Assembly (NCBI GenBank): GCA_030650425.1
Contig: JAUSED010000005.1
Location: 78,932 to 142,931 of the forward strand
Direction of reading: 5' to 3'
Length of the DNA stretch: 64,000 bases
Source: Candidatus Omnitrophota bacterium
GTDB lineage: Bacteria > Omnitrophota > Gorgyraeia > Gygaellales > Profunditerraquicolaceae
Shown: piece after piece, positions 1 to 64,000 of the stretch
How positions within the stretch are numbered: the first letter of the stretch is position 1
Layout of the letters: each line of letters starts with the position of its first letter
The notes under the pieces: generated by a model
What the model was told of the DNA's origin: nothing
What the model saw: the letters and a program-made list of their open reading frames with translations, nothing else
The model's database searches: none
Translations under genes and position numbers: made by a program

Positions 1-3000
1 AGGTAAAGGATGATGGCAAAGGGATTAACAAGGAGAAGATTATTAAGCGCGCGGAAGAGTTGGGATTCATCAAAAAAGGCCAAAGGCTTAGCGAGCAGCA
101 AATCCTTAACTTAATATTTCTGCCTGAGGTAAGCGAAGCAAAAGACAGCCGGGAAGGAACGGGAATAGGCTTGGCTACTATTAAGAAGAGCATTGAGGCT
201 GTATGCGGCCAGATAAACGTAAAGAGTAAGACAGGGCAAGGAACCCAATTTAGCTTTAGCCTGCCTTGCGGAGTAGAGCCAGATAAGCTGAAGTCCGGCC
301 TGATAAAATCATTAAAACATAAGCCGTTTGTTATCGAGGTAATCGGAGAAAGAGGGTCTTTTTATAAAGAGGCGGCTCTTTTCTTGACGTGCCTTTTGGG
401 AGCGCGGCCTTTTAACACAGGCTGGCATGCGCGCGCGGCAGTATCTTTATTGTTGAAAGCTATTATGGAAGGCGCGAAGGTAGACAAGAATGATACAAAA
501 GCTGTAGCCGAACTTATGGAAAAATTATTAGAATTAATAGACCGCCTCAGGGAGCCGGTAGTAATCGGCGGCATTGTTACAACCGCTAAGAATGGGAATG
601 CGGTATTGGCTTATCGCGATGAAATTAAATTAGTTACTGACGCCTTAGGCCTCCAGCTTCATAGATTGGTTAATAGCCTGGAAGTGAGCGCGGTAATTGA
701 TGAATTCATAAACAGCGTGGTTAATGGTACTATTGTTTCAGGCCGATACTCAGGCATAATTTTATATACCTCAAAACCGTCTAAACGAAAGGACTCGCTA
801 AAACTCGCGCTCTTGGCTCCTGCGGAAATACGCGCGCAGAGGTTGGGCTGTTCTGTAGAAGATATCAACAAGATAGACAAAAATACAGGTATGGGTGAGG
901 ATTTAAATTATTCCGATGGCATCCTATATATATCAACCGATGATCTTAGCCCGCGTCAGGCCTATCGCAAGGCGCTCGCTATTGTAAGAAAAGAGTTAGT
1001 TAAAGAGTCTTCGCCGCAATCTTCCACCAAACCTCTTTCATCCAGCCCTGCCAGTTCCCCGGTAGAATACGAAAGTAAGCCAGTGGTTTCAGGCGATATT
1101 TCCAGATTGCGCGGTTATTGGTTTATGGAAGCGCCGCGGGAGTATCGAAGGAACGCCCTTCTTTTCGCGGAGAATCACGATGAGCGTCCCGCGCTTGATG
1201 CCTTTAAGAGTATGGAAAAGGCAGAGGCCGCCGCTGTTATTATTCTATCAACAGAGGCGCATATGCTTATCCCGCTTGCCCAAATATACGGGATAAAAAT
1301 GCCTGTTGGCGCGCGCACGGAAATGATGAAATCCCCGGACGCGGGCATTTATCGTTTTAACTATCCACAGCGCCAAGAGGCTGACTTAAAAATAATGTCT
1401 TTCTTTGAACAGGTGCTTCCTATTTTTAGCCAGTCGGTTTTTAGTAAGGGCGATTTATACAGCGCTAAATTAGCTTATCCGGAGGTACATTCTTTAAGAG
1501 GGCTATTTCCGGTGGTGCGCCATTTGCAAGGAGCAGGCGACACAATAGCGGTGATTAATTATTCAGATGGCCGAGAGAAAGTCAGGATAGATTTAGCCAA
1601 AATTTTTGGTTATTATCCCAATCAGGGATTGGCAATTTTAACGCGTCAGCCCAAACTGCGCTATACCAAGAATGTCACTCTTGAATTTAAAGAACCGCGG
1701 ATAGAATTCTCTTTCGGCCCTTACGGCTATGCGATTTTAGGGTTTAGCTCCAGCTCGCCGTTGGAAGAGGAATTCGTATCTCCTACTTCTATGGAGCTTA
1801 ATCCTCACAACTCTTTCTACGGGCAAAAAACGATGATTGATGGCGTGCAGATAGATAAAGTTGTAGCAGCGGGCTTGAATAATTATATACAGGAAAAAGC
1901 ATTAAATACCGCTGACAAAGATAGATTGACTTTTTCTATTGATGGTGAGGCCTTGACGTATGAAATGGTTAAGCTCAAAGAGAGGGTTTTAGCCATAGAC
2001 ACAAGATTAAGCAGTTTGAACATAAAAGAAGCCTTAGCTGATTTATTAATCACAGGCTTAGAGGACGTAGCAGACTTTAATATAGAACAGCTGCCTTTTT
2101 GCTTACATTTTACACTACTTGAGAAATCCCGTTATCTTTTTGAATCTTTACCCGCGCATAATTTCGCAGGTATTAATAGGGGGATACTCGCGTTCACTAA
2201 CCCTCACGCCAGAGATGTTCTTTTGAGGCTGGGATTATGGCATATCTTGCATATTAAGGCAACAACCAAAGGCAGATTGCATGACGGCATTATGAGGCTT
2301 AGGGATGTCGGTGTTGCTAAGAGGTTGATCAAGGAAAGCCGGCTGGGAAGTATCAAAAGATTTATGGCCGCGGTTGAACGAGATGGAGTATTATCGGAGA
2401 ATGCGTTCTTGTTGAATATTCTAAAGGCTTTTTCGACGGAAGAGAAGAGCCCGCAGGATAAAGTGGCTGGTATAAGAGAAAGTATGCGTTGTGATCTCTT
2501 AAATGAACGTCTAAACGCGTTACAAGAAGCAGCTGATAATAATTTAGCAGTTTATCTTGTAGATGATTTATTAGTTTTGCTCCGCGAGAAAGAAGAGCCG
2601 GCCAGGTATAATTTACGCACGCAAGAGGGTAAAGATTGGTATCACGTTAAAATGAATGCTATTTGGCTGTTAGGTAAATTAGAAATATTTCAGGTTGGAA
2701 TAGAAAAAGCTAGGGAGGTCTTGGCCCTTATGCTTGCATTTGGCCTAAGGAGCCCCGCGCCCTGCGTTCATGTCTCAGCTATACTTTCTATTGAATCACT
2801 GGAAAAGAAGGCAAAGGCTTGGCTTAAGCAGGAAGAGGAGAAAGATACATTACTTCCGGGGGCATTACCCGAAGGTGGAGCGGTATCGAGCCCTGTTGAG
2901 GAGGAAGAGATTTTCTTAAGGGAAATTCTGGAAGAGTCTTGTCAAATGGGCTATACGCAGCGGGAGCGCGAGATTTTACAGAGCGCGGCAGAATTTATTT

Positions 3001-6000
3001 CTTCAGAATATCAAGGTAAAAGTTTTAAATCTGGGGAGACGTATTTCCATCATGCCTTGGCCGCGGCCAAGACGCTTTTAGGCTGGAGAGCCGATATAAA
3101 AATCGCCGTGGCGGCGTTTCTGCATAAATTAGACCCTGAATCAAGGAAAAGGCAGGAAGGCCGGCTGAAAATTAAGCATTTAGAAAGAGAAGAGGTTGAT
3201 CAAATTATCGGTATGGTTGAGCGTTTAGAAAACATTGAACAGCGCTGGCCGTATTTGGGCGGGACCATCGTTTACTTGAAAGGCAATAGAAGCGTGCGCC
3301 GTTACCAGAATGCCGTTATGCAATTATGCCGGGATTATGAAACGCTTCTTTTGGTTTACGCGGATAAATTACAAAGCCTGCCCAAGGCCGCGACCTTTAA
3401 GGAAAAAGAGTACCGTTTCCAGGAAATAGTGGATATTTATATGATGCTGCCAGCCCGCTATAACGATTATAGCATGTTTGAAAAACTTAGAAACAAGGCC
3501 TTTGCGATATATGTGCCAGAGGCGGTTTTAGCTATTGAAGGGGATGCCCAAAATAAAGGAATACGCCAAAAGACTTGGGGGCTTTCTTTCCAAGAAATGG
3601 AGCAAAAGCTGAGAGAACTTTCCGGAGAGATCGCTATTTTATTAGAGGCAGGCAACATTCAGGCGGAAATTAAATCGCGCGTAAAGAGCGCATACGGCAT
3701 GTTTGAAAAAATATCCAGCGGAAGAAGGGTAGAATATAATAATTTTGAGGCATTAAAAGATATTTTGGGAACACATATTATATCCGCAAGCGTGGATGTT
3801 ATTTATAATCCCATCATGGTTTGGCTGCGCAAGAAAGGATATAGTTTTAGCGTTGATCAAAAATCAAAATTCAAAAAAGGGTACGAAGCCATTCATATTG
3901 ATGTGGAAATAAACGGTATTGAGCAGGCGAAGGCCCCTCTGCCCTATGAAATCGTTATCTTTAGCCCGGATGATTATAAAAAATATATTTCCGGTAATAG
4001 AAAAGAAAAGTATCTGCCTTTAACTATCCCGCATTACGCTTGGAAATTCGCTGGCTTAGGCGAAAGAGGAGACGAGCAAATTATTGACGCGGATCAATTG
4101 GAATTAAATAGCTTGCCCGCTGAGAATTATCAACAATTGCTTCATTCGTTAAAAAAACTCATTTTTGTTAATTATTTAGAAAAAACACAACGCGGGCTTG
4201 AGGCGCGCTTTATAGAGCTTCCTTACCAAGCCTATCCGGCGGATCTGGCGGCGCATGAGGAGGTGAATAGGTTAGATTCTCAATACAATGGCTTTGTAAC
4301 AATCGCGCTTGAGAAGAGAGGAGAAGAAACCGTTAAAGAAATTTCTCGTCCCCAACCTTTGCAAGAAATCGCTCTTTTAGCAACAGGTATGATTGTCATG
4401 TTGAATCCTCCAGGGGAGGGTTTAGGCAAAGACGTGCTTGGGGTTCTTGAGACTAAAGTGAGCCAACCTCGCACAGTAATGCTTCTGAAGAGGTTGAGAA
4501 ATATGAAAAGTGCAGATTATTGGATTAGGGCGGGAAAGGCGTTAGTGAGCCATAATATAAAAGGCAGAGTTGATAAAGCATATTATGAAAACTTACGTCA
4601 GTTCGCGAGGAGCAAAGGATTTCTGGATATTGCTGAGCTTTTTGAGGCCTTTGGCCGCGGGATCGTTGAAGTTCCATTAGGCAAAAAAGGCGGCTCTTCA
4701 AGCCCCCTGGATTCATCCATTGACCTTGAATTCTTTAAGCATAAATTGCTTCATAGCGAAGGAAGCGTTTCCTTTAAGGGCCTAAATATTTACAGCGAAG
4801 AAGAAATCCGTTATTTTTGGAAGAAGCAAAAGAAATATGGCGGAGTTTTCCAGCAGTTGTCTTTCGCCGCCGATCAGCTAAGCAAGAAAGATAAGATTAA
4901 GGTTCTTTGCGCTGAGGGGGTTTCGCATTTTAAAGACGGCCCTAAATTTTTTACAGCCAGCCGCCTGGCTATTCTTCTGCGCGAGAAAGGCGTTCCTGCG
5001 GAGGCTTTTGACATTTATGTTGTGGATACGGATATGAGCGCGTTGGAACAAGCTGCTTACGGATTTTATGATGCCAGATGGTTCATTGCGCCTAAAGGTG
5101 AAGCGCAAGAGCAGGGTATATTTAAAAAATATTTTGTTGAGTCTAAAAAACCACAGGGGTATCAACTTAAAGAATCTCTACGCTCCCGCATTCATCCGGT
5201 ATATACGCCTTCCCTGATTGAGCTTGAGGAAATTAAAGAAATAGGCCAATTTGATTTGATTACATATTTTTTTAAGGAGTATGTTTTGGAAACAAATCCA
5301 AATGCTCACGGCCAGATCGTAACCAATATTGTAGCCGGACATTTGATCGCGTGCTTAAAGGAAGGCGGTTTTCTCTTAACAACAGCGAATAAATGGTTTG
5401 AAGAATCAAACCTGATGAAACGCCTATCCGTGACTGCGGTTTCCCGTATCCATCGTTCTAATGTGGGCACTTTTAGAACTAAGGTTCTCGCCTATAAGAA
5501 ATTATTCGCAAGCTATAATGATGAATTTTCTAATAAAAAACTCATTCAGCAGTCTAACCAGCTTCGCCATTTAGAAAAAGTTATGGGCCAAAATATCAGC
5601 GTTAAAAGATTCAGGGACGCGTATGAGCTTGCGCGTCAAATCCATCGGGGCAAGAAAAGAGATAACGGAGAACCGTATTTAATGCATCCTATAGCCGTCG
5701 TTGATATTTTTATTGATGTTTTAAAAAGATACCCTCAATATTGGAAGCAATTAGGCTTGGATAGGATTTCTCTGGATGATTCTTATGCCGCTTTGATTGA
5801 CCATGATGTGTTTGAGGAGTATGACTATGATCATGGCCCGTTGAAGAGAAAACAATTAGAGAGCCTGATTAAAATCGAATTAGGGGATGCGGCTTTTGAT
5901 TTTATCATCATATTGACAAATGATAAGGCAAGCGAAGAAGAATATCTTTTGCGCATTATTAGTGATACCCGTTTAATCCTTTCTCTTATGAAGATGGCTG

Positions 6001-9000
6001 ATAAACTGCATAGTTTAAAGACTCCCCGTTATTCCCGCGCTGCTGAGAGGCAGAAAGAGAGCCTTTTACAGGCTATTGATTTTATCCAGAAATCTCGGCT
6101 GCCCAAAGAGGTTCCGGGGATTGTCAAATATTTTATTGATGAAATTTGCCGTTTATATTTACCTGAAATTGTAAAAAGCCGCGAAGAGGGGACGCTTAAA
6201 GGAGGCTTGCCGCAACAATCTTCCCAGCTTGATCCGGAAAAATTTTTTAGCTCACCGGTGGGTCCCGAGGCCGACTGGCGGCGGGCCAATTTCTTACCCG
6301 AGACCTCACTGCTCTTTACTATCTTTTCACCTCAGGAGCAAAAGATGGCTCTTAAAAGATACAGAATCTTAACTCGGAATATGGCAGGGATTATCCCGGA
6401 GCATAACACGCCAGAAGCAGAAGAAACCATCAAGGCAATTTATCTCTACGGAGGGTATCTGTACCATGGTATCCCGACAGACATGGATATTGCGTTTATC
6501 AAATCGGCGAAGATTTCGGTTGAGAAGGACGCAGGGATTTCTATGCTTGCCCAGCGCCTCGCTGACACGGTAAGGTTCCGCGGAAAGGGGTCAGGTTCTG
6601 TTGAAGCGGAGAGGCGGTTGGGTATGACAGTGAATACCCGCCTTTATCTAACGGCAGCGGAATTATGGAATAGCGGCTATCAACTCAGGATGCCGTCTGG
6701 TCGGGAAATCTTTAATTTTGTCAGTCAATTGGTCTGGCCGACAGGGGGGAAGGGAAGTTATCTCGCGCAGGCGATCCTGGCTTTGAACCTATTGGATAAT
6801 ACGGTCTTGACCCGGCTAGGGCTGACTATGGCCGATGTCAGGTTAGTTTACTATGCCAGGGCCTTTTATCTTACTCAGAACCCGCCAATCGATATCCAAC
6901 AGGTTATGGATATCAATAAAAATGTTTGGTCACTGGTTAAAAAGATGAAATGCCAGTTTGCCAGTTCAGTCGTAAATAGAGGGGGTAGAAAGGATGCCTA
7001 TGGTTGTTTAATGCGAACTTTAGTTTCTCAACAACATAAACCTGGCTCCAGTTCACCGGTGGAGGTTTCATCTTCAATCGAAAGCTATGCCGTTGTGACG
7101 GATACTGAAAATAATTCTATAGTTTTTCTTCCCATAGTAAACGGCCCATATATTAGAAACTATCTTGGCACAAAAATAATTAGGGGATTGATTAAAAGTT
7201 TAGACCAATGGATAGGTTTTAAGATAGGCGGCAGGGAAGTACCCACTAATGAAGAAGAGGTTCTGCGTTGCCAGAAGATTTTAACACGATTCGTAATGCG
7301 TCGGTCAATGGGGGAAATTCCCATCGTGTCATTGCGAGCGAACGAAGTGAGCGAAGCAATCTCGACGAGATTGCTTCGTCGCTGCGCTCCTCGCAATGAC
7401 AAATTCCCTGGATCGCCCCCGTTCACTGACGCATTACCACGATTCATCTCCGAGGAAGGGGGAGAGGCAGTTGATTTGTCGACTAAGGGATTTGAAGTAC
7501 ATCTAGTCTTATCTTCGCAAGAAACTTCGAAAAAACCTAAACATCTATCCATAGAGGCATTTTTGGCAGTTAACCAGGAAGGCTATGTTGTGCTTGAGAT
7601 AGCCCCTTGGAATAAAGCAGGCCGTTATTTAGGCTTGGCCCATCAATTAAGGGTTTTCTTTTTTCAAAACATTTTATTGTGGAAATATGACCTTGGGCTT
7701 AAGGCTGTTTATAATATGATATTTACTGTGAGTTATAAGACTATTAACGGGTTAAAAAGAAGCGTATTTTTACCAAAAGACCTGCCAGACTTTATAGCTT
7801 ACGATCTTCCTCCTGTAAATATAGCGGTGATAGAGTCCTACCTTCTATCGTATCTTGTCAAGGAAACAGAGAGGGTGGCAGAGTTAGTGGTGAGAGACGA
7901 TTTAACGAAGAATAAAAAACGTTCTGGCTCGCCTATCGCGGCCTCATCGGTTGAGTCATCCGTTAACGGAACAGAGGAAACGGCAAGCGCGGAACTAAGA
8001 TCTATACTTCATAGCCTCAAGAATAAGTTTCTTTCGCTTGTATATTTTTCTGGCCTTTTGTTGCGTAAGGCTGGCCCCTTAAGAATCGAAGAGGATATAC
8101 CATTATTGAGACTGTTGCGAAATGTCATTTTTCGTCATCCTGAGCGAAGCGAAGGATCTCGTTATCGACGAGATTCTTCGGCCTTCGGCCTCAGAATGAC
8201 GCAAAGTCGGGCATTTCGCAACAGTCCCTTATTGCAAGCAAACAGCCCAATTTCATCCCCAATGGAGTTTCATATCGAATGGGCAGGGGCGCTTGACCAG
8301 AATCCGAAAGGGATTATCAGCGCGGCGGGCGAAAGATTTAAAATCTATTTTAATCTCGTATTTAGCGAATATTTCACCGCAGAAGAAGTACTGGCATTTT
8401 TTCCCGACCGGCTCAAAATAGAGATGAAGCCAAATTTTTACTACAAAGGAATAATCCTAGTGGATAAAATTCAGGTAGTAAATATTTATTCACCTGCCGG
8501 GGAATGGGCAAGGACTAACGACAGAGAGCAGCCAATCTATCCGGAGACCAAAAGCAAGGCCTTTAGGTTAGAGGTGCCATTTTATACCCATGATTCTTTA
8601 ATATTTGATAACGATATACACTGGGAAAAAAGGGAACTTTTGCTTTTTTCTCTGCTGATTAAATTTAAGCATCAGGGAGAAGAGAAGGTTATTGAACTTG
8701 AAGGGTATGGAAAAAGCGGGGCCGGCATAGTTGGCCTCCATTTACCTGCTGTAGGTTATTTTAGCGAAAGACTTAAGCAAAGGCTAGAGAATCTATACAG
8801 CGATTATTTAGGAGGCATTGAAAAAGATAACGCGATAACTCTCTTAGTGTATTATACGGAGGTATTAAAGATAGAATATGCTAAAGAATTACTGCTAAGG
8901 ATTGCCAAGGATAGCAACCATTTAATCAGAAAGGATTTGGCTGTAAGCTTAAGGCAGCTGTTAGCGCATGATATTCACGCAGAGATTTTAAATGAATTAA

Positions 9001-12000
9001 TCAATGACGCCGACAGAGAAGTCAGGGAAGAGGCGCTAGTTACCTATTGTGTATATGCTTTGCGCGGTAAATTTTCTAGTGATTTACAAGATCTAAATAA
9101 CTTACCAATGCGTATCTTTTTTTATGCGAAGAGCCTTTTTGTAAAAGAGGGAGAGAGAAAAGAATTAGTAACGATATTAAAACAACCAACAGATACCGTA
9201 AGCTTTCTTGCTGGTTTTTCCGGAGAAGACTTGCGCGGAGGAATTTACAGTAAGGAGCAAGCAGAAGGCTATATTCGTTTATTTAGAGAAGCGGTTGTTT
9301 CTGAAGTAAAGGGATTTTTAAGCACAATAGAAGCAAGAGTAAGAAGGGTAAGCCTTGATGGAAGCAAGGTTGAAGAGGATAAGAAAACAATTATCAGCCT
9401 GATATCGGAAATGAGACGGGAATTAGAAAGGCGGCAGGCTGGCAGCCCGATTTTCGTAGTTCGAGGCCTATCTTTGCGGCAGTATAACCCCGGTTTCAGA
9501 TTGCTGTATTTATCTGGGCATATTTCCAGTTCGCCGATAACCTCCAGAAGCAACAACATAGCAGGAGCGCCTTTTTCTAAGTCATTTTTACAATGGCTAA
9601 GTGACTCAGGTATAGGATTAAGGAGTCCTCCGTCCAAGCTGCTTGCGGCTTTTGTCTTCCTTGCATATCTAGCCGCATCTATTTTCTCGCCAATAGTAAG
9701 CAGAGCAGATTCAGTTCAAACGCCCTCAGGTGGAAAGGCGCCTCAGGAAATTCCGCAGGAAAAACCAAAGCAAGAAGGACAGGCGTCCTTGAAAGCTCCG
9801 GCAAAGGCCGCTAATGATTTAGCGCAAGTAAAATTAAGCGAGGCAATAACTGCTCTCAAGAATAAAAAGAGGCCAGAGGCCGAAGGATTCCTTAATTCTG
9901 CGAAAGAATATTTGTTCGAGGTTAAAGCCGGTAAAATTGTGGCTAAAATTGAAGATCATAAAACTTTGGTAGAATTTGCGGAGCTCTCAGAGCGCCTTCG
10001 CAGGTTCGATGATGCTATTTTGGCTTATAACGCGGCCGCGGGAGTTGTTGAAAAAAAGGATCCGGATTTAGCAGAATATTACAGGTCAATAGCTTCGTCT
10101 CTCGAACCGTTTAAAAAAGGAGAAACGTCCCGTCAGCCGCCTGCGCCTCTATCTCCTGAAGCTTCTAAGAAAGCGGTAACGTTAAGCCCGGAGGAGCAGG
10201 AAAAGCTAAAAAAGACCACCAGGGCCGCATTAGATAAAATCGAAAGATCTTTAGGGACACCTAAAGGTATCCCGATAACGGATGAGCAAAGAAAGGCGGC
10301 GAAGAAGAGTCTTGATGAGGCAAAGGAAAAGTTAGATAAATCACGGATAACTGACTTTGATCTTTATGCTGAAATCGGCAGAATATATAATTTATTAGAC
10401 TTCTATAAAGAGGCAGGAGAAGCAAACGCGAAAGCGCGGGAATCCGTCGCATCAGACGCAGAGAAAGGATTTATTAAAGACCAGATTCAGAAGAACGAGA
10501 TGGACGAGATGAACGCGCCAATAAAGCGCCCCGGCAGCTCGCCGTTAGGCAGTTCCAGCTCAAAAACCTCAAGCCCTATGGAAGATTATGGAAGATTTTT
10601 GGCTTTGGCGGAAGAAATTAGCAAAGTGATTAAAGCTGCACAGGCCGCCATCTTTGATAAGAATAGAGAACAAGGAGTTTTTGAGCTTTATGCGCAAATA
10701 GAGCACGCCGCGAACTTATTTGAAAGTTTTAAACGAATCTTTCATTCTTTTAGAATCACACCTGAGCTTAAAGAGCATTATACGGAGATAATAGTTGCTT
10801 TAGCAATGAATTTCCCGTCGCGAATTGAGCCAGAGTCAAATCTTATCCGAGGAATGGATACAGGCCTTACCGCAGCTGCCGAAAAAGAATTGAGGGCTAT
10901 TTTATCATATAAAGAGGCTAAGCAGGTACTATGGCAAAAACTGCAGCCGTATATTATAGGTTTAGATGAAATTCCTGAGCCTAAACTCAGCTTAGGCCTG
11001 CCCATGGTGATTAAATCGTTTCATAACCTTGATGAAATAAGATATCTCCAGGAAATGGCTGGTAATTTCGAGCTTCAATTCTGTGTGGTTTCGCCTAAAA
11101 GGACGCCTTATCCTTTACTTATTTTTTCAAAAGAGCTTGGGGGTTGGGCTGAAATAAGGTTTGTGCCTTTTGCCTCTGCGGTGGCCCATACCCAAGCTTA
11201 CTTGATTCCTTTGGAAGCAAGTCAAGAAGACGAAAGAAAGGCAGGATTAGTCAACAGAGTTTATCGAATTCCTTTCCTTGTTTTAGGTTTTGGTTCCGGA
11301 AAAGATACTCATTTGGAAATCTCCTGGTTTACAAAAAATGCGCCTTGGTTTCATTACGAGCGGGAAAATCAGGAAGAAATAGTCCGGTTTTTACGCAAGG
11401 TTAATTTCCTGGAGACATCTTCTCCCCTTATTGATAATACCGGTGAGGAATGGACAGATAGAGAACTGGAAATCTGGCGATTGTGGGCAAAAGGCGTAGA
11501 TCGGGAAGCTATAGGCAAGGCATTAAATGAAGGTGAACGTTTTATAAAAAGGGTCATTTCAAAGATTATAACAAAATTTAATATTTCAAAAAGAGGTCAA
11601 ATAGCGCACTTTATCTCTATTAAGGAGGCAAAAAAGTACGGCATAGATTTAGGTATTAGCTTAAAGGAGGCCTTAGATCAGGATTATCTTGCGGCAATTA
11701 AGCTTTATCTGAAAAATGAGCCTCCAATGGATATTGACAAAAAATTCAACAAAAAAGATTCGTGGTTTTTAAAGGCGGTCTTTCCTGTTATGCTTATTTT
11801 AACCAATATGGATATGGAACCTTTAGATGATAAATTCTCTGATAGTTTCCGCCAACGGATTACGGATGTTTTAATTGAGCAAGGAATTTTGGAAAAAGGA
11901 TTTACGATTAAGCCTAAGGAAGTTTTGAGTGAACGGGAGAAAAAGATTTTGTGGTTGTTTATAGCCGGTTACAATCCAAAAGCCATTGCTTTGACGCTTT

Positions 12001-15000
12001 CTCTACCCGAAGGCATCCTTCTTTCAGACATCCTCTTTGCTATGAAGCAAAAACTAAGGGTGCCTATAGATCAGCCTTATTATGCTTTGCCTAATCCCGG
12101 AGTTTTAGCCTTAGTTAAGAAAGCCATAGAGTTGAATGAATTACCGCAGTATATAAATTTAGATGATTTAACTTCCAGAGTTAAGCGAAATTCCTTGGCT
12201 CCAAGTGAGTTAAAATTGCTGCAGAAAATTTTGGAAGGTAAAAAAATGAAACAAATACCGCCAAGCGAGTTAGGTTTAAATTCTAGAAATGGAACAGAAG
12301 AAGCCCGCTACTATTTAAAGAATAAAATGGGGCTAAAAGGCTTAAGGCTCAGTAGTTTGGAGATGCGCTGGGAAGCTATGCGTCAGGGGTATTTCTTGAG
12401 GACAGAGTGGTTGGTTTTAACCAAAGAAGGCAGGATCCTTCATCAACCTTGGCCATTAGAGGACACCTTAGTCCTGGTTGTAAAAGCGAGAACCAGATCC
12501 GGGAAACCCGCAGGTTTTTATGTTTTTTATCCAGATGCCTCTCTAAGTCAAAGAAAAAATTTATTCATTAATATCAAACCCTATTCTCGCCAATTTTCCG
12601 AAGAATTTAAAGAGTCTCTTAAGGGAGCCGCGCAATATGTTAAGTCTCAAAGGGGTTCCCTGAAGAAAAGCAAGAATATGAAAACCAAGGCCTATAATCA
12701 GTCTCATGTCTACTTAGCCGGCTATTTTTATCCCAAATACCTGAAAGAAGGGTTTTTTGCTATAGAAGCCTTTAGCCTGACGTTTAAAGAAATTAATTAT
12801 TTTGGCCCGGTAAAAGCCTCTTACCTGAGATTTATTTTAGAGAATTTAGGCTATGACTGTGCCTTCTTAAATGTTATTTTTGAAACCAAAGAATATTATC
12901 AAAAGATAAATTTGGATATTCCGGAATTTTTTAGAGATGGCGAAGCAGCGGGTTTTAAAGGGCTAAAGGCTTTCGAATATTGTTTAGAAGCGATAAAGGA
13001 ACGCGATCGGAAAAGAGAGGTTAACCCGTATATAATTGAAGGGCTTCTTTCACACAGCGGTTTTCGAGTTGGGTATTACGGGACATTATTTACAATTTAT
13101 AAATTTTGGAATAAGCACGGAGTAGATGTTATTGAAGAGTATCAATATGATGCTTATGATCCTTCTGAATTCAAACGCCTCCTTCGCCTCCTGCCGTTTG
13201 AGCTCCCTTCATTAAAACAGCGACAGGATAGAGCTTATTATCTTGAACGTATATTGAAAGAGGCTGGCAGCATTGAGGATGTCATCTATTTGCGGGTTGC
13301 CAATGGAGTAAACGGCGATGAAGAATTTGGAGTTATAGATATACCTCATGAAGCCTCTCAGGAAAAAGCAGTATTTTTAAACGAGATAGCTGAAAAATTA
13401 GGCTCTAAAGCTCACATATTATTGCAAGCAAGGGATTTATTTGGTAGCGAAGAACTTTCTCCCGAAGAAGAAAGAGAGCGTGATTCCTTGATTGAACAGA
13501 TTCAACAATTAGCGGGTATTGATAAGAAAGAGACGAGTGAAAATGATACAAATGGCGCAATTACAAGAAAGACAGATGAGCAAATTGGGATGAAAACATC
13601 AGTATGGACTGAAATTTCCAGCTCGCCGGTGGAAGAGGAAGATGCAAGGCAGCGCGCGGTTCAAGTTACAAAGAGCCTTATTAATGACTTAAACAAAGAT
13701 ATCCTAGAAAAAAATAAAGTCACGAGAGAATCTGTTAGAGTGCAATTTGCCGATAAAACAAAAGACGAGAAAATCGAGCTCAATTTCGGTACAAAATTGT
13801 TAAATTTTGTTTCATTAATGGAGATAGTGAATATTTCCCCAGCTATCAAGGCAAAGGCTTTGATCAATATAGCTAGTAAAGACAGGAAATTCATGTTGAT
13901 TTTTTATGCTCATCTGAGGGTTTATTTCTATGATAGTTATGAAGAGAAATGGTCTTCGGTTGAATTAAACGCGAACAGGCAAAAATTTGGCCCCGAAGCG
14001 CTGTTGAAGGATGAGGCGGTAAAAAGTTTTATAAATAATGTCCTTAGAGAGCGTTTTGCTCAATTAAAGAACTTCAGAAAAATTATTAAAACATATCCTC
14101 TTCAGGATTATAGCTTAAACGGAGGCATAAAGATCAGCCTTGATAATACGATCTTTGACCTTCCCAATAGCAAAGAGACAGGGCTTGGCAGAATTGTGAG
14201 AGAGAAAATAGGGATAGTCAGGGATAAAGGGGCGCGGGGGACGATATTTACCGCCTTGGTTGAAAAGGATTCGTTTGAAAAATCCGTTCCGCGCTATCTT
14301 TTATTTTTGTCCCTTGTCGACACAGTTGAGCTTTATAACCAAGGCGGGCTTATTACTGTATACCCCAAAGACGGAAAGTATTACGGCTATAGCGATGACA
14401 TCTACATCAATACCTTTCTTTTTTATATTGTTTCTAAACAAGAGCCGGCATGGAAGCGTGTAGTTCTGAAAAGAGGGTCGAACAAAATAGTTATCGGAAG
14501 CGATGCTGATGGCGGTTTCATAACACCGCCTAATTCCAATATGCGCTTAGATTCATTGGAATTCCATAAATACGGCCCAACGTATGTGGATGTTAAGAAG
14601 CTGATGGATAGTAAAGGCAATTTTATCGCAGGATTTGCCGGCGTCGGTAAAGGCCAATATTTGGTTAACGGCATAGGATGGCCTTTGAAAGATAAGAAAT
14701 CTCCTGTAATTATTTTTGAGGGCAAATTTTACCTTACTACTGTGGTTAGATGGTTATTGCAAAAGTATGGAGAAATTCCGGTTGCAGAGCCCTTGGAAAA
14801 AGCCATTAAAGCGATACCGTTAAGGATGCTCCAGACTAAAAATACCTTCTATAGATTAGAAAAGACGGCAGCTAAACGTACGGTTTATGATATGGAAACA
14901 GATCGATGGTTGAAGAAAGATGTCTGGAAGGTTTTTCCATATGATCAAGAAGACGAAGGCTTGGGGACATATACACTTAATGAAATTGTTAGTATTCTCG

Positions 15001-18000
15001 TAGAGAATATAAGCAAGTCTAATCCCAAGCATAATCATCTCTTAGATTTACGTCCAGCTATTCTAAGATACCTTCCTTGTGTCAAGGATCAAAAACGGCT
15101 CGAAGCAATCAAAGCTAATCTTAAGTTAGGCATTGGTGAAGTAAAGCAAGAATTAACTGAAGATGAGCTCATGCGAAAATGGATAGGAACCGCTATCCGT
15201 CGTTTAACCGAAGAAAGAGAAATAACCCCGGTTTCTTCTTTTAAATTACATGCCTTATTGGGGATTGAATATCGAGTGGCTACAAAAGCTGCCCGGCGTG
15301 AAATAGAATACTTAGAAGAGATCGGTTATCTCATTAGAAAGAAGGAAGGGAGCAATGAGTATGAGCTAAATAACACCCATTTAATTTTAATTGTAAAATC
15401 GTCGGTCAATTCATCGCCGTTAGCCGAAGGAGTGTCCCTTTGGGGAGCGTCCCCAATTAGAGTGATGGCCGCGGGCATTGCCCTTATCACCTATCTCCAC
15501 CTTGTATTATTTACTCCTGTTTTTGCCGCGGAGCAAGCTTTAAAAGCTCAGCCTCTAACGATTGCTAACCCGGTAGTCTCGCTCCAAAAAGCTATAACGG
15601 AGAAAACAATACAGCAAACAGGACTCGATCAATTAAAAGTAAAGAAGGCCGCTGATGAGATAAATAAGTATATTGAGGAGCATATTAGGAAGCATAAAAA
15701 AATAGATGAGAAAGAAATTAGCTGGATATTAGGAAAGATGGGAGTTAGTTTCGCGATTATTGATAAGATTATTGCTAATAAGGAGATAAAAGAGATTAAA
15801 ATTCTTCCCAAGTCTCCGGGGGAAGAGATAATAACCATAAAAGTGCCCCCTGTTTTGCTTCCCCAACAAACGTATATCGAGCCTGCCAAGCAAACGCCTC
15901 GTGAAGCAAAGGTAAAAAAACCAACGCCGAAACCAGCAGTTTCTATTAAGGGGGAAGCCGCCATAGCTACCATTCCGCCCGGCACAAAACTTTCGTTGGA
16001 TGACAAGAAAATCACGATTAACCACCTCGTAACTTTGACCAGAGGGCCCGCCGGTATAATAATTACCATAGAAATTCCTCAGTGGGATAAAAATAAGCCT
16101 AGCCGCAGTAAGCTACTGAGTACTTTCAGCGGCGCGATGTTTACCTTATTGCCATTTTTAGGTATCGAGACGAGCCAGACGAATATCGATACTTTTGTGA
16201 AGGTGGTAGCAAGCTGGAACGGAAAAGATAATCCTAATAAACTAAGCCCAAGAGAAAAAATTTCCTATCCTATCGGAGAAGAAAGGGCGGCTGATTTACT
16301 TAAGGCCTTAAAGCCTGCCGCGCAAAGAGAAAAAATAATTGAACCTCCGGTTAAACAGGAAGAACCTAAAGAACCTTCGCAGGAGCAGCCTGCGTTAGAA
16401 AAAGAAGAGCAGATACTGCCGGCTGATGAGGTTAAGCAGCTTTTGGATGGGTTGACAAACGACAAGAACAGGGAAAACAAAGAGAAGATTAAAGAGCTGG
16501 TTACAAAAGTGGAGCGGCTTAGCAAAGAAAGCAGGTTTGCGGATGTTCCCCCCGAACTCGTGCAGAACCTTTGGATTGTGGTTGGTAATTATTATCAAAA
16601 CATAGGAGACGCAGAGAACGCTATTCGTGCTTATAAGGAAGCTGTTGAAGTTGGTAAGAAATTAGCCAAGCCATCTACCGGTCCCTATTCTCTTTTGGCA
16701 CAGCTCTATAAATCCCAAGGCCAGAGCTACCTTAAAGAGGAGCTGGAAGCCCTAATTTCATATATTGAACTGGCGAAGAGGCAAGGCATAGCAACGCCTA
16801 CCGAGGAAAAAAGGCGTAAGGAAATAGAAGATCTGCTGCACGGACAAAAAGTTCAGGCTGACGCAGAGCAAATTATGCAATTGCTGACAGGGGCTTCTCA
16901 GGATGTTGAAAGAAGAGATAAGCCGGCTGCTTTGGATAAAGTTAATCAGGCCATAGGAATTATAAAAACAAACAATATGGTTTTCCCCGGCGCATGGCAG
17001 CTTGCCGGGGAGATTTATTATAAGTTAGGCGATCTTAATCAAGCCCGGGATGCTTTCGCAATCTCCGGAGAAACGCCCGAGGCAAAATATGGTTTGTTTT
17101 TGATCGGGTTCAAGCAAGGCAAATTAGACGAGGCCCTGCCTACTTTGGGAGCCGCGATTGAAATGGCTTCAGGAGATAATAAAGACGCCTATCAAAAAGC
17201 ATTGTATGCTGCCGCGGAAGAATTAGAGAAAAGCGGTAAGCCTGAGGCGAAAAAATATTTCGAACAGATTATTACTTTGGATTCCGGAAGAGCGGGAGAT
17301 GCGCAGGTTAGATTAGGGGATATTTATTATCAACAAGGAGATTTTAAGCAGGCCGCTAAGTTTTATGCGGATGCCTTAAAGAGCGATTCTAGCGATGCCC
17401 GAAACACAGCCAAGAGCCAGCTTGCGCGGATTAGCTATAGGAATTTTATGAGGAGTACTCTTCCTATGCTTTTTGTTGGTTTGGTTTTATTCATTATCGC
17501 AGGAATCTCTGCGGGTAGAAAATTCAAAAATAAATTCAAACAAACATTAGAAAAAAGAGGGATACCTGTTAGCCAAGAGGACTTGGAAGATGAAAAATTC
17601 CAGTTAGAGCAAATAATAGCCAAGCCTGAAGCCCAATGGGTCCGTAAAGCCCTGTTTCCTTGGGGAATGATCACCAGCATAAAAAATTCTTTGAGGAGAG
17701 AGAGGATTAGGGAATTAAATAAATATAGATTTGCGCGTGACGCCGGTTGCGGGGAAGAGGAGGTAAAGAGATTCGAGAGATTGATGGTTGTTTACCGGGT
17801 TACAGGAGAAAAAGGATGGGCAAAGATAATCCCCTATCGCGTTATAGGCTTTATAGGAGGCCTGTCTTATGCCGGAAAAGTGATCTTGCCTCCCGGAAAT
17901 CAGCCAGCCGCGAAAATAGTTCAACTTTATCTTGAGATTGAAGGAGTAGGGATAATATGCAGGCCCGCGACCGACTTTTATGTCGATGAGGCTAAGGCAA

Positions 18001-21000
18001 TTGAAGAACTTAAAAGAAGGCAAAACGCATCCGCGATTAAGCCTAGTTTCAGCTCGCCGGTGATACCGCCAGATCGAGGGACACAATGCTTAATTCCGGA
18101 GGAATCCTCTTCTCCAGCTATATTGCCGCCTCTAGCTCCGCAAGAGCCTCTTGTTTATAGCTTTCAAGGCAGAATAGCGTCAAAGACAGAAGCAAATAGG
18201 GCTACGATAATTCGTGATATGACGATCAATGGTGTTTTCGGATTTAAGCTGATTATAGAGGAATATCAACGCGCCAAAAAATATGATCTGCATATCAATG
18301 ATTCCGACAGTTACCCTATTGGCTGGGTAGAATGGGAGTTTAGAGATGAAGTGCCTTATATTATTTTCATCAAGAGAAGGTTTAGCTATAAAGGTAAAGG
18401 ATTATCAGAATTGTTGATGAGGATAACGTTAAAACATATAGAAAAAATTTATGGCCAAAGAGTAGAAGATACAATAGTTGATTCATTTGTTATTTTTTCT
18501 GAATCTAGCATTGCGCGTATAACCGGATTATTACAGCGCCTATGGTTTAGGGCAGCCAAGGAAGATAAAGAAGCGATAAAGTTCCTGAAGTATCTAAAAG
18601 GCCTCCCAGACCCTTTCAGAGTATCTTCAAGTTCTCCTCTGCCCGGAATTCCCGTAACTTCTTCTCCCACAATTTATTCCGAAGATAATCTAAATAATCT
18701 AAGGACACAATCCTTAATTTCAAGTTTTGGAATTAAGTATTGTGTCCCTGGAATTCCTGGAATTCGGGACAATTTAGAAGACAGAATAATCATATATGAT
18801 GTTAACGGAAGAACAAAGATTATGAAAAAAGATATTAGGGCTAGCATAGTTGACATAGATCAGTTGCACCTTACTTCGTCTCAGAATAGATTGAGCGGAG
18901 GCAGATTTGTTGGTTGCACAGCTTGCCTTTTCTGGGATAACAATGCAGGTATCCATGGGTTTCTACATTTATTTCCTGTTCTTACGGCTGCCGAAGATTC
19001 GATCAAAGGCATTATTCCCGCAATAATCAATAATTTTAAGTTTTGGGGAGGGGAAATAAATGATATTGGTTCAGCGCTTATTCTCGCGCAATGTTCACAA
19101 AAAAATATTGCCCAAGTTTTGTTAGAGCAATTAGGAAGAAATACGAAAGTGGTTTTCGAAAATTTAACTGCCGATCCATTCGCAATAAGAAAACAGGAAT
19201 ATATTAATCGTATTAGCATCGAAAGAAATTTATTCTCTATAGACTTGCCTAAAATTCCTAAGCCTTTAATCTTTTCTATGGTTGACAATAAAAATCAATT
19301 CGTTAGTTCGCCTGTTGCTTATATGCCCATATCATCCCGAGGCGCGAGAAGGCACGCGAGATTTTGGCTGTTAATTAGTGTCGCGGAAATGGCGGGATTG
19401 ATGGTTGTGGGTATTTTAAGCCTGAGGGCCATCGGCACAATCGCCTTAATTACTTTGAGCGTATCAGCTATGCTCTATCTTCAGGCAGGTATTTTAAAGA
19501 AATGGGAAGAAATCATTCTGTCTAATCCTATAAGGGCCGGGCCCTTGAAAAAAGTTGCTTATTTCTACCGCTGGTTAGATCGCGTTGAAATTAATCCTGT
19601 CATTCTTGACCAGCAAAAAGGGCTGAAGTTATACTTTTTGTTCCTTCCTCATGAAGTATTCCATAAACTGAATTTAAAGGTCATTAAAACCTTCCGATCA
19701 ATCTTTCCGAGTTACGGGAAGAAGCTATCCGACTCTAAAACTATAGACGCCTTAGATGAATTTGGCGCTTATTTATTAGGCGCCTTTATTCCCGTGATGA
19801 TTTTAACCTTGCCGTTTACCACCTGTATTATCCATGAATCGTATATAAGAAGGGCAGCGCGCACAAATCGTATGCTTGAGGCGCTAAGGGCATTTGACAG
19901 AAAATACGAACAATTGGGCATAGAAGAACTTAATGAGGAAGAGTTTGGAGAATTAGAGCGGGGTATCATTGAAGAGGTTTTAGATGCAAATGTTGATATG
20001 TATTTATGGAATGAGAATGAACCGGTAAATAGCCAGAAAGGCATTGATCTAGACGAAGAGGCGTGGCTGCGCGGTAGTATAGAGCAATATTTTAGCGTCA
20101 ATGATCCTGCCGCAAGGCAGACGATCTTAAATCTTCTTTTAGCAGAAGAGTCAGAATATGAAAGGAAAGGCGGGTTAGGCTGGCGTTGGTTATTTAAATA
20201 TGATTCTTTAGGGAAGCCGGTAGGATTGCTGGGCCTGCATATATTCGATAGAAATAAGCTTCCTCAAGGGGTTATTGCCGGCAGCCTGATTCAGGAAGAG
20301 TCACTATATGGAAAGGGTTATGTAAACGAGATATTGTTCTGGATAACGGATAAGGGAGACAACGGCTTAAGTATATTTAAGATTACAAATTGGCTTAAAA
20401 ATAAGGAAAAGAGGCATCCCAACTACATTATGGATGGGGATACTAATTATTTACTCTTCGCGTTGTCTGAAATTATGCACCGCATAGATGACAAACGGCG
20501 TATTCTTAGGGAGAAGAGCGAATTAAGAGAAGCGGGGATAAAAGATTTGTTAACCGGCGCTTATAACAGAAGGTATTTAGATGAAAGTTTACCCAAGTGG
20601 ATAAGCGAAGCAGAAAAATTTAAGTATTTTTTCAGCCTGTTAATGCTGGACATAGATTTTTTTAAGGGCGTTAATGATACCTACGGCCATCCCGCGGGGG
20701 ATGCCATCTTAAAAGGCATAAGCGAGGAAATTCAACGCACTATGCGAACGGATATATTCAGGCCTTCTGATGTTTCGTTCCGTTACGGAGGGGAGGAGTT
20801 TTGTGTTATTGCAACATCTAATCTTGAAGGGGCAAAGAAGCTGGCTGAAAATATAAGAAAAAATGTAGAAGGGCTTTCTTTTGTGCTGCCGGGAGTTAAA
20901 AAGCCTGTCAAAGTTACGGTAAGCATTGGGGTAACTGAATATAGGCCGGGTGATGATACCCTGGGCGCTTTGATAAAAAGGGCAGACCAGGCCCTATATA

Positions 21001-24000
21001 AAGCAAAAGAAAATGGCAGAAACAGGGTAGAGGCCTTCGCGGCCTCTTTAGTTAGTTCGCCTATTGAAGGCTCGCGCGCGGATTTTTATCGCCCTAAGGC
21101 GGACAATCATTTGCCTTCTATCCCCAAGGAGAGGGAAGAGGCAATTAGGGGAGAGTTAAAGGGAAATCAGCCGATAACTAATATTCAAAGGCAATTTGTT
21201 ATTGATGTATTGAATGAGGCTCAAGGTTTAGCGAGAGAAGACGTAGAAATTGTACGTTCATTGCGGGGAATAGCTTCTATAGAAATACGCGCAGGGCCTA
21301 TGCCTAACCTTTACGGAGCTATTTATGATAATATCTTATATTTAGACACACTATTTTTCCAATCCCGCCAACGAATAGATTTTCTTCTTACCTTAATTTA
21401 TCTAGCCGGAGCCAGGCTTGGCAGAAAACGCAGGCATAATGAAGCATTTGCCAAGAAATACGCGGCAAATATTCCCAATAATAACCAAACTATAGTTAGC
21501 AGGCCGGAGTTATTCTTAAAACCCGAAGAAGTAATCGTATATTTTAAGCGCGAAGGAGAGAACATTGATAAAATCCAAAAGAACTCTATCTGGCTGCAGT
21601 TACCGGATGAATTTAAGGATTTTACAGTATTGACCCCGGCTCAAGCCCTAACTGAAGGGCTTATTATATTAACGAATAATCCGCACCTAAAGGAGCGCCT
21701 GCAAAATAATATAATATCGCAGCCAGAACGCTATAGAGTGTCAATAGAAGGAAAAGTCAGCGAGGAGGATTTACGTTCTATGTTATCAGGCCGGTATGTA
21801 AAAGCGGCAAGAGGAGAGAATAGCGGAGCTAATAATACTGTGCATATGTGGAAGGTAAAGCCGGATAGCCTAGAGGTAAAAGAACGAAATAAGGATAACA
21901 CAATTTTGGAGATTTATTTTTCCAGAAGAGGGGAACGGGAGATTTTGGTATTATTCAAGAATTTCGGTTATTCAGTGAAAAACATAACCCGGACACAAAT
22001 AGGCCTAATTAGCCCGCAGGATTTGAAACCCGGCAGTTATCGCAGGCTAAAATGGAATGAAATACCGGCCATAGCCGGGCTTTATTTCAAAGATACTTTG
22101 TATGAGCGAAACTTAGCGGTAAAAGAGCAAAAATATGCCCTTGAAGAAACGCAGGATTATGAGGTTATCGACTTCTTATTGAATGATAAAAATGTGATAA
22201 GTGATGTTTTCCAGAATATTTTTATGAGGTTTGATTTGGCCGCCGATAACGGAGAGAGAGAAGATCTTTATTACATCAGGGAGGGGGGGTTTAAAAGAGT
22301 TTACAAAATAGTCTTAAGGTCGAAAAATAACATAGAAAGATTCGCGTTTTTCGTTAAGGTTGTTAAGGCTGATGTTGAAATGACCGATTCTGGTTATCGT
22401 TATGACGCGGAGTATGCTAAAAGGCTTGTTGAGACCGCGCGCTTAGCGCGGCCATTAGCGCGGCAGAAGGAGCTTGATTCCTATCCTCCCGTAGGCGGTT
22501 ATTATTGCGTAAAGGGTAAAAACGGAGAAACAAGGATTATTTTTACAGAGGGCATTATCCCCGCGGCAAACGCGCATTTAACCCCGGATAAGAGAAACCA
22601 GATACTGATCAGGACGTATCTTTTATACTATTATATTTTTGGGAAACAAATATTTTTTGCGGATTCTAAACCGGAGAATGTTATTATCCATCATAAATCC
22701 CAGATAGGATATAGAGGCACGCTTATCGATATGGATAATATTATCTTTAGCGAAATATCCCCAGCCCATCTTGTCCATAACCTGCTTTTATACGGTTTCA
22801 AAGCAAGCGACATTATAGAAGCCTTGATTAAATTCTTGGGCAATCAAGAAGCCCACGATTTCTTAAGGTCAATTATGTTTTTAGCCGCGCAGCCGCACAG
22901 CCAGATTATGATTCCTATAGTAGAAGCGTTTAAAGGTTATAGAGATAGAGGGATATTCCAAAAGGAGGTCAGCGGAAGTTTTAAGATTAAGCAGCCTATA
23001 AAAATAGCTATCAATGATAAAGAAGTGTTAGTACCGGAACGGACAACCCTTCTTGAGATTTTAAATGATTGCTACGTGGATATTAATACGATGGATGTTG
23101 AATTAAATGGAAATCTGCTATCGCTGGGCCCCGGGGCCTTATTGACAAGCGAAAAAAGGTCAAAATATAAAAATACTATTCTAATGAGTAACGACAAAAT
23201 AAAATTCTACAGGGAATCAAGAGTTCACAAGGCTATGCCTAATGAGGTTCCTAAATTTTACACCCCTGCTTTAAAAATAAAATTAAAGCTGCTTAAGGAA
23301 ATGGGGTTTGATGGGCAATTAAAGGCCATGTCAAAAGAATTAATTAAGTTTAATTCCGCGGTTATAGATAAGGCCGTTGTAACGCCGGAGGTTAAGTCTT
23401 TTAGGCTCGTCAGCGGTTCATTATTAAATAACTTTATGAGGTATCTCAAAAAACACAGAAACCATCCTTTTGAAGGCTTTAAGCCGGATATAATGCTGAA
23501 GAGGTTTGACGATATAGATTTTGAAAGGCCGCAAGAAAGAGACAAAATGAGGCCGGTGCTTCAAAAATTACTGGCAGGCTTAAAGGATTCAAATAATACA
23601 TTTGATAGGATTTTTAAAATGTCAGCCGAGGAAGCGCGCGGCAGCAGCCCGGCCATCCAGGGCTCAAAACAACAGGTTAAGATTAAGAAGACAAAAGAAT
23701 TTGAGGAAATTTTGAAAGGAATTGTTTCAAGCCCGATTGCTAAAGAAGAGTATTTAGCTGTAGTGGTTGAGAGGGGATTTTTTGTGCCGGAAGGAATAGA
23801 AATGATAGAAAAAAGCCTTGATAAAGGCATATTGCACCCCGGAACGAAGGTGAGTCCGCAAGATTTCGCTGAATTTATGGAAAATTTTCATCTTAATTCA
23901 GGATTAACCGCGGGCTTGAATAAAATCTCTCGGCTAGCCTATTGGCCAATAAGCGAGAGTAAAAAGATATTTTATTTACCCAAAGAGTTATGGATGCGGA

Positions 24001-27000
24001 TTGATGGGGAAGGCCTGAAGAAGGACTTTAATCTTATAGACGACAGCTCGGCTTTAGATTTTGTAGCAAAGGCAATGGAGCTTAGCCGCCTAGCCCCGCG
24101 GATAAAAAATGAAAGCTATAAATTCATTTATGAAGAAGGCGATAGAGATAAGGCGCTTATCTTTGCAGCTAACAATGATAAGGTTATGTCAATAGAATTA
24201 TGGGATAGAAAAGAGGCCGCCATATATGAGCTGGCTATAATTTTTGGTTTAGGCCTTCAAGAAACAAAAGAACATCTGGAAGAGCGGTTTACTCTTGCAA
24301 AGGCTAAAGGTATTAAGCTTGGGGACCTGCCTTTATATGTCCGGCCGGGAAATACTGAATTATTTAAGATTGATAGTAAAAAAGAGGTGGAGGCATTAAG
24401 AGAATTTTATCCGTTGATAGAAATCAGCCCGTTTATCAAGAGAGTGGAGAAATTGTTGGAAGAAAATAAACCTGATCCCCTTATCCGCGGCTCTTCTCCG
24501 GTAAATGAAGGTTTTGGCGCGGTAGTGGCAGGGTTAAGCCGGAATTATTTATTTCCCTTCAACTCGCCTTTGGAGTTTTCCGGCCGCGCCCCTTATTTTA
24601 TTTTGCCGATTACGAAAGCGCTTTCTGTCGCCTCGCCGGTTAAGGGGCATAAGAGTAATTTTGATTTTTATGTAGCGCAGATAGAAAAAATATTGGGGGT
24701 GTCCTTAGATAGATTAACGCAAAAGCAGATAGGCGCAGGCCAGTTAGCCGAATCCTTAAGAAAAAAGTATCGGGCAGTTAACGAAATAAACGAAATAGCT
24801 AATCTTTTGAACGATTTTGGCGCAATTTGTTTAGATCAGGGAAGATATTCTCTTGCCAGAATTCTGTTTGAAGTAGGATTATTTTTAGAAAAGAGGCCGA
24901 AAGAGAGGATGGAATTGTTAGGGATGTTGGCTGCTGTAGATACCGACCAATCTCAAAAGGAAGCCGATGCTCAAAAAAAAGCAGTTTATTTACAAAGAGC
25001 AAAGCAGCGGTTGGAAGAAATATGCGAAACTCTTAATCCTCATCATCCGGAGATACATTTCCAATTAGGATATGTTTCCTATTTACTTGGTGAGTTTAAT
25101 TTAGCGTTCGCTTATTTTCAAACAGCCAAACGCCTTGGCCACCCGCTAGCCGGGTTTAATTTAGTCTCGATCTGCAAAGAACTTGGTGATTTTGACAACG
25201 CCCTTAAGGAGTTTCAAGAAATGATGCAAGCGGGCCTGGTTGATGGGGTTGTTTGTTCTGCTATGCTTGAAGACATAAAGGAACCCGGCGAGTTTAATAG
25301 ATTGCTCAAGGCAGTCTTAAGACAGAATAGCCAAACTGTGCTGTTTGATTTTACCATTGAATTTATCAAAATGGATTTTGATAGGGATAAGGCAAGGGCT
25401 ATCGCCAAGGAGTTTAGCTTAGAGAATGGTATTCAGAGCGCGGCGATCAAATTCCTTATTTTGGAAAGAATACTTGCTTTAAAGGATGTGGAGCTAAAAG
25501 GAAAAATGCTGGAGCAGTGGGAAACGGCGCAGATCCCGGAACGTAAGCCATTCATTGAGGCTTTAAAGGCCTCCTGCAGTGAAGAAAAAATAAATGCTAT
25601 TGCCAAAGCCTCAAGGAAGAAAAAAGATAAGGTTAGCATAAGAGCATTAAAAGAGCCCTGTTTTGCCCTGCTTGCGCTTGTCGCGGTAGGCGTTACGGAT
25701 GAGAAGATAAAGGAATTTGCCGGCTTTTTACTGAAATTCCTCAATGATCCGGTTGTTTCGTCAAACGCGCGCCTGGCGCTTATGCCTTTTACGCAAGCTA
25801 TCTTTGAAGAGGCCGCAGTGATTCTAGAAGAGCATAAAATGCAGGAGCAGGAAGAATCTGAGAAGCGTGACGCAAGAGAAAAGATAAAAGCTTTGTTGGA
25901 TCGGCATATGGCTCTGTATGATATTGTTTACGCGCCTAAGCGCGCGGGTAAAATTGATATAGAACAAGCGGACGAATTAATCTCTCTTACTGAAGAGATT
26001 CTCGCGCTTAATATTCGAGCAGAGTACCTTGATAATGGCGAAAAAGACGCGTTAAATGAGCAGGTGAGCGATATTCTAGAGGCCAAAAAGGCATTGGCAG
26101 AAACAGCGAGCCTTCAAAAAAATAAGGCGTTGGATTACGCCAGGCGTAATAGCCAAGCTTATGAAAAAGCTTATCAGGCCTTTATTGATGCCGGGATCAA
26201 GCCTGATGGTTGGTTTAAGCTAGTTTTGGTTGTGGAAAGGGAAGGTTTTGTTTTTACCTATTATTCCCTTAAGAGCGGAAAGTCTGTAAGAGTGGAGAAT
26301 GTTATAGTCATTTTCGAGGGGCGCGGTAAAGATGAATGCCGGGAGAGTCAAGAGCCTTTTGGCCGTAAGAATATTTACGATATTATTATCTTACAGGAAG
26401 ATAACGGAAAAAGCATATTTGGAGCAGAGATTAAAGAAGGTAAAATCAGTAATGAATTAGTTGGGGGAAATAATATCTATAGAACTTTAACCGAAGGCGC
26501 TGTTTATGCCGATCCCTCAGGAGTCAGGCACCTTATCTATATAGAGGAAGAGTCATCCAAAGCTTACATTTTAGTTGTTGGAAAATTTTCCGATCTCTTA
26601 AGGGTTTATGAAACAGAGAGCGAATATATACCCGCTTACCTTTTGCTACACGAAAGGGGGTTAAATAGAAAAGGCTGGGCGATGAATTTAATGAAAAAAC
26701 TCGTTGATATATTTCAGGGAGAAGGAAGCCTTAAAGTTAACCCGGGATGGCAGCGCGCAAAGCAGGCGCAGGGGATCGTTAAGGGTATGGTAGGTTCAAG
26801 ACAAATAGAAAGAAGGCTTTATTTTGAAGATAACGGCAAAGGAGCGATGTTCCATCTCCTTGATGTAAAAGGCGGGGATGTGGTAGGGATAAATAAATTT
26901 GGATATTTGATTAGTTTTAAGCCAGTGCGGTACTTGGAAAACGCGGAAGATGTTAGCGAATATGAATTATTAGAAAAAAAAGAGATAACCAATGAATGGC

Positions 27001-30000
27001 TTAAGGATAAAATTGAGGAGATTAAAGGAGGCGATTCCTTTAATGGCCGAAGCGCCTCGCCGGTTAACCGAACTAAAATCGAGGCCAAGATTCTAGAATG
27101 GTTTGATGGATTGATCAAGGGATTAAAAAGCCGCGGAGATATTCTGCCAGAAGAAAACTTAATTTTCCCCCAAGGTCATTTAGGTCGATGGGTTAAATTA
27201 TTAGAGTTTGGTTTCTTTGATAATCTTAATACGCTAACAAGAGAAAACATAGCCGGTATTGAGCACAGAATAATAAGAGAACGCGAATTGTATCAGAAAG
27301 TCATAGCGTTGACAGATATACAAAAATACTGTCTTAATCAAGCACAGGATAAGTTTACTTTATTCTTAAAACTGTATAAGAATTTAGTCCCATTTTCGCA
27401 TTGGCCAAAAACGGTGTTTGAGCTAGTAGATAAATATCCAACGATAGGTTTTTTTTATCTTTTATGTTCGGTTAGGGATATAAAAAATGATGTCGATATT
27501 GAAAATGTGGTAAGAATAATAATACATGAGTACGTACATTACTATTCGTTTTATTCGCCAATCATGCAATCTGAGTCATTTGCTGAGGTGTTCGCTGAAA
27601 CGATAGTCGAGATGATTTATCCGGATGCACCCACTCCGAACTATTATGAGGAGGCTAGACCATTGGGGAAGATGTTGTTTGAGATTGTAGGAAAAGAGGC
27701 TTTTCTTGAGGCTAATTTTAGAACCGGCTTATCGGGGCTTATACCTTATTTGGGGCCCAAGGTGGTTAGGATATATGAATTTCTGGAATTGGCCTTAGTT
27801 TGGTCTGGGCTAAACCCTGAGCTTGATTCTGAATTTGTGAGCTTTGTTGATTTCTCAAACTTGCTTAAGCACAGAAATAATGAACAGTTGTTAGACAAGA
27901 TTTGGACGATTTTGATGAGTAAAATGGAGCATATTAATAAATCTCTTCCGATAGGGCGTTTAGAGCGTTTTGATATTATACGAAGATTATTCGAAGTTAT
28001 GCGTTGGGAGTTGGCGGTGTTCAAACCTTCGGGCTCACCGTTAGCGCAGGCTAATCATGATATTCTGACTCTGGTTGTTGGTATCGGCACTGTCAACAAT
28101 ACAAGAGCCGGTTCGGGATTCCTTCCGGTTAATCCCAGCCCTGTATTGAAAAAAATAGAAACGGCCACTCATTCTTCCAGCCCGTTAGATAAAAAGAAAA
28201 AGGAGAGTTTGGATAAGCCGATACGGATAAGGGCATGGAATCCTGATATGGAAAATGTTTTGATAGATTGGATTAAGCGTAATCTGGCGATAGATTCCGC
28301 TCCTTCTGAAGAGGATGTAGGGGTGTTAGCTGCCAAGCTTAATTATAAAAAAAGCGCAGCGGAGCTCAAGGAAAGGCTGGATAAACTGGCTTTTATAAGG
28401 GACAGATATTTAGATTTTACCAATGAAAAATTAAGCGAAAAATTAGGCTGGAATCTAACCGCGGTTAAGAGGCGTTTGCGATGGTTTAAGTATGAGAGAT
28501 GGGCTCCGGAAAAGGAAAGAGAATTATGGGATTTGTTCAAGAGGGGTATAAACGACGCAGGCATTGCCGGCTTAGTAGTTTCTTTCGCCAAACCAAAGGA
28601 AAGATTATTAGAAATGCTAACCCTCTTTAGGGCAATTGACGCAATATATTTTTATCTGGGGCTGAATGCTTTATTGTCTTATCTAAAGATTACCCAATCC
28701 AGCCAGCGCAGGGCTATCCGCAGGTTAATCTCTGAATTAAAATTACACCAATGGACTTTAGAAGAGGAGGCAGAGCTTTTTAGAAGAAACAATGAAGACT
28801 TGTTAGCCTTAGCGGTTGATTTAGGCAAATCCCCATCCTCAATATCAGAGAAACTAAAGGAGCTTAATTTTATTAAGAAATACTACAAGGTATTATTATT
28901 TAAGGATTTAGGCATATTTTTGTGTTATCAGATAGGCGATTCATTAAAAGAGCGGGCTATCGCATGGAAGACGAGTTTTCTGGGTTTAACCGGAGGTGGT
29001 TACAAGTTAAAAAATGACCCCTTAAGAGAGAATGCAAGACGCATTGTGTCTTTATATAAAACCGGAATGCGCCATTTAGTAAAAGGTGAATTCCAGGAAG
29101 CAATAGATAAATGGAGCGAGGCGCTTAGTATCGATGAAGGCATTCCCTATTTGCATAAAAAAATAGACGCAGCCAAGCGCGCGCGCGATGACAGCCTTTA
29201 CCGGGACTTGCTTTTAGGCGAATGTATTAAGAGGGGATACGGAGAATCTATAGAGGCGATTATAAGGTTTAATATGGGGTTGATTAAAAAAATAATAGCG
29301 AGTTACAAAGTTACTAATGCCGCAAGAAAAAATTTGGAAGACGCCGCTATATTTGGCGCCAAGATAGCCGCTTTGAAATACCATCCAGAGCGAGGGGTAA
29401 AGTTTATGACCTTTGCCTGGAATGTGATTAAACATGAAATTAATAAAATATTGATGGAGGATTTCAAGGAAGGAGGAAGAATCGCAATTGAGAAAAAAGA
29501 TTATAAAAAATTATCAGAACTAAAGAAATGGATTAACGGGATAGGCAGATATCCTTCGCTGGAAGAAATAGTTAAGAAACTGAGCGTTTCCAAGGCAACC
29601 GCGGAATTATTTATTTCACTGCTGCGACATAATAACAATCATGTAATGTTAGACGAGAATATTGATGACAGCGATACCAGTTTCCATAATTTTATACCAA
29701 CCAAAGGTACAAACGGCCATGAAATAGGCCCTGAAGAAAAAACAGTTAATTCCGCATCCTTTGCTAAAGTATTAAATGCTCTGGATAACTTAGAGGGGGT
29801 TAACAGCAAGTATAAGGATTTATTTAGGGAGGTTGTTTGCCTTGAGTCGAAGGATACCGCGGATCAGTTCGGTTTTTCAATTGTCGCAAAACAGCGTGGG
29901 ATAAAAAGGCAGACTGTTACTAAGGCGTATTATTTAGTATTGGCAACACTACGTATTAAATTTAATACAGCGACGCATAAGCTTTATTATAGGACAATAG

Positions 30001-33000
30001 AGCAAGTCGCGCGAAAAATTCCGCAGAACGCGGTTTATGACGATTTTATTAAAGGGATTGCAGCAGAATTAGGCATTGAAACCCCGCTTGTCAGGCAGGA
30101 GATTGAATTGTTAAGGATAAAATCCGTGGTGCTTAGTTTTTGCGCGCAATCTTCATCCGCCTCGCCAATAAACGCGGATCTCTATGTTAAGGCAAGGCAG
30201 CGCGTTGAAGACACAAGAAACAGAGGCGGCGGTATAAAAGTAGTGTTTCTATGCAACGGAAACAGATGGCGCAGCGCGGCGATGTACCTTTGGACGGCGC
30301 ATTTAGCGGTAGAAAAATGGATTGCTGATTCTGCCGGGATTTATGCCTGGAGCGCAAAAAAGAACATTGCTTTGTTAGAAAAGGGATTAAGAGATCGATT
30401 TAGAGGCTTAGATGGGCGGCAAGTGAAGTTAATAAGGGCAATAGCCGCAAATGATGAGAGTTGGCTCACGAAAAAAGGATGGTTTAAGAGGGGGTTAAAA
30501 AGAAAAGAAATATATAAATTTTATCACCAGTCTGATTTAGAAGCTTGGAAAGAAAAAATTAACCAGAGCTGTCTGATTGATAAGCAAGAGTATCAAGAAG
30601 CTCTCCAAAAACTAAAGATTATACTCAAGGTTCTTGATGAATACCTGACATACGAGATTCAAGTAGAAGAAAACAGCGAGCTTAAAACTATCGCGCGGAA
30701 ATCCGAAATAAGAGCGGGTATTGTTAATGGATTTTCGTCAAAGGTGGGTACAGCAAGCTTAGTTTATGAAGCTACCCTTGTTGTTGTCTCCGACCGCAAG
30801 GTCAGGGATTTTATCCTAAAGTTTTTCCTCCAAGCCAAGGATAGGGTATTTTTATTTAGCGATTTAGTTCCTAAGAAGCATAAAGATTATGCCTCTAAGC
30901 TTTTTTCTGCTGACGGCGCGGATGTTTTAGACCCGGATAAGAAAGAGATTACAGGGGAATTGATGTTTCAATTGATAGGGGATTGTGTTGAAAAGAGTAT
31001 TATGCCTTTAATTACTCCTTCCGCCTCCAGCCCGATTTTTGATGAGCGCGGCTTCGAAGAGTTTTTGGGCCAGTTGAGAGAGCTCGTTAGTTTAGCTGAG
31101 CAAATCCTTCGGCTGCCATACCGGGACCAGGCAGAAGAGCTTCTTTACGCGCGAAGGGATGAAACATTTAAGCTTTTCGACCCTTCAAAAATTATACAGA
31201 TTCCGGATATTTTGCGTAAAACCAACCTTAACTTAAAAGAAGATTATTTGGATTCGCTGATTAAAATTATTATGGCCTTTCCATCGAACATTGATCCTTT
31301 TTGGAGGGATCAGGCCGCGGAAATCCAGAGGAAGTTAGTTGCCTCAAAACAACAAGACTCCGCATTGAGATTAAAAATAGAGGTTATCAATAACCTATTG
31401 AATGATTACGAGAAAGGCCTGGTTTTTGTAGCTGAGAAGGAGTTTTACAGAATGCTTTTAGGGCAAGGCAGGTTGTATCTTTGGAACAAACTGCTCTCTT
31501 ATGCGGCGCCATTAGGCCAATTGTCAAAAAGAAAATTGGAATTGGGATTATTAATGGCGACTAAACCATTTTTAAATCTTAGAGAAGTCCGAAATATACA
31601 GGAATTGGCAGGAGATTTTGAACTGCAATTCACAGTAATTTTTCCCAAAGGCGCGCGCCATCCTCTTGTCGTCTTCTCCAGAGAATTAATGGAGAGGGCC
31701 GAACAAAGGTTCGTTCCTTTCGCGTTTTCCGTAGGCCATACTCACGGATTAGCGGCGAGCCTTGAAGTAGGCCAAATAGACAAAGAGGCAGCTAGGATTA
31801 TTCAATCCTACGGGGTTTCTTATTTCATTTTAGCTTTTGGGCTCAGGCATATTGAGCTCGCGTGGTTTGAACCGAAGACTATGCAATTCGCCTATGAGCG
31901 TGAGGAGCAAAATAAGATTAGCCGCATCCTTGGCGTATATGGTTTATTAGCCAAGATTAGGCGTACTTCCTCACCCATACACACTCAACCGGCCCTCCTG
32001 AAGCAAACCAGGAGAGCGATGGATTTAACTCAAGAAGAATTAGCCGAAAGACTGGAGAGCTATTCGGAATACGATATTTTCAATTTTGAGCGGGGCGCTG
32101 ACTCAATCCCCATAGGTTTATTTACTAATATTAAAGAAGCAATGGGTTTATTATTGCAAGAACTTAGAGAATCCCTAGGCTATACACCCGCAAAGCTGGC
32201 TAAGGTTATAGGCTATACAGAGGTAGATATTCTGCATTGGGAGAATGCTGAGGCGTGGATCCCTAGCGGCGTATTGAGGGATATCAGAAAACGCGTAATG
32301 CCGGAGCGCCTGAGGCAAATAAGGGAAAAAATGGGGTTGTCGCAAAAAGAATTAGTTAACAGATTAGGATTTTTAAATCTGAGCGCTATTACTTTCTACG
32401 AGATCGGCACGGTAAAAATGCCCTTAGATTTCTTGAATAGGATTAATCAAGAAATGGTTATTTTCTTAAGTGATCTGCAAGAGCTAAGGAAAGATTTAGA
32501 TTATACCAAGGAATCATTAGGCCGAAAAGTTGGTTATAGCCGAACTTCTGTCGCGAAATGGGAAAAAGGCCTGCAAAATGTGCCCAGGGGTTTATTCGCG
32601 AATCTACAAAAAGAGGCCGCCCTATTATTGAAAGCGCTCAGAGAATTTTTGGGGTATAGGGCTGAAAAATTAGCTCGAGAATTAGGAAAGGGTTATACCG
32701 AAGAAGGTATTTTACGTTGGGAGGAAGGTAAGGAGTGGATACCCCGCGGCGTGTTAAAAGAAATTAGGGAGCGATTAATACCTTTACGCTTGAGGCAAAT
32801 AAGGAAAGAGGTGATGAATTTGTTGCAAAAAGAATTTGGGGAGAAAGTGGGGTATTCACAAAATATTAGTATCTACCTTCGAGAGAAAGGCAAAAAAAAG
32901 ATATCCCTACACTTATTAAATAAAACCACGGCATTATTTCCTAACCGTTTGGCCGAATTGCTTAAAGCCATCAACGAGGAGTTAGGATTAAATATTACAG

Positions 33001-36000
33001 ACTTGATTAGTTTGCTTCGATTGGAGTTTTCAGAGAATGATTTTAAAGAAATGCTTGTTGGCCTAAGGCAGGTACCCGAGTGGTTAATGGTTTCATTGAA
33101 TGACAAAAAAAATATCCGTCAACTTAAAAAATGGCGAACCTATCAAGAACAAGGTATCCCATTGGCGGCAAGGCCTGAAAGAATTGTGATCATCCCGGGG
33201 AAAAGCAAACATTCCAGCTTGGAGTGGCCGATCAAGGATAATTATGTTGAACTACCCGAAGAAATCTTAATAAATTATTCAGAAGATAGACTATCAGATC
33301 AGGATGTGTTTCCAGCAGAGGAAGAGCAATTTAGAAATTACCTGAAAGATATAGAAAATGAGATGACAAGAAAGGTCCTGTATTTGGCTTTAAATCACGA
33401 AGATATGGACAATATTATTAGATTAACGGGTTTGACGCAAGAAGAAATTGATAGGCACCTAATAGAAGGTGGAGAAAAGATCCAAAAGATAAGCGGTTTA
33501 AAGAGTTATATGGGCTATTTACAAGGAAAGAAGGCCGCGAGGGTTTCATCGCCGGTGACTTGCAGCTCTAGTTTAAACGAGGATCAGGCTAAAGAAAAAA
33601 TAACTTGGCAAGTCAGCCCTCTGCCGGCTTCGCAGTGGCCCTTAGAGCTGTTTTTGTCGCAATTAAAGACGGCCAGTAAAATATTAGGGACAAACTCGAG
33701 CACGGCATTTTTGCGGAAATATCGCAAAATACGCAGGGCCTTCCTGTTTCTCAGAGAAAAAGGGTTTCTCTCTGATTGGAATAGCGCTGTAAAGGCTACG
33801 GGAGGCCAACCAGCTTTTAGATGGACGAAAGAAATTTTTCTTAAACAACTAAAGAACGCCATAAAAGAGTCAGGCACGAGCGCAAGCTGGGTAATCAAAG
33901 ATAAATATCGTAAAATTTACAGGGCGTATTTACTCTACGGAATAGAATGGGGATTTCTAAATTGGGCTTCCGCGGTGAAGGCTTGTGGCGCAAAGCCACA
34001 TTTAAGAATAATTAAGACAAGGAAGATTTTTCTTTATAGGTTAAGACAGGTATTCGCGGATTTGGGCACAACTTCTAGTAGAGAGATTAAAAAAAGATAT
34101 CCTCAGCTTTTTATATCTTTTATCTTCTGTCAGGAAGAATGGGGCTATCTAGATTGGTCGAGCGCCGTGCGAAAAACTGGAAACCAGCCTATCTCCGGAG
34201 ATGAAATCAGATTGAACGTACATCTTCAGTTTTTAAAATCTAAATACCGAATTTATACGCTCCTTAAAGAAAATAAGAAAACCGATGCTAAAGAATTACT
34301 CAAAGGCCTGCTTGAAAATGGCGAAAGGGGCGTTATCACCCTGCATAAACTTATCCGGCCTCAATTTAAAGGCGGTTTGCCGCATATCTACCCGGAAATC
34401 AGAAAATATATTTGGAATTTGATCTTGGATTATTCCTTTACTCAAAAAGGGCGGATAAAGCTTGTCAGAAGGGATAAGCTGCCCGCTAGAGTCAGACACA
34501 GTTTTATTCAAGGTTTAGGGCATTGTTTGATTCAAGGGCGCCTGCCTTCCGGGGGTGAATTAATTCTGGGAGGGCGTTGGGGGGTTTTTGGAGAATATGG
34601 AGATTCTGAATATCTAGTAGAGATGAATAACGGTATACCGGTAAGGGTATTCTTCCTTAAAGACTACTCGGCATTTGAATTTTTTCCATATATTGACAAT
34701 ATAACGGGAGAGGTTATAGGTGTCCATTGGGGGGTTACAGAAAGGCAGAAACTCTCCGGCCTTAAAGACGTAACCACCTATGGTTATTTAGGCTCAAATG
34801 GTAATCTCTCTATCGGAGGAACGCGGCCGGGAGTTGATGGCCTTCTTCCTTCTGGAAAATATAAAGGCCTGCCTTGGGCGAGGTCATCCAATCATCCTGA
34901 TGAAAAGGTTAAGATTGTGATTAAAGACGGCCTTGTCCGCGAGTACTCCTCTTTGGAGTCTGAGCTTAAGGTGAGGCTTTCGCGTATTTATCATAAGCCA
35001 AGCGCAAAATACACTACGTCTTTCCAAAGAACCCTGAGTAAAGAAGAAACTAAGTTATTGGATGAGAGTTACGAAGTTTGCGATTATCGCTTGAATAAGA
35101 ATAGCGTGCTTAGCTTTTTAAGTTGTAAAATTAGTTTTAGCCTGCTTAAAGAGGCCAAGAACGCCTTGGTAAAATTAGAAGTAAGAAATGGCGGAATAGC
35201 GTTTGTAACATTTGTGGCGGATGAAAAGGGGAAGCCAATCTTAGATATCCACGACCAGGCCTTAAAAATAGACGTAAGAGAGAATATCGTCTATCAACTG
35301 CTTAAAAACTCAAAATCTCTCCGCCAAGAGAGATTAAAGAAAACACAAGGCCTTTTCGCGCAAGCAGAGCAATTATTGAATGATGGCCAATACGCAGAGG
35401 CAATAAAACTATTTAAGCAAGTCGTAAACATTGCTTCCAAAAGAAAGTTTAAGATTCAGGAAGAAAAAGATCTGGCGCGAAGGGCTTCTGAATATGCCGC
35501 GCTAGGCAAGCAGTATAGAACGGCCCTGGATGTATCTGGTTTGGCAGGGTTAGAATCCTTAGAGCCGCTTTGCCAGCGCGCTGTGGATTTATTTGAGCAA
35601 AGAAATTATGGCAAGGCTAAAGGCGTATGGAAAAAGGTGCTTAGTAGATTACGGGGCGCGCCTATCTTAGCTGACCAGAAAGATGCTTTAAGGGCGGCAG
35701 AAATCGCGATCCGCGGTTGTTTAGAAACTATAAATATTAAAATTGCCAAAGCATATTTTATTTCGGGTAAAGAGCATTATCTACGAGGGAATTACAGGAG
35801 GGCCATAAACTACTTTAGGAAGGTTTTGGATGTTCCTGTAGTCTTTAAGCATACGGCTGTGAAAGCCCAAGATTATATCAACCGTTGTAAGGATGCCGCG
35901 CTGGCAAGAAAATCCGAACTTTCTTCCCTTAATCTCTCTGGCCATTTCGATGAAAGTTCCCGCTTAGGTTCGCAGATTTTAAATAGCCTTTTTGAAAAAA

Positions 36001-39000
36001 TTCGGGCAGGTAAAGATGCTTACGATATAAAAACAATCAAGGAGGCGCGCAGAGCGGAGAAAGAAATCGTGGATACTCATCTCTGGCTGGTTAAGTTAGC
36101 GGCTATCCGGTATTTAAGAAATATTCAAGGGGTTAAAGAACCGGAGGTTAATCCGTATCTGGGCGATCTTATGCCTAAAGGGGTTTCAAAATTGCTCGAT
36201 ATTATCAGGATCTATGCTTATAAAGACAGGCAGTTTTCTGAAGATGAAATAATAGATGAGCTTGTGGCATTTTTCACGAAAGCGCTTTATGAAGACTCTA
36301 CGGTTTATAGAAAAATCACTTATGTGGAAGCCGCGCGCGATGATTCGGATGAGGCCGGCGATCTATCAGAAATAACAAGAAGTATGGCCGCGGTTGATCA
36401 TAATGCCCCTGATAAGATACTTGAAGACTTGGAAGCGCTGCCGTTAGACGAGGAGGACGCTTTGATCCAGCATAACCTATTGAGCCCTTACATAGATGCC
36501 ATAAAAGATTCTGCAGTAAGGCAGGTTGTCACTTTGGCTTTTCAGGGTTTAAGTATGGAATTTATTACGCGGCGAACCGAACTGAACGAGAAAGAGATCA
36601 ATCAGTATTTAAAACAAGGCGGCCAAGAGATCCAGAGCTTAGCCGGTTTAAAAGATTACGCGGCAGCGGCGAAGCGCAGTGCCTCGCCGGTTTCGGCGAA
36701 TAGGTCCATAGCCTCAAGCCCGGCTAATTCTCCTTCGACAATAGAAAAGATAACTAAAGAGATTGCCAACGCGCTTCAGCTAAGCGGTATTAAATCTCAA
36801 CTAGTTACTCTAGAAGGGCTATTTAATTATTTTAAAGAAGATTATCCCCAATTATTAGAGCCCGGCCGATCAAAAGAAGAGAAGTTCTGGTTATTGTGTT
36901 TGGGTTTTTTTAAGCTTGAAAATATCTTTATGCTGGAATGCGATTTAGGAGGGAAAATTCTTGAACTAAAAAATGAAATCCTGCTTAAGATGAAGAGCCT
37001 GGAAGAATCATTGCTCTCTAGCTATAGGGCCTTTGAGGTGGTTGAGTATTTTAAGCTGGGCTATGAAAATTATCCTTTTGATCTTAAGCGGTTAGAACAC
37101 GAGTCAGGAAAAGAATTCTTTGAGCTTCCTCAGAAACCAGAGAAAAGGGTTTTTGCGGGCGGGTGGGAAAGGCGGTATGCGCAGAAACTTTCTTGTATTT
37201 TCGCCAAGGAGCTACAAAGGGAATGGGAAAGGTTATCGCTTAAGAGAGATTACACCTTAGCGCCTCTTTATACACTCAGCGTAAATGAATTTATAGGAGA
37301 TACTAGGCAGTTTATACATCCTGCGAATTTTATTTACTACGATATGTCATTGTTAGATCCAAATAAAGGGATTACTGAAGCAAGGATTAAACAGGATATG
37401 ATCCTTAGTATTGCCTCTATGGATATTTATTTAGAATGGATAAGCCGGCATTGGGATTCCGACTTAATTAAACAAAAAGGATATACTTGGGAGAAAAATA
37501 GGATAAGCCTGAAATTCATAGAAAAAAACCAATCGCCTAACCTTTCTTTGTTTGGTAGAGCCCTTCCCCCTGTTAAGCTGAGGCCGTCTTACCGTATATT
37601 AAAAAATTTGACTGATGCAGAAGCGCTGGAGATTATATGTGGTACTCGGAGCGATGTTGGTTCTCCTCTAATTAGCCGGGAGCCAATGCGTACAGTTATT
37701 CCTGAAATACAATCTGTCGCTTCGCCGGTTTCAACGCTGGCCAAGGCTATTGGCAGTATTATATTTAATCTTTATTTAATATTTACTGCGCCTATTTATT
37801 CCACTCATCAATTAGTTTATGCGCGGATGCCTTCACAAGGTATTTTAAATATAGTTACAAGGCCAGTGGTTAGACGGTTTGAAGTTTTAAAACATCCGGA
37901 ATATAATGATTCCTTTTTGAATGCCGAAGACTGGCTTAAAGAAGGCAATAAGGATTTTGCGGTGCGGTTTTATTTACTCGGATTCCTTCAAAAGGCGGAA
38001 GTTATGGATTTACCTAATTTCTTAGAAGGCGCAGTAACCCTGGCTCAAGTTGAGGAGTTTATGGCTGGATACTTAGAATCCGTGTTGGAAGGCCTTGAGA
38101 ACTGCGTCGATCCGGTTAACATAGCCCCAATACAGGACTGGATCATTGAGCTTAAGATAGAGGCTTTGAATACTTCCAAGCGGCTATTGTCAAAAGAAGA
38201 TAAAACAAGGATTAGGATAGAATTCATTAAAAGATTGCATCAGCTTGAAGAAGGGCTAAACATAAAATCTCGTCCGCCACCGAAGGATAGAGACACTAAC
38301 CGCGCCCCCGGCATCTTCCCAAATATTGACTGTAGTTCATCCAGCCCTACTTCTTTCTTGCATCAGAATGATGCTAAGGATATCTATTTTAAAATTTGTA
38401 CCAATAATGATGTATTAGCTTATCGGGAACAGATTATCAGCCTTGCAAAGCCGGAGTTCAGTTCTACATATTGGGCTGAATTTATCGAAGACAGCTTTGA
38501 AAGCAAATCAGCGTTGTTTATCCTTATGTTTTCTAAAGAAGAGCTGATAGGTTTGGTTTTAACGCGTGACGGGCAAGATAGCGAGGAGGCATTCATTACG
38601 GCGTTTGTATTAGGCAGCCTCATCAGGCACAATGGTTATGGAATAAAAATATTCAGGACAGCCATCAAAGCGCTTAAAGACAGGAAATATACCTCTCTTT
38701 TTTTGATAACTGAGGAAGAGGAATGTATGAGAGGCCTGCTTGAAAGATTAAGGGCGTCGGCTGATATTATTAATTTAGAAGGCGGCAGGCCGGTTAGCGA
38801 TTACCAGTCATTCGCCAAGTGGTTTAGAGCCTATTTTCCTGGCAGCCCATTACCTAATGGCCCCGCCGCCTCGCCGGTTTTGGGAAAAATAGAGCCGTCC
38901 CCTATTTCGTCTTTGGCGATAGGGATCCTTAAAGAAGCCAAGGAACGGCTTAAGGAGTTTTTGGTGTTAAAAGTAGTTGTGGTTGGCATAATAGCAGCTG

Positions 39001-42000
39001 GAGTTATATTGGTAGCTATAGCTTATCTTTTTTCATTTATATATCGATTTTTCTATTTCTTTCTCAGAGATGCTCCAAGGCCGAATCTTGTTGAGCAGGC
39101 TAAGTCAAGAAGAAACAGCAAGAGACAAGATAAAGGAAAATTTTCAAGCTCTCTGGGAGCCATCGGAGCCTTTAGGGAACTTTTTAGCATAGATAATGAA
39201 GAGGTGCCTCTTGAGAAGATCCCAAGATTGATGAATAAGAAATGGGTAGATGAGATTGAAAAAGGCAACAGAATTATTGATGTGAAGACGAGGACTCTTG
39301 TTGTCCTAACAGTGCCATTTAATGAAATAGCCGACTTAAATATAGAGTTGAGTACTTTAGAGGTTGAAAGCTGCACAATGATTAGTTTCAGGGGTAGAGA
39401 TAGAGAAGGGAATATGGTTTTGGGGTTAGGCCATATTTTTGAGCCTGCGCGTAAACTGCAAGATTTTTCAGTTTTTGTTGTCCGGGCCCTATTGTCTATT
39501 CTCAAGGCTAGAGGCGTACATGAATTAGGCATGCTTATCCGTTATGACCCAATTTTCACCCAGCTCCCTAAAGAAATCATCAAAGGATGCAAGCATTTAT
39601 TCAAGAGGCCGGCTATAATTTTATCGAGAGAGAACAACTTAGTGGAAGATGTTATCGTTACTCCAAGAGGGGTAACGCGGGCCTTATACCAATATATAGT
39701 ATATGAAAGTGCCGGCCGTGGTTTTATTAGTCGAGAAAAAGTTGTAACTTTGTTTTACAATTGGGGTACCTTTAACACTGCCGCTTCGCCTATGCATACC
39801 CCGGATGAGGATAATAAACGAATATTTATTGAAGTAAATAACTTATTTAAGCAGGGCCGATTTAGAGAGGCCGTGGGCAAGTTGAGAGAGTTATTAAGTT
39901 ATCCTCTCGTTAATTTGGACAGGGCAAAGGCTTTGCATATGCTGGGAAGTGCCTTTATAGGATTGAAAAAGCCTTACACTGAAACAATGTTCTGTTTGGA
40001 TTCAGCCTTGCGCTTACTTAAAATTGATAACGTCCAGACACAAGAGTATTTGGATTTAGAGCTAGACATTAGTTTGGGGTTGGGACTTACGTATAATAAA
40101 TTAGGGCTTCCGGATAAAGCGCTTGGATGTTTCGAGAAGATAATAGAAGGATGTAACGACAAAGACATGCTTGATGCCGCGCGTCAAAGTATGCTGGAAG
40201 CTTATTTGATTAAGAAAGATTTTCCTGTTTTCTTTGATAAATTAGGCGATTATTTAAGCAGTAATTCAAATATAGATATAAGAGATATGACCTCCGTCTA
40301 TATCCTTGTGAATAGCTACCACCGTTATTTGGATGAGCATATCGATGAGGCAGGGATCCGGGGGGTTATTTTACTGGCAGAATTTTATTTCAGGCGCGCG
40401 GAAGAGTTATTAACCAAAGAAAAGATAAAGAACCATTCAGAATTTGACCTTTATCAGGCAGGAAGGGTTACCGCTGGTTTTGCTTTTATTTTCCTGCATC
40501 TTTACGCAAACAGCGATGTTCTGCGGGATAGGCACATCGCGTATTATTATAGCGGCAGATGCCTGCTGCATATAGCATGGTTTAAGGAATATTATTTAGC
40601 CAATGTGAATATAATTTTTTCCGCAGAAGGCCTAGAGTTAAATTTGGAGAATATGAAAGAAGTTTTGTCATTGGCAAGCGATTATCTGCTGGATGCCATA
40701 TTGATTGCGGAAAACGATGCTAAAGGCTCCGACGTAAGCTTTGTGAAAAAGGTAAAGGCTACCTTTTACGCGATATCTAATAAATTGAACTCTTTCGGGA
40801 TTTCATCTAGCCCCTTAGATGACGATAATCATAAATTTGAAATATTGCCTATGTTTTTATTAGTATCGCAAGGCGGTTCCGCCGCCTCGCTGGTTTCGGA
40901 AGAAGGGGGAGTATTTATTTCTTATCCTTCATCGGTTGAAGAGAAAAATCAATCCGTTAGTTCATCCATCACTGCGGCAGAGATAGCTGGCATATTCCTT
41001 GAAAGAAGCTGGCTTTCTATTTTTCCAGCAGCTCTTTTCTGGGCAGGTTATTATTTGTTTAAACTTCGCAAGAACATTGAATCTCAAAAAACAAGTTTTA
41101 ATTATTTATCCGTAAATAGCCAAAAGCTCTTCGATTTCAGGAGATTAATCCCTCAAGATAAAAAGGAGGTAATTATCTTGGCATCAATAGCCCTGATAGG
41201 GCTTACCACTATTGTTTTTCCAAGCCTATGCAGGGAGATTATACAGCTTGGCCAAGTAGTTAATCATCATCATATCTGGAAACTTCTTAATTATATTGTT
41301 GGAACGACAGCTGTAATGCGGGCTATTATGGTAGGAAGCAGAACGTTTTTATTTTCCGGAATATATTTCTTTTCAATGATAATATTTTCAGCTTTATGCT
41401 CGGTCTTTATCTTAAATAATATAACCTTATACGCTTATGAGTGCATTTTTGGCAACTTTAAGGCCTTTTTAGTCTTTATGGGAGCATTTTTCATAAGCGA
41501 TATTGTTGCTATGTTCAATAGGTTGATTTATAAAAAGGAGACAATAGGAAAGAAGAATGGTAAGCATTCATTAGGCGATAAAATTAACAGTAACGAAGCA
41601 AGTCCTACTAAGGAAATAAATTCCGGGACCGGCGCAGCTCATAATGTTAAGATAGCTCCGTCTTCTACCCGAACCAAGGCCAGCCAAGAGTTCCTATTGA
41701 GATATCTCCAAGAAACGAAAGAAAAGATAAACCGAAAGGGCCAAGATTCTAGTTCGCCTTTAGAAAATAAAGTTAATTCAGTAAATAAAATGGATGGCTC
41801 TATTTTGCCAAAAGACAACCCCGCCGCCTCGCCGCTGGCGGAAGAAATTGCGGATTGTAAAGTTACGATGGCCGGCTCATCCAGCCCTATTGACAATCCT
41901 GAAGCCTGTAACATTAATGCCGCTGAGATTATGCATAGCTCTATCCTTATGTTTTTAATTGAAAACCCTTATAAAGAGGTTAATCGGGTAAAGTTAAGCA

Positions 42001-45000
42001 GAAAATTTAAGAAAGAACTGAATTGTTCATTCAATGGGGTAATTGAGGCTTTGGAAAGAGAGAGCCTGATAACTGTAAATGGATTTAAGATTAGCATGGA
42101 TTTAGAAAATATAAGGCAGTTTATTCTTTATATCCTCTCCTACTACCAACAGCCTCAAAGTAAGGTTCAGTTGATGGAATTAAGCAGGATAGGTGAGAAA
42201 GAACTGGATAGATGTTTAAAGGAATTGCGAAGCGAAGAAGAAATCTTCTATCATCACCCAGAAGGCTATATTCCGGCAAAGATTGACAGGCTTTTGGCTA
42301 TGTATATAAGCGATAAAGATATGATTGGCGCGTTGGAAAGGAAAATAGTATTTTTGAAGAATAATGGTTATAAACTCAATGTTTTTGCGCACGCGGCTCT
42401 TTACCTTTATTATTTAGAAACCGGAAGATATTCTAAAGCAAATATACAAGCTAAGATAGTTGGCAATCCAAAAATCATTTCTGCGCTGTTTGTTGATATG
42501 GCAGACATTTTTTATCACGCGAAGAAATACCGGCAACAAAAGGAATGCCTGGAAGAGGCATTTAGATTGTGGCTTTTAGAGAAAAGGTTAATAGAAGAAC
42601 AAGATTATTCTTCGGTTGGTTTGCGCATGATAAAAGCAGAGCGGCTTTCCATGGAGCATAAAAAGCGTATATTATTTTTCTTGGAGGAATTAGCAGTTGT
42701 AAGCGGGCAATTGTTAAATGATAAAACAGCCTATGATTTATACTCTCCTTTAATCAGGCATTTTGAGTCCAGCAGTCCGTTGGGAGAAAATGACGAAAAA
42801 AAGTCCGGCAATAATTTAGCCAAAAACGGTCTCTCCGCCTCGCCACTGGCGCCACAGGAGCGCCTTGCCATCCTTTTCAATGCTAATACAGGGCTTAAAA
42901 ATATTCTGGAGATTTATTTCCGCCTTACAATTAATATCGATTTAGAGGCAATGGGAAAGATGATATATAACTTTATAGTTATTGACTATGAGCCTAAAAA
43001 TGAAGAGTTCGATAAGATTGATGCTTTAAGCGATGAAGAGAAGATAGAGTTGCTTAAGGAAAGACTAGTAGATAAAAATACTATGCGGGGGATAATCTAC
43101 GAAAATGAATCCATTCCAATCTTAGAGCAAATGCTATTTATTGATGAGCCTAGTAATGTAGCATTCCGCGCAACGCGGCATATATGCGATAAATTTATTG
43201 CAGAATTTATAGAATACCAAGAATTTGAAGATTTCGCTAAAGAGGTTTTAGATAAAATGCCAGATTTTCGCAAGGAGAGAGTCTTTGAATGGGGAGTTGT
43301 TTATCTATTGCTTTGGGCTGCGAAAATAATATATGAAAGACAGCATCTTCCGCAAAAAAACTCCTCTTCCGCTCAAGGCGCCGCTTCGCCGGTGGAAAGC
43401 ATAGCTACGTTAGAGAGGATTCTTAACGAAGGGTTTAAGGGCCCGGCAGCTCAGTTAGAGGCCTTTGGCCCGCAAAGCGATGATTTTGGATTTTTCCACG
43501 AACAAGGCAGGGCCGCGATATTATTAAGCTTGCTTAAAGCTGCCTTTCCCCGGATGAAACAAGATTTAAATTATATCATTACAAGCAAATGCAATTTGCA
43601 GTGCGCTCCTTGCATCGCGCAGTTGATTATGCAGAAAAACTCCAATGAGGATTTTTCTGAAGAGGTATTTAAAAAGAATATCTTAGAATTAAAAGGTTTT
43701 GAGAATATTTGGTTTGTAGGAGGGGAGCCATCTTTGTATGGCAAAAAGCCAGATGAAAAGGTTAGCGAACGCTTTATCAGGCTGGTAAATTTTGCCGCGA
43801 GCTTAGTCAAGAATGTTTTTATTGATACCAATGGCACTTTTATTATTGGGCTTAGCGATGAAGAATTAGAAGTATTATTTTTACGCTTTAGGAGAAATGT
43901 AACCTTTGTGCTGTCTGTGGATGAGTTTCATGAAGAGCAAATAAGGAGAAGATATGGGGTAGAGTTGAAGGAGATGATTGATAGGTTTAAGTCGTTTAAA
44001 GACAAAGGAATCATTAGCCTAGAATATAATATCAGGCTTGCCGGGAAAGAATTTAGGCATATAGAACAAGGGAAAATTTTGAGGCATTTTGGATTAGAAG
44101 AAGAATACAGGAATTCGAGAGAAGGCCTTTTTATTAACCAGCTGCAGGCGCAGGGAGGCGCTTTCACAACGTCTGATGTAAAAGCTATCCCAATTAAACT
44201 TGCTAATTTCATAAGGCACCAAGAAGAGCCAGAAGCCTTATTTTTGTTTATAGCTCTTGACGGCAGGTTAGTTGTCAGCGACCACGCAACATTTATCCCG
44301 TTCGATATAGAAGAGTCAGCTTTAGGCAATGTCTTTGAAAAAGAGCTTTCAGCTGTACTGTTTGAATACATTCGGCAATTATTGCGTTATAGGCCTAAAG
44401 AATATGAGCAAGGCCTGAAGTTGCTTAAGGCAATATGGGAATACCCTGAAGGAGAAAAAGAAATTAAGCAGTTTCGCCGGAAATTCTATGAACTTTCGCG
44501 GATTATTGTAGGATCCGTTTATGAAAAAATAAACGCAAGGCCTAAAAAAAGCTTGGCAGAAAAAATGATTGAGGTAGTAAAAAAATCCCGCGGGACAACG
44601 ATATGGTCTGTTAATGAGAAGGAGCAGATAAAGGAATTTATTGAAAAATATGATGAATCTCTTATTTTGGAGTCTATTCCTTCTTTGGCAAGGGAATTCC
44701 TGGATTTTATGCTTACTTATCAAAAAATTCCAGTATCCCAACCTTTACTGCTGATTAAGGCTAACGGATTATTGGGCTTTGGTTATGGGGTTTCGCGTGT
44801 CAATGATGTTAAGTATTTATTATTTGAGCGTTTAGACCGAGTGATTAAGACTTCGTTAAACTGGCTTCACGATACATTCCCCTATAAAAGATGGGATGAC
44901 CTAATCTGGTTATTTTATTATTATGCGTATTCATATCTTAAGAATACTGATTCTAACGAGGCATGGATTAAGTACTTGCGTCTCTGTTTGGGGGAAGAAT

Positions 45001-48000
45001 TAAAGGAGTTGCAAGATAAATGCTACAAGGGCGATACTGATTTTGATGTATTGGTAAGGCAGATTTTGTCCCCTGACAGCGTTATTAAATGTATCCACAG
45101 GCTGGATTTAAGAGATACAAATAATCCCCGCGGGGTTCTTATAGAAGAGTTTAAGGGAAAATATAAAGATGCGGGGATCGAAAAGTTACTGGGCATTTGT
45201 ATACAAATTATTCGCGGAGATCCTAATTGGAATCAGGTAGGTTATGCCGCAGAGAATGTTATCCTTTTACTTGAAAGCCCGTATGTTTTAGGACGTTTGT
45301 TTAAGGAGGCAGACTACTCTTCTTTAAGGGATGTTTTGTTTAAAATGAATATCCGTAAAGTAGCAGACAGGGCATTTGAGATATTAAGAGAATATAGAGA
45401 GCCTCCTGATTATCGTGATAATATAGCATTTATAATCCAACAAATTGGCGGCAAAAGAGCCGCGCGCAAATTAGCGAATATTTTTAATGAACGGGATATG
45501 TCTTGGCAGGTGAAAATATTGGATATGGTAGGGACAATGGTAAATATTTCAGAAGCAAAAGACAAGAGAGATGAAAGCAAAATAGCTTTGCAATTATTCA
45601 AAAAGGCCGTAAGAAATTTTAACCCCGAAATAGTAAATGAGGCGGTTTGCGGTTTAAGGAATTTAGTCAGCGAACGTCCTCTTCCTGCTAAAGATGTAAG
45701 AGACGCGGTTAAACTGCTTACAAATCTTAGAGAAGATATATTTAAGTTTTGGGATAAGGATACGCTAAAAAATGAACCTGTTAGTCTTGCCTTGCTGTTT
45801 ATTGAGAAGATGGTTGCCCTTGTTAAAGATATAGGGAGAGAGGCAACGATCAAGCGGTTAGAAGAATTAGAATTCAACAGGTTTGTTTTAGAGGATATCC
45901 AGAAACTTTTAGAAACCCACAAGGATGAAGATATTGTAGTTTATCTGCCTGATGGGCGCGATTTTATCTGGGAAAGGGAAACATTAGTTACAAAGGATGG
46001 AGAATTATTGCAGTCCTTTCGCGCCTCCTCGCCGCTGAGCAATGTTAATCAACCCGCAAATGGCGTGAATAATACCGAGGAGTTTTTGGCAAAATATAAA
46101 TATGCGGACGTTTTTGAAGGCCGGCGTATTCGGTTTAGGGCTAAATTTCTGCAGAGGCATGTAGTGCCGGACAGTATTTCGCTTCACATTGGTAATGTAA
46201 CAGTCGCCTCGCCGATTTCGGGAGAAATAGAAAGATTTAAAGAAATCCCTTTATCCAGGCTCTCTGATAAATCAGAGATTAGGGTATTAGTTATCCCGGA
46301 TATACATTGTCAATATGCTAAATTTGAGGACTTGCTCGAAGAGGCAGGTTTTATTGATCCGGATAAGAATTGGATCGCGGGTAATAGGCAATTAATTCAG
46401 ATTGGCGATGTGATCAGCCGCGGCCCGGAAGAAGGGGCCAGAAAATCTTGGGAGCTGTTGGATAAATTACAAGAAGAGGCGCCCCAACGCAGCGGAAGGG
46501 TTACAAGATTATTGGGCAGCCATGAATTATTGCATCTTCTTAGGGTAGGAATCGTTATAAGGAAAGACCCTGTGTGGATAAAAAAGATTAAAGGCGGTAT
46601 CGAGGAGAACAAAATTTGCGCTGCCTGCCGGGTTAACGGAAAGATAGTTGTTCATGCCGGAGTTGTTCCCGAATTATCATTGGGTAAGAAGGTTAATGAA
46701 TTAGAGGAGGAATTTAATAGTTTGTTATTGGAAGCGCTCAAACGCGATTCGTTTAAACATCCTATTTTCGGAATGGGAGAATATTCTTTTGGTTTTCAGC
46801 CGTATCCGGGTATATTTCAGGCGGATTTTGATTTAACGCTAAAATTCCATGCCGATAAAGTTATTCCGCAAATAGTGGGGCATAGCCCGGATTTAAAGAA
46901 TAAATCTATTCGAAGGGAAGGCGACATAATCAATATAGATGTCGCAATGTATAGAGGCGGAAAAGACGCGTTGGCTATTTTGTCTCTCGATTCGTCTTAT
47001 ATATCCTCTTCCGCGGTAACATTTATGCCTTATCCTATACCGTCTAATACCTCTATAGGCAGGCTGGAATTATTTGAGGATTGCCTTATTAAAGGTTGCC
47101 TTTCAGGTAAATCCTCCGAAATAATGAAGTTTATTGACTTGGGGATAGGAATGATGATCAATAAAGAAGGTATCCCTTCGCCAGCTACGACTTTAGAGTT
47201 AGCCGAGAGAATGCCTGAAGCTAAGGTCTATGGCATAGATAAAATAATACCAAAGATAGCCATTAAAACGGATAACTATTGGGCAATCTTCGATCAAAAA
47301 GGAAGGCTAAGGGTGATGGAGAAAGATGAAGAAGAATATAGCGGGGGTTATAACTTAATAGATATATCAAACCCGGATGAAGAGGTTATAAGCGAAATTC
47401 AAGGAATATACAATAAAGCAAGGCGGATAAATCCAAGTAATACGCCTAAACGCCTTAAGATATCCTTTAACGAGGTTATATACCGTCCGTTTGAACTCTT
47501 AGATAAAAACTCAAAGATTATATTCAAAGAGGCAGAATTTAACGAGCTTGAAAACATTTTTGCGGGAGTTAAATTTGATACTGGCAGGATATTTAATGTA
47601 AATCCGCATTATCCAGCGGATGAAGCTATGGAAAACCTGTTAAACATAACTAAGATTTTGAGAGAAAACAGTTGGCTTGTTGAGGGAAGTGTTTTTAGCG
47701 GCGCTTTCCTGAATTTTGCCGTTTATGATCTTAAAAAAGGTTATTTGGGCTTAAAGAGTATGTGCATATCTGAAAAATATCTTAATTTATCCAAAGAGCC
47801 ATCTTTTAATTCTACCCTGCCATCAGCCTTAAAGTTAGAACAGGCGCGGCCATTCCTTAATAACCTTACAGAAATTTACCAACAGGCTCCCCGTCGGCAA
47901 TTGATAATAGAGGAATTTAAAAGAAGGGGTTATTCGATGGTCAGGCCCTGCGGGCTTAGGGAAAATATTATTAAGTTTGATTTTGACCACGAATTTAAAA

Positions 48001-51000
48001 TAGGCGCCGCCTCGCCCATAACTGCCGCAGGGATAATTAACCTATTCCTTTCCTCATCTCCGGTTTCTGAATTGAGGCAGTATCTTGAAAATAATAAGAA
48101 TCCAATGGTAGGGAAATTTTTGAGTTGGATAGATAATCGGGGAGAATCACAAATTAATACAATATGGGAGAGCCAGCGCCGATTAGCTGAAGAAATAGGG
48201 ATATCAGAAATGACTATTTCTAATTACCTGCGCAGGATTCAGGCATTATTGCAGTTAGAAAAAAAGCCGCTCATTAAGATAGAACTAAAAATAAAGAGAA
48301 GGACAATAGCGGATCAGATAGAGGAATGGGCTTTAAATAGGGAGCCCAGCCAAAAACTCAAAGAATGGGGAATAAAAGAATTAGCTGCCTTGTTTGGAAA
48401 AACTCCCCACAGCATAAGGCAGGCGCTTCCCGCGATTAATAAAAGATTAACTGAACGAAACGAAGAGGAAGTAAGAGCAAATAAAAAAGAAGAGTCAGCT
48501 GAAGGCTATAAAAAAATAGCCCCAGCAGATGGCTTAGAGTTGTTTATACGAGAGGTTTTTAGGAAGATGGGTAAAGATGAGCAGCGGGTCTTTAATTACG
48601 ACTTTGAGGGTGGTAATGATATATTTAAGGGAACAGGATTAACCCTGAAGCGAGTTGAGTCATTAATAAGAAGCAGTGTTGTCAAGATTTGTAATGCGTT
48701 TGGAACGCAAGACGAAAAGGCAGCTTATGAAAGATATCTGGATTTCAAGAAGCAATTGAATGCAAGCCACAATAAAGAAAGCTTAATAGAAGAATTTAGG
48801 GTTGGTGAGAGCGTTGAGAAAGAGGCAGAGGAAAGAGATGTAGATGATTCTGAAGCATATTCTCAGGTTCAAGATAATTCCATTGATGTAGAGAACCAAG
48901 AGGCCGCCAAGCATATAAAACGCCCATCCTCCTCGCCGATTCATAACAGTGAGCAAAACCCAGAGGAAGGCTTAAGGCGGATCTCTGGAAAGGCAGAGTT
49001 TACAGAAAAGATAAAACCATATCTTGAGGTGGGGGCAATGTATATTTTGTTTATAGCGGCTTGGATAGTTTTTGGCATTATAGGAAAAGTGCTGGATATT
49101 ATTAAGCCGTTTCTATCTAAGTTAATAGGATTCTTACAGCAAAAAACTTCAAGCAGAAGGAAAGATTCTAAGATACATAAACATATGGGAAAAGGGGATA
49201 TTTCTAAGTTAGGGAAAGAAAATGGTGCCGCTTCGCCGCTGACGCGAAATATAGAAAGAGCCAACGCAATATTTAACAGAGTTCTTGAGGCAGCCAGTAG
49301 GAATTCAAAAAGAAAGTATGCTATTAAGCTCTTCATTAAAGAAATAGACGCATACGGTAGGGCTTCTTTAAGCGGCAATTATATTACAATAAATCCAAAC
49401 CAGTTAGGTAATCCAGATTTTGAATTAGCTAAATTAATGGGCCATGAGATTACCCATATAACCTTGGGGCATATTTGGATTGTACGCATTGGATTCAGGG
49501 TCACAACCGCATTATTTTCAATCCTGTTTGCCGCAATGATAAGCGGGATTATTACTGAATTTGACGCGCTTCTTATTGCCGTGGTATTTTTAGGTACGGT
49601 GTTGATGTGTTACTTGGTTACTCAAAGCGAAGCCGATAAGAAAGGTAAGCAATATGCGATATTAGCCGGATTTGGAAATGATACAAAACCTTCGGCTTCT
49701 AAAAAAGCCAGTCATTCCGGCTCGCCGGTAGAAATCATTAGATATGATGAAGTCGATAAGAATGGGGTATTATTTAACCGTTTTCGGTTAATCTATGGAA
49801 CTAATAACCAGCCGCAAAAGCGAATTGTAGAGGTAAGGCAAAAAGGTTTTGAGCCGGTATCTATGTTGAATTATACCTCGCGTAAGATTCACGATACATT
49901 CCCATATGCAGCTGAAGGGCTCTCTCAAGAATTTAGCTGGCATGGCGAAAAAATGCTGGGTGATATGCCGCATACTACCACTCAAAGCGCGCTGTTAGCT
50001 TTAGAGAGGATTAATATTACAGGGAAAACCGTGATTGACGCTGGAACCGGTGATGGAGTATTAGCTATTATGATGGCAAAGCAAAAAAGTGAAGTTAAAG
50101 CTGCGGATTTTCCTTGGATGTTAGAGTTAGCCAAGGAGAACGCAAGATTAAATGGCGTCTATGATTCTATAGAATTTATCGCAGCTACTTTTCAAGATTT
50201 TGGACGAAATTACACAGGGCCGGTAGATATTTTGGTAACTAACATTGGGCGCATGGGAAGTTATCAGAGATACGAGTCTCTATCTAATTTATTCAAGCGA
50301 GCGCAAATTATTATTTTGGCCGGCAGTGAAATGAGGCCTTATGCTCCGTATGCGGATGTTAATCATCCATTTCATCCCTACGACGGGTATCCCTTCTTTA
50401 AAGGAGATAAGTTTATTCCTCTACTCAAAGTAATAGTCAGAACAAAATATTCAAGCGCTGAATGGGCGGCATTGGTTCTTGCCGCCGCCTCGCCGGTCAG
50501 TCAGTTAAATCAGAAAGGCTTAAATTGGAAAGAATTTTTAGGCAGGGTAAAAGAAGCGCGGGTGATTTTGGTAAAAAATGATCTTCATTCTCCCTCAGGC
50601 GAAGCTCCTTGGATATTATCACCAACTGAGCAAGATAAAAAGGTATTCGCAGGAAATTACAACAAAGTTACAGAATTATTAAGGAACCTTCGTATCCTCG
50701 AAGCCCTTGAATTAGATACACCGGATCCGCACAACGATGTATTAGATGATGAAGGGTTTTTAAAGCTGATTGGGGCATTTATGGCTGGCGCCTCTAGCCC
50801 ATTGCGAAACAAACCCGCCGCCTCGGCCGCAGGTATTCCTAATAAAATAATAACCAGAAAGAGATTCGAAGATTGCCTAAGAATAAAGAATTGGGTTAAT
50901 CTTAAAGGCGGGTATAAGAAAGTTTGGTATCCGGGTTCCGGTTCTGATGTGGCGTTGGCCCTGTATGCTACTAATGGAGATGAATTTACCCTTACAAATT

Positions 51001-54000
51001 ATACACTCTTTGGAGAAGCGGATGATTTTAGCAACTTTGAGGGTTGGGAGAGGGAATATCATTATCATTTAAGATGCACCCACAGTTGGCTTAGCGTTAA
51101 TTACTATAGATGGAATAGTATAAGCGCGCAGATTTTCTCTGAATTAGAAGCGATAGGGGTAAATTTTGATGATGTATTAAAGACAAGGATTAATCCTGCG
51201 AGATTTAGACTGGAATTTGATTGGCAGCATCCTTCTGAGAAGATAGCCAAAACAAGGATTATTGACTATATAACTCCGGGCTGCGACTTTTATACTCCGG
51301 AAAACAAGGCAGATATCATAATTATCAAGGCGTTAGATCAATTTCACATTAACCCGCAGGACATGCTTTCTTTCTTAAATCAAAATGGATTTATAGTTAG
51401 CGATATTTATCTGGAGATCCTAGGAATCAGGCCCGTTGCCTTGAAGCTCAGCCATAAATTTGGATACGCCCATAACTTGCCATTCGGAGAATTAGTTGGA
51501 TTAACTACGGGTACGGATGTATTTTTATACAGGAAAATTTCCGCAGCCACTATTTTTAATGGCCCCTCGCGGATAAGTTCACCTATTAATCGCCAAGGGC
51601 AGGCCCCTCAAGATGAAGGCCTTAATAAACAGATTGAGGCGTTAATCAAGATAGTAGGGACAGGGGACGTCAGGGCATCTATTAAGTTATTCGAGATAGC
51701 AGAAGCAGGAAATTTAGGCCGTGGCTTTGTTACTGAGATTTTTGCCCTTCTGAAAGACGAACGTAGGTCTGCGCGAACCGATGCCGCGGTAGTGCTGCAG
51801 GTTGCAGCCTGCAAAGACATTGAAACAATGCTTGAACTTATTGAGCGGACAATAAATGACGAATCGTTAGCGGATGAACGCTACGATACGCATGGCCGTA
51901 TGACTTGGCCTCAGCGCCTTACCGTAAACATCATTAATGAAAGAAAAGGCCAATACATTTTGGAATCTTTAGAATCATTAAGAGGTAATTCTTTACAAAA
52001 GGATATGGTTATAGATTTTATCTTGGATTATGGCAAGTATATAAACGGCTTCTTTAACTTTGCGATCTTGCTCCTCGATAATAAATTATTAAATGATAAA
52101 CAAATCAACAAGATTATCTATGATGTATTTGGCGCGCCTGTTTCACTAAGTAGAATTCGTAAGGCAGCCATTTTTAGTCAACCTCAAGAAATTCTTCCGA
52201 AAGAATTAGGCCTAAAGATACAGACAGATTCTAAAGTAATTATCCTGTCCGGATGCAATTATCCGTTACTAAGGACAGAGGCTCTGATAGAGGATTTAAG
52301 ACACACATACCACTTCGACAGCCGGGTTTCATTTACGGAATGGCCCGTAGAGGAAACGCCCTTTGGCTACGCATTGGATGCCTATAACTTTTTGAAAGAG
52401 CGCTCTCAAGAAATACCTTCGCTTGGAAAGATGCTGAGAGCGATGGAAAGTCGCTCAGGAGAGATTATCGAGGCTTATAAAGAGGAGCTTTATAAGCCAT
52501 ATCCGAATTGGTATTATCTATTAAAAGAGCTCAATGAGATTATGCATCAGGTCCCTTATGACGCAAAATTACTTTTAGGCATCCTTGATTCTTATGCGAG
52601 AGAGATTTTCCATGAAGCTAATTGGATTAAAACATCGCAAGAGAGCATTCCCGGCACCTATATTATATCTTTATATGGAGGGTTATCTGCGCATGACACA
52701 CCTTGGATTTGCGCGGGAGAGGATTTATCAAGCCTTTTAGGCCGGATATTAAAGGAAAATCAGATTGATTGGCGCGCGGAAGAAGACAAGAGCTTAGCAG
52801 GCCTTAGAAACTATGCATACATTGTATTGCCGCTTTCATTAGTAGGCAGCGGTAACGAGGATTTACTGAAGGCCATAATCGGCATATACTTTTTACCAGA
52901 GATCGGTTCTCTTCGCAAGCCAATGCATTCGCTAAACTTAGAGTATGTGATTTCCCACACTGATTCCTCCAGAAGATTTAGCATCGATTTAAAGAAAATC
53001 ATAGATTCTTTACTAAGTACCTTTCCCAAGAACCTTTCTTCGCCGATTACTCTTGCCTGCGGTAAACCGTTGCAGCTAAATCCCGCCGCCTCGCCGCTGG
53101 CTGATAAAAAAAATCAAGATGAATTCAGGATGTTTGAATTTATGGATTTGTTAAGCCAGGATTTAAATCAACATTCCGCTGAGTTAGAGAAAAATAGCCC
53201 TAAGGTTGCGGTGTTTTGTTCTGCCAGGATTAATTCCGGAAAATATTGGGAACTGGCAAAGGCCTTAGGGGCTTCGCTAGAATCTTCCGGTTATACTATA
53301 ATTACCGGAGCTGGCCCGGGTTTGATGGAGGCGGTTGGCGAGGGCGCAGGCCAAACTATTGGGCTGAATATTAATATGCCGAATAAACAAATTCCTAATT
53401 TTTACGTAAAGGAGTGTTTAGAATTTCACAATTTCTCAATAAGAAAGGCTATATTTATCAAATACGCTGATGCCTTTGTAATCATTCCCGGAGGATTAGG
53501 AACTTTAGATGAGCTTCTTGAGGCCTTAACCTTAAAAGACAGGGGATATATCGATGCCCCAATCATTTTATTAGATAAAGGATTTTATTCAGGTTTATTT
53601 GAATTTCTAGAGGGAGTCGAACAGGCTGGTTTTTTGAGAAAGCCCCTTAAAGAATTATGCGTCCTTGTTGATTCTGTAGATGAAGTTTTGCGATATCTTA
53701 AACTAAATAAGGCGCCTCTCAAGCAGGGGAAAAATAATATAGATATTAAACAGGTTTTGGATAATCTCAAGGAGTCATTGGCCGAACTGCAAGGCATAGA
53801 ATCAGCGGTTGGTATTCTGGGCTCGCATTCGTTTGGGAAAGACTCTTCCTCTTATAGGCAGGCATATAATTTAGCCAGGGGTTTTTCCAGAGGTGGCAGA
53901 AAAATACTTTATAGGGGCTGTCAGGGGATTACCGAAGCAGTTGACAAGGCCATTGAAGCAGAAAAAGGCGTGGGTATATCTTTTTGGGTCCCGGATTATG

Positions 54001-57000
54001 AAAAAATTCAGCCGGTTATAGGTAAACGATTGGTTTCTCTGCACAGGTTCGCGCAGAAGATTCTTTTGATAACGCATAGCAGGCTTGGGCTTATTTTCTT
54101 TGCCGGAGGAATTGGCACGCTCGATATATTATCCGATGCTTTATGTTTGATTCAAAATAAAAAGATACAGGCAATGCCTATTGTATTAGTGAATAGAGAG
54201 TTTTGGCAGCCTTTGGTTAGCTGGCTGGAAACTATTTTGAAATCAGGGGCAATATCCAAGGAGGATATTGAATTAGTTAATCTTGTTAGTACAAATGAAG
54301 AGATAATGAAGATTATCGCCGCATCTTCGGTTTTAGGCGAGCAAGCGCGGGATTCGAGCGAATATCGTTTAAGTTCGCCTGTGAACGAATCCTGCGTAGG
54401 CCAACCCTTAGACAGACCCTCTCAAATTAGTAATGTAGACACTTTACACAACTCATCGCCTGTCAAGCAATTAGGAAAGAAAATGCTTCTGCGGTTAGAT
54501 ACCGATAAAAAGTATTCGAGCTCTCCGGCAATAATAGAAGAGATAGCCGCGGCAATTACAGATTCGCTCAAGCTGACTGATTACTCTGGTTCGCCGTTGT
54601 TCTCCTATACTTTCTGTTTCCCTGCCACAATACGTGGCGGAAGCTCGTCTATGTCCGTTTCACCTGTAACTTATGTAGCCTTGGTGGTTTTATATTCATC
54701 TACCTCGTTTTTGATAACAGAAGGAGCAGGATTATTAGTAAACCAGCTTTTTCTAATTCCGCAAATTATTTGCGCTCCGCCAATAGTAAAATATGCAACT
54801 AAGCCCGTTTCCTCGCCGGTAGGGGCTGTTGGCTTCAGCTCGCCGGTGGAAAAAACAGTTGGAGCGACGGTGGTGACGCGAGGCGCCGCCTCGCCGCTTG
54901 GTGAATGGTCAAGTGATAATCTTAGGCAGCAACTTAAGCAGATTGAAGGGAATGTTTTGAATTTGCTGAAGAAATATTCTTTGCCAGAGTTTACGGATAT
55001 TGTTTTACATCCTGTCGCGTATCGTTCTTTAATCACGTGGTTAAACGCAGTCATCAAAAGCCGTGAAGATATACAAGATTTCAAAAAAATGCTGCAGAGA
55101 ATGGAAAAAGACTTTCTGGGGAGTATTTCCGGATTTGTTGCTATAATTTCTCCTGAAGAAAGAAAATCTTTAGTAGAATCTTTAGAATCCTTTAAGCGGA
55201 AGGCAAACGATAAGTTAAATGGTTTTATTACTGAAGCAAGAGAGCTGTATGGAAGGTTTTTGAAGTTGACGCAGCGGGATTTAGAAAATCGTTTTCCGGG
55301 AGAAACTACTCTTATTCTCTTACGGATAATGAGGACAGAGCCTATTAACCGTGAGTGGAATAGGGTTAGGGAAAATGAACATTTCACTTTAGATCCGTAT
55401 CATGGCTATACAAAATTAGACTGGAGAGTGATTATTGTTGCGCAAGTGCCTTTCGGGAGAATCAAAACAACCCCATGGGTATTGGAATCAAGTAAGACTG
55501 AAGAAGAATTTATTGTTTCCGGAGGCCTTCTAAACGTTGTCCAAACCTTTGATAAAAAAGATAAATGGATTAAGTGGAGAGAAGCAAACAAGGATTATTT
55601 TTATGCCAAGCTAAACTCGGCTTCTTCGCCAATCCTAGAAAATAATCAAAGTCTTCTCGTAGCTGGACGAAGTCCTATCAAATTTATTGGCTTAAGCTTG
55701 CCTGTGGAGGGAAAGCTTAAAGAGGTTTTCCTCTATGATAAGCTAGAAGAGAAACTGGTGCCGGTAGAGGCCAAAATCCTTGATACTCAGGACCCTGAAT
55801 TCAACGGTTTTCAGGATGCTGTAAGGGAGTGGTTAGCCTATTCTAGGGATGGTTATGCTATTGATAAAGCTAAAGACCCTCTAACCGGAGAAATTATTAC
55901 TATTCCTCATATCCGTCCTCTTGCCAGCCAAATTATCCAGAATGGAATCACTACTAAAGAGCACTTTATCGTTTTTAAGACAGCCGAGCAGGGAATTATT
56001 GCCTTTGTTCGCCTAAAGTTAAGGCCGCGCAGTATCCTTGGTGCCGGGTTTATTGTTTCTCCGGTTATCCGGCAAGTTAAACGTTACGATACGGAAACTC
56101 TCTTAATGGCCGTGATTCAGTCAATCATCGAATTTAGCCTTCAACAATTGGGCAGGGTAAGGGTGTGGGCGGATCCAGCTAACCGAAAGATGCTGGATTA
56201 TATTTTGCTATTTGGGCCGATAAGAAGACAAGGAAAATTCCTGGTAACGGACGAGGCCGCGCGAAGAATTCTGTGGTACATCCGTAAAAAGATGGCAGAT
56301 TATACCGCAACTTTAGCTGAGCCGGAAGAGAAAAAGTTGGATGGTTCTATTTCCGGCGCCTCCTCGCCGCTGGATTTAACGGTTGGCTTAAGTATTATCA
56401 TCTCCTATGCCTTATTAGTTCCGGTATTTGATTTATACCTGCGTAGGACTATTCAGCGTAAGACCATAGAAGAATTTAAGAAATTCCCATATCCTGTTTG
56501 GATTATGACATTCGCTTTTCTATTATTAGCATGGAAATTCCCGCCGTTGCACAATATTATTTTTTACCTCACCGCATTTTGTCCCGGCATTTTCCTTTCT
56601 TTGATAACGACACTTTCTTTGGCGACTATTTTTAGCCACCGAAAGACCAAGAAAATCATTATACCTTATTATTTATTGCGGGAAGAAGTGAATTATATGT
56701 GGAGACTATATGTCGTTAATATGAAGATTATTGAAGCCGTTGATATCTTTTTCTCAGCTGTGGCAGTCGCCTTCTTTAGTTATTATACCCATGCAACAGC
56801 TTATTTCATACTAGTAATGCTTCTAAAAAGAGCCGGAGTTCTATATCTAGCCCGAGGGCTCACTAAGGAATTTTCTTTAGAGCTTGAAGAGAGATACGAT
56901 GGGGGCAGGGACTTTATAAAAAAGTTTATCACAACAGAGCAGTTATTAGGAACAGATATTGCGCTTAGAGCAAAGGGGGAGCATAAGATAAGCTATAATT

Positions 57001-60000
57001 GCCCGCGGCCAATAGCTTTTGCGTTTAGTTATAAAGGATTAGTTCTGTATTTAGAGGAACCGTATCTTGCTTATTATTTATACCCTTGGTTTATGCCTGT
57101 AGTCAGAGTGATTCAAGAGATCTCCGGCTGGAGAAAGGCAAGAGACCGCGCGAAAGATTCTCTTCCGCAAAGCGAAGCAGCTTGCGGCGGATTAATTCCG
57201 CAGCGTATTGAGTATAGAGATGGGGCCGCCTTGCCGCCGGGATCGCATATCGTCGTCTACGAGGAGAATGGGAATGTAGACGTTGTATATAGCCCATTGT
57301 TTAACAAAGGGTTACAAAACAAATCTTTAGGATATCAAGATGGCCCCGCCGCCGGCACTGAGCCTAATCGAAGCGCCTCGCCGGTTTCAGGAGAGACAGA
57401 ATTATCTTCGGCTTCCGCATGCCTTAGCCCCGCTAAATCCCGCGATAGCCCTAAGGGGAATAAATTCTTAACCTTAACTTCTGCTTTTCTTATTTTTCTT
57501 ACCTCCTTCCATCTTTACCTTAGTCCTTTGCGGGCCTATGCTAACCTTAAGGTTAATCTAAGCGTAATCACGCCCCAAGCGTCACAAGAGCGCCAAGAAA
57601 CCGAAGAGCTTTATAATCAGGCAAGCAGGCATCTAAAGAATCAAAAATACCAAGAAGCGCTGGATCTGTATATAAAGTTAATTAAGCTAGCGCCCAATTA
57701 TATAGATGCCTACATTGACAGGGCCTATCTTTATATCCACCTTGCTCAAGAAGCAAAACAAACAGGTAAAGATACAAAAGGCCTTAGGAAGAACAGAGAC
57801 AATGCAATGTTGGATTTAAAGAAGGCTGAGGCGCTTACTTTAAAGGCCATAAAAGAGAAATACTTTACTAAAGAAGAAGGCAATTTGGTATTTGCCTCAA
57901 TCTATAATCACTACGGATTATTTTATTATCACCTTGAAGGTGATTACAAGAAAGCAGTTAGTTATTTTGAGCAGGCCATAGGCTTAGAGCCGGATAACCC
58001 GATAAATCATAATGATTTAGGGGGAGCCTATTTTAAGTTAGGTAAATACGGCCTTGCCGAAGAGGCATATACTAAGGCAATTGATAAAGCAAAAGCCGCC
58101 AAAGACAATTACGCGGGTTCCCGCATTTACGCAAACCGCGCATTCTTAAGGTTTAAACTCGATAGATATAAGGCGGCAAAGCAAGACATACAGGAAGCCA
58201 CTAGTTTAAATCCCAATTTAAAGAATGATAATAATATCCAAAATTTATTAAAGGAGATTGAATTGAAACTTCAAGAGCGAGAAGGGGTTATTGATTTGTC
58301 TTATCTAAAACTCAATAACTCCAATATCCTTCAGCAGGCTTCCTCGCCGGTTTCGGAGAATAGAAGGGGACAGTTCTATCGTAACTGTTCATCGGCTATG
58401 GAGATAGACAGAGACGGTCTGGAGGATTCTAAGGAAGCGCTTATCGCGCCTTTGCAACATCCCTTAGGCAGGCATTTATATATAGGTACTGATGAGGAGC
58501 GAGACTTATCTAAATGCAGGCAATTGTTATTTGCAGCTTGTCTTGAACTTAGGATATGGAAGAAGCGATATTATTTTGAGCAAGTTGAAAACAGGATATG
58601 CAAGGATCCTTCGTTTCGGACAAAAATAGGCCTTATTGTCTTATTGCGCGATATCCTGCTTAATTATGACGCTTCTAACGTAACGGTTGCTTTTGTAGAC
58701 AGGCTTGAGGGTATTCCGGAAGAACTGATATCGTTCCTTTTAGATGACGAGATCTTATCAGCTTATTTGAATTATCAAGATGAACTTCGAAAATATAAAT
58801 ACATGGATGATAGGGCTATCGAAACTGGCTTTTTCCCATTTTATTATCTATGGTCAGCGTATAAACGCGGGGAAATGCGTGATGCCAAAGAACTCAAAGA
58901 GAGAGTTGTTAGCATCCTTAAGGGTTTTGGCTATGATAAAGCATTCTTCAAGCTCCTAAATGACTTAGCGCATAAGAAAAAGGCGGATTTTAGCCTTGAT
59001 AGCGGCGCAGACGAATTGCGGGTTTTCTTTAGGGCCTTATCCCGTAAAGATATCGTTGAGATTTTTAGACAGACCTTATCAACTCAGATTCTGCCTTCTG
59101 TTAAAAGGCATAGAGCTTCATCTGTAATACAAGGTACCGCCTCGCCGCTGAAGGAAATTGGATCAGAAACCCAAAGAGAAGCAGCCAGGGGAATGATGGT
59201 CATTGAATTGCCCGTGGATGCCGACTTGGGCGAGATCATAAATCACAAAATTGTATATGTTAAGAATGACGGGAATATTAGCACGATTAATGAAGGAAAT
59301 ACAATTAAACTACTACATCCTGATGGGCTAGAATGGAATCTTAGCTGCAAGGTAAGGGATTATCTAAGAGCTACATTTAGCTTAGATTACTCTCTCCTAG
59401 GATTAAAACCTCATCCCTCAACACTTGGAGCGATATGGGCAATGGAAAGGTATCCTACCAATAATCAGCAAGTCCTTGACGCGGGTTGCGGTGAAGGGGT
59501 TTTCACGATTTTGGCGGCTAATTTAGGAGCGAGTAAGGTTATAGGCGTTGATTTAAAAGATTTCATTATTGGACTCGCAAGAAGAAATGCTGAATTAAAT
59601 CGCTTAACTCATATTATTGAATATCACAAACAGGATTTCACAAAACCGTTACAACTATCTGTAAATAACATCAAGTTTGACAAGATCATAACTAATATAC
59701 CCTGTGGTTATACTTATATGGTTCCATCTTTATTGAGGCTTTATCCGGAAGTCAAAACCTTTATTTGGGCAGGTGATTACGTTCATCAAGAAGGCCGCGA
59801 GTATATCGTGGAGGGATCAGAAGAATATATTAGGGAGATTCAGGCATTAGGATTTCGATTCGTAGAAAAATTGATTATTCCTCAAAGAGGTTTGTTTTAT
59901 CCAGAAATTATTATTTGGAAGTGGGTGACATATATCTTAAAGCGGGAAATTAACGAAGCAGGCGCCGCCTCGCCGCTGGGGAAAAATGATCAAAATATCC

Positions 60001-63000
60001 TTATCCCTGAAATTATTTCTGAAGCTATTGCAGAAGAAGTTCAAAGAATGCCGGCTTGGGAACTTTTATCTGTTTTAGATCTCAAAAAGGCCAAGCTACT
60101 TTTTACTAAAAGCGGTCCTAGAGAGCTTACTGTCCACAAGATTAAAGTGCCAAAGCTTGTAAATAAGTATAAAGCGCCAGAGGGTTTAAGTATTCTGCCG
60201 TATGAACTTTTTGATACGACAGAATTTGAACTTTTATACAATAAAAAAGGATACCTTATCGCGATTTATCCGGTTCTCCCAAACGGATTCCTGATTAAAT
60301 CTGGCGAACGACTCCCTCACTATTTTGATTTTAGTGAATATTATTTTAAAATTCCGGAATTCGGTGATCCGAAAATGATTGAAAAATGGGATGCCTTCGT
60401 AAAGGATGTCGGCAGAGATCGGGAAGCAATACAGGCTTATGAGGATTTAATCGGGATAAAGGGTAAGCTTGAAAGGCGCCCGCGTTGGGTACCTTACATC
60501 TACGCAAATCTTGATTATCGGGATAATTTTCCATTTGCTCGGGCTTTTTACATTGAGATGTTTAGCCGTTTGATTAAAAAAGATGAAATCTCGAATAAAA
60601 TCTCTAGAGACATAATCCGGTCTATTCTTCCTGTTTTTCCGACTGTTTACCATCCGGGATCCCATTTATTGGATGATTGGAAATACATTTTAGCTGTTAC
60701 CAGGCGTCTTGATATCCAAAAAGACCATGATATTTTGGTTGTTGGCCCGGGGAATGGCCTTGACACTTGGTTTGTTTCTCGGCAAACAAGGCGGAAAATT
60801 TATGTTGCGGGAATTAATCCTTTGGAAGTTGCCAATACCAGGGCTGTCGCAAAAATTGCCGGGTTTAAGATAGAAGCCAGGATTTACGACAACATTATTT
60901 CTAAAGACGGCGTGACTGTCTTTAATAAGAGATTTGATCGGATTATCTGGAATATGCCCACATATTATCCGGTTGCCCCTAGAATCCGGGAAAGCCTTGA
61001 AGAATGGGAAGATAATGATTACGACGGTATGATCTTAAGGCGTTTTGCCGGAGGCCTTCCATTACTTCTTAAACCAAATGGAATTGCTTTGGTTTGGAAT
61101 TCCGCTGCCGGAAAACTTTTAGATGAGGTTGAAGAAATCTTAAAAGCAAGAGGAGCGCTAGATGTGGCAGTCGAAAAATACCCGGGTATGACGTATTTAG
61201 CCAATATCGAAATGGGCACGGAAACCATTCCTACCGCGCTTTACTTTATCCGCAAGGGAAAAAATCCGGATGCAGCAAGCGCCTATTGTGTCAGTTCGCC
61301 GCTGAAAGAAATAGTTGGAGCGACGGTGGTGACGCGAGGCGCCGCCTCGCCGGTTTCGGGGGGAATATTCCTAACTATATTATGGCCTAAAGACGGTAAT
61401 ATCTTTAATGCGCTCAAAATCTCTGTCATTAGTAGCGATATTCCTAATCTTGCGGATTCTCATAAGAGCAAGATTGAGGGCATCGTTTGTCAACAAGCCG
61501 GATTGCTTAATGATCAATTGGGCAGTATCAAAGACACTTTCATTCAGCGGCCATATCTTGATGTTCAGTTTAGGGATACTATTTATGGCTATATGACACT
61601 TACTGAGTTCTTTGGTTATTTGCGGATGGGATTTAAGGTAGGAGACAGCTTTATGGGAGGATATATTGTAGATTTCTATGGTTTCGGCAATCATAAGACG
61701 ATGCAGAAGCTCAGCGACTACAATAACAGAAGTATAAGCAATTATTTCTTTTTGCTCGCAGCGCTGAAGAAAATTGGTGGCGTTATCATTGATGCCCAGA
61801 AAGTGGTATATAAATATATTGGAGTCAACGAAGATTTTTTTACCGGATTTGACTTTGGCGAGCATCTAATTATTCAAAGGGCTAAAGTTAGGGGATTCAG
61901 CAAGTATCTTAGCAATGCCGCGTTTAATATGTATGATAGCGCGAGTAACTTCAGTGGTGGTTTTAGGCAACTCAAACCTTATTTCTATCCTCTGATGTTC
62001 GGCAAGGGGAACCTTGGAGAGCGGGCGAATGACCCCTCGTTCATAAATTCCCAGTATAGTCTTAGTCATATTTTTTCTCCTTCTAAAAAAGTATACCACG
62101 CTCTTAACGGGGTTGTCAAGAATATTAGTCTTGCCGCCTCGCCGATAAGGATCTCTCCATTTCTCAGTGACATATTTAGAATGTTTCATATGTTTGAGGT
62201 AAATGAATCTATTTTAAGCGAAGACGGGAAAGAGGCGCAGCAGTGGGTTAAGAAAATCATTGGCACAATGCAGAGGCCCCCTGTCGGCCTTATTACAAAT
62301 AATAATGCAGAAAAGCTCATAGCGCTTATGCCTAATCCACGGAAAATATCTCTCGGTGGTTGGTTTGATCTTAGCAGCCTCAATTTTGGAAGCGATGATG
62401 AATTTGGCTTTGGTTGTTTAAGGCCTTGCCCGCATTGTTCAGAAGGGAATACAAGAGCGCGGGTAACAAATCGCACGCTGCCGCCTGCAATAAAGCTTAT
62501 TGAAGAGATGCGCAAGGAAGGCCAGCAAGATACGTTAAGAGGCCTGAAAACTTATCCCGGAAGGTTTCTGATCCAAGGGTGGAATAACACCGACCTTTTC
62601 TATTGGTGTGATCCTTTCTTTAGAGTCTATTTAGACGGCCTTATTGAATTTATCGCGCGTCATTACAAAGATAGAAAATTCCGCCTGCGGATAGCCACAA
62701 TCGGCCCAAACATAGATGACTGGCGCGCATTTATCGTAGCAAAGAGTATTGACAATCTGGTGCTTCAATATCCTGAGTTAAGAAATAATATATTTAGTCT
62801 ATCCTTGCATTTGGCCTTATTTAGCACCAGAGGGTTTGATTATAATACTATCTCTGCTTTGTATGAGCGCAAGATAAATCCACAGCGGCTGGCTAAGGTT
62901 ATAGATAACTATGTGGCCCGCTACGCAGCTATTATTGGCGTTCTCAAGAATACGCTAAGAACGGTCAAAGTATTTCTGTCAAATGAAAGCAGTGAATTTG

Positions 63001-64000
63001 ACTCTCTTACGCTTACTGTATTAGATAGGGTCTTAGAGAGGGTCAATATCAGTGGTGGCTTAAAACAGAAGATTATTGATGGAGTAGCTGCAAGAGAACT
63101 AAACAGTGATGTAATGACCCCGTACGGCTTTACTGTAAAAAGCGCTAACATTACGCCATCCGGCCACCGGGGGTTTGATTTTGTAATTGGGTTATTCAAG
63201 CTTGCAGGCAGATGGAAAGAAGCTGAACGTTACAAGAGGGCTCAAGCAGTAATGAACTTCGCTCCATACCGCAGTAATTATGTCCCAGAAGATGGGTACC
63301 CTCAAACCATAATTTTACCGGGAGAAAGAATTATTGTTCAAAACGAGAAAAGAGAAATGTTTAAATTACCTCTGCAACAACTCGATCCTGATGCTGAATT
63401 TCTTGCCCGCTACGGACTACCTGACAAAAAATCTATAACTAAATATTTATCTTCAAGCCCATTGGCCGAAGTCGCCGCCTCGCCGGTGATAAACAGGCAA
63501 TCCATAACTTATGAAGAATTTGCCGATGATAAACTAGTCAGATTATTACAAAGCGCATCAGAAGAAGAAGTATGGGAGGGCATAATTCAATCCTTAGAAA
63601 AGCCAAGTCTCACTAAGAAAGAGGTGTCGGTAATTTTTGAGAATATTGTAAAGATATGTTATATGGAATATGGATATTACAGGTTCTCCGGTTTTTACTC
63701 TAAGGAGAAATTCCGCGAATTTTTTAAGAGGCTATTAGCATTTAAAGAGGAAATAACCGAAAGGATATTTGTAAATGAAGAAATTAAAATTCTATTCAGG
63801 AAAAGAATTGAAATTCTGAACAAAGTTTTAGATCTATCTGCGGCCGTTCCTTATGAGGTAATTCACTACCAAAGAGAGGATAGGATCATTCCTAAAGACA
63901 CCGATGGTTATTCTTTACCTTTAGCATTTTTAAGAATAATAGCTTTGACTATTTACGATACGTTGAAGGTTAATTTGACAAATAAGGTGGTTGCTATGCA
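1..64000 (+). CDS. Internal fragment of one giant stop-free ORF (21,332 codons in the window, truncated at both edges), encoding a mosaic multi-module protein
   Basis: In the phase with codons at 3,6,9..., my by-eye translation pass from 3 to 63998 met no stop (selected stretches were checked codon by codon). The ORF track lists only three short plus-strand ORFs, all in other phases, as expected if this frame never closes in the window. Recognisable protein domains occur in this phase along the whole length. Confidence 0.9.
3..269 (+). other. C-terminal part of a CheA-type histidine-kinase ATPase (HATPase_c) domain
   Basis: The translation VKDDGKGINKEKIIKRAEELGFI..QQILNLIFLPEVSEAKDSREGTGIGLATIKKSIEAVCGQINVKSKTGQGTQFSFSLPC matches the DDGxGI, ILNLIF-PGFS, GxGxG and G-GT-F blocks of CheA-like kinases. 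Confidence 0.75.
1095..1745 (+). other. Alpha-amylase-family (GH13-like) C-terminal fragment, region IV onward only
   Basis: LLFAENHDERPALDAF resembles GH13 conserved region IV (FxxNHDxxR). It is followed by AAVIILSTEAHMLIPLAQIYG and a beta-sandwich-like tail (GDTIAVINYSDGREKVRIDL). The N-terminal catalytic regions are absent, and the module starts directly after the junction at about 1056. Confidence 0.35.
2990..3990 (+). other. RelA/SpoT homologue module (HD hydrolase-like plus (p)ppGpp synthetase-like domains)
   Basis: The HD part reads GKSFKSGETYFHHALAAAKTLL..AAFLHKL. The synthetase part reads AEIKSRVKSAYGMFEKISSGRR..ALKDILGTHII..KGYEAIHIDVEI, which matches the RelA_SpoT pattern (RxKS.S...K, D..G.RI, GY.S.H). 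I checked the translation codon by codon at 3660-3790. Confidence 0.75.
4890..5300 (+). other. CheR-like SAM-dependent methyltransferase domain
   Basis: IKVLCAEGVSHFKDGPKFFTASRLAILLRE..FDIYVVDTDMSALEQAAYGFYD..FDLITYFFKEYVL parallels the CheR pattern (RIWSAGCSTGEEPYS..ATDID..AL..A..G.Y..FDLIFCRNVLIYF). Confidence 0.55.
5610..6030 (+). other. Second HD (SpoT-type metal-dependent phosphohydrolase) domain
   Basis: AYELARQIHRGKKRDNGEPYLMHPIAVVDIF..ALIDHDVFEE matches the SpoT/HD signature (H.GQ.R..GEPY..HP..VA ... HD..ED). Confidence 0.6.
7293..7437. mobile_element. MITE-like 145-bp palindromic element inserted in-frame, flanked by an 8-bp direct repeat CACGATTC
   Basis: The terminal inverted repeats are GTAATGCGTCGGTCAATGGGGG (7293-) and CCCCCGTTCACTGACGCATTAC (-7437). 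The inner hairpin is GTCATTGCGAGCGAACGAAGTGAGCGAAGCAATCTC / GAGATTGCTTCGTCGCTGCGCTCCTCGCAATGAC. An identical CACGATTC occurs at 7285-7292 and at 7438-7445. Confidence 0.8.
8109..8228. mobile_element. Second MITE-like palindromic element (~120 bp) inserted in-frame, flanked by the direct repeat TTATTG
   Basis: ACTGTTGCGAAATG (8111-8124) is the perfect reverse complement of CATTTCGCAACAGT (8212-8225). The inner hairpin is CGTCATCCTGAGCGAAGCGAAGGATCTCG / CGAGATTCTTCGGCCTTCGGCCTCAGAATGACG. TTATTG occurs at 8103-8108 and at 8229-8234. Confidence 0.75.
8880..9060 (+). other. HEAT/PBS-lyase-like repeats
   Basis: LLLRIAKDSNHLIRKDLAVSLRQLLAHDIHAEILNELINDADREVREEALV fits the HEAT_2 pattern (d.d..vR..a..aL). 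Confidence 0.4.
9636..9708 (+). other. Internal signal-peptide / TM-like hydrophobic segment
   Basis: KLLAAFVFLAYLAASIFSPIVSRA|DSVQ lies about 35 codons downstream of the junction ISSSPI (about 9531). Confidence 0.5.
10760..11440 (+). other. Paralogous module copy A (unknown function; H-x-H motif), followed by a junction and a GerE HTH array
   Basis: LKEHYTEIIVALAMNFPSRIEP...IRYLQEMAGNFELQFCVVSPK..PLLIFSKEL...RFVPFASAVAHTQAYL...LEISWF aligns by eye with copy B at 31235-31985. Confidence 0.6.
11446..12345 (+). other. Three GerE/LuxR-type HTH units
   Basis: The three units read WTDRELEIWRLWAKGVDREAIGKALNEGERFIKRVISKIITKFNI, LSEREKKILWLFIAGYNPKAIALTLSLPEGILLSDILFAMKQKLRV, and LAPSELKLLQKILEGKKMKQI.... 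Each follows the LTxRExxVL..a.G...keIA pattern. Confidence 0.55.
15451..15537 (+). other. Internal signal-peptide-like segment with an AxA-type site
   Basis: GASPIRVMAAGIALITYLHLVLFTPVFA|AEQALKA lies directly after the junction NSSPLAEG (about 15414). Confidence 0.55.
16555..17420 (+). other. TPR repeat block
   Basis: Repeated W/Y..G..Y...G....A...Y..A motifs, for example LWIVVGNYYQNIGDAENAIRAYKEAVEV, WQLAGEIYYKLGDLNQARDAFAIS, and VRLGDIYYQQGDFKQAAKFYADALKSD. Confidence 0.7.
20540..21035 (+). other. GGDEF diguanylate-cyclase domain (GGEEF active site intact)
   Basis: [78 protein letters not shown]. I verified this codon by codon over 20520-20820. Confidence 0.9.
21525..22070 (+). other. RsuA/RluB-family pseudouridine-synthase-like domain, catalytic Asp motif lost
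   Basis: TEGLIILTNNPHLKERLQNNIISQPERYRVSIEGKVSEEDL...ILEIYFSRRGEREILVLFKNFGYSVKNITRTQIGLISPQDLKPGSYRRLKWNEI parallels T.GLLLLTNDG.L...L.HP.....K.Y.V.V.G......L ... L.EGRNRQVRRMF...G..V..L.R..IG...L.DL.PG..R.L. The position of GRLD reads TPAQA. Confidence 0.6.
22262..22900 (+). other. Protein-kinase-like fold module
   Basis: EGGFKRVYKIVLRS..FFVKVVKA (Gly-loop/Lys-like) and FADSKPENVIIHHKSQIGYRGTLIDMDNI (catalytic-loop D.KPEN and DFG-like DMD). Confidence 0.45.
22990..23200 (+). other. ThiS/MoaD-like beta-grasp module (tentative)
   Basis: IKIAINDKEVLVPERTTLLEILNDCYVDINTMDVELNGNLL resembles ThiS (I.vNG......g.Tl..LL........vAVe.NG.iv). There is no C-terminal GG. Confidence 0.3.
24790..25235 (+). 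other. TPR repeat block
   Basis: ANLLNDFGAICLDQGRYSLARILFEVGL.., HFQLGYVSYLLGEFNLAFAYFQTAKRLG, and GFNLVSICKELGDFDNALKEFQEMMQ. Confidence 0.6.
27500..27620 (+). other. HExxH zinc-metallopeptidase-like motif region
   Basis: VRIIIHEYVHYYSFYSPIMQSESFAEVFAE contains HEYVH with a downstream Glu. The assignment rests on the motif only. Confidence 0.3.
29190..29960 (+). other. Sigma-70-family-like module (region 2 and region 4 HTH)
   Basis: Region 2-like: IIRFNMGLIKKIIASYKV...LEDAAIFGAKIAALKYHPERGVKFMTFAWNVIKHEINKIL, compared with nlrLV..iA.ky...DL.QEG..GL..A...fd...g.kFsTYA.wwIr. Region 4-like: KDLFREVVCLE..DTADQFGFSIVAKQRGIKRQTVTKAYYLVLATLR. I verified this codon by codon at 29220-29460. Confidence 0.55.
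30232..31005 (+). other. Low-molecular-weight phosphotyrosine phosphatase / ArsC-like module
   Basis: IKVVFLCNGNRWRSAAMYLW carries the CX5R(S/T) P-loop (C-NGNRW-R-S). A DP-containing loop (ADVLDPDKKEI) lies downstream. Confidence 0.55.
31235..31985 (+). other. Paralogous module copy B, followed by a junction and an XRE HTH array
   Basis: LKEDYLDSLIKIIMAFPSNIDP...VRNIQELAGDFELQFTVIFPK..PLVVFSREL...RFVPFAFSVGHTHGLA...IELAWF aligns with copy A at 10760-11440. Confidence 0.6.
31990..33080 (+). other. Array of about seven tandem XRE/Cro-C1-type HTH units
   Basis: LKQTRRAMDLTQEELAERL.., LRESLGYTPAKLAKVIGYTEVDILHWENAEAWIP, LRQIREKMGLSQKELVNRLG.., LRKDLDYTKESLGRKVGYSRTSVAKWEKGLQNVP, LREFLGYRAEKLARELG..ILRWEEGKEWIP, LRQIRKEVMNLLQKEFGEKVGYSQNISIYLREKG, and INEELGLNITDLISLL... 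Confidence 0.7.
33630..34200 (+). repeat. Three tandem ~64-aa (~190 bp) repeats of unknown function
   Basis: Each unit contains (K/R)KY(R)KI(Y)RA..L...(E)WGFL(N/D)W.SAVKA.G..P. Examples are LRKYRKIRRAFLFLREKGFLSDWNSAVKATGGQP, IKDKYRKIYRAYLLYGIEWGFLNWASAVKACGAKP, and IKKRYPQLFISFIFCQEEWGYLDWSSAVRKTGNQP. Confidence 0.7.
35340..35900 (+). other. TPR-like repeat block
   Basis: AEQLLNDGQYAEAIKLFKQVV, AVDLFEQRNYGKAKGVWKKVL, and AKAYFISGKEHYLRGNYRRAINYFRKVLDV. Confidence 0.55.
36050..36660 (+). other. Second sigma-70-like module (weak region 2; region 4-like HTH)
   Basis: EIVDTHLWLVKLAAIRYLRN.. and AVRQVVTLAFQGLSMEFITRRTELNEKEINQYLKQGGQEIQSLAGL. The C-terminus is paralogous to 33370-33500 (RKVLYLALNHEDMDNIIRLTGLTQEEIDRHLIEGGEKIQKISGL). 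Confidence 0.4.
38400..38760 (+). other. GNAT acetyltransferase-like module
   Basis: AFITAFVLGSLIRHNGYGIKIFRTAIKALKDRKYTSLFLIT resembles GNAT motif A (V.p..rg.GiG..L.......a...g...i.L). Confidence 0.45.
38865..38876 (+). repeat. Junction 12-mer GCCGCCTCGCCG (Ala-Ala-Ser-Pro), perfect copy
   Basis: Exact match, codon-aligned (start divisible by 3). Context: GPAASPVLGK. Confidence 0.95.
38945..39065 (+). other. Transmembrane segment
   Basis: FLVLKVVVVGIIAAGVILVAIAYLFSFIYRFFYFFL. Confidence 0.6.
39822..40165 (+). other. TPR repeat block
   Basis: EVNNLFKQGRFREAVGKLRELLS, ALHMLGSAFIGLKKPYTETMFCLDSALRL, and LGLGLTYNKLGLPDKALGCFEKIIEG. Confidence 0.55.
40975..41530 (+). other. Polytopic membrane module (about 5 hydrophobic helices)
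   Basis: WLSIFPAALFWAGYYLF, VIILASIALIGLTTIVFPSL, FLFSGIYFFSMIIFSALCSVFIL, and FKAFLVFMGAFFISDIVAMF. Confidence 0.6.
41823..41834 (+). repeat. Junction 12-mer, perfect copy
   Basis: Exact match, codon-aligned. Context: NPAASPLAEE. Confidence 0.95.
43555..44340 (+). other. Radical SAM domain
   Basis: ITSKCNLQCAPCIAQ has the CX3CX2C motif at 43590-43613. It is followed by WFVGGEPSLYG (the GGEP motif) and IDTNGTF. Confidence 0.7.
45420..45900 (+). other. HEAT-like repeats
   Basis: IIQQIGGKRAARKLANIFNERDMSWQVKILDMVGTM, AVRNFNPEIVNEAVCGLRNLV, and DAVKLLTNL... Confidence 0.35.
46280..46990 (+). other. Calcineurin-like / PPP-family metallophosphoesterase domain
   Basis: VLVIPDIHCQ (DxH), IQIGDVISRGPE (GDxxDRG-like), LLGSHELL (GNHE-like), VVHAGV, and VGHSP. 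The motifs occur in the canonical order. Confidence 0.7.
49250..49660 (+). other. M48 (HtpX/Ste24-like) zinc peptidase module with following TM helices
   Basis: DAYGRASLSGNYITINPNQLGNPDFELAKLMGHEITHITLGH resembles NAfa.G...I.i..gL...l...El.aVlaHE.gHi...H. It is followed by IGFRVTTALFSILFAAMISGII and LLIAVVFLGTVLMCYLV. Confidence 0.65.
49950..50330 (+). other. PrmA-like class I SAM methyltransferase domain
   Basis: HTTTQSALLALERINITGKTVIDAGTGDGVLAIMMAK..AADF..LELAKENARLNGV..VDILVTNI. Confidence 0.6.
50484..50495 (+). repeat. Junction 12-mer, perfect copy
   Basis: Exact match, codon-aligned. Context: LAAASPVSQL. Confidence 0.95.
53085..53096 (+). repeat. Junction 12-mer, perfect copy
   Basis: Exact match, codon-aligned. 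Context: NPAASPLADK. Confidence 0.95.
53202..53700 (+). other. LOG / TIGR00730-family (Rossmann, PGGxGTxxE) domain, copy 1
   Basis: KVAVFCSAR..GYTIITGAGPGLMEAVGEGA..FVIIPGGLGTLDELLEALTL. The PGGLGTLDE motif was verified codon by codon at 53487-53513. Confidence 0.8.
53800..54300 (+). other. LOG-family-like domain, copy 2 (more divergent)
   Basis: AVGILGSHSF..ILYRGCQGITEAVDKAIE..LIFFAGGIGTLDILSDALCLIQ. Confidence 0.55.
54835..54896 (+). repeat. 62-bp double-junction repeat, copy A (SSPVEKTVGATVVTRGAASP)
   Basis: The 40-bp core AGTTGGAGCGACGGTGGTGACGCGAGGCGCCGCCTCGCCG (54857-54896) is identical to 61313-61352. The 22 bp upstream are similar, with several mismatches. Confidence 0.9.
54885..54896 (+). 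repeat. Junction 12-mer, perfect copy
   Basis: Exact match, codon-aligned. Context: RGAASPLGEW. Confidence 0.95.
55980..56230 (+). other. GNAT-like module
   Basis: GIIAFVRLKLRP..GAGFIVSPVIRQVKRYDTETLLMAVIQSIIEFSLQQLGRVRVWADPANRKMLDYILLFG. Confidence 0.35.
56380..56870 (+). other. Polytopic membrane module (about 4 helices)
   Basis: TVGLSIIISYALLVPVFDLYL, VWIMTFAFLLLAWKF, IIFYLTAFCPGIFLSLITTLSLATIF, and IFFSAVAVAFFSYYTHATAYFILVMLL. The module starts right after the junction GASSPL (about 56364). Confidence 0.6.
57456..58220 (+). other. Signal-peptide-like segment followed by a TPR block (resembles a stand-alone secreted TPR protein)
   Basis: KGNKFLTLTSAFLIFLTSFHLYLSPLRAYA|NLK is followed by YNQASRHLKNQKYQEALDLYIKLIKLAPNYIDAYIDRAYLY, YNHYGLFYYHLEGDYKKAVSYFEQAIGLEPDN, and NDLGGAYFKLGKYGLAEEAYTKAI. 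Confidence 0.6.
59400..59900 (+). other. PrmA-like class I SAM methyltransferase domain
   Basis: HPSTLGAIWAMERY..QQVLDAGCGEGVFTILAANLGASKVIGVDL..ARRNAELNRL..FDKIITNIP. Confidence 0.65.
59964..59975 (+). repeat. Junction 12-mer, perfect copy
   Basis: Exact match, codon-aligned. Context: AGAASPLGKN. Confidence 0.95.
60690..61230 (+). other. Class I SAM methyltransferase-like domain
   Basis: HDILVVGPGNGLDTWFVS..KIYVAGINPLEVANTRAVAKIAG..FDRIIWNMPTYY (an NPPY-like motif) ..LKPNGIALVW. Confidence 0.5.
61291..61352 (+). repeat. 62-bp double-junction repeat, copy B (SSPLKEIVGATVVTRGAASP)
   Basis: The 40-bp core at 61313-61352 is identical to 54857-54896. It lies immediately upstream of the antisense TA cassette. 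Confidence 0.9.
61341..61352 (+). repeat. Junction 12-mer, perfect copy (left border of the TA cassette)
   Basis: Exact match, codon-aligned. Context: RGAASPVSGG. Confidence 0.95.
61380..61865 (-). CDS. vapC: PIN-domain ribonuclease toxin (VapC-like), antisense to and nested in the giant ORF
   Basis: This is the 161-aa ORF in the track. The four PIN acidic positions occur in canonical context: IFVDSNIFIY, VVAELLHRL, LLTNDALNLALM, and ATNDRDFERI. Its ATG (61863-61865) abuts the TAG stop of the upstream small gene (61866-61868), a typical TA operon layout. Confidence 0.85.
   Translation of the reverse strand: MLAKVKSGKKIFVDSNIFIYHFLGINDNATNFLQRCEQKEIIAYTSVIVVAELLHRLMIAETIEIYNISSHKAVSYLKSHPQITKELSKCHIAINSIPKLNIKIWPLNESVFDTAQLIIKQSGLLTNDALNLALMRIRKIRNIATNDRDFERIKDITVFRP
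61866..62069 (-). CDS. Small antitoxin (AF2212/DUF104-like), 67 aa from the internal ATG
   Basis: MTKTILGIYERGVIRPLSKVPLAEHQRIEIRFELP matches the ..aiYenGvlkPlepl.LpEg.rv.i pattern of PIN-associated antitoxins. An AGGAG SD lies 7 nt upstream of the ATG at 62067-62069. The track ORF (107 aa) over-extends 5' across the promoter. Confidence 0.7.
   Translation of the reverse strand: MTKTILGIYERGVIRPLSKVPLAEHQRIEIRFELPKTTTEVTRAIIHIKRGIAKILAESPNFSPLNN
62077..62119 (-). promoter_or_regulatory. Sigma-70-type promoter plus Shine-Dalgarno for the antisense TA operon
   Basis: The minus strand reads TTGACA (62119-62114), an 18-nt spacer ending in TGG (extended -10 TGn), TATACT (62095-62090), TTTTTAGA, AGGAG (62081-62077), AAAAAAT, then ATG. 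Confidence 0.65.
62133..62144 (+). repeat. Junction 12-mer, perfect copy (right border of the TA cassette)
   Basis: Exact match, codon-aligned. Context: SLAASPIRIS. Confidence 0.95.
62400..63200 (+). other. Possible second radical-SAM-like module
   Basis: FGFGCLRPCPHCSEGN carries CX3CX2C at 62415-62438. No other motif is confidently recognised. Confidence 0.3.
63474..63485 (+). repeat. Junction 12-mer, perfect copy
   Basis: Exact match, codon-aligned. Context: EVAASPVINR. Confidence 0.95.

Follow-up and report, generated by a model that had tools for sequence, protein, structure and literature searches.

A stop-free insert in a giant gene

How can a palindromic and apparently mobile element reside in a protein-coding gene without breaking the reading frame, and does the intact frame reflect selection at the insertion site or a property that the element brought with it? 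This question is raised by nucleotides 8108-8228 of the window analysed here (the window being the whole 64-kb stretch of DNA under study). The + strand frame that begins at nt 3 has no stop codon across the entire window (21,332 codons); the two other + frames contain 1,702 and 2,021 stops. The window holds only part of this giant gene, which is longer than 64 kb and exceeds the window at both ends. Within the first 10,000 codons of the host frame, HATPase_c, HD_4, GerE, TPR and GGDEF domains were identified above the curated Pfam cut-offs, and RelA_SpoT and CheR domains only below them.

An earlier note on this DNA had described outer inverted repeats that are perfect over 14 bp, an inner hairpin, a TTATTG direct repeat with an offset of 126 bp and a stop-free translation. 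All of these statements held when they were rechecked, with two refinements. First, the outer inverted repeat is perfect over 15 bp (8110-8124 and 8212-8226), which makes it the longest perfect inverted repeat of the window among those with arms no more than 250 bp apart, and it extends to a 17-bp terminal inverted repeat (TIR) with one mismatch. Second, TTATTG does occur at 8103-8108 and 8229-8234, but comparison with 31 other copies identified G8108 as base 1 of the TIR, and the target duplication itself is the 5-bp TTATT. With its boundaries refined by the same comparison, the element proper is 121 bp in length (8108-8228) and its footprint is 121 + 5 = 126 bp. The core is an inverted pair of GTCAT...ATGAC hairpin units (Table 1). 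The long hairpin takes in the entire 131 nt (RNA: -70 kcal/mol, z = -10.7; DNA: -41 kcal/mol, z = -9.2), and its fold stability was matched by none of 200 shuffles.

Table 1. Features of the element at 8108-8228, its upstream neighbour and the host reading frame (window coordinates)
Feature	Position	Strand	Remarks
Host open reading frame	3..63998	+	No stop over entire window
Element 1, 145 bp	7293..7437	+	22-nt imperfect inverted termini, GTAATGCGTCGGTCAATGGGGG
Target-site duplication, left copy, TTATT	8103..8107	.	Compare family-wide 5-bp AT-rich duplications
Left TIR GAGACTGTTGCGAAATG (family consensus GGGACTGTTGCGAAATG)	8108..8124	+	16/17 match to L038 IS1182-family IS end
Spacer TCATTTTTC	8125..8133	+	Final base C8133 completes CGTC tag before hairpin unit A
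Hairpin unit A, 27 nt, GTCATCCTGAGCGAAGCGAAGGATCTC	8134..8160	+	Stem ATCCT/AGGAT around GA-GCGAAGC-GA
Central spacer GTTATCGAC	8161..8169	+	Tip of long hairpin (fold)
Hairpin unit B, inverted, 31 nt; + strand reading GAGATTCTTCGGCCTTCGGCCTCAGAATGAC	8170..8200	-	
Spacer GCAAAGTCGGG	8201..8211	+	
Right TIR CATTTCGCAACAGTCCC	8212..8228	-	
Target-site duplication, right copy, TTATT	8229..8233	.	

In the + frame from nt 3, the predicted translation passes through the insert without a stop (...EEDIPLL RLLRNVIFRHPERSEGSRYRRDSSAFGLRMTQSRAFRNSPLL QANSP...) and gains 42 codons (RLLRN...AFRNSPLL), as the earlier note had read it. Peptides predicted from the translated insert are NVIFR, DSSAFGLR and AFRNSPLLQANSPISSPMEFHIEWAGALDQNPK. 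Within an mRNA, a hairpin of -70 kcal/mol would be a considerable obstacle to translation of the insert. Removal of the element together with one copy of the duplication would leave GAAGAGGATATACCATTATTGCAAGCAAACAGCCC as the candidate empty site.

Several other identities were considered and rejected. Both the fold z-scores and the existence of family copies speak against a chance palindrome; an intein or intron was dismissed because the element is too short and gave no match, and an intrinsic terminator because the hairpin is not followed by a T-run. A promoter and terminator scan found nothing within 8108-8228, and an Rfam search of positions 6500-9000 gave only a chance-level match (sR45, E = 0.81).

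When window residues 2001-3333 (nt 6003-10001) were compared with 5.8 billion proteins, no homologues were matched and no empty-site allele of the element-bearing part of the giant gene was found; there are no paralogues of this part within the 64-kb window. Because neither a homologue nor an empty-site allele was found, the case for insertion at this locus is built on the TIRs, on the duplication and on comparison with the family. An AlphaFold2 prediction for nt 7743-8741, run without an alignment, was uninformative (mean pLDDT 34.8), and two preprints on Omnitrophota giant genes make no mention of MITEs or palindromes.

Dispersed copies bounded by the TIRs

The earlier note had taken the sequence for a MITE-like mobile element, and this is borne out by copies elsewhere. 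Another 31 unique copies, each bounded by the TIRs and set in unrelated flanking sequence, were identified in a Candidatus Omnitrophota MAG (one copy) and in metagenome contigs (the others), giving 32 in total with conserved TIRs. The sources of the family are this one MAG and approximately 35 metagenome contigs, and the copy at 8108-8228 is the only one within the window. Copies range from 121 to 229 bp in size, consist almost entirely of hairpin and carry no transposase gene. Among the first 29 unique copies, about 20 have a clear 5-bp AT-rich duplication (perfect or 4/5) directly outside the TIRs. The copy in the Omnitrophota MAG (L034) gives a gap-free alignment with the window element that covers 119 of the 121 bp (89% identity); the similarity ends at the TIR ends, and the L034 duplication is ATAAT. 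Based on these comparisons, 8108-8228 appears to be a real MITE that is mobile in unrelated contexts. Filled and empty sites were compared at the protein level for family members only, namely L034 (using Pfam) and a copy in an MtaB gene, L066 (using the PDB and homologue alignments). A search with both translated faces of the element returned five short ORFs that are probably spurious and led to three more DNA copies. Neither the paired TIR nor a single 17-mer TIR had a match in IMG/VR, and a full-text search with the hairpin sequence gave no relevant literature match.

It could be argued that the mobile unit is the inner GTCAT...ATGAC doublet, a REP-dimer or REPIN-like element that a tyrosine (HUH) transposase would move in single-stranded form, and that the outer palindrome is only its preferred target or a passenger. 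Solo 27-nt units are indeed widespread, with exact matches to the unit A 27-mer in 28 IMG/VR contigs. Furthermore, a second Omnitrophota MtaB gene carries a bare 75-nt doublet, in frame and with neither outer TIR nor duplication, exactly where L066 has its insert, and the CGTC REP dimers of Halothiobacillus neapolitanus always lie inside a larger palindrome (PMC3733652). However, identity between copies starts and stops exactly at the outer TIRs, and the 5-bp duplications flank the TIRs, not the doublet. The moved unit is therefore the whole 121 bp, and independent transposition of the doublet is a quite improbable account of this insertion; at an earlier stage, the doublet probably moved independently.

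Element 1, located 0.7 kb upstream (Table 1), had been considered a likely member of the same family in the earlier note. The resemblance holds for the inner hairpin type (the Element 1 doublet is GTCATTGCGAG...CTCGCAATGAC, at 7328-7400) and fails for the ends: the termini differ, and Element 1 is flanked by an 8-bp direct repeat, CACGATTC (7285-7292 and 7438-7445), as opposed to 5 bp for 8108-8228. Its termini are present in none of the 72 loci compared and have no match in IMG/VR. The two elements share the inner hairpin type alone and do not form one transposable family. The footprint of Element 1 is 153 bp, or 51 codons.

Codon-multiple footprints and open frames

From a chance of 1/3 for each in-frame insertion (1/9 for both), the earlier note had argued that purifying selection was responsible for the stop-free, in-frame state of the window insertion and its neighbour, these being the survivors among insertions of arbitrary length. 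Two observations are consistent with selection at the site: the host gene stays open for 64 kb, so that a frame-breaking insertion would not have survived, and of the five family copies located within genes four lack stops (1/3 expected, binomial p ~0.045). In the family at large, however, 30 of the 32 unique copies have a codon-multiple footprint of element length + 5 (lengths of 121, 133, 142, 145, 157, 166, 175, 181, 193, 205 and 229 bp), although these copies are related by descent and the counts are non-independent. Nearly all length classes, which span 121-229 bp, are 3n+1. Most copies are intergenic, with about 22 of the first 29 located outside long ORFs. The prior for an in-frame insertion of this family is thus about 0.9, not 1/3. 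Because the 3n footprint is found in 30/32 mostly intergenic copies, the in-frame state is a family trait, inherited rather than selected at the site, and is uninformative about the window insertion. The earlier note had itself named a 3n length regardless of location as the observation that would undo its argument, and this is what was found, almost regardless of location. Only the stop-free state is informative about the window insertion: site-level selection can be reflected solely by the absence of stops, which has a prior of about 1/3, as each orientation offers one open phase among three. The "in frame" part of the argument is largely refuted, and we consider selection at the site to be an improbable explanation overall.

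The family also maintains open frames. There are 53 open reading modes out of 174, compared to 19.1 +/- 4.0 in shuffles (maximum 31), and it is the same two modes that are open in most copies, one frame per strand over at least 12 length classes. This suggests that the element lineage has been under selection for translatability. Selection for frame continuity does seem to operate, but on the element lineage as a whole, in view of the 3n+1 length classes, the single open frame per strand and the excess of stop-free copies within genes.

Alternatively, the 3n footprint might be mechanical, produced by nested hairpin modules of fixed size (12, 24 and 36 nt) and the chance sum of 121 + 5 with no selection for translatability. 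The long gaps by which nearest relatives differ (12, 24, 36, 36 and 48 nt), the basic hairpin unit of 27 nt and the GCGAAG hexamer repeat in the core are all consistent with such an origin, which we regard as unlikely but not negligible. Three observations argue against it. First, arm lengths of 27, 31, 33, 38 and 41 nt are not all multiples of 3, yet the totals are 3n+1. Second, one copy (L045) stays at 121 bp by means of four small compensating indels (+1, -1, +2 and -2). Third, a single frame per strand is kept stop-free even in the 181-229-nt variants, for which shuffles predict only 0.2-0.4 open modes per element.

Family members inside other conserved genes

The family resides in other conserved genes. 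In-frame members are found in the giant gene of the window, in an Omnitrophota MtaB gene (L066), in a CHASE2-SpoIIE gene (L065), where the copy lies within the CHASE2 domain, and in an ORF of 676 aa that matches no Pfam family (L051). The L066 insert contributes 47 extra residues to the radical-SAM core. It is absent from the MiaB structure 7mjv in the PDB and from all 11 aligned homologues, several of which come from records labelled Omnitrophica or Omnitrophota. The L034 copy introduces an in-frame TGA into a C25 peptidase gene that is otherwise intact in the same frame, with a single Peptidase_C25 Pfam stretch across the repaired junction. This gene may be a pseudogene.

The L034 stop would be harmless if ribosomes bypassed the insert, taking off at TTA TTG before the hairpin and landing on TTA TTG after it. 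T4 gene 60 and the yeast-mitochondrial "byp" elements are precedents for bypassing, and the window element does have identical TTA TTG codons on both sides of a very stable hairpin. Nevertheless, we find bypass hardly credible. It would make the 3n footprints and open frames needless, yet both are strongly kept; the take-off codon has no stop directly after it; and L034 is possibly just a pseudogene. In addition, the gap of 126 nt is to our knowledge much longer than known bypass sites. The two readings predict different products: a junction peptide (...IEEDIPLLQANSPISSPMEF... or IEEDIPLLQANSPISSPMEFHIEWAGALDQNPK) for bypass and RLLRNVIFR...AFRNSPLL for translation.

Putative transposase and proposed mechanism of insertion

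A 2.05-kb element from a Chloroflexia MAG (L038), with ends GGGCTGTTGCGAAATGG / CCATTTCGCAACAGCCC, encodes an IS1182-family transposase (NCBIfam E = 1e-63; 215.9 bits, which is under the NCBIfam curated cut-off of 270 bits) with the Pfam domains DUF772 and DDE_Tnp_1_6. One of these ends is nearly identical to the left TIR of the window (Table 1). The link to IS1182 comes from this one element of a distant phylum, and the Omnitrophota-type contigs scanned yielded no autonomous partner bearing the exact TIR. The transposase that mobilizes the family is probably of the IS1182 type.

We propose that the element is built from an outer shell of two 17-bp TIRs, of the kind that bounds IS1182-family elements, and a core of small GTCAT...ATGAC hairpin units, placed head to head, that would be of the CGTC-tagged REP type. 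A DDE transposase acting in trans would have pasted the excised element into ...CCA TTA TTG CAA... of the giant gene, between TT and G of the third codon, with duplication of TTATT. With units of 3n+1 bp and a 5-bp duplication, every such insertion would add whole codons. The window copy would be in the single stop-free phase of its orientation, and the ribosome would read it as 42 extra residues and leave the gene intact. The codon-multiple footprint and the single open frame per strand most likely stem from selection on the lineage: variants that break the frame would be unable to persist at genic sites in coding-dense genomes. We assign a probability of about 0.8 to this reading, i.e. that 8108-8228 is a non-autonomous DNA transposon (MITE) with a 3n footprint inherited from its family, lineage selection being the most likely cause.

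Relationship to known palindromic elements

As summarized in PMC10969869, the Rickettsia palindromic elements, or RPEs (Ogata et al. 2000, 2002), are palindromic dispersed repeats of approximately 100-150 bp that are found in frame in unrelated protein-coding genes; a conserved open frame adds a peptide to the host protein, and there are non-coding copies too. The present family is likewise palindromic, dispersed and in frame in unrelated genes, with copies that are also non-coding. This likeness is one of behaviour, and the genomes belong to a different phylum, being of the Omnitrophota type, not Rickettsia. The family also differs from RPEs in its distinct TIRs of 17 bp and its 5-bp target duplication, which point to a DDE transposase, in being open on both strands, in length classes that grow by nested hairpins and in a host gene of more than 64 kb.

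The CGTC-tagged REPs include RPE-4 and RPE-6 (Di Nocera, De Gregorio and Rocco 2013, PMC3733652). In H. neapolitanus, their dimers have an outer palindrome, GGGaaGCTT-GAAAaACC...GGTaTTTCgAAGC-gCCC, that was treated as the target (PMC3733652). It resembles GGGACTGTTGCGAAATG...CATTTCGCAACAGTCCC of the present family, in which units also start with CGTC or TGTC, stems start with A-T, T-A, and inverted dimers occur within genes. In the window element, the CGTC tag occupies 8133-8136 and the complementary GACG occupies 8198-8201; elsewhere in the family, the inner unit carries CGTC, TGTC or AGTC at its end. The unit stem starts AT...AT and has nine stacked positions only when two G.A mismatches are counted (the REP definition being 8-9 bp). 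Three differences were found. In contrast to loops of 4-5 nt, the unit has a triloop, GAA, closed by a GC clamp and tandem G.A pairs (or a loop of 11 nt under strict Watson-Crick pairing); the tail is CTC instead of CCA; and the outer palindrome behaves as the TIR of a mobile unit, not as a target. The GTAG tag, which marks the RAYT-mobilized GTAG REPs and REPINs, is absent from both unit ends.

The element resembles IS1182/IS5-type MITEs in that it is short, bounded by TIRs (near-identical to that of an IS1182-family IS) and flanked by a target duplication, with no transposase gene. In contrast to these, it has no cognate IS found in the same lineage, and its interior is a hairpin doublet rather than a deleted transposase gene. 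The very small nested dispersed repeats of cyanobacteria, reportedly described by Elhai et al. in 2008, are said to be palindromic units that nest in each other and in genes with frames unbroken; they reportedly have other sequences and hosts than this family and are without the outer TIR shell.

Gene-dwelling palindromic mobile DNA that is read as extra peptide has until now been treated mainly as a peculiarity of Rickettsia. The same behaviour is now found in an unrelated, free-living and uncultivated lineage, with a clearer signature of transposition (TIRs and a 5-bp duplication). Tentatively, and at somewhat less than even odds, we suggest that this supposedly Rickettsia-specific strategy evolved independently a second time: lineage selection for safe translation, seen in a codon-multiple footprint and a single stop-free frame on each strand, intergenic copies included, would have shaped the MITE family and allowed it and the related bare hairpin doublets to colonize Omnitrophota-type coding sequence, including giant genes. 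The family-wide codon-multiple rule is quantitatively testable and bears both on the adaptation of selfish DNA to coding-dense genomes and on the tolerance of giant genes above 60 kb to insertions. For annotation, segments such as ...HPERSEGS..., ...LRMT..., ...FAQND... and ...VAKC...ISQQS in Omnitrophota-type proteins are to be read as hairpin elements, not domains.

A MITE lying in frame within a giant gene

The window element is a genuine MITE within a giant gene whose reading frame runs through it. The frame remains open across the element (...EEDIPLL-RLLRNVIFRHPERSEGSRYRRDSSAFGLRMTQSRAFRNSPLL-QANSP...), and the repeats, hairpin units, TTATTG offset and read-through described in the earlier note were all borne out. 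No second perfect inverted repeat of such length with arms within 250 bp was found in the 64-kb window, and the outer repeat has no other good match there. Folding of 131 nt as RNA gave a single long hairpin (-70 kcal/mol, z = -10.7), while the DNA fold had an energy of -41 kcal/mol (z = -9.2); none of 200 shuffles matched the fold. An inverted repeat elsewhere in the giant frame is included in the table.

Positions of the repeat features in the window
Feature	Position	Sequence	Remarks
Element 1	7293-7437		145 bp; inner doublet at 7328-7400, same kind as in window element
Element 1, flanking direct repeat	7285-7292 / 7438-7445	CACGATTC	8 bp
TTATTG direct repeat	8103 and 8229	TTATTG	Offset 126 nt
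Outer inverted repeat, perfect	8110-8124 / 8212-8226		15 bp
Outer inverted repeat, extended	8108-8124 / 8212-8228		17 bp, one mismatch
Hairpin unit A	8134-8160	GTCATCCTGAGCGAAGCGAAGGATCTC	Enclosed by outer inverted repeat
Hairpin unit B	8170-8200	GAGATTCTTCGGCCTTCGGCCTCAGAATGAC	Inverted relative to A; enclosed by outer inverted repeat
Inverted repeat in giant frame	14251-14347	CCGCCTTGGTTGAAAAG / CTTTATAACCAAGGCGG	17 nt, 88%; arms 63 nt apart; no GTCAT-type unit

The host gene occupies bp 3-63998 of the forward strand as a single ORF of 21,332 codons that contains no stops and extends past both ends of the window. The remaining two forward frames contain 1,702 and 2,021 stops, and no further forward-strand ORF of at least 150 aa is present in the window. 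In the first 10,000 codons, HATPase_c, HD_4, GerE, TPR and GGDEF were matched above the curated Pfam cut-offs, and RelA_SpoT and CheR only below them. The element corresponds to approximately residues 2702-2742 of the window translation. No Pfam domain was found close to it. A search of 5.8 billion proteins with the stretch from nt 6003 to 10001 yielded no homologue, and the element region has no paralogue inside the window. In titles and abstracts, genes of such length are reported mainly from Omnitrophota; the relevant preprints on giant genes do not mention MITEs or palindromes.

Family copies and target duplication

Ten loci with the outer repeat pair were identified in species-representative genomes, 34 loci with the TIR plus inner unit in metagenomes, and three further copies by using the element's translation as a protein query. 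There are 32 unique TIR-bounded copies in all, the window element included. The copy in locus L034 (Candidatus Omnitrophota MAG JAZDOX010000125, bp 918-1038), one of the ten genome loci, aligns to the window element without gaps at 89% identity; this similarity stops exactly at the ends GGGACTG...CAGTCCC, the sequences beyond are unrelated, and ATAAT is repeated on either side. A 5-bp AT-rich direct repeat (perfect or 4/5 match) lies directly outside the TIRs in about 20 of the first 29 copies (TTATT, ATAAT, ATTTA, CGTAA, AATAG, CTATT, ATGAT, ATTAT, CATTG, TCTAT, TATCT, ATTAG, CATTA and ATTAC, for example). These repeats identify the window duplication as TTATT and assign G8108 to the TIR, which makes the element itself 121 bp long. 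The family has a constant skeleton (TIR, spacer, GTCAT...ATC unit, spacer, GAT...ATGAC unit, spacer, TIR), and extra small hairpins nested within the loops of both units produce length variants of 133 to 229 bp. Three loci (L049, L052 and L054) carry two or three copies of differing length classes spaced within 1-2 kb; in L049 and L054 these lie in spacers beside ORFs resembling type II secretion or pseudopilin genes.

Termini and inner units

In the window element, IS1182-like TIRs form a shell that encloses a CGTC-REP-like hairpin doublet. The TIR core CTGTTGCGAAATG also terminates MITE-like palindromes in Actinomycetota, Betaproteobacteria and Chloroflexia genomes; such palindromes were seen in Quadrisphaera granulorum (three copies), Herbaspirillum and Azoarcus. 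In locus L038 (Chloroflexia MAG CAWHRD010000004, bp 2846-4903), a 2.05-kb IS1182-family insertion sequence has ends (GGGCTGTTGCGAAATGG and CCATTTCGCAACAGCCC) that equal the window TIR minus one A. Its 619-aa transposase matches NCBIfam IS1182 (E-value: 1e-63) at 215.9 bits, under the curated 270, and Pfam DUF772, DDE_Tnp_1_6 and DDE_Tnp_1. Because this TIR is nearly identical to that of the window element, our best inference is that an IS1182-type DDE transposase, acting in trans, would mobilise the family. No IS1182-type partner was found in Omnitrophota-type contigs in the collection scans. A MITE of about 119 bp (L038, bp 2701-2819) adjoins the insertion sequence, and the end GGGCTGTTGCGAAATG is common to both.

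The inner units have a wider distribution. The 27-nt unit GTCATYCTGAGCGAAGCGAAGRATCTC matches exactly in 28 IMG/VR viral contigs of very diverse GC content, mostly solo and at times as inverted pairs, and 12 of its 30 occurrences there lie inside open frames reaching at least 150 nt to either side. Its stem covaries (ATTCT/AGAAT, ATCCT/AGGAT and, in element 1, ATTGC/GCAAT), and two of the contigs (L001 and L014) carry the unit at an equivalent place with similar flanks and a compensating change between the first two of these pairs. The stem closure, GA-GCGAAGC-GA, consists of a GC clamp, a GAA triloop and two G.A pairs; d(GCGAAGC) is a DNA mini-hairpin known for exceptional stability. The units resemble CGTC-tagged REPs in their CGTC/TGTC start, the A-T, T-A start of the stem and their inverted dimers (Di Nocera et al. 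2013, PMC3733652), but their loops and tails do not follow the rules of this superfamily and membership is therefore not claimed. A subset of CGTC-tagged REPs has been equated with Rickettsia conorii RPE-4 and RPE-6, and the CGTC dimers of Halothiobacillus neapolitanus always lie within an outer palindrome (PMC3733652), which resembles the TIR of the window element family.

The doublet can probably also move alone, as the MtaB homologue P0007 (locus L077, bp 2094-2168) contains an in-frame 75-nt doublet (GTCATTGCGAG...CTCGCAATGAC) with neither outer TIR nor duplication. A solo unit at bp 1507-1550 of the same locus lies just 5' of the likely true MtaB start codon and is annotated as coding.

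The earlier note considered element 1 and the window element likely to belong to one family. The inner doublet type is indeed common to both, but element 1 ends in a 22-nt imperfect inverted repeat (GTAATGCGTCGGTCAATGGGGG) unlike the window element ends, and its flanking repeat is 8 bp rather than 5 bp (footprint 153 bp, or 51 codons). These termini were found in none of the 72 collected loci and nowhere in IMG/VR. The two elements have a module in common but are not of one transposable family.

Frame preservation

The codon-multiple and open-frame rule of the whole family is unexpectedly strict. Adding 5 bp to the element length gives a multiple of 3 in 30 of the 32 unique copies, across lengths of 121 (13 copies), 133, 142 (three architectures), 145, 157, 166, 175, 181, 193, 205 (two architectures) and 229 bp; the exceptions are copies of 134 bp and 192 bp, the latter being the 193-bp type with a 1-nt deletion. 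Of the first 29 copies, about 22 are not within long open frames but sit between ORFs or at ORF ends. The window insertion thus had a chance of about 0.9, rather than 1/3, of being in frame. The earlier note had read the in-frame footprints of element 1 and the window element as evidence of purifying selection; this argument fails on the very result that it named as contrary.

The stop-free part of that statistical argument retains weak force. With one open phase of three per orientation in the window copy, the prior for a stop-free insertion is about 1/3, and four of five clearly intragenic copies (the window, L051, L065 and L066) are stop-free (binomial p about 0.045), which lends modest support to the removal of insertions that bring stops into genes. 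The fifth, L034, places an in-frame TGA in a Peptidase_C25 gene that continues in the same frame on either side; possible readings are a fresh pseudogene, a polymorphism or recoding.

Selection for translatability on the element lineage itself, as has likewise been proposed for RPEs (Rickettsia palindromic elements), is a tentative reading to which we assign a probability of about 0.4-0.5, for four reasons. First, with all copies set to a common orientation, 53 of 174 modes (one strand and one reading offset each) are stop-free, against 19.1 +/- 4.0 (maximum 31) in 1,000 shuffles, although the copies are related by descent and the counts overstate independence. Second, the same two modes are open in most copies, including the 181-229-nt variants, for which only 0.2-0.4 open modes per element would be expected from shuffles: forward strand, offset 1 (G/GGA CTG TTG CGA AAT, GLLRN...AFRNSP), used in the window, and reverse strand, offset 0 (GGG ACT GTT GCG AAA TG, GTVAKC...ISQQS), used in L051, L065 and L066. 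Third, the lengths of individual arms (27, 31, 33, 38 and 41 nt) are not all multiples of 3, and the totals are nonetheless 3n+1. Fourth, indels of +1, -1, +2 and -2 cancel in the 121-bp copy L045. Modular growth, suggested by length steps of 12, 24, 36 and 48 nt, is a less probable source of the 3n rule.

Tolerance in known proteins

The L066 copy extends MtaB by 47 residues inside its radical-SAM core. It breaks the Pfam Radical_SAM match into two stretches, and PDB MiaB 7mjv aligns on either side with about 44 fewer residues between. The insert is absent from all 11 aligned MtaB homologues, several of which carry the name Omnitrophica or Omnitrophota in their source records. The bare doublet of P0007, which is 63% identical to the L066 protein, occupies the same MtaB loop and is an unrelated insert. 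In L065, the element lies inside the CHASE2 domain of a CHASE2-SpoIIE protein. The L066 and L065 insertions indicate that in-frame residence recurs in this lineage. The window element appears to act in the manner of an RPE. For nt 7743-8741 of the window, structure prediction run with no alignment gave no useful model (mean pLDDT 34.8). In L051, the 676-aa ORF that carries the in-frame family copy also reads through a different hairpin doublet upstream (about bp 420-500, ...SLRGAEGDEANTKNEIASAPTAHRNDK...).

Follow-up and report, generated by a model that had tools for sequence, protein, structure and literature searches.

A giant Omnitrophota open reading frame divided by junction peptides into protein-sized units, with a possible polyprotein-like organisation

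How could DNA-binding and sigma-like domains work within a polypeptide that crosses the membrane repeatedly? This question is raised by a locus of Candidatus Omnitrophota, for which an initial annotation proposed a topological paradox, to be settled either by processing into separate products or by non-canonical roles of the domains. The window analyzed here is the whole stretch of 64,000 bases. The single ORF described previously, with a translation of more than 21,000 residues, was confirmed by a six-frame count, which found no stops in frame +3 across nt 3-63998 (21,332 codons) and 802-2,021 stops in each of the five remaining frames. Strong domain matches lay in frame +3 over its full length (e.g., GGDEF 4e-41, LOG 6e-49), and composition and GC skew were uniform over the 64 kb. 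The ORF exceeds the window at both ends, with the N-terminus and C-terminus lying outside.

3..63998, + strand, internal fragment of the giant ORF, 21,332 codons, with Pfam and NCBIfam matches along its whole length

Published descriptions of the regulatory and multi-enzyme class of Omnitrophota giants give a TM density of about 2%, and DeepTMHMM analyses of whole chains have led the field to read them as a 'TM-only, membrane-anchored cytoplasmic-domain architecture'; cleavage points in such giants are called unknown in the searchable literature. The window ORF fits this class by its HD domain and by further Pfam and NCBIfam matches to HATPase_c, radical SAM, GNAT and methyltransferase domains, and by its TM density (see below). 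The best reading is that it belongs to an Omnitrophota-type giant gene and does not encode a single integrated membrane protein with many passes. The window's 21,332 aa yielded no adhesin, CAZyme, dockerin or toxin domain.

The most regular feature of the ORF is a short peptide, [S/A]-S-P-[V/L/I], that recurs in 70 copies, compared with a shuffle mean of 2.8 (SD 1.7, maximum 9).

1041..63488, + strand, junction peptide [S/A]-S-P-[V/L/I/M/A], 70 copies by motif count, 12 nt each
+ strand, first bases of copies 1-10: 1041, 1053, 1752, 2886, 4698, 6249, 7050, 8253, 9528, 10536
+ strand, copies 11-20: 10569, 11418, 13620, 15411, 15447, 18051, 18108, 18630, 19305, 21054
+ strand, copies 21-30: 23643, 23727, 24492, 24630, 27054, 28176, 30159, 31026, 31968, 33546
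+ strand, copies 31-40: 36681, 36714, 37719, 38868, 39783, 40806, 41751, 41826, 41880, 42771
+ strand, copies 41-50: 42837, 43383, 46026, 46206, 48009, 48054, 48930, 49230, 50487, 50793
+ strand, copies 51-60: 51576, 53037, 53088, 54372, 54453, 54519, 54810, 54837, 54888, 55623
+ strand, copies 61-70: 56361, 57375, 58341, 59139, 59967, 61293, 61344, 62136, 63453, 63477

SSP is the most enriched tripeptide in the ORF (50 copies versus 3.7 expected, 13-fold), and the residue after P is V, L or I in 62 of 74 cases. Because the 50 SSP copies are written in 31 different 9-nt codon strings, using both the AGY and TCN serine classes, and the nucleotides flanking the motif carry no information (0.07 bits), the constraint acts on the peptide. 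A nucleotide-level signal or shared linker ancestry may nevertheless lie behind the motif, since its third codon positions are G/C-biased, and a conserved hinge or modification site would give equal motif statistics. Internal translation starts were considered and ruled out: what follows the motif does not look like a start codon, and fewer copies than expected have an SD-like sequence upstream (11 of 70 versus a 29% background).

Spacing between junctions falls into two classes, 4-28 aa (doublets within one linker) or approximately 170-1,045 aa, so that the copies form 53 linker clusters and delimit at least 54 units, whose median length is 332 aa. Their flanks are linker-like, being enriched in S, P, N, T and G, and only one of the 70 copies falls within an annotated domain (aa 17696, at the LOG1 start, which is BLAST-derived and loosely defined). 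Some of the delimited pieces are awkward as gene equivalents, measuring 43-99 aa, or 1,042 aa with multiple domains, or combining M48 with a methyltransferase.

The putative regulatory domains lie in the following units and patches.

11454..12341, + strand, three GerE/LuxR-type HTH (Pfam, NCBIfam; third by eye) at the start of unit 10 (aa 3809-4539), at nt 11454-11612, ~11925-12092 and ~12198-12341 (aa 3818-3870, ~3975-4030 and ~4066-4113)
12480..13262, + strand, helical ~60-aa repeats of the GFGY..YISS.YKLY.HY type, towards the C-terminus of the GerE unit, from exhaustive search
28185..30158, + strand, unit 21 (aa 9395-10052), with a sigma-70-like domain at nt 29229-29867 and without a hydrophobic segment
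31977..33122, + strand, about seven tandem XRE/Cro-type HTH (HTH_31, HTH_3) at the start of unit 24 (aa 10659-11181), no hydrophobic segment
33273..33617, + strand, HTH-like patch, previously called sigma at 33.4 kb, paralogue of 36402-36767, no family support
36402..36767, + strand, HTH-like patch, previously called sigma at 36 kb, paralogue of 33273-33617, no PDB or Pfam support

The three GerE units reported at 11.4-12.3 kb were borne out, with Pfam matches in two stretches (44.6 bits versus a cutoff of 23.5), an NCBIfam match to the MadR C-terminal HTH and the third unit recognized by eye. In the relative P0141, too, a GerE array comes directly after SSPV, and the repeats of unit 10 (query ~680-940) match P0121, P0122, P0125, P0127, P0128 and others, many of them with a GerE-like HTH. 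The array of about seven XRE units at 32.0-33.1 kb was likewise found by Pfam (HTH_31, 89 bits, 2.1e-25; HTH_3, 85 bits, 4.4e-24), in four stretches in 31.8-32.7 kb and two more in 32.5-33.7 kb. Seven units were counted by eye at aa 10659-11040, units 1-3 and 4-6 being an internal duplication (45% identical).

Two or three sigma-70-like modules had been proposed, and the one at 29.2-30.0 kb stood as a divergent domain. All 24 PDB matches to aa 9743-9955 at E<=10 were sigma factors (best RpoS, E=4.7e-4, regions 2-3), and NCBIfam matches to SigB/F/G (8.6e-8), RpoS, FliA, RpoD and RpoH were all far below curated cutoffs. Pfam gave no match at aa 9743-9955 and a weak Sigma70_r4_2 match in unit 21 (E=0.003-0.015), whose N-terminal third showed weak HTH-like matches alone (nt ~28383-28482). 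The modules placed at 33.4-33.5 and 36.05-36.66 kb were not supported; these two patches are mutually paralogous (31% identity, E=2.6e-11), and their resemblance to a region-4-type HTH was seen by eye only. The W-x2-EE-x2-L pattern of the suggested Myb/SANT-like repeats is absent from 28.2-28.9 kb, where Pfam gave weak Sigma70_r4_2 and HTH_24 matches alone (E 0.015-0.026) and PDB gave spurious GSTs. The winged-helix units suggested at 41.9-42.3 kb were not significant, with no Pfam match and PscE (E=0.028) and ZBP1 Z-alpha (E=0.96) as the best PDB matches.

Transmembrane segments were called by hydropathy only, as 19-residue windows with a Kyte-Doolittle mean >=1.6, and a hydrophobic stretch was found at every position where a TM or signal-like segment had been annotated. 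The ORF holds 22 distinct hydrophobic windows, of which about 17 are credible TM helices (approximately 1.6% of residues). Three or four weak windows, inside the GerE2 HTH or LOG core or isolated, are probably buried cores.

9642..57521, + strand, about 17 credible TM helices, Kyte-Doolittle 19-residue means 1.7-2.95
+ strand, first six helices: nt 9642-9698, 15456-15512, 17460-17516, 19368-19424, 19440-19496, 19776-19832
+ strand, next six: nt 38958-39014, 41169-41225, 41358-41414, 41463-41519, 49029-49085, 49488-49544
+ strand, last five: nt 49566-49622, 56370-56426, 56556-56612, 56721-56777, 57465-57521

For an uncleaved chain, the paradox does hold at one point or more. A strong, charge-free helix at aa 3214 lies between the HATPase_c and RelA/SpoT domains and the GerE block, and would leave the ATP/GTP-dependent HATPase_c/RelA-SpoT domains and GerE on opposite sides of the membrane. 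Elsewhere the paradox is weaker than was claimed, because the sigma-like, XRE and GGDEF domains share one 6,375-aa stretch without a strong hydrophobic segment (aa 6611-12985); hydropathy by itself does not fix the TM parity of the cluster at aa 6456-6610. What the initial annotation missed is that the hydrophobic segments and the HTH/sigma domains reside in different junction-bounded, protein-sized units, the HTH and sigma-like units having no TM helix by hydropathy. The choice that it posed between processing and non-canonical roles was a reasonable one, and this segregation leans to processing. In addition, the first hydrophobic segment lies <=35 residues from the unit start in 8 of about 12 TM-bearing units (P=1.5e-6), the site of a signal peptide or anchor in an independent protein, a placement that also favours processing.

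Several units resemble whole proteins.

2895..4697, + strand, unit 3, HD (HD_4, 2.6e-13) plus RelA/SpoT-like domain of small alarmone type (TIGR00691, 5.6e-24)
19314..21053, + strand, unit 15 (aa 6438-7017), N-terminal TM region plus C-terminal GGDEF (3.9e-41)
49239..50486, + strand, unit 38, M48 (HtpX-like) membrane metalloprotease (Peptidase_M48, 4e-5) plus methyltransferase domain
53046..54371, + strand, unit 42, tandem LOG/TIGR00730, flanked by SSP at aa 17679 and aa 18124

The TIGR00691 match in unit 3 covers model positions 8-249 and starts about 37 residues past the junction. In unit 15, the GGDEF match extends to the C-terminus of full-length DGC models (252/252, 454/457) and ends at aa ~7011-7017, 1-7 residues before the SSP at aa 7018; its charge pattern fits N-in/C-in as a free-standing protein by the positive-inside rule. 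Judged by sequence, this unit is the equivalent of a complete membrane-bound diguanylate cyclase. Unit 38 retains an intact HEITH (HExxH) motif at aa 16481 and TM helices at aa 16496 and 16522, and position 8 of the Peptidase_M48 model falls 8 residues past the junction. Unit 42 matches stand-alone proteins of 447-450 aa over 90-93% of its own length, and the ends of these free-standing LOG-LOG relatives, which are ordinary genes adjoining lgt, project within about 20 residues of its two junctions. Across the ORF, the units include soluble enzymes (RelA/SpoT-like, LOG-LOG, radical SAM, GNAT and methyltransferases) and membrane proteins (the TM-GGDEF cyclase and the M48 protease), besides multi-HTH proteins (3x GerE, 7x XRE) and one sigma-like protein of divergent sequence.

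Partial proteins encoded in Candidatus Omnitrophota MAGs (P0133, P0123; L004 is an Omnitrophota MAG contig) are the nearest relatives, and each has its own junction peptide bracketing a shared domain, domX, on both sides. These peptides are RSLG (P0123), LRPLAA (P0143), G[L/A/M]EE (P0124, P0138, P0142), [R/G]SE.R (P0139) and SSP[V/I/A/L] (P0133, P0141). They also lie between Pfam domains and are 74- to 200-fold enriched where countable, although each relative is a short partial protein that contributes 3-6 copies. In the window, domX occurs twice.

10578..11417, + strand, unit 9, domX copy a (aa 3526-3805), between two SSP junctions and directly upstream of the GerE unit
31035..31967, + strand, unit 23, domX copy b (aa 10345-10655), between two SSP junctions and directly upstream of the XRE unit

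The copies are paralogous (34-41% identity, E=4e-41). Copy a combines a helical bundle with an alpha/beta domain and a JAMM-like E...H-T-Q...S-x-x-D signature in which the second His is lost; copy b keeps E196, H235-T-H237 and D249 and lacks the Ser. The family recovered by exhaustive search conserves E...H-x-H...S-x-x-D on matching strand and helix elements, with a His-to-Ser spacing of 8 residues versus 7 in canonical JAMM. The AF2 model of copy b (16-sequence alignment; pLDDT 86.6, pTM 0.86) spans nearly junction to junction, and JAB/MPN proteins dominated its top Foldseek lists with no significant match; Pfam, PDB profile search and hhalign against Rpn11 gave no JAB/MPN support. domX is flanked by junctions in every lineage examined, forms the genuine C-terminal end of P0129 and P0140, and also occurs within a complete stand-alone gene of an Omnitrophota MAG. 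Speculatively, it may be a JAB/MPN-like protease that cuts the junctions, a role for which the M48 unit of the same ORF is another candidate.

The explanation that we favour, while holding it at about even confidence, is that the giant ORF has the layout of a polyprotein, with probable processing at its junctions. At least 54 protein-sized units would be concatenated head-to-tail, with an in-frame junction peptide in place of stop codon, spacer and start codon. From the junction pattern we infer recognition by a lineage-specific endopeptidase, which would divide the chain into separate proteins in the manner of viral polyproteins, either while it is being translated or afterwards.

It is possible, though we doubt it, that the product stays a single uncleaved mega-protein, beads on a string tethered to the inner membrane by about 17 helices. 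This is the current field reading of such giants, in which [S/A]SP[V/L/I] would serve as a Ser-Pro modification site or as a hinge, rigid or flexible, between domains, and the S/P/N/T/G-rich flanks agree with linkers. However, a hinge needs neither a 4-5-residue consensus at 70 sites with diverged codons nor a different, equally strict consensus in each related protein. The HTH and sigma-like domains would then act at a membrane-nucleoid interface or as protein-protein modules and not as diffusible transcription factors, roles that fit a sigma-like domain far below cutoffs and atypical tandem HTH arrays. Most DNA-binding units could share the cytoplasm, given the 6,375-aa stretch, but the helix at aa 3214 would still part HATPase/RelA-SpoT from GerE, and an uncleaved polytopic protein predicts neither the N-terminal clustering of hydrophobic segments nor the whole-protein matches.

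We consider it unlikely that the units are effector cargo, the giant protein or its pieces being exported to a host or prey cell, where HTH, sigma-like, GGDEF, RelA/SpoT and LOG domains would manipulate transcription and nucleotide signalling and extracytoplasmic DNA-binding units would be intended. Host dependence or predation has been attributed to Omnitrophota, whose giant ORFs have been read as surface or effector proteins, and many proteins related to domX or to the repeats that accompany GerE start with signal-peptide-like N-termini. The similarities to known effectors are weak (the XRE array to the Wolbachia Wmk HTH effector, NCBIfam 1.8e-7; P0143 to the type III effector HopBA1), and the units look housekeeping or regulatory, with a need for ATP, GTP, SAM and Fe-S (radical SAM, HATPase_c, methyltransferases). 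Against export also stand the missing adhesin, CAZyme, dockerin and toxin domains, and the window contains neither the N-terminus nor a secretion signal for the whole chain. That the window holds no real gene (an assembly chimera, decayed pseudogene array or chance open frame) is highly improbable in view of the stop-free frame, which excludes chance, the strong domain matches all along it, the uniform GC skew and composition, and a junction grammar common to independent Omnitrophota MAG fragments.

Under the favoured polyprotein-like organisation, cleavage would set free the HTH and sigma units, which carry no TM helix, as soluble proteins of the cytoplasm, and each unit with a hydrophobic segment at its N-terminus would enter the membrane independently. 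The topological paradox would then vanish. If processing is true, one giant Omnitrophota gene product would amount to many proteins of normal size.

Across all 21,332 codons of frame +3 (nt 3-63998) no stop was encountered, against 802-2,021 stops in each of the remaining five frames; the ORF is therefore longer than 64 kb and extends beyond the window on either side. GC content (about 0.41) and positive GC skew were both uniform, and L, I, E and K were abundant in the translation, a composition unlike that of repetitive adhesins. Searches with Pfam and NCBIfam matched diverse domains, predominantly of cytoplasmic type, all along the frame, as listed below together with the open frames on the opposite strand.

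Features of the giant ORF
Frame +3, CheA-like HATPase_c (Pfam/NCBIfam)
Frame +3, two HD/RelA-SpoT regions (Pfam/NCBIfam)
nt 5589-6041 (aa 1863-2013), second SpoT-like HD region (NCBIfam; absent from Pfam top matches)
nt 21651-22052 (aa 7217-7350), pseudouridine-synthase-like region (NCBIfam; absent from Pfam top matches)
Frame +3, GGDEF (4e-41)
Frame +3, tandem LOG (6e-49)
Frame +3, two PrmA-like methyltransferases (Pfam/NCBIfam)
Frame +3, TPR, GNAT, radical SAM, M48 peptidase, GerE and XRE HTH (Pfam/NCBIfam)
nt 39053-39532, 45410-45922, 54671-55387 and 61380-61865, minus strand, four antisense ORFs of 159-238 aa

The four antisense ORFs are most likely chance open frames opposite the coding strand. 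No SecA-DEAD, C39, S8 or dockerin domains were detected by Pfam or NCBIfam in the 64-kb window.

The window resembles the Omnitrophota giant ORFs of the multi-enzyme/signal-transduction class (West-Roberts et al. 2023, bioRxiv 10.1101/2023.11.21.568195; Nielsen & Lui 2026, bioRxiv 10.64898/2026.06.07.730766; Seymour et al. 2023, PMC10066038) in its length of more than 20,000 aa, in having about 1.6-2% of residues in TM helices (estimated by hydropathy for the window), in its mosaic of HATPase_c, HD, GNAT, methyltransferase, radical SAM and TPR domains, and in its mostly unique sequence with Omnitrophota MAG fragments as nearest relatives. It contains at least 21,332 codons, compared with the at least 10,000 of the class, and the Pfam 'Module 1' domains (HATPase_c, methyltransferase, GNAT and HD) and radical SAM are all present. 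Its placement in this published class is based on domain content, TM density and the origin of two relatives, P0133 and P0123, which are 'partial' proteins from Candidatus Omnitrophota MAGs.

Upstream of each HTH array lies one copy of a unit of about 300 aa, termed domX (copy a, aa 3526-3805; copy b, aa 10345-10655), and the two are paralogues. The copies are 34-41% identical (E=4e-41), and each starts directly past ...SSP and ends at ...TSSP. SSP was the most enriched tripeptide of the ORF (50 observed versus 3.7 expected), and the full motif [S/A/V]-[S/A]-S-P-[V/L/I] occurred in 70 copies versus 2.8 +/- 1.7 (maximum 9) in shuffled sequence. The spacing of these junction peptides was bimodal, either 4-28 aa, corresponding to doublets in one linker, or about 170-1,045 aa, and the 53 linker clusters delimit 54 units with a median length of 332 aa. 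Of the 70 copies, just one overlapped an annotated domain, LOG1, whose start is only loosely defined. The window shows one feature expected of a polyprotein, a short conserved peptide bounding units of the size of mature proteins.

The peptide, which is conserved and lineage-specific, sits at boundaries that match protein termini elsewhere. The LOG-LOG unit (SSP aa 17679 to SSP aa 18124) aligned over 90-93% of its length with stand-alone tandem-LOG proteins of 447-450 aa, encoded by ordinary genes adjoining lgt, and the termini of these proteins project to within about 20 residues of both junctions. Additionally, the GGDEF match extended to the last residues of full-length cyclase models, ending 1-7 residues before a junction, and the M48 match started 8 residues past one. 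The end of domX is a true C-terminus in the relatives P0129 and P0140, domX lies within a complete 594-aa gene of a Candidatus Omnitrophota MAG, and the AF2 model of copy b (pLDDT 86.6) occupies the junction-to-junction interval; a single-sequence AF2 model of copy a with the GerE unit was unusable (pLDDT 38). We consider it very probable that the ORF consists of units joined end to end, each bounded by junctions and equivalent to an ordinary protein.

In two different MAGs, lgt (prolipoprotein diacylglyceryl transferase) directly follows the stand-alone tandem-LOG genes P0001 and P0002 (L001:10001-12147; L003:10001-12166), which points to a conserved gene pair. Within the window, two units open with the same conserved peptide right after the junction, ...SSPVEKTVGATVVTRGAAS... 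(nt 54780-54971, aa 18260-18323) and ...SSPLKEIVGATVVTRGAAS... (nt 61230-61418, aa 20410-20472), a duplicated unit N-terminus with 41% identity over 66 aa.

The initial annotation had described several kinds of DNA-binding modules in this ORF, and these were recovered in part. Two of the three GerE units (nt 11454-12341) scored above the Pfam cutoff (44.6 bits versus 23.5) and the third was recognized by eye; the GerE unit consists of three tandem HTHs followed by helical repeats, with neither a receiver nor a ligand-binding domain. The approximately seven XRE units were recovered as multiple HTH_31/HTH_3 stretches (2e-25), with seven seen at nt 31977-33122 and scores above the gathering score (HTH_31 89.2 bits, HTH_3 84.7 bits, in 4+2 stretches). 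XRE units 1-3 and 4-6 reflect a duplication (45% identical), and seven tandem units are atypical for the XRE/Cro-C1 family. The sigma-70-like modules held up at one location, where a real but divergent domain lies at 29.2-30.0 kb: all 24 of its 24 PDB sequence matches were sigma factors (best RpoS, 4.7e-4, spanning regions 2-3), and NCBIfam returned SigB/F/G, RpoS, FliA, RpoD and RpoH at 9e-8 to 4e-4, far under their cutoffs, with a best score of 32 bits versus a cutoff of 234, so that no family threshold was reached. Pfam Sigma70_r2 and r4 were not detected in this region. By these sequence matches the domain is sigma-like, a putative member of the sigma-70 family. The patches at 33.4 and 36.0-36.7 kb, paralogues of each other, lacked family support, and a sigma identity for the 36-kb patch was set aside without significant support. 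Similarly, no significant support was obtained for Myb/SANT repeats at 28.2-28.9 kb or winged-helix units at 41.9-42.3 kb. The helical repeats that follow the GerE units (about 60 aa each, nt 12480-13262, aa ~4160-4420, consensus ...LEGVLTGFGY.V.YISS.YKLY.HY...) matched no Pfam family and recur as tandem arrays of as many as 10 or so copies in distant relatives (P0121, P0122, P0125, P0127, P0128, P0130, P0131, P0134, P0136, P0144 and P0146-P0149), many of which also terminate in a GerE-like HTH.

Hydropathy analysis found hydrophobic segments wherever the initial annotation had placed them. By hydropathy only, about 17 are credible TM helices, representing about 1.6% of residues, and 3-4 weak segments lie inside an HTH or LOG core or are isolated. 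None of the credible helices falls in the GerE, sigma-like or XRE units (units 10, 21 and 24); they are located in other units. Of the approximately 12 TM-bearing units, 8 have their first helix no more than 35 residues from where the unit begins (binomial P=1.5e-6), which is where an independent protein carries a signal peptide or N-terminal anchor, and the GGDEF unit taken alone has the classic charge pattern of an N-in, periplasmic-loop, C-in protein. The conflict previously pointed out between DNA-binding modules and TM helices in one chain holds in part. If the product is a single chain, a strong helix at aa 3214 lies between the GerE block and the HATPase_c and RelA/SpoT domains, but the sigma-like, XRE and GGDEF domains lie together in a 6,375-aa stretch without strong hydrophobic segments. 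Since the hydrophobic stretch at aa 6456-6498 (43 residues) is compatible with one helix or two, in/out parity along a single chain is unreliable when derived from hydropathy.

Word-indexed protein database searches and exact-peptide scans of genome and metagenome collections returned no homologues of domX. An exhaustive HMMER search gave 31 distant matches, and family-alignment scans of genome and metagenome collections gave two loci each, one of them a weak Treponema match (E=2e-4). The carriers with multi-unit context have their own recurring peptide on both sides of domX, as shown below.

Junction peptides flanking domX in relatives (residue positions)
P0123: RSLG (243), domX 253-516, RSLG (545)
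P0143: LRPLAA (50), domX 143-419, LRPLAA (444)
P0142: GLEE (55), domX 105-325, GLEE (332)
P0124: GMEE (70), domX 263-417, GLEE (420)
P0138: GLEE (34), domX 93-310, GAEE (314)
P0139: GSEAR (447), domX 460-725, RSELR (741)

The junction of P0123 sits between a receiver domain and domX. Junctions of the form SSP[V/I/A/L], as in the window, were found in P0133 (1,959 aa) and P0141, and the order in P0141 (SSPI, methyltransferase, SSPV, GerE array) mirrors that of the window. The nearest relatives of two units were Candidatus Omnitrophota MAG proteins, one of which has the SSP junction of the window.

Several further features of the relatives were observed. P0143 (1,419 aa, on a 93-kb ENA contig), which has a weak match to the HopBA1 type III effector (E=1.3e-4), terminates exactly in its own junction peptide (...LRPLAAGE), so that a junction peptide can double as a C-terminal tag in some lineages. 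The N-termini of P0124, P0126, P0135, P0137, P0138, P0142 and P0143 carry a signal-peptide-like hydrophobic segment with L-R-x-P within a few residues, and in several of these the first junction peptide comes immediately after. Variants among Omnitrophota relatives include ALRPP, MLRPM, ALRQT, YLRAP and QLRTP, and a 962-aa ORF adjoining a domX gene (L004:4057-6945) also starts with such a segment and L-R-x-P. This combination may act throughout the lineage as a signal for sorting or processing.

We infer that the junction peptides would serve as endoprotease recognition sites and that the ORF would be processed like a polyprotein; the HTH and sigma units would then be set free in the cytoplasm as soluble proteins, and membrane units could insert on their own. 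The principal alternative is that the junctions are passive hinges. In viral polyproteins, protease/site co-evolution gives rise to strict consensus sequences that vary from lineage to lineage, a pattern that a passive hinge does not predict. We put the chances that the junctions are cleaved at about even.

Explanations at the nucleotide level fared less well. The 50 SSP copies are encoded by 31 codon strings using both serine codon classes, and the nucleotides flanking the motif carry no information; judged from this codon variation, the constraint on the junction is at the peptide level, and a DNA or RNA element, such as a recombination scar or an RNA-processing site, was largely rejected. 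What remains on its side is a G/C bias at the third codon positions of the motif, with a GCC-TCC-TCG-CCG consensus within a 41% GC ORF (e.g., nt 11418-11429 and 31968-31979). TCG, the rarest Ser codon overall (12%), accounts for 44% of the middle Ser in SSP, and the bias could reflect a rare-codon pause at unit boundaries, shared linker ancestry or an overlaid nucleotide signal. Internal translation starts were rejected because the codon following the motif is not start-like (mostly GTT, CTG, ATT or ATA) and the sequence upstream is poor in SD-like elements.

If the junction peptides are cleavage sites, the ORF itself would hold candidate proteases, namely the M48 unit and, more speculatively, domX. 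The HEITH motif of the M48 unit is intact. Three HExxH motifs outside this unit (PHEVFH at aa 6550, nt 19650; IHEYVH at aa 9175, nt 27525; SHELLH at aa 15507, nt 46521) may be chance occurrences or additional divergent metalloprotease-like units. The domX family consensus is E...GH[T/S]H-x8-S-x2-D in an alpha/beta half, where a strand ends in HxH and a helix begins with D; its conserved E...H-[T/S]-H...S-x-x-D resembles that of the JAB/MPN+ (JAMM) metallopeptidases (Cap3 of CBASS, Rpn11, CSN5 and prokaryotic JAB), whose motif E-x(n)-H-x-H-x7-S-x2-D has a spacing of x7 rather than x8; unlike these, domX has an additional N-terminal helical bundle of about 150 aa. Foldseek lists for domX, all sub-threshold, consisted mostly of JAB/MPN proteins (Cap3, CSN5/6, BRCC36, Rpn8/11 and a viral deubiquitinase). 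None of the 16 family members had a Pfam match at E<=10, a PDB profile search with domX returned no JAB/MPN match, and hhalign against Rpn11 (with an approximate sequence) gave a probability of 0.8%. Each window copy is also without one motif residue, as copy a reads HTQ, with a His ligand lost, and copy b has G replacing S. Owing to the negative JAB sequence-profile tests and these missing residues, domX is offered as the protease hypothetically, and we consider the assignment unlikely.

As in the polyproteins of picorna-, flavi- and potyviruses, which have an embedded protease and conserved sites of cleavage, many functionally unrelated proteins, soluble and membrane, share one frame, a short consensus peptide that differs between lineages marks each boundary, and such peptides lie on both sides of a candidate protease unit. 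The window differs in being a cellular gene, about 10-50 times longer, for which cleavage is proposed, and no homology to viral proteases was found in it. Regulated-proteolysis systems for membrane-tethered transcription factors and sigma/anti-sigma pairs (RseA/sigma-E, SREBP-type RIP, ToxR/CadC) also combine DNA-binding or sigma modules with TM helices in one polypeptide from which proteolysis could release them, and the window contains an M48 membrane metalloprotease; unlike in those systems, the HTH/sigma modules and TM helices of the window lie in separate units, hundreds to thousands of residues apart. Neither an anti-sigma domain nor a site-2 protease (M50) was detected in the window by Pfam and NCBIfam. 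In Porphyromonas gingivalis, cleavage at recurrent simple sites turns the product of a single gingipain/adhesin polyprotein ORF into several mature proteins, a handful of related extracellular domains, whereas the window holds dozens of unrelated, mostly cytoplasmic-type proteins.

Omnitrophota giant genes are already known, and the fate of their products is an acknowledged open question. The three Omnitrophota papers (10.1101/2023.11.21.568195; 10.64898/2026.06.07.730766; PMC10066038) treat the giants as single chains and call cleavage points unknown, and neither these nor a huge-protein survey (PMC11573180) mention HTH/sigma units or the junction peptide. All four consider cleavage possible, and the survey names protease motifs, being unknown, as the obstacle. 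No paper combining 'polyprotein' and Omnitrophota was found in the searchable literature, which covers few subscription journals. Both the grammar of junction peptides and the polyprotein interpretation built on it appear to be new.

We regard it as a tentative possibility that the multi-enzyme and regulatory giant ORFs of Omnitrophota are true cellular polyproteins, whose junctions (SSP-V/L/I in the window; RSLG, LRPLAA, GLEE and RSExR in relatives) serve as cleavage sites and co-evolve with a cognate embedded protease, possibly the JAB/MPN-like domX. One stop-less 'gene' would then replace dozens, encoding transcription factors, a sigma-like factor, second-messenger enzymes and membrane proteins. 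If true, this would be a previously unrecognized way to organize and co-express a large share of a bacterial proteome, and it would account for whole-chain topology predictions that place cytoplasmic enzymes 'outside', such as those in the 2026 catalogue (bioRxiv 10.64898/2026.06.07.730766), where metabolic enzymes are forced onto the extracellular face. The junction peptide provides exact, testable candidate cleavage sites, 70 in the window alone, and a simple rule by which giants can be split before they are annotated, modelled structurally and examined for topology unit by unit. If the junctions are cleaved, the giants are cellular polyproteins, and the numbers of 'genes' and regulators counted in these reduced genomes need to be revised; if they are not, the motif nevertheless represents a new architectural element in the largest known proteins.

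Follow-up and report, generated by a model that had tools for sequence, protein, structure and literature searches.

The 64,000-nucleotide stretch of DNA analysed here (the window), from a Candidatus Omnitrophota bacterium, appears to lie within a giant ORF such as those known from Candidatus Omnitrophota, with a polyprotein-like layout. The explanation towards which we lean, with modest confidence in it as a whole, is a chain of ∼50 gene-sized modules, each with its own N-terminal targeting signal, for which we infer release at the junctions between modules. The frame that carries them is as follows:

3..63998, + strand: uninterrupted, stop-free reading frame of 21,332 codons, extending past the window at either end

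Frame +3 holds no stop codon, against 800–2000 in every other frame, and Pfam matches lie in frame over the entire length of the ORF. It has the properties by which giant ORFs are recognized, namely more than 10,000 codons, many transmembrane (TM) segments and mixed Pfam content.

Junction peptide and gene-sized modules

The frame is punctuated by a tetrapeptide, [SA]SP[VIL], which we term the junction and which occurs 62 times in the frame of the whole window (1.9 expected). The residue after SP is Val, Leu or Ile, with Met in only 3 of 82 cases, and the Ser of the tetrapeptide draws on both Ser codon families. Junction peptides vary between giants, [SA]SP[VIL] in the window corresponding to G.SLG or GCFFGLP..A.T in relatives, and one relative (L002) spells its junction with many synonymous codons; this lineage-specific variation combined with synonymous spelling fits a recognition site at the protein level. 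The arrangement resembles that of a polyprotein, in which a recurrent short boundary motif separates independently folding, protein-sized units.

Candidate signals at the nucleic acid level were rejected. A palindromic or two-strand DNA site does not agree with the distribution of TCGCCG, found 41 times on the + strand (36 in frame) and 11 times on the other strand, and four junction regions fold no better as RNA than their shuffles (z from −1.4 to +0.1). The scarcity of Met after SP rules out the [VIL] position as a fossil start codon.

Cutting the frame at junctions yields 51 modules that are 100 aa or longer (all pieces: mean 305 aa, median 271 aa), and junction spacing in two relatives is similar (296 and 294 aa). 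None of 69 junction motifs falls within a Pfam or NCBIfam domain match (7.2 expected, P=4e-4). Where full-length models exist, the ends of modules coincide with natural protein ends: the SpoT model begins at its position 2, matching module position 6; a HipB-like HTH begins at module position 6; GGDEF models stop 6–10 aa ahead of the next junction; and in L002 a full-length cytidylate kinase (profile 1–209 of 211) sits exactly between two G.SLG junctions. One homologous module is bracketed by ASPV and GSPL in the window and by GKSLG and GASLG in the relative P0002. P0015, a 351-aa protein that is probably a stand-alone homologue, ends where the giants bear a junction, 6 aa past the same last helix. 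These data support the view that the modules are former whole genes, as the original prediction had proposed. Two modules illustrate the pattern:

19305..21026, + strand: junction SSPV, R-rich stretch, TM segments at 19368–19496 and 19761–19835 and a C-terminal GGDEF domain whose match ends 10 aa before the junction at 21054 (from domain match and hydropathy)
49263..49655, + strand: M48 metallopeptidase domain with HEITH at 49443–49457 and two TM segments, between junctions ASPL (49230) and GSPV (49719)

Apart from this M48 module no protease domain was found in the window, and nothing connects M48 to the junction motif. Much of the sequence is orphan. The module at nt 15423–18050 has no homologue in a 5.8-billion-protein index or among genome or metagenome contigs, a homologue search with region 7938–11429 gave no match, and PDB sequence searches with three modules bearing signal-peptide-like segments returned nothing useful. 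For one module family of the window, three Candidatus Omnitrophota MAGs contain relatives, as do MAGs carrying the labels Planctomycetia, Chromatiaceae and Endomicrobiales. When metagenomes were scanned again, with the module alignment as the query, five more loci came to light and no new junction types.

Targeting-type segments behind junctions

The original prediction had placed signal-peptide-like segments behind junctions at 15414, 9531, 57378 and 37723, and all of these coordinates were verified; likewise the TM segments expected behind 38871, 48933 and 56364 were found at +31, +29 and +1 aa. The segments and their junctions are:

9528..9539, + strand: junction SSPI (motif match)
9636..9707, + strand: signal-peptide-like K-LLAAFVFLAYLAASIF-SPIVSRA/DS, 33 aa after the SSPI junction, so that its n-region would be long
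15411..15458, + strand: double junction, SSPL (15411–15422), 8-aa spacer AEGVSLWG and ASPI (15447–15458)
15459..15527, + strand: signal-peptide-like segment 1 aa after ASPI, comprising R, core VMAAGIALITYLHLVLF (15462–15512) and TPVFA (15513–15527)
17454..17516, + strand: TM segment STLPMLFVGLVLFIIAGISAG with K/R-rich flanks, net charge +4 before and +6 after
37719..37802, + strand: junction ASPV, then STLAK-AIGSIIFNLYLIF-TAPIYS (37746–37802), with positive charges after the segment and a GNAT domain downstream
57375..57542, + strand: junction ASPV, 26-aa spacer, then KGNK-FLTLTSAFLIFLTSFHLYL-SPLRAYA/N (57453–57542), followed by a TPR block at aa 19201–19401
38868..39044, + strand: junction ASPV, then TM segment VVVVGIIAAGVILVAIAYLFSFIY (38973–39044; KD 2.94) 31 aa downstream
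48930..49085, + strand: junction SSPI, then TM segment VGAMYILFIAAWIVFGIIG (49029–49085) 29 aa downstream, C-flank positive
56361..56429, + strand: junction SSPL, then 1 aa downstream LTVGLSIIISYALLVPVF, first TM of a polytopic module, C-flank positive

Four of these segments look like Sec signal peptides, having a K/R n-region, a core of 13–19 aa, a Pro and small residues at −3/−1. As in bacterial substrates of Sec and signal peptidase I, the core is unbroken, a helix-breaking Pro stands ∼5–6 residues before −3/−1 and positive charge (K, R, K and KGNK) lies within 1–6 residues of the core. Small residues occupy −3/−1 in all four cases (SRA/D, VFA/A, AYA/N and IYS/T, the slash marking the putative cut), under a rule so permissive that agreement with it is not significant alone; in the segment at 15459..15527 the putative site, VFA/AEQ, falls after nt 15527. 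They also depart from bacterial signal peptides. Their cores are longish, the h-regions of 16, 17, 13 and 19 aa being intermediate in length between those of typical signal peptides and TM helices, and, rather than being N-terminal, all four lie 3,200–19,150 codons inside the open frame without internal starts. Cleavage at the junctions would leave n-regions of 26–33 aa in two of the four, which is long for Sec.

The segments differ in what follows them. In the 15459–17516 module the TPR block (TPR matches at aa 5485–5800) is followed by the TM segment STLPMLFVGLVLFIIAGISAG (17454..17516), such that this module, with its signal-peptide-like start, TPR and TM, would have a type-I-like architecture. 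The original suggestion that the module behind 57378 resembles a stand-alone secreted TPR protein agrees with its architecture, whereas the homologue search with this module (57387–58340) gave just weak generic TPR matches. The 37746–37802 segment is no less likely to be an N-out anchor than a cleaved signal peptide, because positive charges lie on its C-side and a GNAT domain follows. The C-flank of the TM at 49029–49085 also suggests an N-out orientation. The remaining junction-proximal segments look like N-terminal membrane anchors, and an additional TM, absent from the earlier list, was found 14 aa after the junction at 19305.

We quantified the association by defining a strong hydrophobic segment as a Kyte–Doolittle window of 19 with a mean of at least 1.6. 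In eight of 20 such segments a junction lies no more than 30 aa upstream of the start, where 1.9 would be expected, and none of 5000 circular shifts reached eight. Counted per module, the first segment lies no more than 40 aa from the module start in 7 of 12 hydrophobic modules (1.7 expected, P=2e-4). A cruder, home-made signal-peptide and TM scorer was positive for 14 of 69 junction cuts against 7.4 expected at random cuts (P=0.014), the direction in which the original prediction had pointed; these signal-peptide and TM calls are hydropathy-based surrogates rather than the output of trained predictors. In the relatives P0002 and P0018 the enrichment of hydrophobic segments after junctions is not significant (P∼0.16–0.22), a comparison underpowered by their few segments. 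The hydrophobic segment between junction and conserved domain in the 37746 module is kept in the window, P0018 and P0020, which are ∼30% identical; the latter two are distant relatives with other junction peptides (G.SLG and GCFFGLP..A.T). This conservation makes the label of 'fossil' gene starts, applied to such segments originally, doubtful.

Some hydropathy matches are clearly not TM, such as aa 18030–18050, which is the GGxGT motif region of a LOG domain.

Cleaved chain, uncut chain, internal starts or fossils

If the modules were proteins in their own right, ribosomes might start afresh near every junction of what would then be a stop-less operon, and the signal peptides would be true N-termini. 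The modules are indeed gene-sized, and an in-frame GTG-ATG occurs at 15462/15465, with a GGAG 13 nt ahead of its GTG. This site is the exception. In three of the four signal-peptide-like cases (9528, 37719 and 57375) there is no in-frame start codon from junction to hydrophobic core, and the frequency of ATG after junctions (0.0087–0.0167) is that of the background (0.0149), as is that of ATG, GTG and TTG together. SD-like motifs accompany 20% of starts near junctions and 17.5% of starts overall, again without enrichment. Met rarely follows SP, and a ribosome arriving from upstream would meet no stop codon at which to be released. Internal initiation, raised originally as an alternative to liberation of the modules, thus fails on its start signals, and we regard it as very improbable. 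We also think it improbable that the hydrophobic stretches are decaying fossils or products of chance, that is, non-functional leftovers of fusion or buried helices with no targeting role. The LOG match and the permissiveness of the −3/−1 rule would fit such a view, and the module at nt 15423–18050 offers no homologues with which conservation could be tested. Against it stand the strong positional enrichment at module starts and the segment kept across three giants that are ∼30% identical. Highly diverged orphan modules, moreover, still keep a charged n-region, an unbroken core, Pro and small residues. Hydrophobic stretches of 20 aa exposed in a cytoplasmic chain would also be costly.

The original argument that an N-terminus is the one place where a signal peptide is meaningful was overstated, since internal signal and signal-anchor sequences function in polytopic proteins and, in Flaviviridae polyproteins, internal signal sequences are cut by signal peptidase. 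The product could be one uncut, giant multi-pass membrane protein, in which gene-derived signals now serve as internal start-transfer, signal-anchor or stop-transfer helices and the junction is a flexible linker. The published reading is of this kind, with many TM helices and membrane-anchored architectures, and the density of ∼1 TM per 1000 aa here matches the 147 TM in 147,155 aa reported by Nielsen & Lui (2026, bioRxiv 10.64898/2026.06.07.730766). Two modules speak against the polyprotein reading: that at 15459–17516 (signal peptide, TPR and TM; aa 5154–5838) has even parity and is topologically consistent without cleavage, and that at 37746 has a GNAT domain that makes export less plausible. 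Nor has a protease been tied to the junction motif. An uncut chain nevertheless meets difficulties of topology. Between the cytoplasmic-type SpoT and GerE HTH modules the number of strong hydrophobic segments is odd (one, aa 3213–3233), so an uncut chain would put GerE outside the cell, by a parity count that depends on a crude hydropathy-based TM call. Several junction-proximal TMs have positive C-side flanks and hence appear N-out, an orientation not easily reached when thousands of residues precede the segment; the TM only 1 aa behind the 56361 junction would, with such a flank, require a free N-terminus. A simple linker, furthermore, needs no strictly conserved, lineage-specific tetrapeptide written in both Ser codon families, and West-Roberts et al. 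(2023, bioRxiv 10.1101/2023.11.21.568195) themselves acknowledge implausible localisations under the uncut membrane-protein model. An uncut chain consequently seems to us possible, although rather unlikely.

In the polyprotein-like reading that we prefer, each module would be a complete ordinary protein (a regulator, an enzyme, a membrane protein or an exported TPR protein), joined in frame to the next by the short lineage-specific junction peptide. Membrane and exported proteins would make up ∼20% of the modules, and for these the post-junction segments would act as targeting signals at the N-terminus. A dedicated protease would cut the chain at or near the junctions, and the released modules would then be targeted one by one. 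Those with N-in signals (15459–15527, 9636–9707 and 57453–57542) would enter Sec, where signal peptidase I would trim them, and for N-out anchors (56376, 49029 and probably 37746) a short N-terminus freed by the cut would allow insertion. That modules are released at junctions and then targeted separately is a plausible account of these sequence features. More tentatively, and at a confidence that falls short of even, we put forward a bolder form of the proposal: that in some Omnitrophota-like bacteria dozens of ordinary genes, encoding housekeeping enzymes, regulators, membrane and secreted proteins, are expressed as a stop-free polyprotein, with a co-evolving protease cutting the junctions and the modules being sorted individually, some via Sec, whose signal peptides would become N-terminal only upon junction cleavage.

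Comparison with polyproteins and Omnitrophota giants

In the C-prM-E-NS1 region of Flaviviridae polyproteins, translocation of what follows is directed by internal hydrophobic signals that carry small-x-small sites, and a short protease site specific to the lineage marks other boundaries. The window shares with these the encoding of several proteins in one ORF, internal signals and a short boundary peptide, here recognized from sequence alone. The Flaviviridae are eukaryotic viruses with polyproteins of under 4,000 aa whose two proteases are both known, whereas the window is cellular, at least five times longer, has ∼50 modules and is a candidate polyprotein. In bacteria, the gingipain precursors RgpA and Kgp of Porphyromonas and the adhesin precursors of Mycoplasma are each encoded by a single ORF and processed into several functional polypeptides. 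These give rise to a handful of functionally related surface products, whereas the window strings together dozens of modules that are unrelated to one another, mostly of cytoplasmic type and separated by a single kind of junction peptide.

Giant ORFs of Candidatus Omnitrophota were described by West-Roberts et al. (2023), and class 1 'multi-enzyme' giants together with a Pfam 'Module 1' by Nielsen & Lui (2026). The window ORF resembles the published giants in its length (>21 kaa), in combining distinct cytoplasmic-type Pfams (HATPase_c, HD, GNAT, methyltransferases, radical SAM, GGDEF and TPR) and in its sparse TM segments and mostly orphan sequence; it differs in having no SecA-DEAD, C39 or S8 domain in the window. 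In these studies the product is either taken to be a single membrane protein or not committed to being cut or uncut. Word searches of the two papers (motif, linker and polyprotein) found no recurring junction peptide, and neither paper names cleavage points. West-Roberts et al. (2023) note that the absence of known cleavage points prevented module-wise analysis, and Nielsen & Lui (2026) deliberately suppressed internal signal-peptide calls as chunking artefacts. Whether the giant genes of Omnitrophota yield one protein or many cut products is posed in the literature as an open question, and published proteomics of V. archaeovorus are sparse.

The coincidence of targeting signals at module starts, lineage-specific junctions that avoid domains and natural module ends makes the polyprotein hypothesis directly testable. 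If true, it would give viral polyprotein expression a counterpart in cells and fill in the cleavage points that the giant genes have been missing. Predictions of topology over whole chains, and the discarding of internal signal-peptide calls, may mislocalise most domains of the giants.

A stop-free frame divided by junction peptides

Frame +3 is free of stops from nt 3 to 63998 (21,332 codons), that is, across the whole window; each of the other five frames contains 800–2000 stops, and only four short ORFs do not run off the window ends. In-frame Pfam matches lie along its full length, to HATPase_c, HD_4/RelA_SpoT, GerE, GGDEF, XRE-type HTH and GNAT, as well as to radical SAM, metallophosphoesterase, M48 peptidase, two PrmA-like methyltransferases, LOG and several TPR blocks. 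Because it is both stop-free and matched in frame throughout, frame +3 is a genuine coding frame, and it extends past both window ends. GC content is ∼41%. GC skew is positive in all 2-kb bins (0.04–0.26), the cumulative skew climbing monotonically over 1–64000, which fits a single long orientation of transcription and replication.

A tetrapeptide, [SA]SP[VIL], here called the junction, occurs 62 times in this frame, where shuffles predict 1.9; when glycine is also permitted at position one, the count is 69 against 2.9. These motifs divide the frame into 70 pieces with a median length of 271 aa and a mean of 305 aa; 51 of them, here counted as modules, are at least 100 aa long. At ∼15 boundaries there are two or three motifs, 8–48 aa apart. 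None of the 69 motifs falls within a Pfam or NCBIfam domain match (7.2 expected, P = 4e-4). The junction logo is [SAV][SAG]-S-P-[VLI], with G, R or P frequent three residues upstream and E or D common downstream; beyond the logo and these flanks no conservation was seen around the window junctions.

Ser-Pro is encoded by TCG-CCG in 35 of the 69 junctions but in only about 1 of 64 in-frame Ser-Pro pairs elsewhere, TCG making up 12% of all serine codons in the window. A repeat search even grouped the junctions into families at the DNA level, CCGCCGCCTCGCCG[CG]T and AGCTCGCCGGTG (for example 38859–38889, 41817–41847 and 53079–53109). Since AGC and other serine codons are also used at junctions, selection is at the peptide level; the TCG-CCG preference is an additional codon-level bias, for which a translational pause or common descent is conceivable. 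No other high-identity DNA repeat of the window is as long as a 65-nt 'double junction' cassette that is present at 54835–54899 and 61291–61355 (91% DNA identity), the two copies reading SSPV-EKTVGATVVTRGA-ASPL and SSPL-KEIVGATVVTRGA-ASPV.

Hydrophobic segments at module starts

The enrichment test took in all strong hydrophobic segments and all junctions, unselected. Eight of 20 strong segments start no more than 30 aa downstream of a junction (1.9 expected; none of 5000 circular shifts reached eight), and, counted per module, 7 of 12 have their first hydrophobic segment no more than 40 aa from where the module begins (1.7 expected, P = 2e-4). The clustering of signal-like segments just past junctions, which the original prediction had described, is thus real and statistically solid, and its coordinates for signal-peptide-like starts and TM anchors are right to within a few bases. 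Junction cuts also outscored random cuts with a cruder home-made signal-peptide/TM scorer (14 of 69 positive against 7.4 expected, P = 0.014). About 20% of modules have such a hydrophobic start, a proportion typical of a proteome.

Four segments resemble signal peptides, with K/R, an uninterrupted core of 13–19 aa, [ST]-P and small residues at −3/−1 (putative sites SRA↓D, VFA↓A, AYA↓N and IYS↓T):

9636–9707, forward strand, after the junction at 9528
15459–15527, forward strand, after the ASPI junction at 15447
37746–37802, forward strand, after the junction at 37719
57453–57542, forward strand, after the junction at 57375

The segment at 15459–15527 starts one residue past its junction and is followed in the same module by a TPR block and then a K/R-flanked TM (17454–17516), a predicted type I membrane protein architecture. 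This module has no detectable relatives, nor has the region 7938–11429. After the junctions at 38868, 48930, 56361 and probably also 37719, whose module carries a GNAT domain, the positive flank is on the C-side, and in our judgement these segments resemble N-out anchors more than they do signal peptides that are cleaved.

Internal initiation of modules, one of the routes originally suggested, finds no support. Over the 10–60 codons past junctions ATG frequency is 0.009–0.017 (0.0149 overall), ATG/GTG/TTG together show no excess over background and SD-like motifs are at background level. Three of the four signal-peptide-like cases lack an in-frame start between junction and core. Of 82 instances of [SAG]SP, 69 are followed by V, L or I and 3 by M.

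Modules as probable former genes

That modules were once independent genes, as had also been proposed, is well supported, since module ends match natural protein ends and domain matches avoid junctions. Position 2 of the SpoT model aligns with module position 6, as does position 6 of the HipB-like HTH model; GGDEF models stop at module position 571–574 of 579, and ApaH-like and radical-SAM models begin 20–60 aa past a junction. Where full-length family models exist, predicted module ends and natural protein ends coincide. A paralogous pair, 36% identical with no Pfam match in either, suggests that the module is a unit of duplication too:

10548–11429, forward strand (aa 3516–3809)
31038–31979, forward strand (aa 10346–10659)

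The alignment spans ∼255 and 286 residues, reaching the C-terminal end of both modules. An HtpX-like M48 unit (48930–49730) is apparently divided by a junction: a 100-aa piece with one TM is followed by ASPL (49230), then by the catalytic domain, which contains HEITH and has two TMs, and finally by GSPV (49719). Either the motif can fall within a former gene, or the protease may be produced in two pieces. The module at 53100–54380 holds two LOG (TIGR00730) domains in tandem; a hydropathy 'TM' at aa 18030–18050 proved a false call, being the GGxGT conserved region of the second.

An exhaustive HMMER search with aa 12230–13270 matched 21 proteins (P0001–P0021), most of 1–8 kaa. The sequences read as module chains likewise, each with its own junction peptide: G[ARSGKH]SLG in P0002 (27 copies, mean spacing 296 aa), [LV]GCFFGLP..A.T in P0018 (11–12 copies, mean spacing 294 aa) and apparently K[AP]SS[AS]G or SHDGS.PEPSP in others, among them P0021 and P0006. 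In the window a conserved 'FxGQWERDYA...LEWxSRHW' module is enclosed by ASPV and GSPL, in P0002 by GKSLG and GASLG; P0015 (351 aa, probably complete) ends six residues past the last helix of this module. The module family was found in three Candidatus Omnitrophota MAGs and four otherwise labelled MAGs, and the window, too, is probably of Omnitrophota type. At the DNA level (L002, the locus of P0002, from a Candidatus Omnitrophota MAG) the junction is encoded with five different Ser and six different Leu codons. A full-length cytidylate kinase (profile 1–209 of 211) sits exactly between two junctions there (L002:4202–4954, ORF aa 1139–1389), a complete housekeeping enzyme that forms a single module within a giant ORF. 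Short spacer mini-modules, set between copies of the protein's own junction, also recur in P0002.

Several relatives' junctions read small-x-small, with Ser or Thr as the presumed P1 residue. Small-x-small is the typical site pattern of Ser/Lys-dyad peptidases, and a tie to such a peptidase would be speculation. Many related long ORFs (P0001, P0004–P0009, P0011–P0015, P0021) finish ...AA or ...FA at the stop and share an opening signal, in which M and K/R precede a hydrophobic stretch and then N-D-x-[SA]-[FYW]-A-x-A-P; ORFs of a further locus, L003, end NIKQAA and NIKTAA. Many window junctions are AA-SP[VL], where a cut before Ser would leave the upstream module ending ...AA.

Cut or uncut chain

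In Omnitrophota, giant genes that encode numerous TM regions have been described (West-Roberts et al. 2023, bioRxiv 10.1101/2023.11.21.568195); cleavage was suspected there from C39/S8 domains, yet the cleavage points were stated as not known, and some predicted localisations were called implausible. Nielsen & Lui (2026, bioRxiv 10.64898/2026.06.07.730766) described a 'multi-enzyme' giant class with ∼one TM per 1000 aa, its Pfam repertoire the same as that of the window, and explicitly downgraded internal-chunk signal-peptide calls as artefacts. Junction motifs and polyproteins come up in neither paper, and a full-text literature search for 'polyprotein' with Omnitrophota found nothing. Giant ORFs are already known; the gene-by-gene, junction-delimited layout with module-level targeting signals appears undescribed in the searchable literature.

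Are the internal signals fossils or working parts? Relatives of the domain past the 37719 junction occur in P0018 and P0020, each with a hydrophobic segment at the equivalent position; in P0018 this segment directly follows that protein's own, different junction. Retention at ∼30% identity would not be expected of a decaying fossil, and that reading is disfavoured. Signal peptides had been held to make sense only at an N-terminus, which is too strong, as the Flaviviridae polyprotein has internal signal sequences.

An uncut multi-pass chain, which we think rather unlikely, would accommodate the stretch of signal peptide, TPR and TM, and others, equally well. Exactly one strong hydrophobic segment (aa 3213–3233), however, separates two inherently cytoplasmic units, the SpoT module and the GerE HTH; an uncut chain would therefore place the GerE DNA-binding domain outside the cell. 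The TM at 56376, one residue past a junction with its positive side downstream, would likewise need a free N-terminus. Both points favour cutting at junctions, although they depend on crude TM calls and weigh less than the conservation argument. Mechanistically, the nearest parallel is the Flaviviridae polyprotein, in which signal peptidase cuts at internal signal sequences and a viral protease cuts the remaining boundaries. On balance we lean towards liberation of modules as the most coherent mechanism: the chain would be cut at its junctions, and each liberated module would then be targeted on its own.

Follow-up and report, generated by a model that had tools for sequence, protein, structure and literature searches.

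A degenerate pseudouridine-synthase-like domain, probably a pseudoenzyme, at the N-terminus of a kinase cassette in a giant Omnitrophota gene

In this study, we analysed a 64,000-nucleotide stretch of Omnitrophota DNA (hereafter the window) and found that a pseudouridine-synthase-like (PUS-like) domain encoded in it is probably a catalytically dead derivative of RsuA/RluB/RluE enzymes, placed at the N-terminus of a kinase cassette that is shuffled as a unit and maintained by purifying selection for a non-catalytic role. The initial annotation of this DNA had offered two options for the module, a pseudo-enzyme or a decaying passenger, with such modules either serving as scaffold or spacer or decaying while selected for an open frame only. 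Our data support the first option, since the fold is intact and the catalytic Asp and its Arg/Lys partner are gone in the window and in all relatives found. The decaying-passenger option is largely refuted.

The host reading frame and the cassette

The ORF that hosts the domain starts at nt 3 of the window and runs for 21,332 codons without a stop, being open past both window ends. The remaining frames contain 800–2000 stops, against none in the host frame, and no overlapping ORF of at least 60 aa was found in any other frame between nt 20102 and 23257. More than 15 distinct Pfam families occur along the ORF, including HATPase_c, HD_4/RelA_SpoT, GerE, TPR, GGDEF, HTH_31/HTH_3, Aca2, GNAT, Radical_SAM, Peptidase_M48, two PrmA-like methyltransferases and LOG, and a simple hydropathy scan revealed 16 candidate TM helices. 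Such a very long multi-domain ORF with TM helices is of the Omnitrophota giant type. The motifs GGEEF (GGDEF module) and PGGLGTLDE (LOG module) noted earlier are present at nt 20787 and nt 53487, respectively; the “GH13 fragment” reported together with them is without Pfam support.

The module had been described as free-standing, a framing that our data do not sustain, as the PUS-like domain opens a conserved kinase cassette of four domains. The order within the cassette is PUS-like domain, helical linker, kinase-like domain, beta-grasp and four-helix bundle, and a single AF2 model of nt 21480–23702 reached a pLDDT of 89.0 and a pTM of 0.75. The features are as follows:

3..63998, + strand: host ORF, part of a giant multi-domain gene (stop count, Pfam)
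21501..23642, + strand: cassette of ~715 aa, ORF aa 7167-7880 (segment shared with relatives; AF2)
21519..22088, + strand: RsuA/RluB-type pseudouridine-synthase fold without catalytic residues (limits set from the AF2 model)
21633..21644, + strand: T-P-A-Q at the position of motif II G-R-L-D, with Gln55 (21642-21644) in place of the catalytic Asp (four alignments)
21732..21734, + strand: Tyr85, the motif IIa aromatic residue, retained; “ERY” for canonical “KxY”, with the Lys lost (alignment)
21924..21953, + strand: degenerate motif III, R-R-G-E-R-E-I-L-V-L for canonical E-G-x-N-R-Q-I-R-R-M (alignments including hhalign)
22089..22250, + strand: helical linker of three helices, from the PUS-like to the kinase-like domain (AF2 secondary structure, conservation)
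22251..22949, + strand: protein-kinase-like domain with intact catalytic motifs (conserved motifs)
22281-22304, + strand: kinase G-loop, EGGFKRVY
22356-22358, + strand: kinase beta3 Lys293
22662-22679, + strand: kinase catalytic loop, D-S-K-P-E-N
22728-22739, + strand: kinase D-M-D-N
22989..23216, + strand: ThiS/ubiquitin-like beta-grasp (strand/helix pattern in the model, weak ThiS matches)
23265..23666, + strand: helical tail forming a four-helix bundle in the model, less conserved than any other cassette part (AF2)

The linker holds the conserved pattern “EExxDxxxIxxLLxD...F..IF.R.DL”, and the G-loop, the beta3 Lys, D-x-K-x-x-N and D-x-D-N of the kinase-like domain are invariant among cassettes. 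The ThiS matches of the beta-grasp are weak (TIGR01683, E 0.018; PDB 2cu3, E 0.51; Pfam ThiS in one of the 11 members). Outside the PUS part, neither Pfam nor NCBIfam returned a significant family for the cassette. Among PDB sequences the family profile matched no kinase, the BFVD matches were only generic giant-virus Ser/Thr kinases, and PADLOC-DB yielded no match at E<=1 for either the window cassette or the complete protein P0001.

The pseudouridine-synthase fold and its active site

An RsuA/RluB-like module had initially been placed at nt 21525-22070, limits that nearly match those of the modelled domain, and the peptides quoted in its support were found in the window's single open frame. 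The likeness is borne out far above chance by TIGR00093, by a profile search of PDB sequences and by hhalign. The NCBIfam model TIGR00093 matched the domain with an E value of 1.1e-14 and 54.5 bits, which is below its curated cutoff of 109.3. The family profile retrieved RluF (3e-10), RluB (3.4e-9), RluE (5.6e-9) and RsuA (4.7e-8) among PDB sequences, and hhalign against 55 canonical sequences gave a probability of 99.8% and an E value of 1.3e-29 over 181 columns. The Pfam model PF00849 reached E 0.12 and 13.1 bits, under its cutoff of 26.8, and therefore the domain would be missed by this model alone. In the AF2 model of the cassette, pLDDT exceeds 90 across most of the domain; a prediction of the module alone without an alignment had a pLDDT of 34 and was unusable. 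Based on these results, the domain belongs to the pseudouridine-synthase catalytic-domain fold.

The replacement of GRLD by TPAQA, from which loss of the catalytic Asp had first been proposed, was confirmed by profile-HMM and other alignments. T52-P53-A54-Q55 falls on G-R-L-D in four independent alignments (MAFFT, HMMER against RluF, the span of the NCBIfam RluE model, and hhalign), and their concordance led us to reject a misalignment of motif II. Across the 55 canonical sequences, conservation of G, R, L and D is 100% at each of the four positions, and the exact GRLD occurs in 125 of the 150 best library matches. No GRLD-like motif was found elsewhere in the 21,332-aa ORF. A Pfam and motif scan of the same ORF found no second, intact PUS, so that redundancy of the PUS-like copy with an intact one in the same ORF was rejected.

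Motif III is degenerate as well. Its basic position, occupied by Arg in 87% of the 55 canonical sequences, is taken by Leu156 (nt 21945-21947) in the window. This loss of the motif III base was a point absent from the initial annotation. The “HP” motif and the second-shell Asp were also lost. The Asp is the sole universally conserved residue of PUS active sites and is essential, and it is salt-bridged by the Arg/Lys of motif III (PMC3973310). This basic partner is also catalytic, the R181K variant of TruB being 2500-fold slower (PMC3973310). Judging from its sequence, the PUS-like domain is predicted to be unable to make pseudouridine.

The same degenerate state was found throughout the family. 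Across the 15 copies of the cassette, the residues at the Asp column are Q, R, R, R, R, N, D, R, A, A, S, H, K, H and H, and G-R-L-D is found in none of them. At the basic position of motif III, the 11 copies of the audit have L, A, I, G, M, P or F, and four further copies have an acidic or hydrophobic residue; none of the 15 has a basic residue there. By contrast, the PUS modules of other long multi-domain proteins (P0030 and P0122) have kept both GRLD and GKNRQIRRM and score above the Pfam threshold.

Could the domain still be an enzyme, either a PUS with a relocated acid or a new catalyst that uses the Arg/His/Gln at the former Asp position together with the Glu of the motif III “xE(R/K)EI”? 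We regard this as improbable. The motif II loop of the window (T-P-A-Q-A-L-T) has no acidic residue, and no acidic residue is conserved family-wide in this loop among the 15 copies, on which grounds a relocated catalytic Asp was rejected. Such an acid is nevertheless present in some members: an Asp lies at +1 from the aligned column in P0005, P0009, P0011 and L007, and in P0006 it is at the column itself, as T-P-L-D, in a copy that lacks the motif III base. In these members a relocated acid is conceivable. The cleft does not look random either, since R, K, H, Q or N occupies the Asp column in 10 of the 15 copies and nine of those ten keep the motif III Glu, a pattern resembling a charge swap. 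Furthermore, Tyr85 is found without exception in the cassettes and in the 55 canonical sequences; the motif IIa Tyr stacks on the target base. The substitutions in the cleft vary by subgroup (R, H, A or S), though, which fits a structural constraint better than a catalytic one. Catalytic residues of pseudoenzymes can migrate, according to reviews (PMC10211241), but no known PUS family does without the Asp, and its basic partner is itself catalytic (PMC3973310).

Conservation, selection and spread of the cassette

Fourteen further copies of the Asp-less domain, 20-42% identical across it, were found in long proteins, most of which come from Omnitrophota MAGs. Conservation among copies is near-gapless across ~190 residues, and the family-invariant P15, E16, K23, G26, S36, P42, G60, Y85 and W192 are all kept in the window. 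Averaged over pairs of 11 copies, identity is 32% for the PUS-like domain, the same as for the linker and the beta-grasp, 44% for the kinase-like domain and ~15% for the unrelated flanks. When scored against a profile of the other ten (leave-one-out), the window copy reached 190 bits, and its ratio of PUS to kinase score, 0.70, lies inside the family range of 0.50-0.80.

Selection was measured in sister lineages, the window copy being assessed by conservation. In an unsaturated pair with a dS of 0.29, dN/dS of the PUS-like domain was 0.22 (95% bootstrap 0.13-0.38). Values of 0.24 and 0.14 were obtained in two older pairs; the pairs P0001/P0004 and P0009/P0011 have reached or passed saturation of dS, so that pN/pS alone is usable. 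The neighbouring kinase domain gave similar dN/dS values, 0.17 in the unsaturated pair and 0.155. Uniform strong purifying selection over all modules had been named in advance as an observation that would speak against decay, and purifying selection on the PUS-like module was observed in the relatives. An intact fold, loss of essential residues and purifying selection, which together characterise a pseudoenzyme, were thus all found.

These data make it very improbable that the module lost its function on fusion into the giant gene and persists only because the protein would be cut short by a stop or frameshift. The degenerate state is common to 14 other copies over deep divergence, almost without indels, and dN/dS (0.14-0.24) is significantly below 1. 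Moreover, the domain is conserved in complete genes of 1329 aa and 3754 aa, in which a constraint on the frame only would be weak; the family-profile score of the window copy is normal, and most of the domain is modelled with pLDDT >90. Decay would account for the joint loss of GRLD, the motif III base and “HP” and for a Pfam score of just 13 bits, and relaxed selection on single modules is conceivable in a huge mosaic ORF.

The cassette is the sole ORF segment common to P0001-P0013 and loci L001-L012, with 27-42% identity. P0002 and P0003 have the cassette alone in common (68% identity), and the same was found for L004 and L011. Among its hosts are giant-gene fragments as well as complete genes encoding 1329 aa (L001) and 3754 aa (L002). 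The cassette has probably entered otherwise unrelated long and giant proteins, chiefly those of Omnitrophota, as a single block, by insertion or shuffling. The family is small, with 11 representatives at E<=1e-10 among 1.84 billion, and its named sources are four to five “Candidatus Omnitrophota” MAGs and two labelled Planctomycetales/Planctomycetia. No relative more than ~42% identical to the window copy was found in the protein collection or in genome and metagenome contigs, and window-specific peptides had no match in these contigs. A word-index protein search with the module or, within 8000 candidates, with the 11-cassette alignment returned no match, which reflects the sensitivity limit of that search, as P0001-P0013 are in the collection.

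Some “broken” enzyme modules in giant Omnitrophota genes would thus be conserved parts of blocks that move between giants and not debris. As modules belong to larger mobile units, active-site audits should be carried out per conserved cassette and not per Pfam domain. The domain would represent a new pseudoenzyme family within the pseudouridine-synthase superfamily, in a new architecture (dead PUS fold, kinase-like domain, beta-grasp and four-helix bundle) which escapes Pfam, NCBIfam and PADLOC. By itself the finding opens no long-standing question; a unit of ~715 aa with a natural stand-alone version of 1329 aa (P0001) does provide a tractable entry to proteins that are otherwise too large.

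Possible roles and comparison with known systems

The RsuA family (RluB, RluF, RsuA and RluE) comprises free enzymes of 180-290 aa, whereas the PUS-like domain is embedded in a kinase cassette and differs from them by GRLD to TPAQ and by motif III Arg/Lys to Leu. An N-terminal S4 domain is found in RsuA, RluB and RluF, and RluE is without it. Canonical matches carry the S4 region “RLxKxLA..G..SRR..E.LI..G.V.VNG”; no S4 RNA-binding domain was found in the cassettes, and Pfam was empty in the 166 aa upstream of the window copy. In addition, the net positive charge of the PUS-like domains is about one-third of the usual, with an average pI of 9.0 and a net charge of +4.6, compared with +12.8 in canonical domains, and it is 0 in P0009 and P0011. 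The lower positive charge and the missing S4 domain argue against canonical rRNA binding. On the other hand, R171, R188 and K23, basic residues conserved in canonical enzymes, are kept together with Y85, which suggests a residual binding potential.

The low charge and the absence of S4 would also be expected if the domain were a ligand-free rigid scaffold, serving as a dimerisation or packing element for the kinase, beta-grasp and helical unit. The position of the family-specific invariants P15, E16, S36, W38 and W192, at the terminal edges of the domain and adjoining the linker, points in the same direction, and the pTM of the cassette model suggests a compact multi-domain assembly. We consider this explanation unlikely, although less so than retained catalysis. 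A spacer would not need the kept canonical basic residues and the stacking Tyr, and the kinase core exists without the domain in L013, a 500-aa stand-alone relative with linker, kinase and beta-grasp whose match begins at the linker. The lack of a PUS-like domain in this protein indicates that the domain is accessory to a kinase/beta-grasp core, and it suggests an added specificity function over a structural need.

Most likely, the PUS-like domain serves the kinase unit in a binding or regulatory capacity, without catalysis. Its remodelled former RNA cleft may recognise a ligand or substrate, with RNA or a nucleotide-like ligand as the natural candidate; alternatively, the domain may offer a docking surface by which the kinase is positioned or gated. 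A more specific and rather doubtful version is that the cassette is an unrecognised bacterial signalling unit in which the dead PUS senses an RNA- or nucleotide-derived ligand and turns on the kinase, with the beta-grasp and the bundle as scaffold. If this sensor reading were true, the RNA-sensing kinase PKR would be a functional parallel. The complete 1329-aa copy has genes for Peptidase_M78, XRE-HTH, an N6/N4 methyltransferase, a PLD nuclease and an SNF2 helicase as neighbours, a setting that would fit a conflict or defence role.

Selection on a fold after catalytic loss, in a domain joined to an active signalling domain, is a situation similar to that of the signalling pseudoenzymes treated in PMC5106787 and PMC10211241. 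As for the kinase-like domain, no sequence-level membership in the small-molecule and atypical kinases of the APH, choline kinase, CotS-YtaA, Bud32 or RIO families was found in Pfam, NCBIfam or PDB sequences, and its catalytic loop “DSKPEN” reads as Ser/Thr protein kinase-like. The cassette shares with TBK1/IKK the order kinase, beta-grasp/ubiquitin-like domain and helical part, and Foldseek aligned it to TBK1 structures over 640-700 columns (E 4e-8). Membership in the TBK1/IKK type was rejected, as a kinase domain nearest to IKK with TBK1-like packing was not found.

Neither West-Roberts et al. (2023) nor Nielsen & Lui (2026) mentions a PUS domain or the cassette. The window ORF is like the Omnitrophota giants that they describe (the “Archaeovorin” type of West-Roberts et al. 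2023 and the “multi-enzyme” class of Nielsen & Lui 2026) in its size and scattered TM helices, and it resembles the “multi-enzyme” class with a signal-transduction domain module (Nielsen & Lui 2026). The commonest domains of these giants, namely HATPase_c, Radical_SAM, TPR, Lysine_decarbox, GGDEF, GNAT, methyltransferase and HD, match those of the ORF.

Loss of the active site in an RsuA-type domain

The initial annotation placed at 21525-22070 a module that resembles RsuA/RluB-type pseudouridine synthases and lacks the catalytic Asp, reading it as a pseudo-enzyme or a decaying passenger. The peptides it quoted are present and in frame, and its coordinates essentially match the span derived from our model (nt 21519-22088, here called the PUS-like domain). 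Pfam alone was insufficient to call the domain (PF00849, E 0.12, 13 bits). TIGR00093, the RsuA-family pseudouridine synthase model, matched it with E 1.1e-14, and a phmmer search with the domain returned 389 matches among 1.84 billion representatives, nearly all of them ordinary RsuA-family enzymes of 230-450 aa. The profile of the family retrieved RluF (3e-10), RluB (3.4e-9), RluE (5.6e-9) and RsuA (4.7e-8) from the PDB sequences, and hhalign against 55 canonical sequences gave a probability of 99.8% (E 1.3e-29, 181 columns). Judged by these comparisons, the case for homology to RsuA-family synthases is solid. The domain nevertheless lacks both the GRLD motif and the motif III base of those enzymes and, since it fails these defining catalytic features, we do not class it as a pseudouridine synthase.

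The missing Asp, for which a profile-HMM alignment had initially been proposed as a check, was borne out by four independent alignments (MAFFT, HMMER against RluF, the RluE model and hhalign), T52-P53-A54-Q55 (nt 21633-21644) falling on the G-R-L-D of motif II. Each of these four residues is invariant in 55/55 canonical sequences, 125 of the 150 top-scoring library matches contain GRLD exactly, and no GRLD-like motif was found elsewhere in the 21,332-aa ORF. The basic residue of motif III, Arg in 87% of canonical sequences, is Leu156 (nt 21945) in the window, where "NN" also stands for "HP", Glu for the Lys of "KxY" and Leu for the "GRLDxD" second-shell Asp; Tyr85, the stacking residue, is retained along with structural residues. 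The Asp is the sole universally conserved, essential active-site residue across pseudouridine synthases, and the Arg/Lys salt-bridged to it is also catalytic, TruB R181K being 2500-fold slower (PMC3973310). Because the essential Asp and this catalytic partner are both missing, the sequence argues strongly that the domain cannot make pseudouridine.

Across the 15 copies of the domain collected, the residues aligned with the catalytic Asp are Q,R,R,R,R,N,D,R,A,A,S,H,K,H,H; G-R-L-D is found in none of them (0/15), the motif III site is non-basic in every one (15/15), and the loss is therefore older than the divergence of the family. R, K, H, Q or N occupies the old Asp column (window nt 21642) in 10/15 copies, and 9 of those 10 keep a conserved motif III Glu, "xE(R/K)EI" (window nt 21933-21941), a pattern that may represent a charge-swapped stand-in for the Asp-Arg salt bridge.

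A kinase cassette under purifying selection

None of the eleven best library matches is an ordinary enzyme: they comprise ten long proteins (1249-6429 aa), in which the whole module matched at 22-43% identity, and P0007, a 168-aa fragment. These proteins, together with P0030 and P0122, two long multi-domain proteins with RsuA-type modules, were compared by BLAST with the ORF of the window. The only segment common to the ten long proteins and the ORF was aa 7167-7880 (nt ~21501-23642), and each fetched DNA locus likewise shares this segment only. The homologues P0002 and P0003 are 68% identical over it and unrelated outside; the same holds for loci L004 and L011, related in the cassette only. 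It follows that the PUS-like domain makes up the N-terminal ~190 residues of a larger conserved unit, a cassette of ~715 aa that is completed, according to the model and fold searches, by a three-helix linker, a kinase-like domain, a ThiS/ubiquitin-like beta-grasp domain (ThiS matches are weak, E 0.018) and a four-helix bundle. The catalytic set of the kinase-like domain (G-loop EGGFKRVY, Lys293, D-S-K-P-E-N, D-M-D-N) is invariant in 11/11 aligned cassettes, so that it is apparently competent. The non-PUS part had no recognised match in Pfam, NCBIfam or PADLOC.

The ~80 aa that directly precede the cassette (window 21255-21500, + strand, no Pfam match) are 42% identical to P0007, a TARA Oceans fragment that runs on into the PUS-like domain, and the match of P0004 likewise begins ~37 aa early; an extra N-terminal extension may be common to some copies.

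The alignment of the PUS-like domain across the family is nearly gap-free, and all nine invariant columns (P15, E16, K23, G26, S36, P42, G60, Y85, W192) are present in the window (9/9).

Mean pairwise identity by region, 11 aligned cassettes
PUS-like domain: 32%
Linker: 32%
Kinase-like domain: 44%
Beta-grasp: 32%
Helical tail: 22%

Flanks outside the cassette show ~15-20% identity (one pair). For three pairs of relatives dN/dS was estimated by the Nei-Gojobori method, the window copy being judged by profile score instead.

dN/dS in pairs of relatives
L004/L011: PUS-like domain 0.22 (bootstrap 95% 0.13-0.38), dS 0.29, unsaturated; kinase domain 0.17
P0002/P0003: PUS-like domain 0.24; kinase domain 0.155
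P0001/P0004: PUS-like domain 0.14, dS near saturation

The window copy, for which no close relative was found, scores 190 bits against a profile of the ten other copies, and its PUS/kinase score ratio, 0.70, lies within the family range of 0.50-0.80. A decaying passenger or spacer is rejected because of the conserved columns, the purifying selection found in relatives (dN/dS 0.14-0.24), the kind of evidence that the initial annotation had itself named as counting against its reading, and the normal profile score of the window copy. Of the initial interpretation, the feature and its missing Asp are real, and the reading of decay does not hold.

Pseudoenzymes are a well-known phenomenon (PMC10211241). 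Our literature searches turned up no account of the cassette, nor of any kinase fusion with a dead domain of RsuA type. In P0030 (aa 3036-3187) and P0122 (aa 3364-3522) the RsuA-type modules retain both GRLD and GKNRQIRRM and clear the Pfam threshold (81 and 68 bits), beside DnaJ/WD40/Radical_SAM/thioredoxin and HEAT/Peptidase_M50 domains, respectively, so live and dead PUS modules both occur in long multi-domain proteins.

Distribution and possible role

A word-indexed homologue search with the module or the 11-cassette alignment gave no match, and an index-free HMMER scan recovered P0001-P0013, which are representatives in the same collection; for divergent families, a word-index "no match" is no proof that homologues are absent. 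After two further scans the copies numbered 15 in all. Named sources are "Candidatus Omnitrophota bacterium", except for two MAGs labelled Planctomycetales/Planctomycetia, and the IMG auto-annotation of one homologue reads "RsuA-like enzyme/phosphotransferase...". Two host genes are complete.

Complete cassette-bearing genes and a stand-alone relative
L001 10001-13990: P0001 gene, complete, 1329 aa, cassette-bearing
L002 10001-21265: P0003 gene, complete, 3754 aa, cassette-bearing, also with CheR
L013 1036-2538: stand-alone relative ORF, 500 aa, on a 78-kb metagenome contig

The P0001 gene, whose protein has no PADLOC match, neighbours Peptidase_M78, XRE-type HTH, N6_N4 methyltransferase, PLDc_2 (PLD-nuclease) and SNF2-helicase genes, surroundings that resemble a mobile element or a defence island. 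The P0003 gene sits within a CODH/ACS (Wood-Ljungdahl) cluster with a Y1 transposase directly downstream (L002 21501-22205), a setting that hints at arrival by insertion. The L013 ORF has the linker, the kinase-like domain (catalytic loop D-P-N-N-R-N) and the beta-grasp, and lacks the helical tail and the PUS-like domain, in place of which its N-terminus is helical. The kinase and beta-grasp thus form the core, to which the PUS-like domain is an accessory, and the existence of this core without it suggests that it adds specificity, not structure.

Our data show a PUS domain that is folded, under selection and catalytically disarmed, and that is tied, both covalently and in its evolution, to a kinase that looks competent. 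We consider it quite probable that it is a selected non-catalytic domain of the kinase cassette, which would serve the kinase through ligand or substrate recognition or regulation; either a binding or sensor role or a pure scaffold is possible. Residual binding is favoured by the retention of K23, R171, R188 and Tyr85, by the basic average character of the domain (pI 9.0, net charge +4.6) and by the occurrence of the core without it in L013. Against canonical rRNA binding, on the other hand, the S4 domain is absent, the net charge amounts to roughly one third of that of canonical domains (+12.8), and the domain is neutral in two copies.

The giant host gene

Features of the window, all on the + strand
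nt 3-63998: giant ORF, 21,332 codons, zero stops, continuing past both window edges
nt 1083-1742: "GH13 fragment"
nt ~32300-32900: XRE-type HTH run (HTH_31, HTH_3, HTH_19), then Aca2/YdiL-like region
nt 49971-50246: PrmA/L11-methyltransferase-like SAM-binding module (E 8e-12)
nt 59412-59702: second such module (E 5e-16)

The other five frames of the window hold 800-2000 stops each, and across nt 20102-23257 none of them has an ORF of at least 60 aa. The Pfam chain of the ORF includes HATPase_c, HD_4/RelA_SpoT, GerE, TPR, GGDEF, HTH_31/HTH_3, Aca2, GNAT, Radical_SAM, Peptidase_M48, two PrmA-like methyltransferases and LOG, which are unrelated to each other and of cytoplasmic type (more than 15 distinct families); a simple hydropathy scan gave 16 candidate transmembrane helices. 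HATPase_c, Radical_SAM, TPR, Lysine_decarbox, GGDEF, GNAT, methyltransferase and HD are among the commonest domains of the "multi-enzyme" giant proteins known from Omnitrophota (10.1101/2023.11.21.568195; 10.64898/2026.06.07.730766), and the ORF bears the signature of these giants in length, domain mix and transmembrane helices. Neither of these two papers mentions a pseudouridine-synthase domain.

The "GH13 fragment" has "FAENHDERP", similar to the alpha-amylase region IV motif, and no Pfam match at E<=1. The two PrmA-like modules may be an internal duplication. The XRE-HTH and Aca2/YdiL-like content, inside the giant ORF, is atypical for a membrane-anchored giant protein.

Follow-up and report, generated by a model that had tools for sequence, protein, structure and literature searches.

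How a bacterial gene of extreme length comes into being, and why one short word of DNA should recur within such a gene, are the questions raised by this locus. The origin of bacterial genes of 60-440 kb and the action of their products as single chains are open questions (bioRxiv 10.64898/2026.06.07.730766; 10.1101/2023.11.21.568195). The window, i.e. the whole stretch of 64,000 nucleotides analyzed in this study, forms a single open reading frame longer than 21,332 codons. No stop was found in plus frame 3, and the other five frames contain 802 to 2021 stops. The criterion of more than 10,000 codons in a single ORF for giant proteins is met, with the frame open at both ends.

The giant ORF is composed of about 55 unrelated modules of whole-protein size, divided by 74 copies of a short peptide joint, [A/S]-S-P-[V/L/I]. 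Only about eight [AS]SP are expected, and the polyprotein criterion of a recurrent short peptide at the boundaries between complete proteins is met. The residue following [AS]SP is V, L, I or M in 65 of the 74 joints. Pfam families found in the ORF include HATPase_c, HD_4/RelA_SpoT, CheR, GerE, TPR, GGDEF, HTH_XRE, Aca2, GNAT, radical SAM, M48, PrmA-like methyltransferases and LOG, and none of the domain matches in the window crosses a joint. More than 15 unrelated families are present, most of them in a single copy and the TPR and methyltransferase domains a few times each, which meets the giant-protein criterion of many distinct families without a dominant one. The modules match free-standing proteins end to end, and on the strength of these alignments are whole genes. 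The LOG fold known from solved proteins of 210-217 aa, for example, begins 6 residues past the joint that precedes it; no relative of the GNAT module was found by sequence among solved structures. The M48-type module is the only recognisable protease in the window, with unknown specificity, and no recombinase, transposase, integrase or resolvase domain is among the Pfam families listed for the five chunks covering the 64 kb. Only four paralogous module pairs were detected, all weak, so module duplication was rejected as the origin of the identical joints. A search of the window for tandem repeats revealed nothing relevant.

A preliminary description of this DNA had reported nine exact copies of the 12-mer GCCGCCTCGCCG, all in frame on the plus strand. 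These copies were recovered, with none in dinucleotide shuffles, and each of them lies within the stop-free plus frame 3 and reads A-A-S-P (Table 1). The near copies that it placed at 40881, 43380, 48006, 49227 and 50817 are all present, and the extended variant GCCTCGCCGCTGG is exact at 41826, 53088 and 59967. A second extended variant, GCCTCGCCGGTTTCGG, had been assigned to four sites; it is exact at 36681 and 61344, whereas those near 57375 and 58341 turned out to be one-mismatch copies. A total of 32 sites have at most two mismatches to the 12-mer against 2.8 expected, 30 on the plus strand and two on the minus strand. Besides the decayed copy in Table 1, in-frame near copies with a broken peptide occur at 50817 (AASA), 57225 (AALP) and 49716 (SGSP). 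The motif recurs in the gene every 0.3-3 kb. All copies of the 12-mer are direct repeats on one strand, and the shufflon criterion of inverted repeats and inversions is not met.

Table 1. Coordinates of the giant reading frame, its perfect joints and the cassettes discussed in the text
Feature	Position	Strand	Basis or remark
Uninterrupted giant reading frame	3..63998	+	21,332 codons, past both window ends
Perfect 12-mer joint GCCGCCTCGCCG (A-A-S-P)	38865..38876	+	exact match
Decayed in-frame copy GCCGCCTCGCTG, reads A-A-S-L (peptide broken)	40881..40892	+	
Perfect 12-mer joint	41823..41834	+	exact match
M48-type zinc peptidase motif (HEITH), then hydrophobic stretches, then methyltransferase domain	49239..50495	+	module
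Perfect 12-mer joint	50484..50495	+	exact match
Perfect 12-mer joint, directly before LOG module	53085..53096	+	exact match
Perfect 12-mer joint, ends 40-nt linker 54857-54896	54885..54896	+	exact match
Perfect 12-mer joint, before shared cassette	59964..59975	+	exact match
Shared cassette, 442 aa, methyltransferase-like whole protein	59976..61301	+	homology to relatives
Perfect 12-mer joint, left boundary of antisense toxin-antitoxin cassette	61341..61352	+	
780-nt cassette with complete toxin-antitoxin operon	61353..62132	-	giant plus frame kept open
PIN-domain (VapC-like) toxin gene	61380..61865	-	Pfam PF01850, E 3.2e-15, 57 bits
AF2212-like antitoxin gene (67 aa), directly upstream of toxin	61866..62069	-	Pfam PF01954, E 1.3e-8
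Expression signals of the cassette	62077..62119	-	sequence match, predicted
Perfect 12-mer joint, right boundary of toxin-antitoxin cassette	62133..62144	+	
Perfect 12-mer joint, second half of double joint SSPLAEVAASP	63474..63485	+	

The looser spelling in the 5' part, which had been interpreted as a gradient, is real. Joints within the first 8 kb differ from the 12-mer at 5.6 positions on average, those within the last 8 kb at 1.8 (Mann-Whitney P 0.004 for 5' versus 3' joints), and the probability of finding all nine copies in the 3' part is 0.002. The gradient is partly at the peptide level, since the residue ahead of S-P is Ala instead of Ser in 18 of the 39 joints of the 3' part and in only 6 of the 35 of the 5' part. 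Gene conversion between junctions, also suggested earlier, could be demonstrated once: a 40-nt linker is identical at 54857-54896 and 61313-61352, and the modules flanking the two copies are unrelated. The in-frame near copies whose peptide is broken also speak for the copying of DNA from joint to joint.

The 12-mer is the best-kept spelling of the peptide joint, with the core (C)TCGCCG and the extended form GCC-GCC-TCG-CCG-(G/C)T. The core TCGCCG spells 34 of the 74 joint Ser-Pro pairs and only two of the 59 other Ser-Pro pairs. Given the peptide AASP and the codon usage of the gene outside joints, the 12-mer spelling has a probability of 0.0018; it was observed in 9 of 13 AASP. In shuffles of synonymous codons that left the protein unchanged, 0.04 copies of the 12-mer, 0.32 of GCCTCGCCG and 12.6 of TCGCCG are expected. 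The observed numbers are 9, 15 and 41, respectively, and 36 of the 41 TCGCCG lie in frame. The earlier suspicion that peptide selection alone cannot account for the spelling is borne out by both comparisons. Codon choice depends on position: TCG is used once among 50 Ser residues preceding S-P and for 44 of the 74 Ser residues of S-P itself, GCC encodes 37 of 45 Ala, and conservation of third positions reaches two and three codons upstream of S-P, whatever the amino acid there. GC-biased gene conversion was rejected because particular bases are preferred rather than G or C generally (TCG 44 vs TCC 3, CCG 46 vs CCC 6, GCC 37 vs GCG 1). Synonymous sites of the joints are thus constrained far beyond the needs of the peptide, which points to a role or a history at the DNA level. 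About 40% of the joints retain the peptide without the DNA core, and 16 joints spell the Ser of S-P as AGY. The conserved DNA at joints extends over only about 12-15 nt without flanking inverted repeats, a short stretch by the standards of classical site-specific recombination sites and of RecA-dependent homology. A programmed frameshift with a nearby stop was rejected, as +1-frame stops one codon after the joint (27% vs 31%) are as frequent as any V, L, I or M codon gives.

Joints were found in six independent assemblies from different projects. TCGCCG is present at 11 of 13 joints in the relative L009 (0.039 per joint expected) and at 5 of 8 joints in L001 (0.021 per joint expected), the latter also carrying GCCGCCTCGCCG itself at 3233. 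In L015, a complete 1.5-Mb genome with a GC content of 0.37, the spelling GCC TCG CCG is found at 6 of 9 ASP joints (binomial P 4e-6); GCCGCCTCGCCG itself is present as well, and three copies past the annotated stop are joints of the continuing frame. Even where the shared cassette has no more than about 35-40% identity, the genomes retain the spelling. The joint peptide itself differs by lineage, being S-S-P, R-S-E-L-R, G-F-G-A, D-x-A-M-L-T or G-P-G-T-P. Four of five sites in the D-x-A-M-L-T lineage follow GAC NNN GCG ATG MTG ACG. In the R-S-E-L-R (21 sites) and G-F-G-A (10 sites) lineages the peptide is conserved and the codons vary freely; the joint peptide therefore has its own function, and not all members of the class show DNA identity. 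PilZ genes lie downstream of the giant gene in L001 and L009, followed by transporter genes in L001. A word-indexed protein search gave no match with four modules and only free-standing proteins with the shared module, missing the giant relatives. A genome scan returned one relative, a metagenome scan only L008, a 3767-aa protein without S-S-P joints, and a viral scan no match.

Four relatives have one region in common with the window, at residues ~19990-20450. The identity of this shared cassette to the window is 58% in L001, 74% in L009, 69% in L010 and 35% in L011, and outside it the relatives have only one or two weak matches in the 64 kb (25-42% over 38-147 residues). The neighbouring cassettes are different in every genome compared. 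DNA of the window and L009 is alignable from the TCG CCG of the upstream joint and ends at the TCG CCG of the downstream joint. The TCGCCG at 59970-59975 is the upstream homology breakpoint of the cassette common to L009 and L010, and AGT TCG CCG at 61293-61301, the 3' end of the cassette, is the downstream one. Homology to the two closest relatives hence starts at the TCGCCG of one joint, and that to the closest also ends at the next. Breakpoints were examined for this one cassette only, in the window versus L009 and L010; L001 shares the cassette, but its tails are unalignable, the N-terminal one no longer aligning. By these alignments, cassettes are units bounded by the joint. The shared module aligned to residues 22-425 of a 463-aa protein, and its free-standing homologues are 454-527 aa long and lie in ordinary cytochrome operons. 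The module that lies between the perfect 12-mers of 59964 and 61341 has 55-77% amino-acid identity across genomes, and only 30 of 81 four-fold sites match L001; by this measure of divergence, the module is old.

The cassette between the perfect 12-mers at 61341 and 62133 has the opposite orientation. The toxin gene, whose match covers positions 1-118 of the 120 of the PIN profile, is codon-aligned with the giant frame and starts with its ATG at 61865, directly adjoining the antitoxin gene, whose coordinates end at 61866. A predicted promoter precedes the two genes, with a -35 box TTGACA (62119-62114), an 18-nt spacer and a -10 box TATACT (62095-62090), 11 of 12 positions matching and TG before the -10 box. 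It is followed by a Shine-Dalgarno sequence AAGGAG (62082-62077) 7 nt ahead of the ATG. The gene-order and promoter criterion of type II toxin-antitoxin (VapBC-like) systems is met at the sequence level, without activity data. Over this cassette the giant plus frame has no stop, and the other two plus frames have 9 and 33. TTA, CTA and TCA codons are absent from the 16 Leu and 11 Ser codons of the toxin gene and also from the antitoxin gene, so the giant frame stays open; synonymous resampling of both genes gave a mean of 11.3 stops and no stop-free case in 3000. Continuity of the giant frame is under selection, and the three codons that would appear as stops on the opposite strand have been eliminated from the operon. 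In L015 a HEPN-MNT pair lies antisense in the open giant frame between copies of GCCTCGCCG at 23281 and 24142, where resampling predicts 7.8 stops (stop-free in 0 of 5000). Recoding of an antisense cassette to a stop-free opposite strand happened twice independently, in the window and in L015. A cassette need not encode a useful piece of the giant protein; one is a self-promoted antisense toxin-antitoxin operon. Another twelve minus-strand ORFs with a length of 110 aa or more were recorded in the window. Ten of them, with 17715-18086 and 19769-20101 left out, were searched together with a 238-aa ORF at 54671-55387; none had a Pfam match, and the three that were also compared with NCBIfam had no match there. 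The two modules of lowest purine skew lack an aligned antisense frame.

We propose that the 12-mer joints are in-frame recombination joints at which whole-gene cassettes join, are gained, lost and swapped, and put the probability of this reading at roughly 0.55. Among recent module addition, gene conversion and a recombination or attachment site, the three origins considered in the preliminary description, the last is best supported, with breakpoints at the joint core and an antisense operon between 12-mers. The enzyme, the recombination events and cleavage are inferred and unproven, and no excised or polymorphic cassette was directly seen. Recombination would occur within the joint core, through either a dedicated site-specific enzyme or recombination between short homologies, and any exchange, deletion or insertion from joint to joint would keep the frame because every joint is a direct repeat with the same codon phase. 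Recently recombined joints would carry an intact core and old ones would decay at synonymous sites, which would explain the looser 5' spellings. The peptide A/S-S-P-V/L/I would be the translation of the joint, itself under selection, probably as a hinge or a proteolytic processing site separating the modules, junk translated from antisense cassettes included. Embedded toxin-antitoxin operons would make deletions between repeated joints costly, as in chromosomal integrons. As a caveat, selection retaining only those rearrangements that preserve a processing site would likewise put breakpoints near joints. A stronger version remains tentative, and we consider it possible rather than probable: a dedicated, integron-like platform in which cassettes are captured, inverted, excised and reshuffled in frame by a site-specific reaction at the 12-nt joint to yield polyproteins tens of thousands of residues long, the joint doubles as a lineage-specific processing site, and recoded antisense toxin-antitoxin operons lock the array.

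The spelling might instead be maintained by translation, if GCC, TCG and CCG slow or tune the ribosome at module boundaries and so aid folding or cleavage, DNA identity being a by-product. Each of these codons is read by a minor dedicated tRNA in model bacteria, and X-Pro bonds form slowly. The motif keeps strictly to the reading frame and the coding strand, its spelling is conserved in distant genomes, and TCG, so common for the joint Ser, is the rarest Ser codon outside joints (9.7%). We nevertheless find this rather unlikely, as neither GCC nor CCG is a rare codon (26% and 28% of the respective amino acids), the conserved third positions two and three codons upstream should fall beyond the E, P and A sites of the ribosome, TCG is avoided at the adjacent Ser, and neither the joints lacking the spelling nor the two lineages without codon preference are accommodated; the exact homology breakpoints and the motif-flanked antisense cassettes are left unexplained. 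Passive history, in which all joints descend from one linker copied with each module addition, the latest at the 3' end, so that DNA identity is merely young and without a role, would agree with the gradient, the in-frame copies with a broken peptide and the identical linker pair. It is unlikely for other reasons. Recent module addition alone is insufficient because the cassette between the perfect 12-mers at 59964 and 61341 is old and the spelling is kept in very distant genomes, and the AGY joints cannot be reached from TCG by synonymous steps and are thus not simple decay from one template.

A signal in the RNA, by which a GC-rich word is bound or cut by a protein or a small RNA, or pauses RNA polymerase for ribosomes, with a need that grows with promoter distance, would suit a strand-specific, GC-rich motif that recurs at short intervals in a gene of 41% GC and strengthens toward the 3' end. 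RNA hairpins at joints were rejected, however, since 109-nt windows at the 74 joints fold no lower than the GC-matched expectation (residual +1.7 kcal/mol after GC is accounted for), and the window has no Rfam match. Internal translation starts were also rejected, with ATG, GTG or TTG after the joint in 16 of 74 cases against a background of 17% and no Shine-Dalgarno-like sequence in the joint consensus. This idea too leaves the homology breakpoints unexplained, and we regard it as quite improbable. A generic repeat of the genome, comparable to REP elements or DNA uptake sequences and falling in the giant gene by chance, has in its favour that DNA uptake sequences are also short and frequent words, located within genes in preferred frames and poorly conserved linkers. 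The strand and frame bias of the near copies and of TCGCCG makes it very improbable, and so do the copies in L015 that belong to a continuing frame beyond its annotated stop. CTCGCCG occurs five times inside the L001 giant gene, all on the plus strand, and in 9.3 kb of ordinary genes beside it 0 times on the plus strand and once on the minus strand; the check for a genome-wide repeat was limited to this flank of a relative and the window. Nothing was found in favour of an assembly or sequencing artefact, which can practically be dismissed, as misassembly cannot yield a 64-kb stop-free frame and the same joints recur in independent assemblies.

Among the closest known parallels are sedentary chromosomal integron arrays such as the Vibrio superintegron, where unrelated gene-sized cassettes lie mostly in one orientation between direct-repeat sites and cassette content differs strongly between relatives. 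Toxin-antitoxin cassettes of integrons have their own promoters, occur in either orientation and are thought to stabilise the array against deletions, and own-promoter toxin-antitoxin cassettes are likewise embedded here (PIN/AF2212; the HEPN-MNT pair in L015). Integron cassettes, however, are separate and mostly promoterless ORFs, whereas those here lack start and stop codons and are fused in one frame, so that an antisense cassette must be recoded to remain stop-free. The repeat here is a coding stretch of about 12-15 nt rather than a structured attC of 57-141 nt, the attC criterion (57-141 nt imperfect palindromes with RYYYAAC / GTTRRRY cores) is not met in the absence of excess folding energy, and no IntI gene or attI site was seen within the 64-kb window. 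In the polymorphic toxins CdiA (VENN motif) and Rhs (PxxxxDPxGL), a short conserved peptide motif marks the point at which variable cassettes are swapped by in-frame recombination, as proposed here, and the Rhs motif is also a self-cleavage site, one motif serving as DNA breakpoint and processing site. Those loci consist of one conserved core, one variable C-terminal toxin and an immunity gene, in contrast to 74 joints between about 55 unrelated, mostly housekeeping or signalling-type modules without a conserved core; the polymorphic-toxin criterion of a conserved N-terminal core and a single variable toxin is not met, and the relatives share no core. Viral polyproteins also concatenate complete proteins in frame with a short recurring peptide between them, and the motif of the giant genes varies by lineage, as would be the case with co-evolving proteases. 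Cleavage is not shown here, where the only protease-like module is of the M48 type, and to our knowledge synonymous positions are not conserved in the cleavage sites of viruses. Exon shuffling with same-phase introns and module swapping in PKS/NRPS resemble this locus in phase-compatible boundaries and the exchange of whole folding units without frameshifts, and differ in that there are no introns here and the boundary itself is translated.

"Multi-enzyme" giant proteins of more than 10,000 residues have been described from Omnitrophota and other PVC bacteria (bioRxiv 10.64898/2026.06.07.730766; 10.1101/2023.11.21.568195). As in the window, many Pfam families tile these polypeptides with none dominating, and the families are the same (methyltransferase, HATPase_c, GNAT, HD, radical SAM, HEAT/TPR). 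Post-translational cleavage has already been suggested for giant proteins of PVC bacteria, and the cleavage points were unknown according to the 2023 preprint (bioRxiv 10.1101/2023.11.21.568195). The terms "linker", "junction", "recombination" and "cleavage" are absent from the 2026 preprint by term search (bioRxiv 10.64898/2026.06.07.730766), and no reference to a motif at the joints, to joints at the DNA level, to cassette exchange bounded by joints or to antisense in-frame genes was seen in either preprint. No joint motif or bacterial polyprotein of this kind was found described in the literature.

The joint-bounded differences in cassettes, with the frame intact, point to a way of building giant proteins for which no description was found. 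Turnover is so fast that genomes with a 74%-identical shared cassette have no neighbouring cassette in common. The antisense operon, which leaves the opposite strand stop-free over 260 codons, is a rare and clean case of selection for frame continuity across an antisense gene. The joints are the first candidate cleavage points for such giants, and would ease proteomics and the splitting of the chains for structure prediction. Should a recombinase be involved, it would lend itself naturally to the assembly of in-frame multi-enzyme fusions. For the origin of giant genes, the locus offers a concrete and testable answer, namely that whole genes would be joined at a fixed in-frame DNA joint.

The forward strand of the window is open throughout in frame 3, with zero stops across 21,332 codons and no closure at either window end, versus 802-2021 stops in each of the other five frames. 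The tripeptide [A/S]-S-P, which we call the joint, was observed 74 times against about 8 expected in frame, and the residue after it is V, L, I or M in 65 of the 74 cases. Cut at the joints, the frame yields about 55 modules, which range from 170 to 1045 residues, together with short spacers between double joints. These modules are mutually unrelated, since just four weak pairs were found, and carry cytoplasmic domains such as HATPase_c, HD/RelA-SpoT, CheR, GerE, GGDEF and HTH-XRE/Aca2, as well as GNAT, radical SAM, M48 peptidase, methyltransferase, LOG and TPR domains. None of the domains identified in the window spans a joint, and a module is a whole protein wherever this can be judged. The 442-residue methyltransferase-like module at 59976-61301 aligns to residues 22-425 of free-standing proteins of 454-527 residues, and the LOG fold of solved 210-217-residue proteins begins six residues past a joint.

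Joints are often paired or tripled 8-30 residues apart (SSP-x-AASP), for example at 54810-54896 and 61293-61352; more double or triple joints lie at 10536/10569, 41751/41826/41880 and 63453/63477. In the module at 49239-50495, the M48-type zinc peptidase motif HEITH is followed by hydrophobic membrane-like stretches and a PrmA-like methyltransferase domain, and this module is the sole candidate within the window for a joint-cleaving protease. Four consecutive modules (54897-58349, 1151 residues) had no relative in a word-indexed search of 5.8 billion clustered proteins; the same search missed giant relatives of another module, which were later recovered by exhaustive search.

The preliminary description had reported nine identical in-frame 12-mers, GCCGCCTCGCCG. 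All nine were recovered where it placed them, on the plus strand in frame 3 and each reading A-A-S-P, and dinucleotide shuffles produced none. Its near copies and the variant GCCTCGCCGCTGG were found as listed; the second variant, GCCTCGCCGGTTTCGG, is exact at 36681 and 61344 and at no other site claimed for it. The 5'-to-3' gradient it described is also real, as the mismatches of the joints to the 12-mer average 5.6 at first and 1.8 at the end, part of which reflects replacement of Ser by Ala in the residue preceding S-P. Its argument that the peptide alone cannot account for identical spelling was borne out: the 12-mer is used by 9 of the 13 AASP sites, with a chance per site of 0.0018 computed from the gene's own non-joint codon usage (GCC 26% of Ala, TCG 9.7% of Ser, CCG 28% of Pro).

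Shuffling of synonymous codons with the protein kept gave expected counts of 0.04 for the 12-mer, 0.32 for GCCTCGCCG and 12.6 for the core TCGCCG, against 9, 15 and 41 (36 in frame) observed. A sequence logo built from all 74 joints gives nCC-nCC-TCG-CCG-nTn, each synonymous third position carrying 0.5-0.7 bits. TCG spells the Ser of S-P in 44 of 74 joints and a Ser in the preceding codon in only 1 of 50; of the 45 joint Ala codons, 37 are GCC and one is GCG, and the Pro codon is CCG in 46 of 74. The constraint acts on nucleotides in a position-dependent manner, as a sequence motif, and we regard it as established at synonymous positions. About 40% of the joints have S-P codons roughly at background usage, and a few in-frame copies of the 12-mer retain the DNA with the peptide lost (AASL, AASA, AALP). 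One pair of joints between unrelated modules has 40 identical nucleotides in common (54857-54896 and 61313-61352).

An exhaustive profile search with 999 window residues recovered many proteins, 1.5-7.8 thousand residues long, that contain the methyltransferase-like module. The DNA was examined for ten of these relatives, plus locus L001 from a genome scan, and seven loci belong to lineages with S-S-P joints (L001, L009, L010, L011, L015, L016 and L017). The core TCGCCG spells 11 of 13 joints in L009 (expectation 0.039 per joint) and 5 of 8 in L001 (expectation 0.021), where none of 12 other Ser-Pro pairs uses it. All five joints of L010 are AGY TCN CCG, and 6 of 9 ASP joints in L015, from a complete 1.5-Mb genome (CP070797.1, GC 0.37), are GCC TCG CCG (binomial P 4e-6). 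The complete 12-mer is also present in L001 (at 3233) and L015. Spelling dialects are weaker or different in L011, L016 and L017. On these grounds conservation of the spelling across genomes is taken as firm.

Other lineages (proteins P0016, P0017, P0027, P0034, P0053 and P0058; loci L008, L012, L013 and L014) carry the methyltransferase-like module in similar multi-module giant proteins but have different joints. Two of them use R-S-E-L-R (21 sites) and G-F-G-A (10 sites), with freely varying codons. Another uses D-x-A-M-L-T, 4 of whose 5 sites fit GAC NNN GCG ATG MTG ACG, and G-P-G-T-P occurs at 3 sites in a further one (as D-G-F-G-P-G-T-P). The joint peptide is thus lineage-specific and selected as a peptide, and the fixed DNA spelling is an added property of some lineages, the window's included. 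Additional recurring joint peptides in giant proteins of other lineages are D-G-G and G-T-S/T-P. Apparently the same C-terminal domain, ending in ...[F/L]-x-[A/K]-A-A, occurs in many giant proteins across joint dialects (P0018, P0022-P0026, P0031, P0034, P0035, P0053 and P0058), which points to a shared cap at the end of the cassette array.

Compared with L001, L009, L010 and L011, the window has one module in common and essentially nothing else. L009 is 74% identical in this module, with one other, weak match in 64 kb (25%, 147 residues). As DNA, the window and L009 can be aligned from the upstream joint's TCG CCG until just past the TCG CCG of the downstream joint; the alignment to L010 also begins at the upstream TCG CCG. 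We consider joint-bounded cassettes demonstrated, with exact breakpoints for this one cassette only. PilZ-domain small genes lie directly 3' of the giant gene in both L001 (11932-12682) and L009 (12753-13753), so these are the same locus with a conserved 3' neighbourhood. The distance from the shared module to the C-terminus is about 220 residues in L001 and about 3200 in L009. From this difference at one locus we infer that cassettes come and go at joints more quickly than the sequence of the cassette itself changes. The double joint following the shared cassette is also found in L001 (SSPVGNEATAASP). Beyond PilZ, L001 continues into ordinary chromosomal genes, an Opp-type transporter and a class II aminoacyl-tRNA synthetase; judged by these neighbours the element is chromosomal, and a phage or plasmid location is not obvious.

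Antisense cassettes and breakpoints at the joints
Feature	Position	Strand	Remarks
Window cassette	61353-62132, between 12-mers at 61341 and 62133	minus-strand genes	780 nt
Predicted PIN-domain toxin	61380-61865	-	PF01850, E 3e-15
Predicted AF2212-like antitoxin	61866-62069	-	PF01954, E 1e-8; directly upstream of toxin
AAGGAG and near-consensus promoter TTGACA-18-TATACT	upstream of antitoxin; TATACT at 62090-62095	-	abuts reverse complement of 12-mer
L015, order after annotated stop			ASPV joint, GGDEF module, ASPV joint, 850 nt with HEPN + MNT (-), AASPV joint, next module
Upstream breakpoint, window			...GGC GCC GCC TCG CCG CTG GGG AAA AAT GAT CAA AAT ATC CTT
Upstream breakpoint, L009			...GCT AGT TCT TCG CCG GTG GGG AAT GAT GAT CAA AAT ATC CTT

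The giant frame runs uninterrupted across the 780-nt antisense cassette of the window, whose plus-strand translation has no recognisable domain. The codons of the two minus-strand genes are in register with those of the giant frame, and the 22 Leu and 14 Ser codons of these genes include no TTA, CTA or TCA; TTA and CTA make up 42% of the Leu codons of the giant gene. Synonymous resampling of the two genes produced 11.3 plus-frame stops on average and no stop-free sequence in 3000. In the distant L015 (22600-24718), a 6905-residue gene is annotated as ending at 22716, but 8 nt beyond this stop lies a GCCTCGCCG joint in a different frame, and that frame has no stop for at least 664 codons. The gene may in reality be considerably longer and broken by a frameshift, either genuine or a sequencing error. 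For its HEPN-MNT pair, resampling predicted 7.8 stops, with 0 of 5000 sequences stop-free. A 7587-residue gene lies upstream, head to head with the annotated giant gene.

A close homologue of the window PIN gene was found on a 1.5-kb groundwater contig of low coverage (1.9x; L018, 409-1377). It is antisense to an open plus frame, and 12 nt separate it from a joint that reads AVSP and is spelled TCGCCG. Beside it, also on the minus strand, is another small gene of 84 aa, unidentified. The window and L015 establish antisense toxin-antitoxin cassettes flanked by the joint motif, and the open giant frame is itself under selection. It also follows that the joint bounds cassettes whatever their content or strand, and that the direct repeats at the cassette's flanks are the 11-12-nt joint alone. 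Within the window, purine skew is lowest in the modules at 40815-41606 and 56370-57383, where it is about 0 versus a mean of +0.09 and resembles that of the antisense cassette. Neither contains a long minus-strand ORF, and the former includes a decayed joint, AASL; both could be degraded antisense cassettes.

Codon-specific translational pausing at joints is the main rival explanation. It agrees with the restriction of the motif to one frame and strand, but leaves the upstream third-position conservation unexplained, accounts for neither the homology breakpoints nor the antisense cassettes, and conflicts with the lineages that lack a codon preference at joints. Passive descent of the joints from a common history, an RNA-level signal at the joints, a generic genomic repeat and an assembly or sequencing artefact have each been weakened by specific results. 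General preferences for rare or for GC-rich codons were ruled out as the source of the spelling by the position-dependent codon choice.

Functionally, the closest analogue is the sedentary chromosomal integron, which toxin-antitoxin cassettes stabilise. However, the window joints lack the structured attC sites of integrons, and there are no separate ORFs in the window, to which the integrase search was confined. Polymorphic toxin loci likewise involve the idea of one motif as both breakpoint and cleavage site, but consist of one core and one variable tip, unlike the giant gene. The multi-module architecture fits the 'multi-enzyme' giant proteins recently described in Omnitrophota (bioRxiv 10.64898/2026.06.07.730766), and the gene belongs to this class of giant proteins of PVC bacteria. 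In a term search, that report mentioned neither linkers nor junctions nor cleavage, and the cleavage points of giant proteins have been stated to be unknown (bioRxiv 10.1101/2023.11.21.568195). In the papers searched, neither the joint nor its conservation at the DNA level is mentioned, nor are joint-bounded exchange and recoded antisense operons, and we rate the arrangement as outside known kinds.

We favour, at a probability of roughly 0.55, a joint at which cassettes recombine in frame and which is, in addition, translated as a linker or processing peptide, the recombination mechanism being inferred. Twelve nucleotides are short for site-specific and short-homology recombination alike, and no recombination enzyme for the joints lies within the window. 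Crossover would occur within the joint core, and intact cores would mark recently recombined joints, from which the 5'-to-3' gradient would arise. The joint peptide would act as a cleavage or hinge site, with junk modules discarded, and the toxin-antitoxin operons would stabilise the array.
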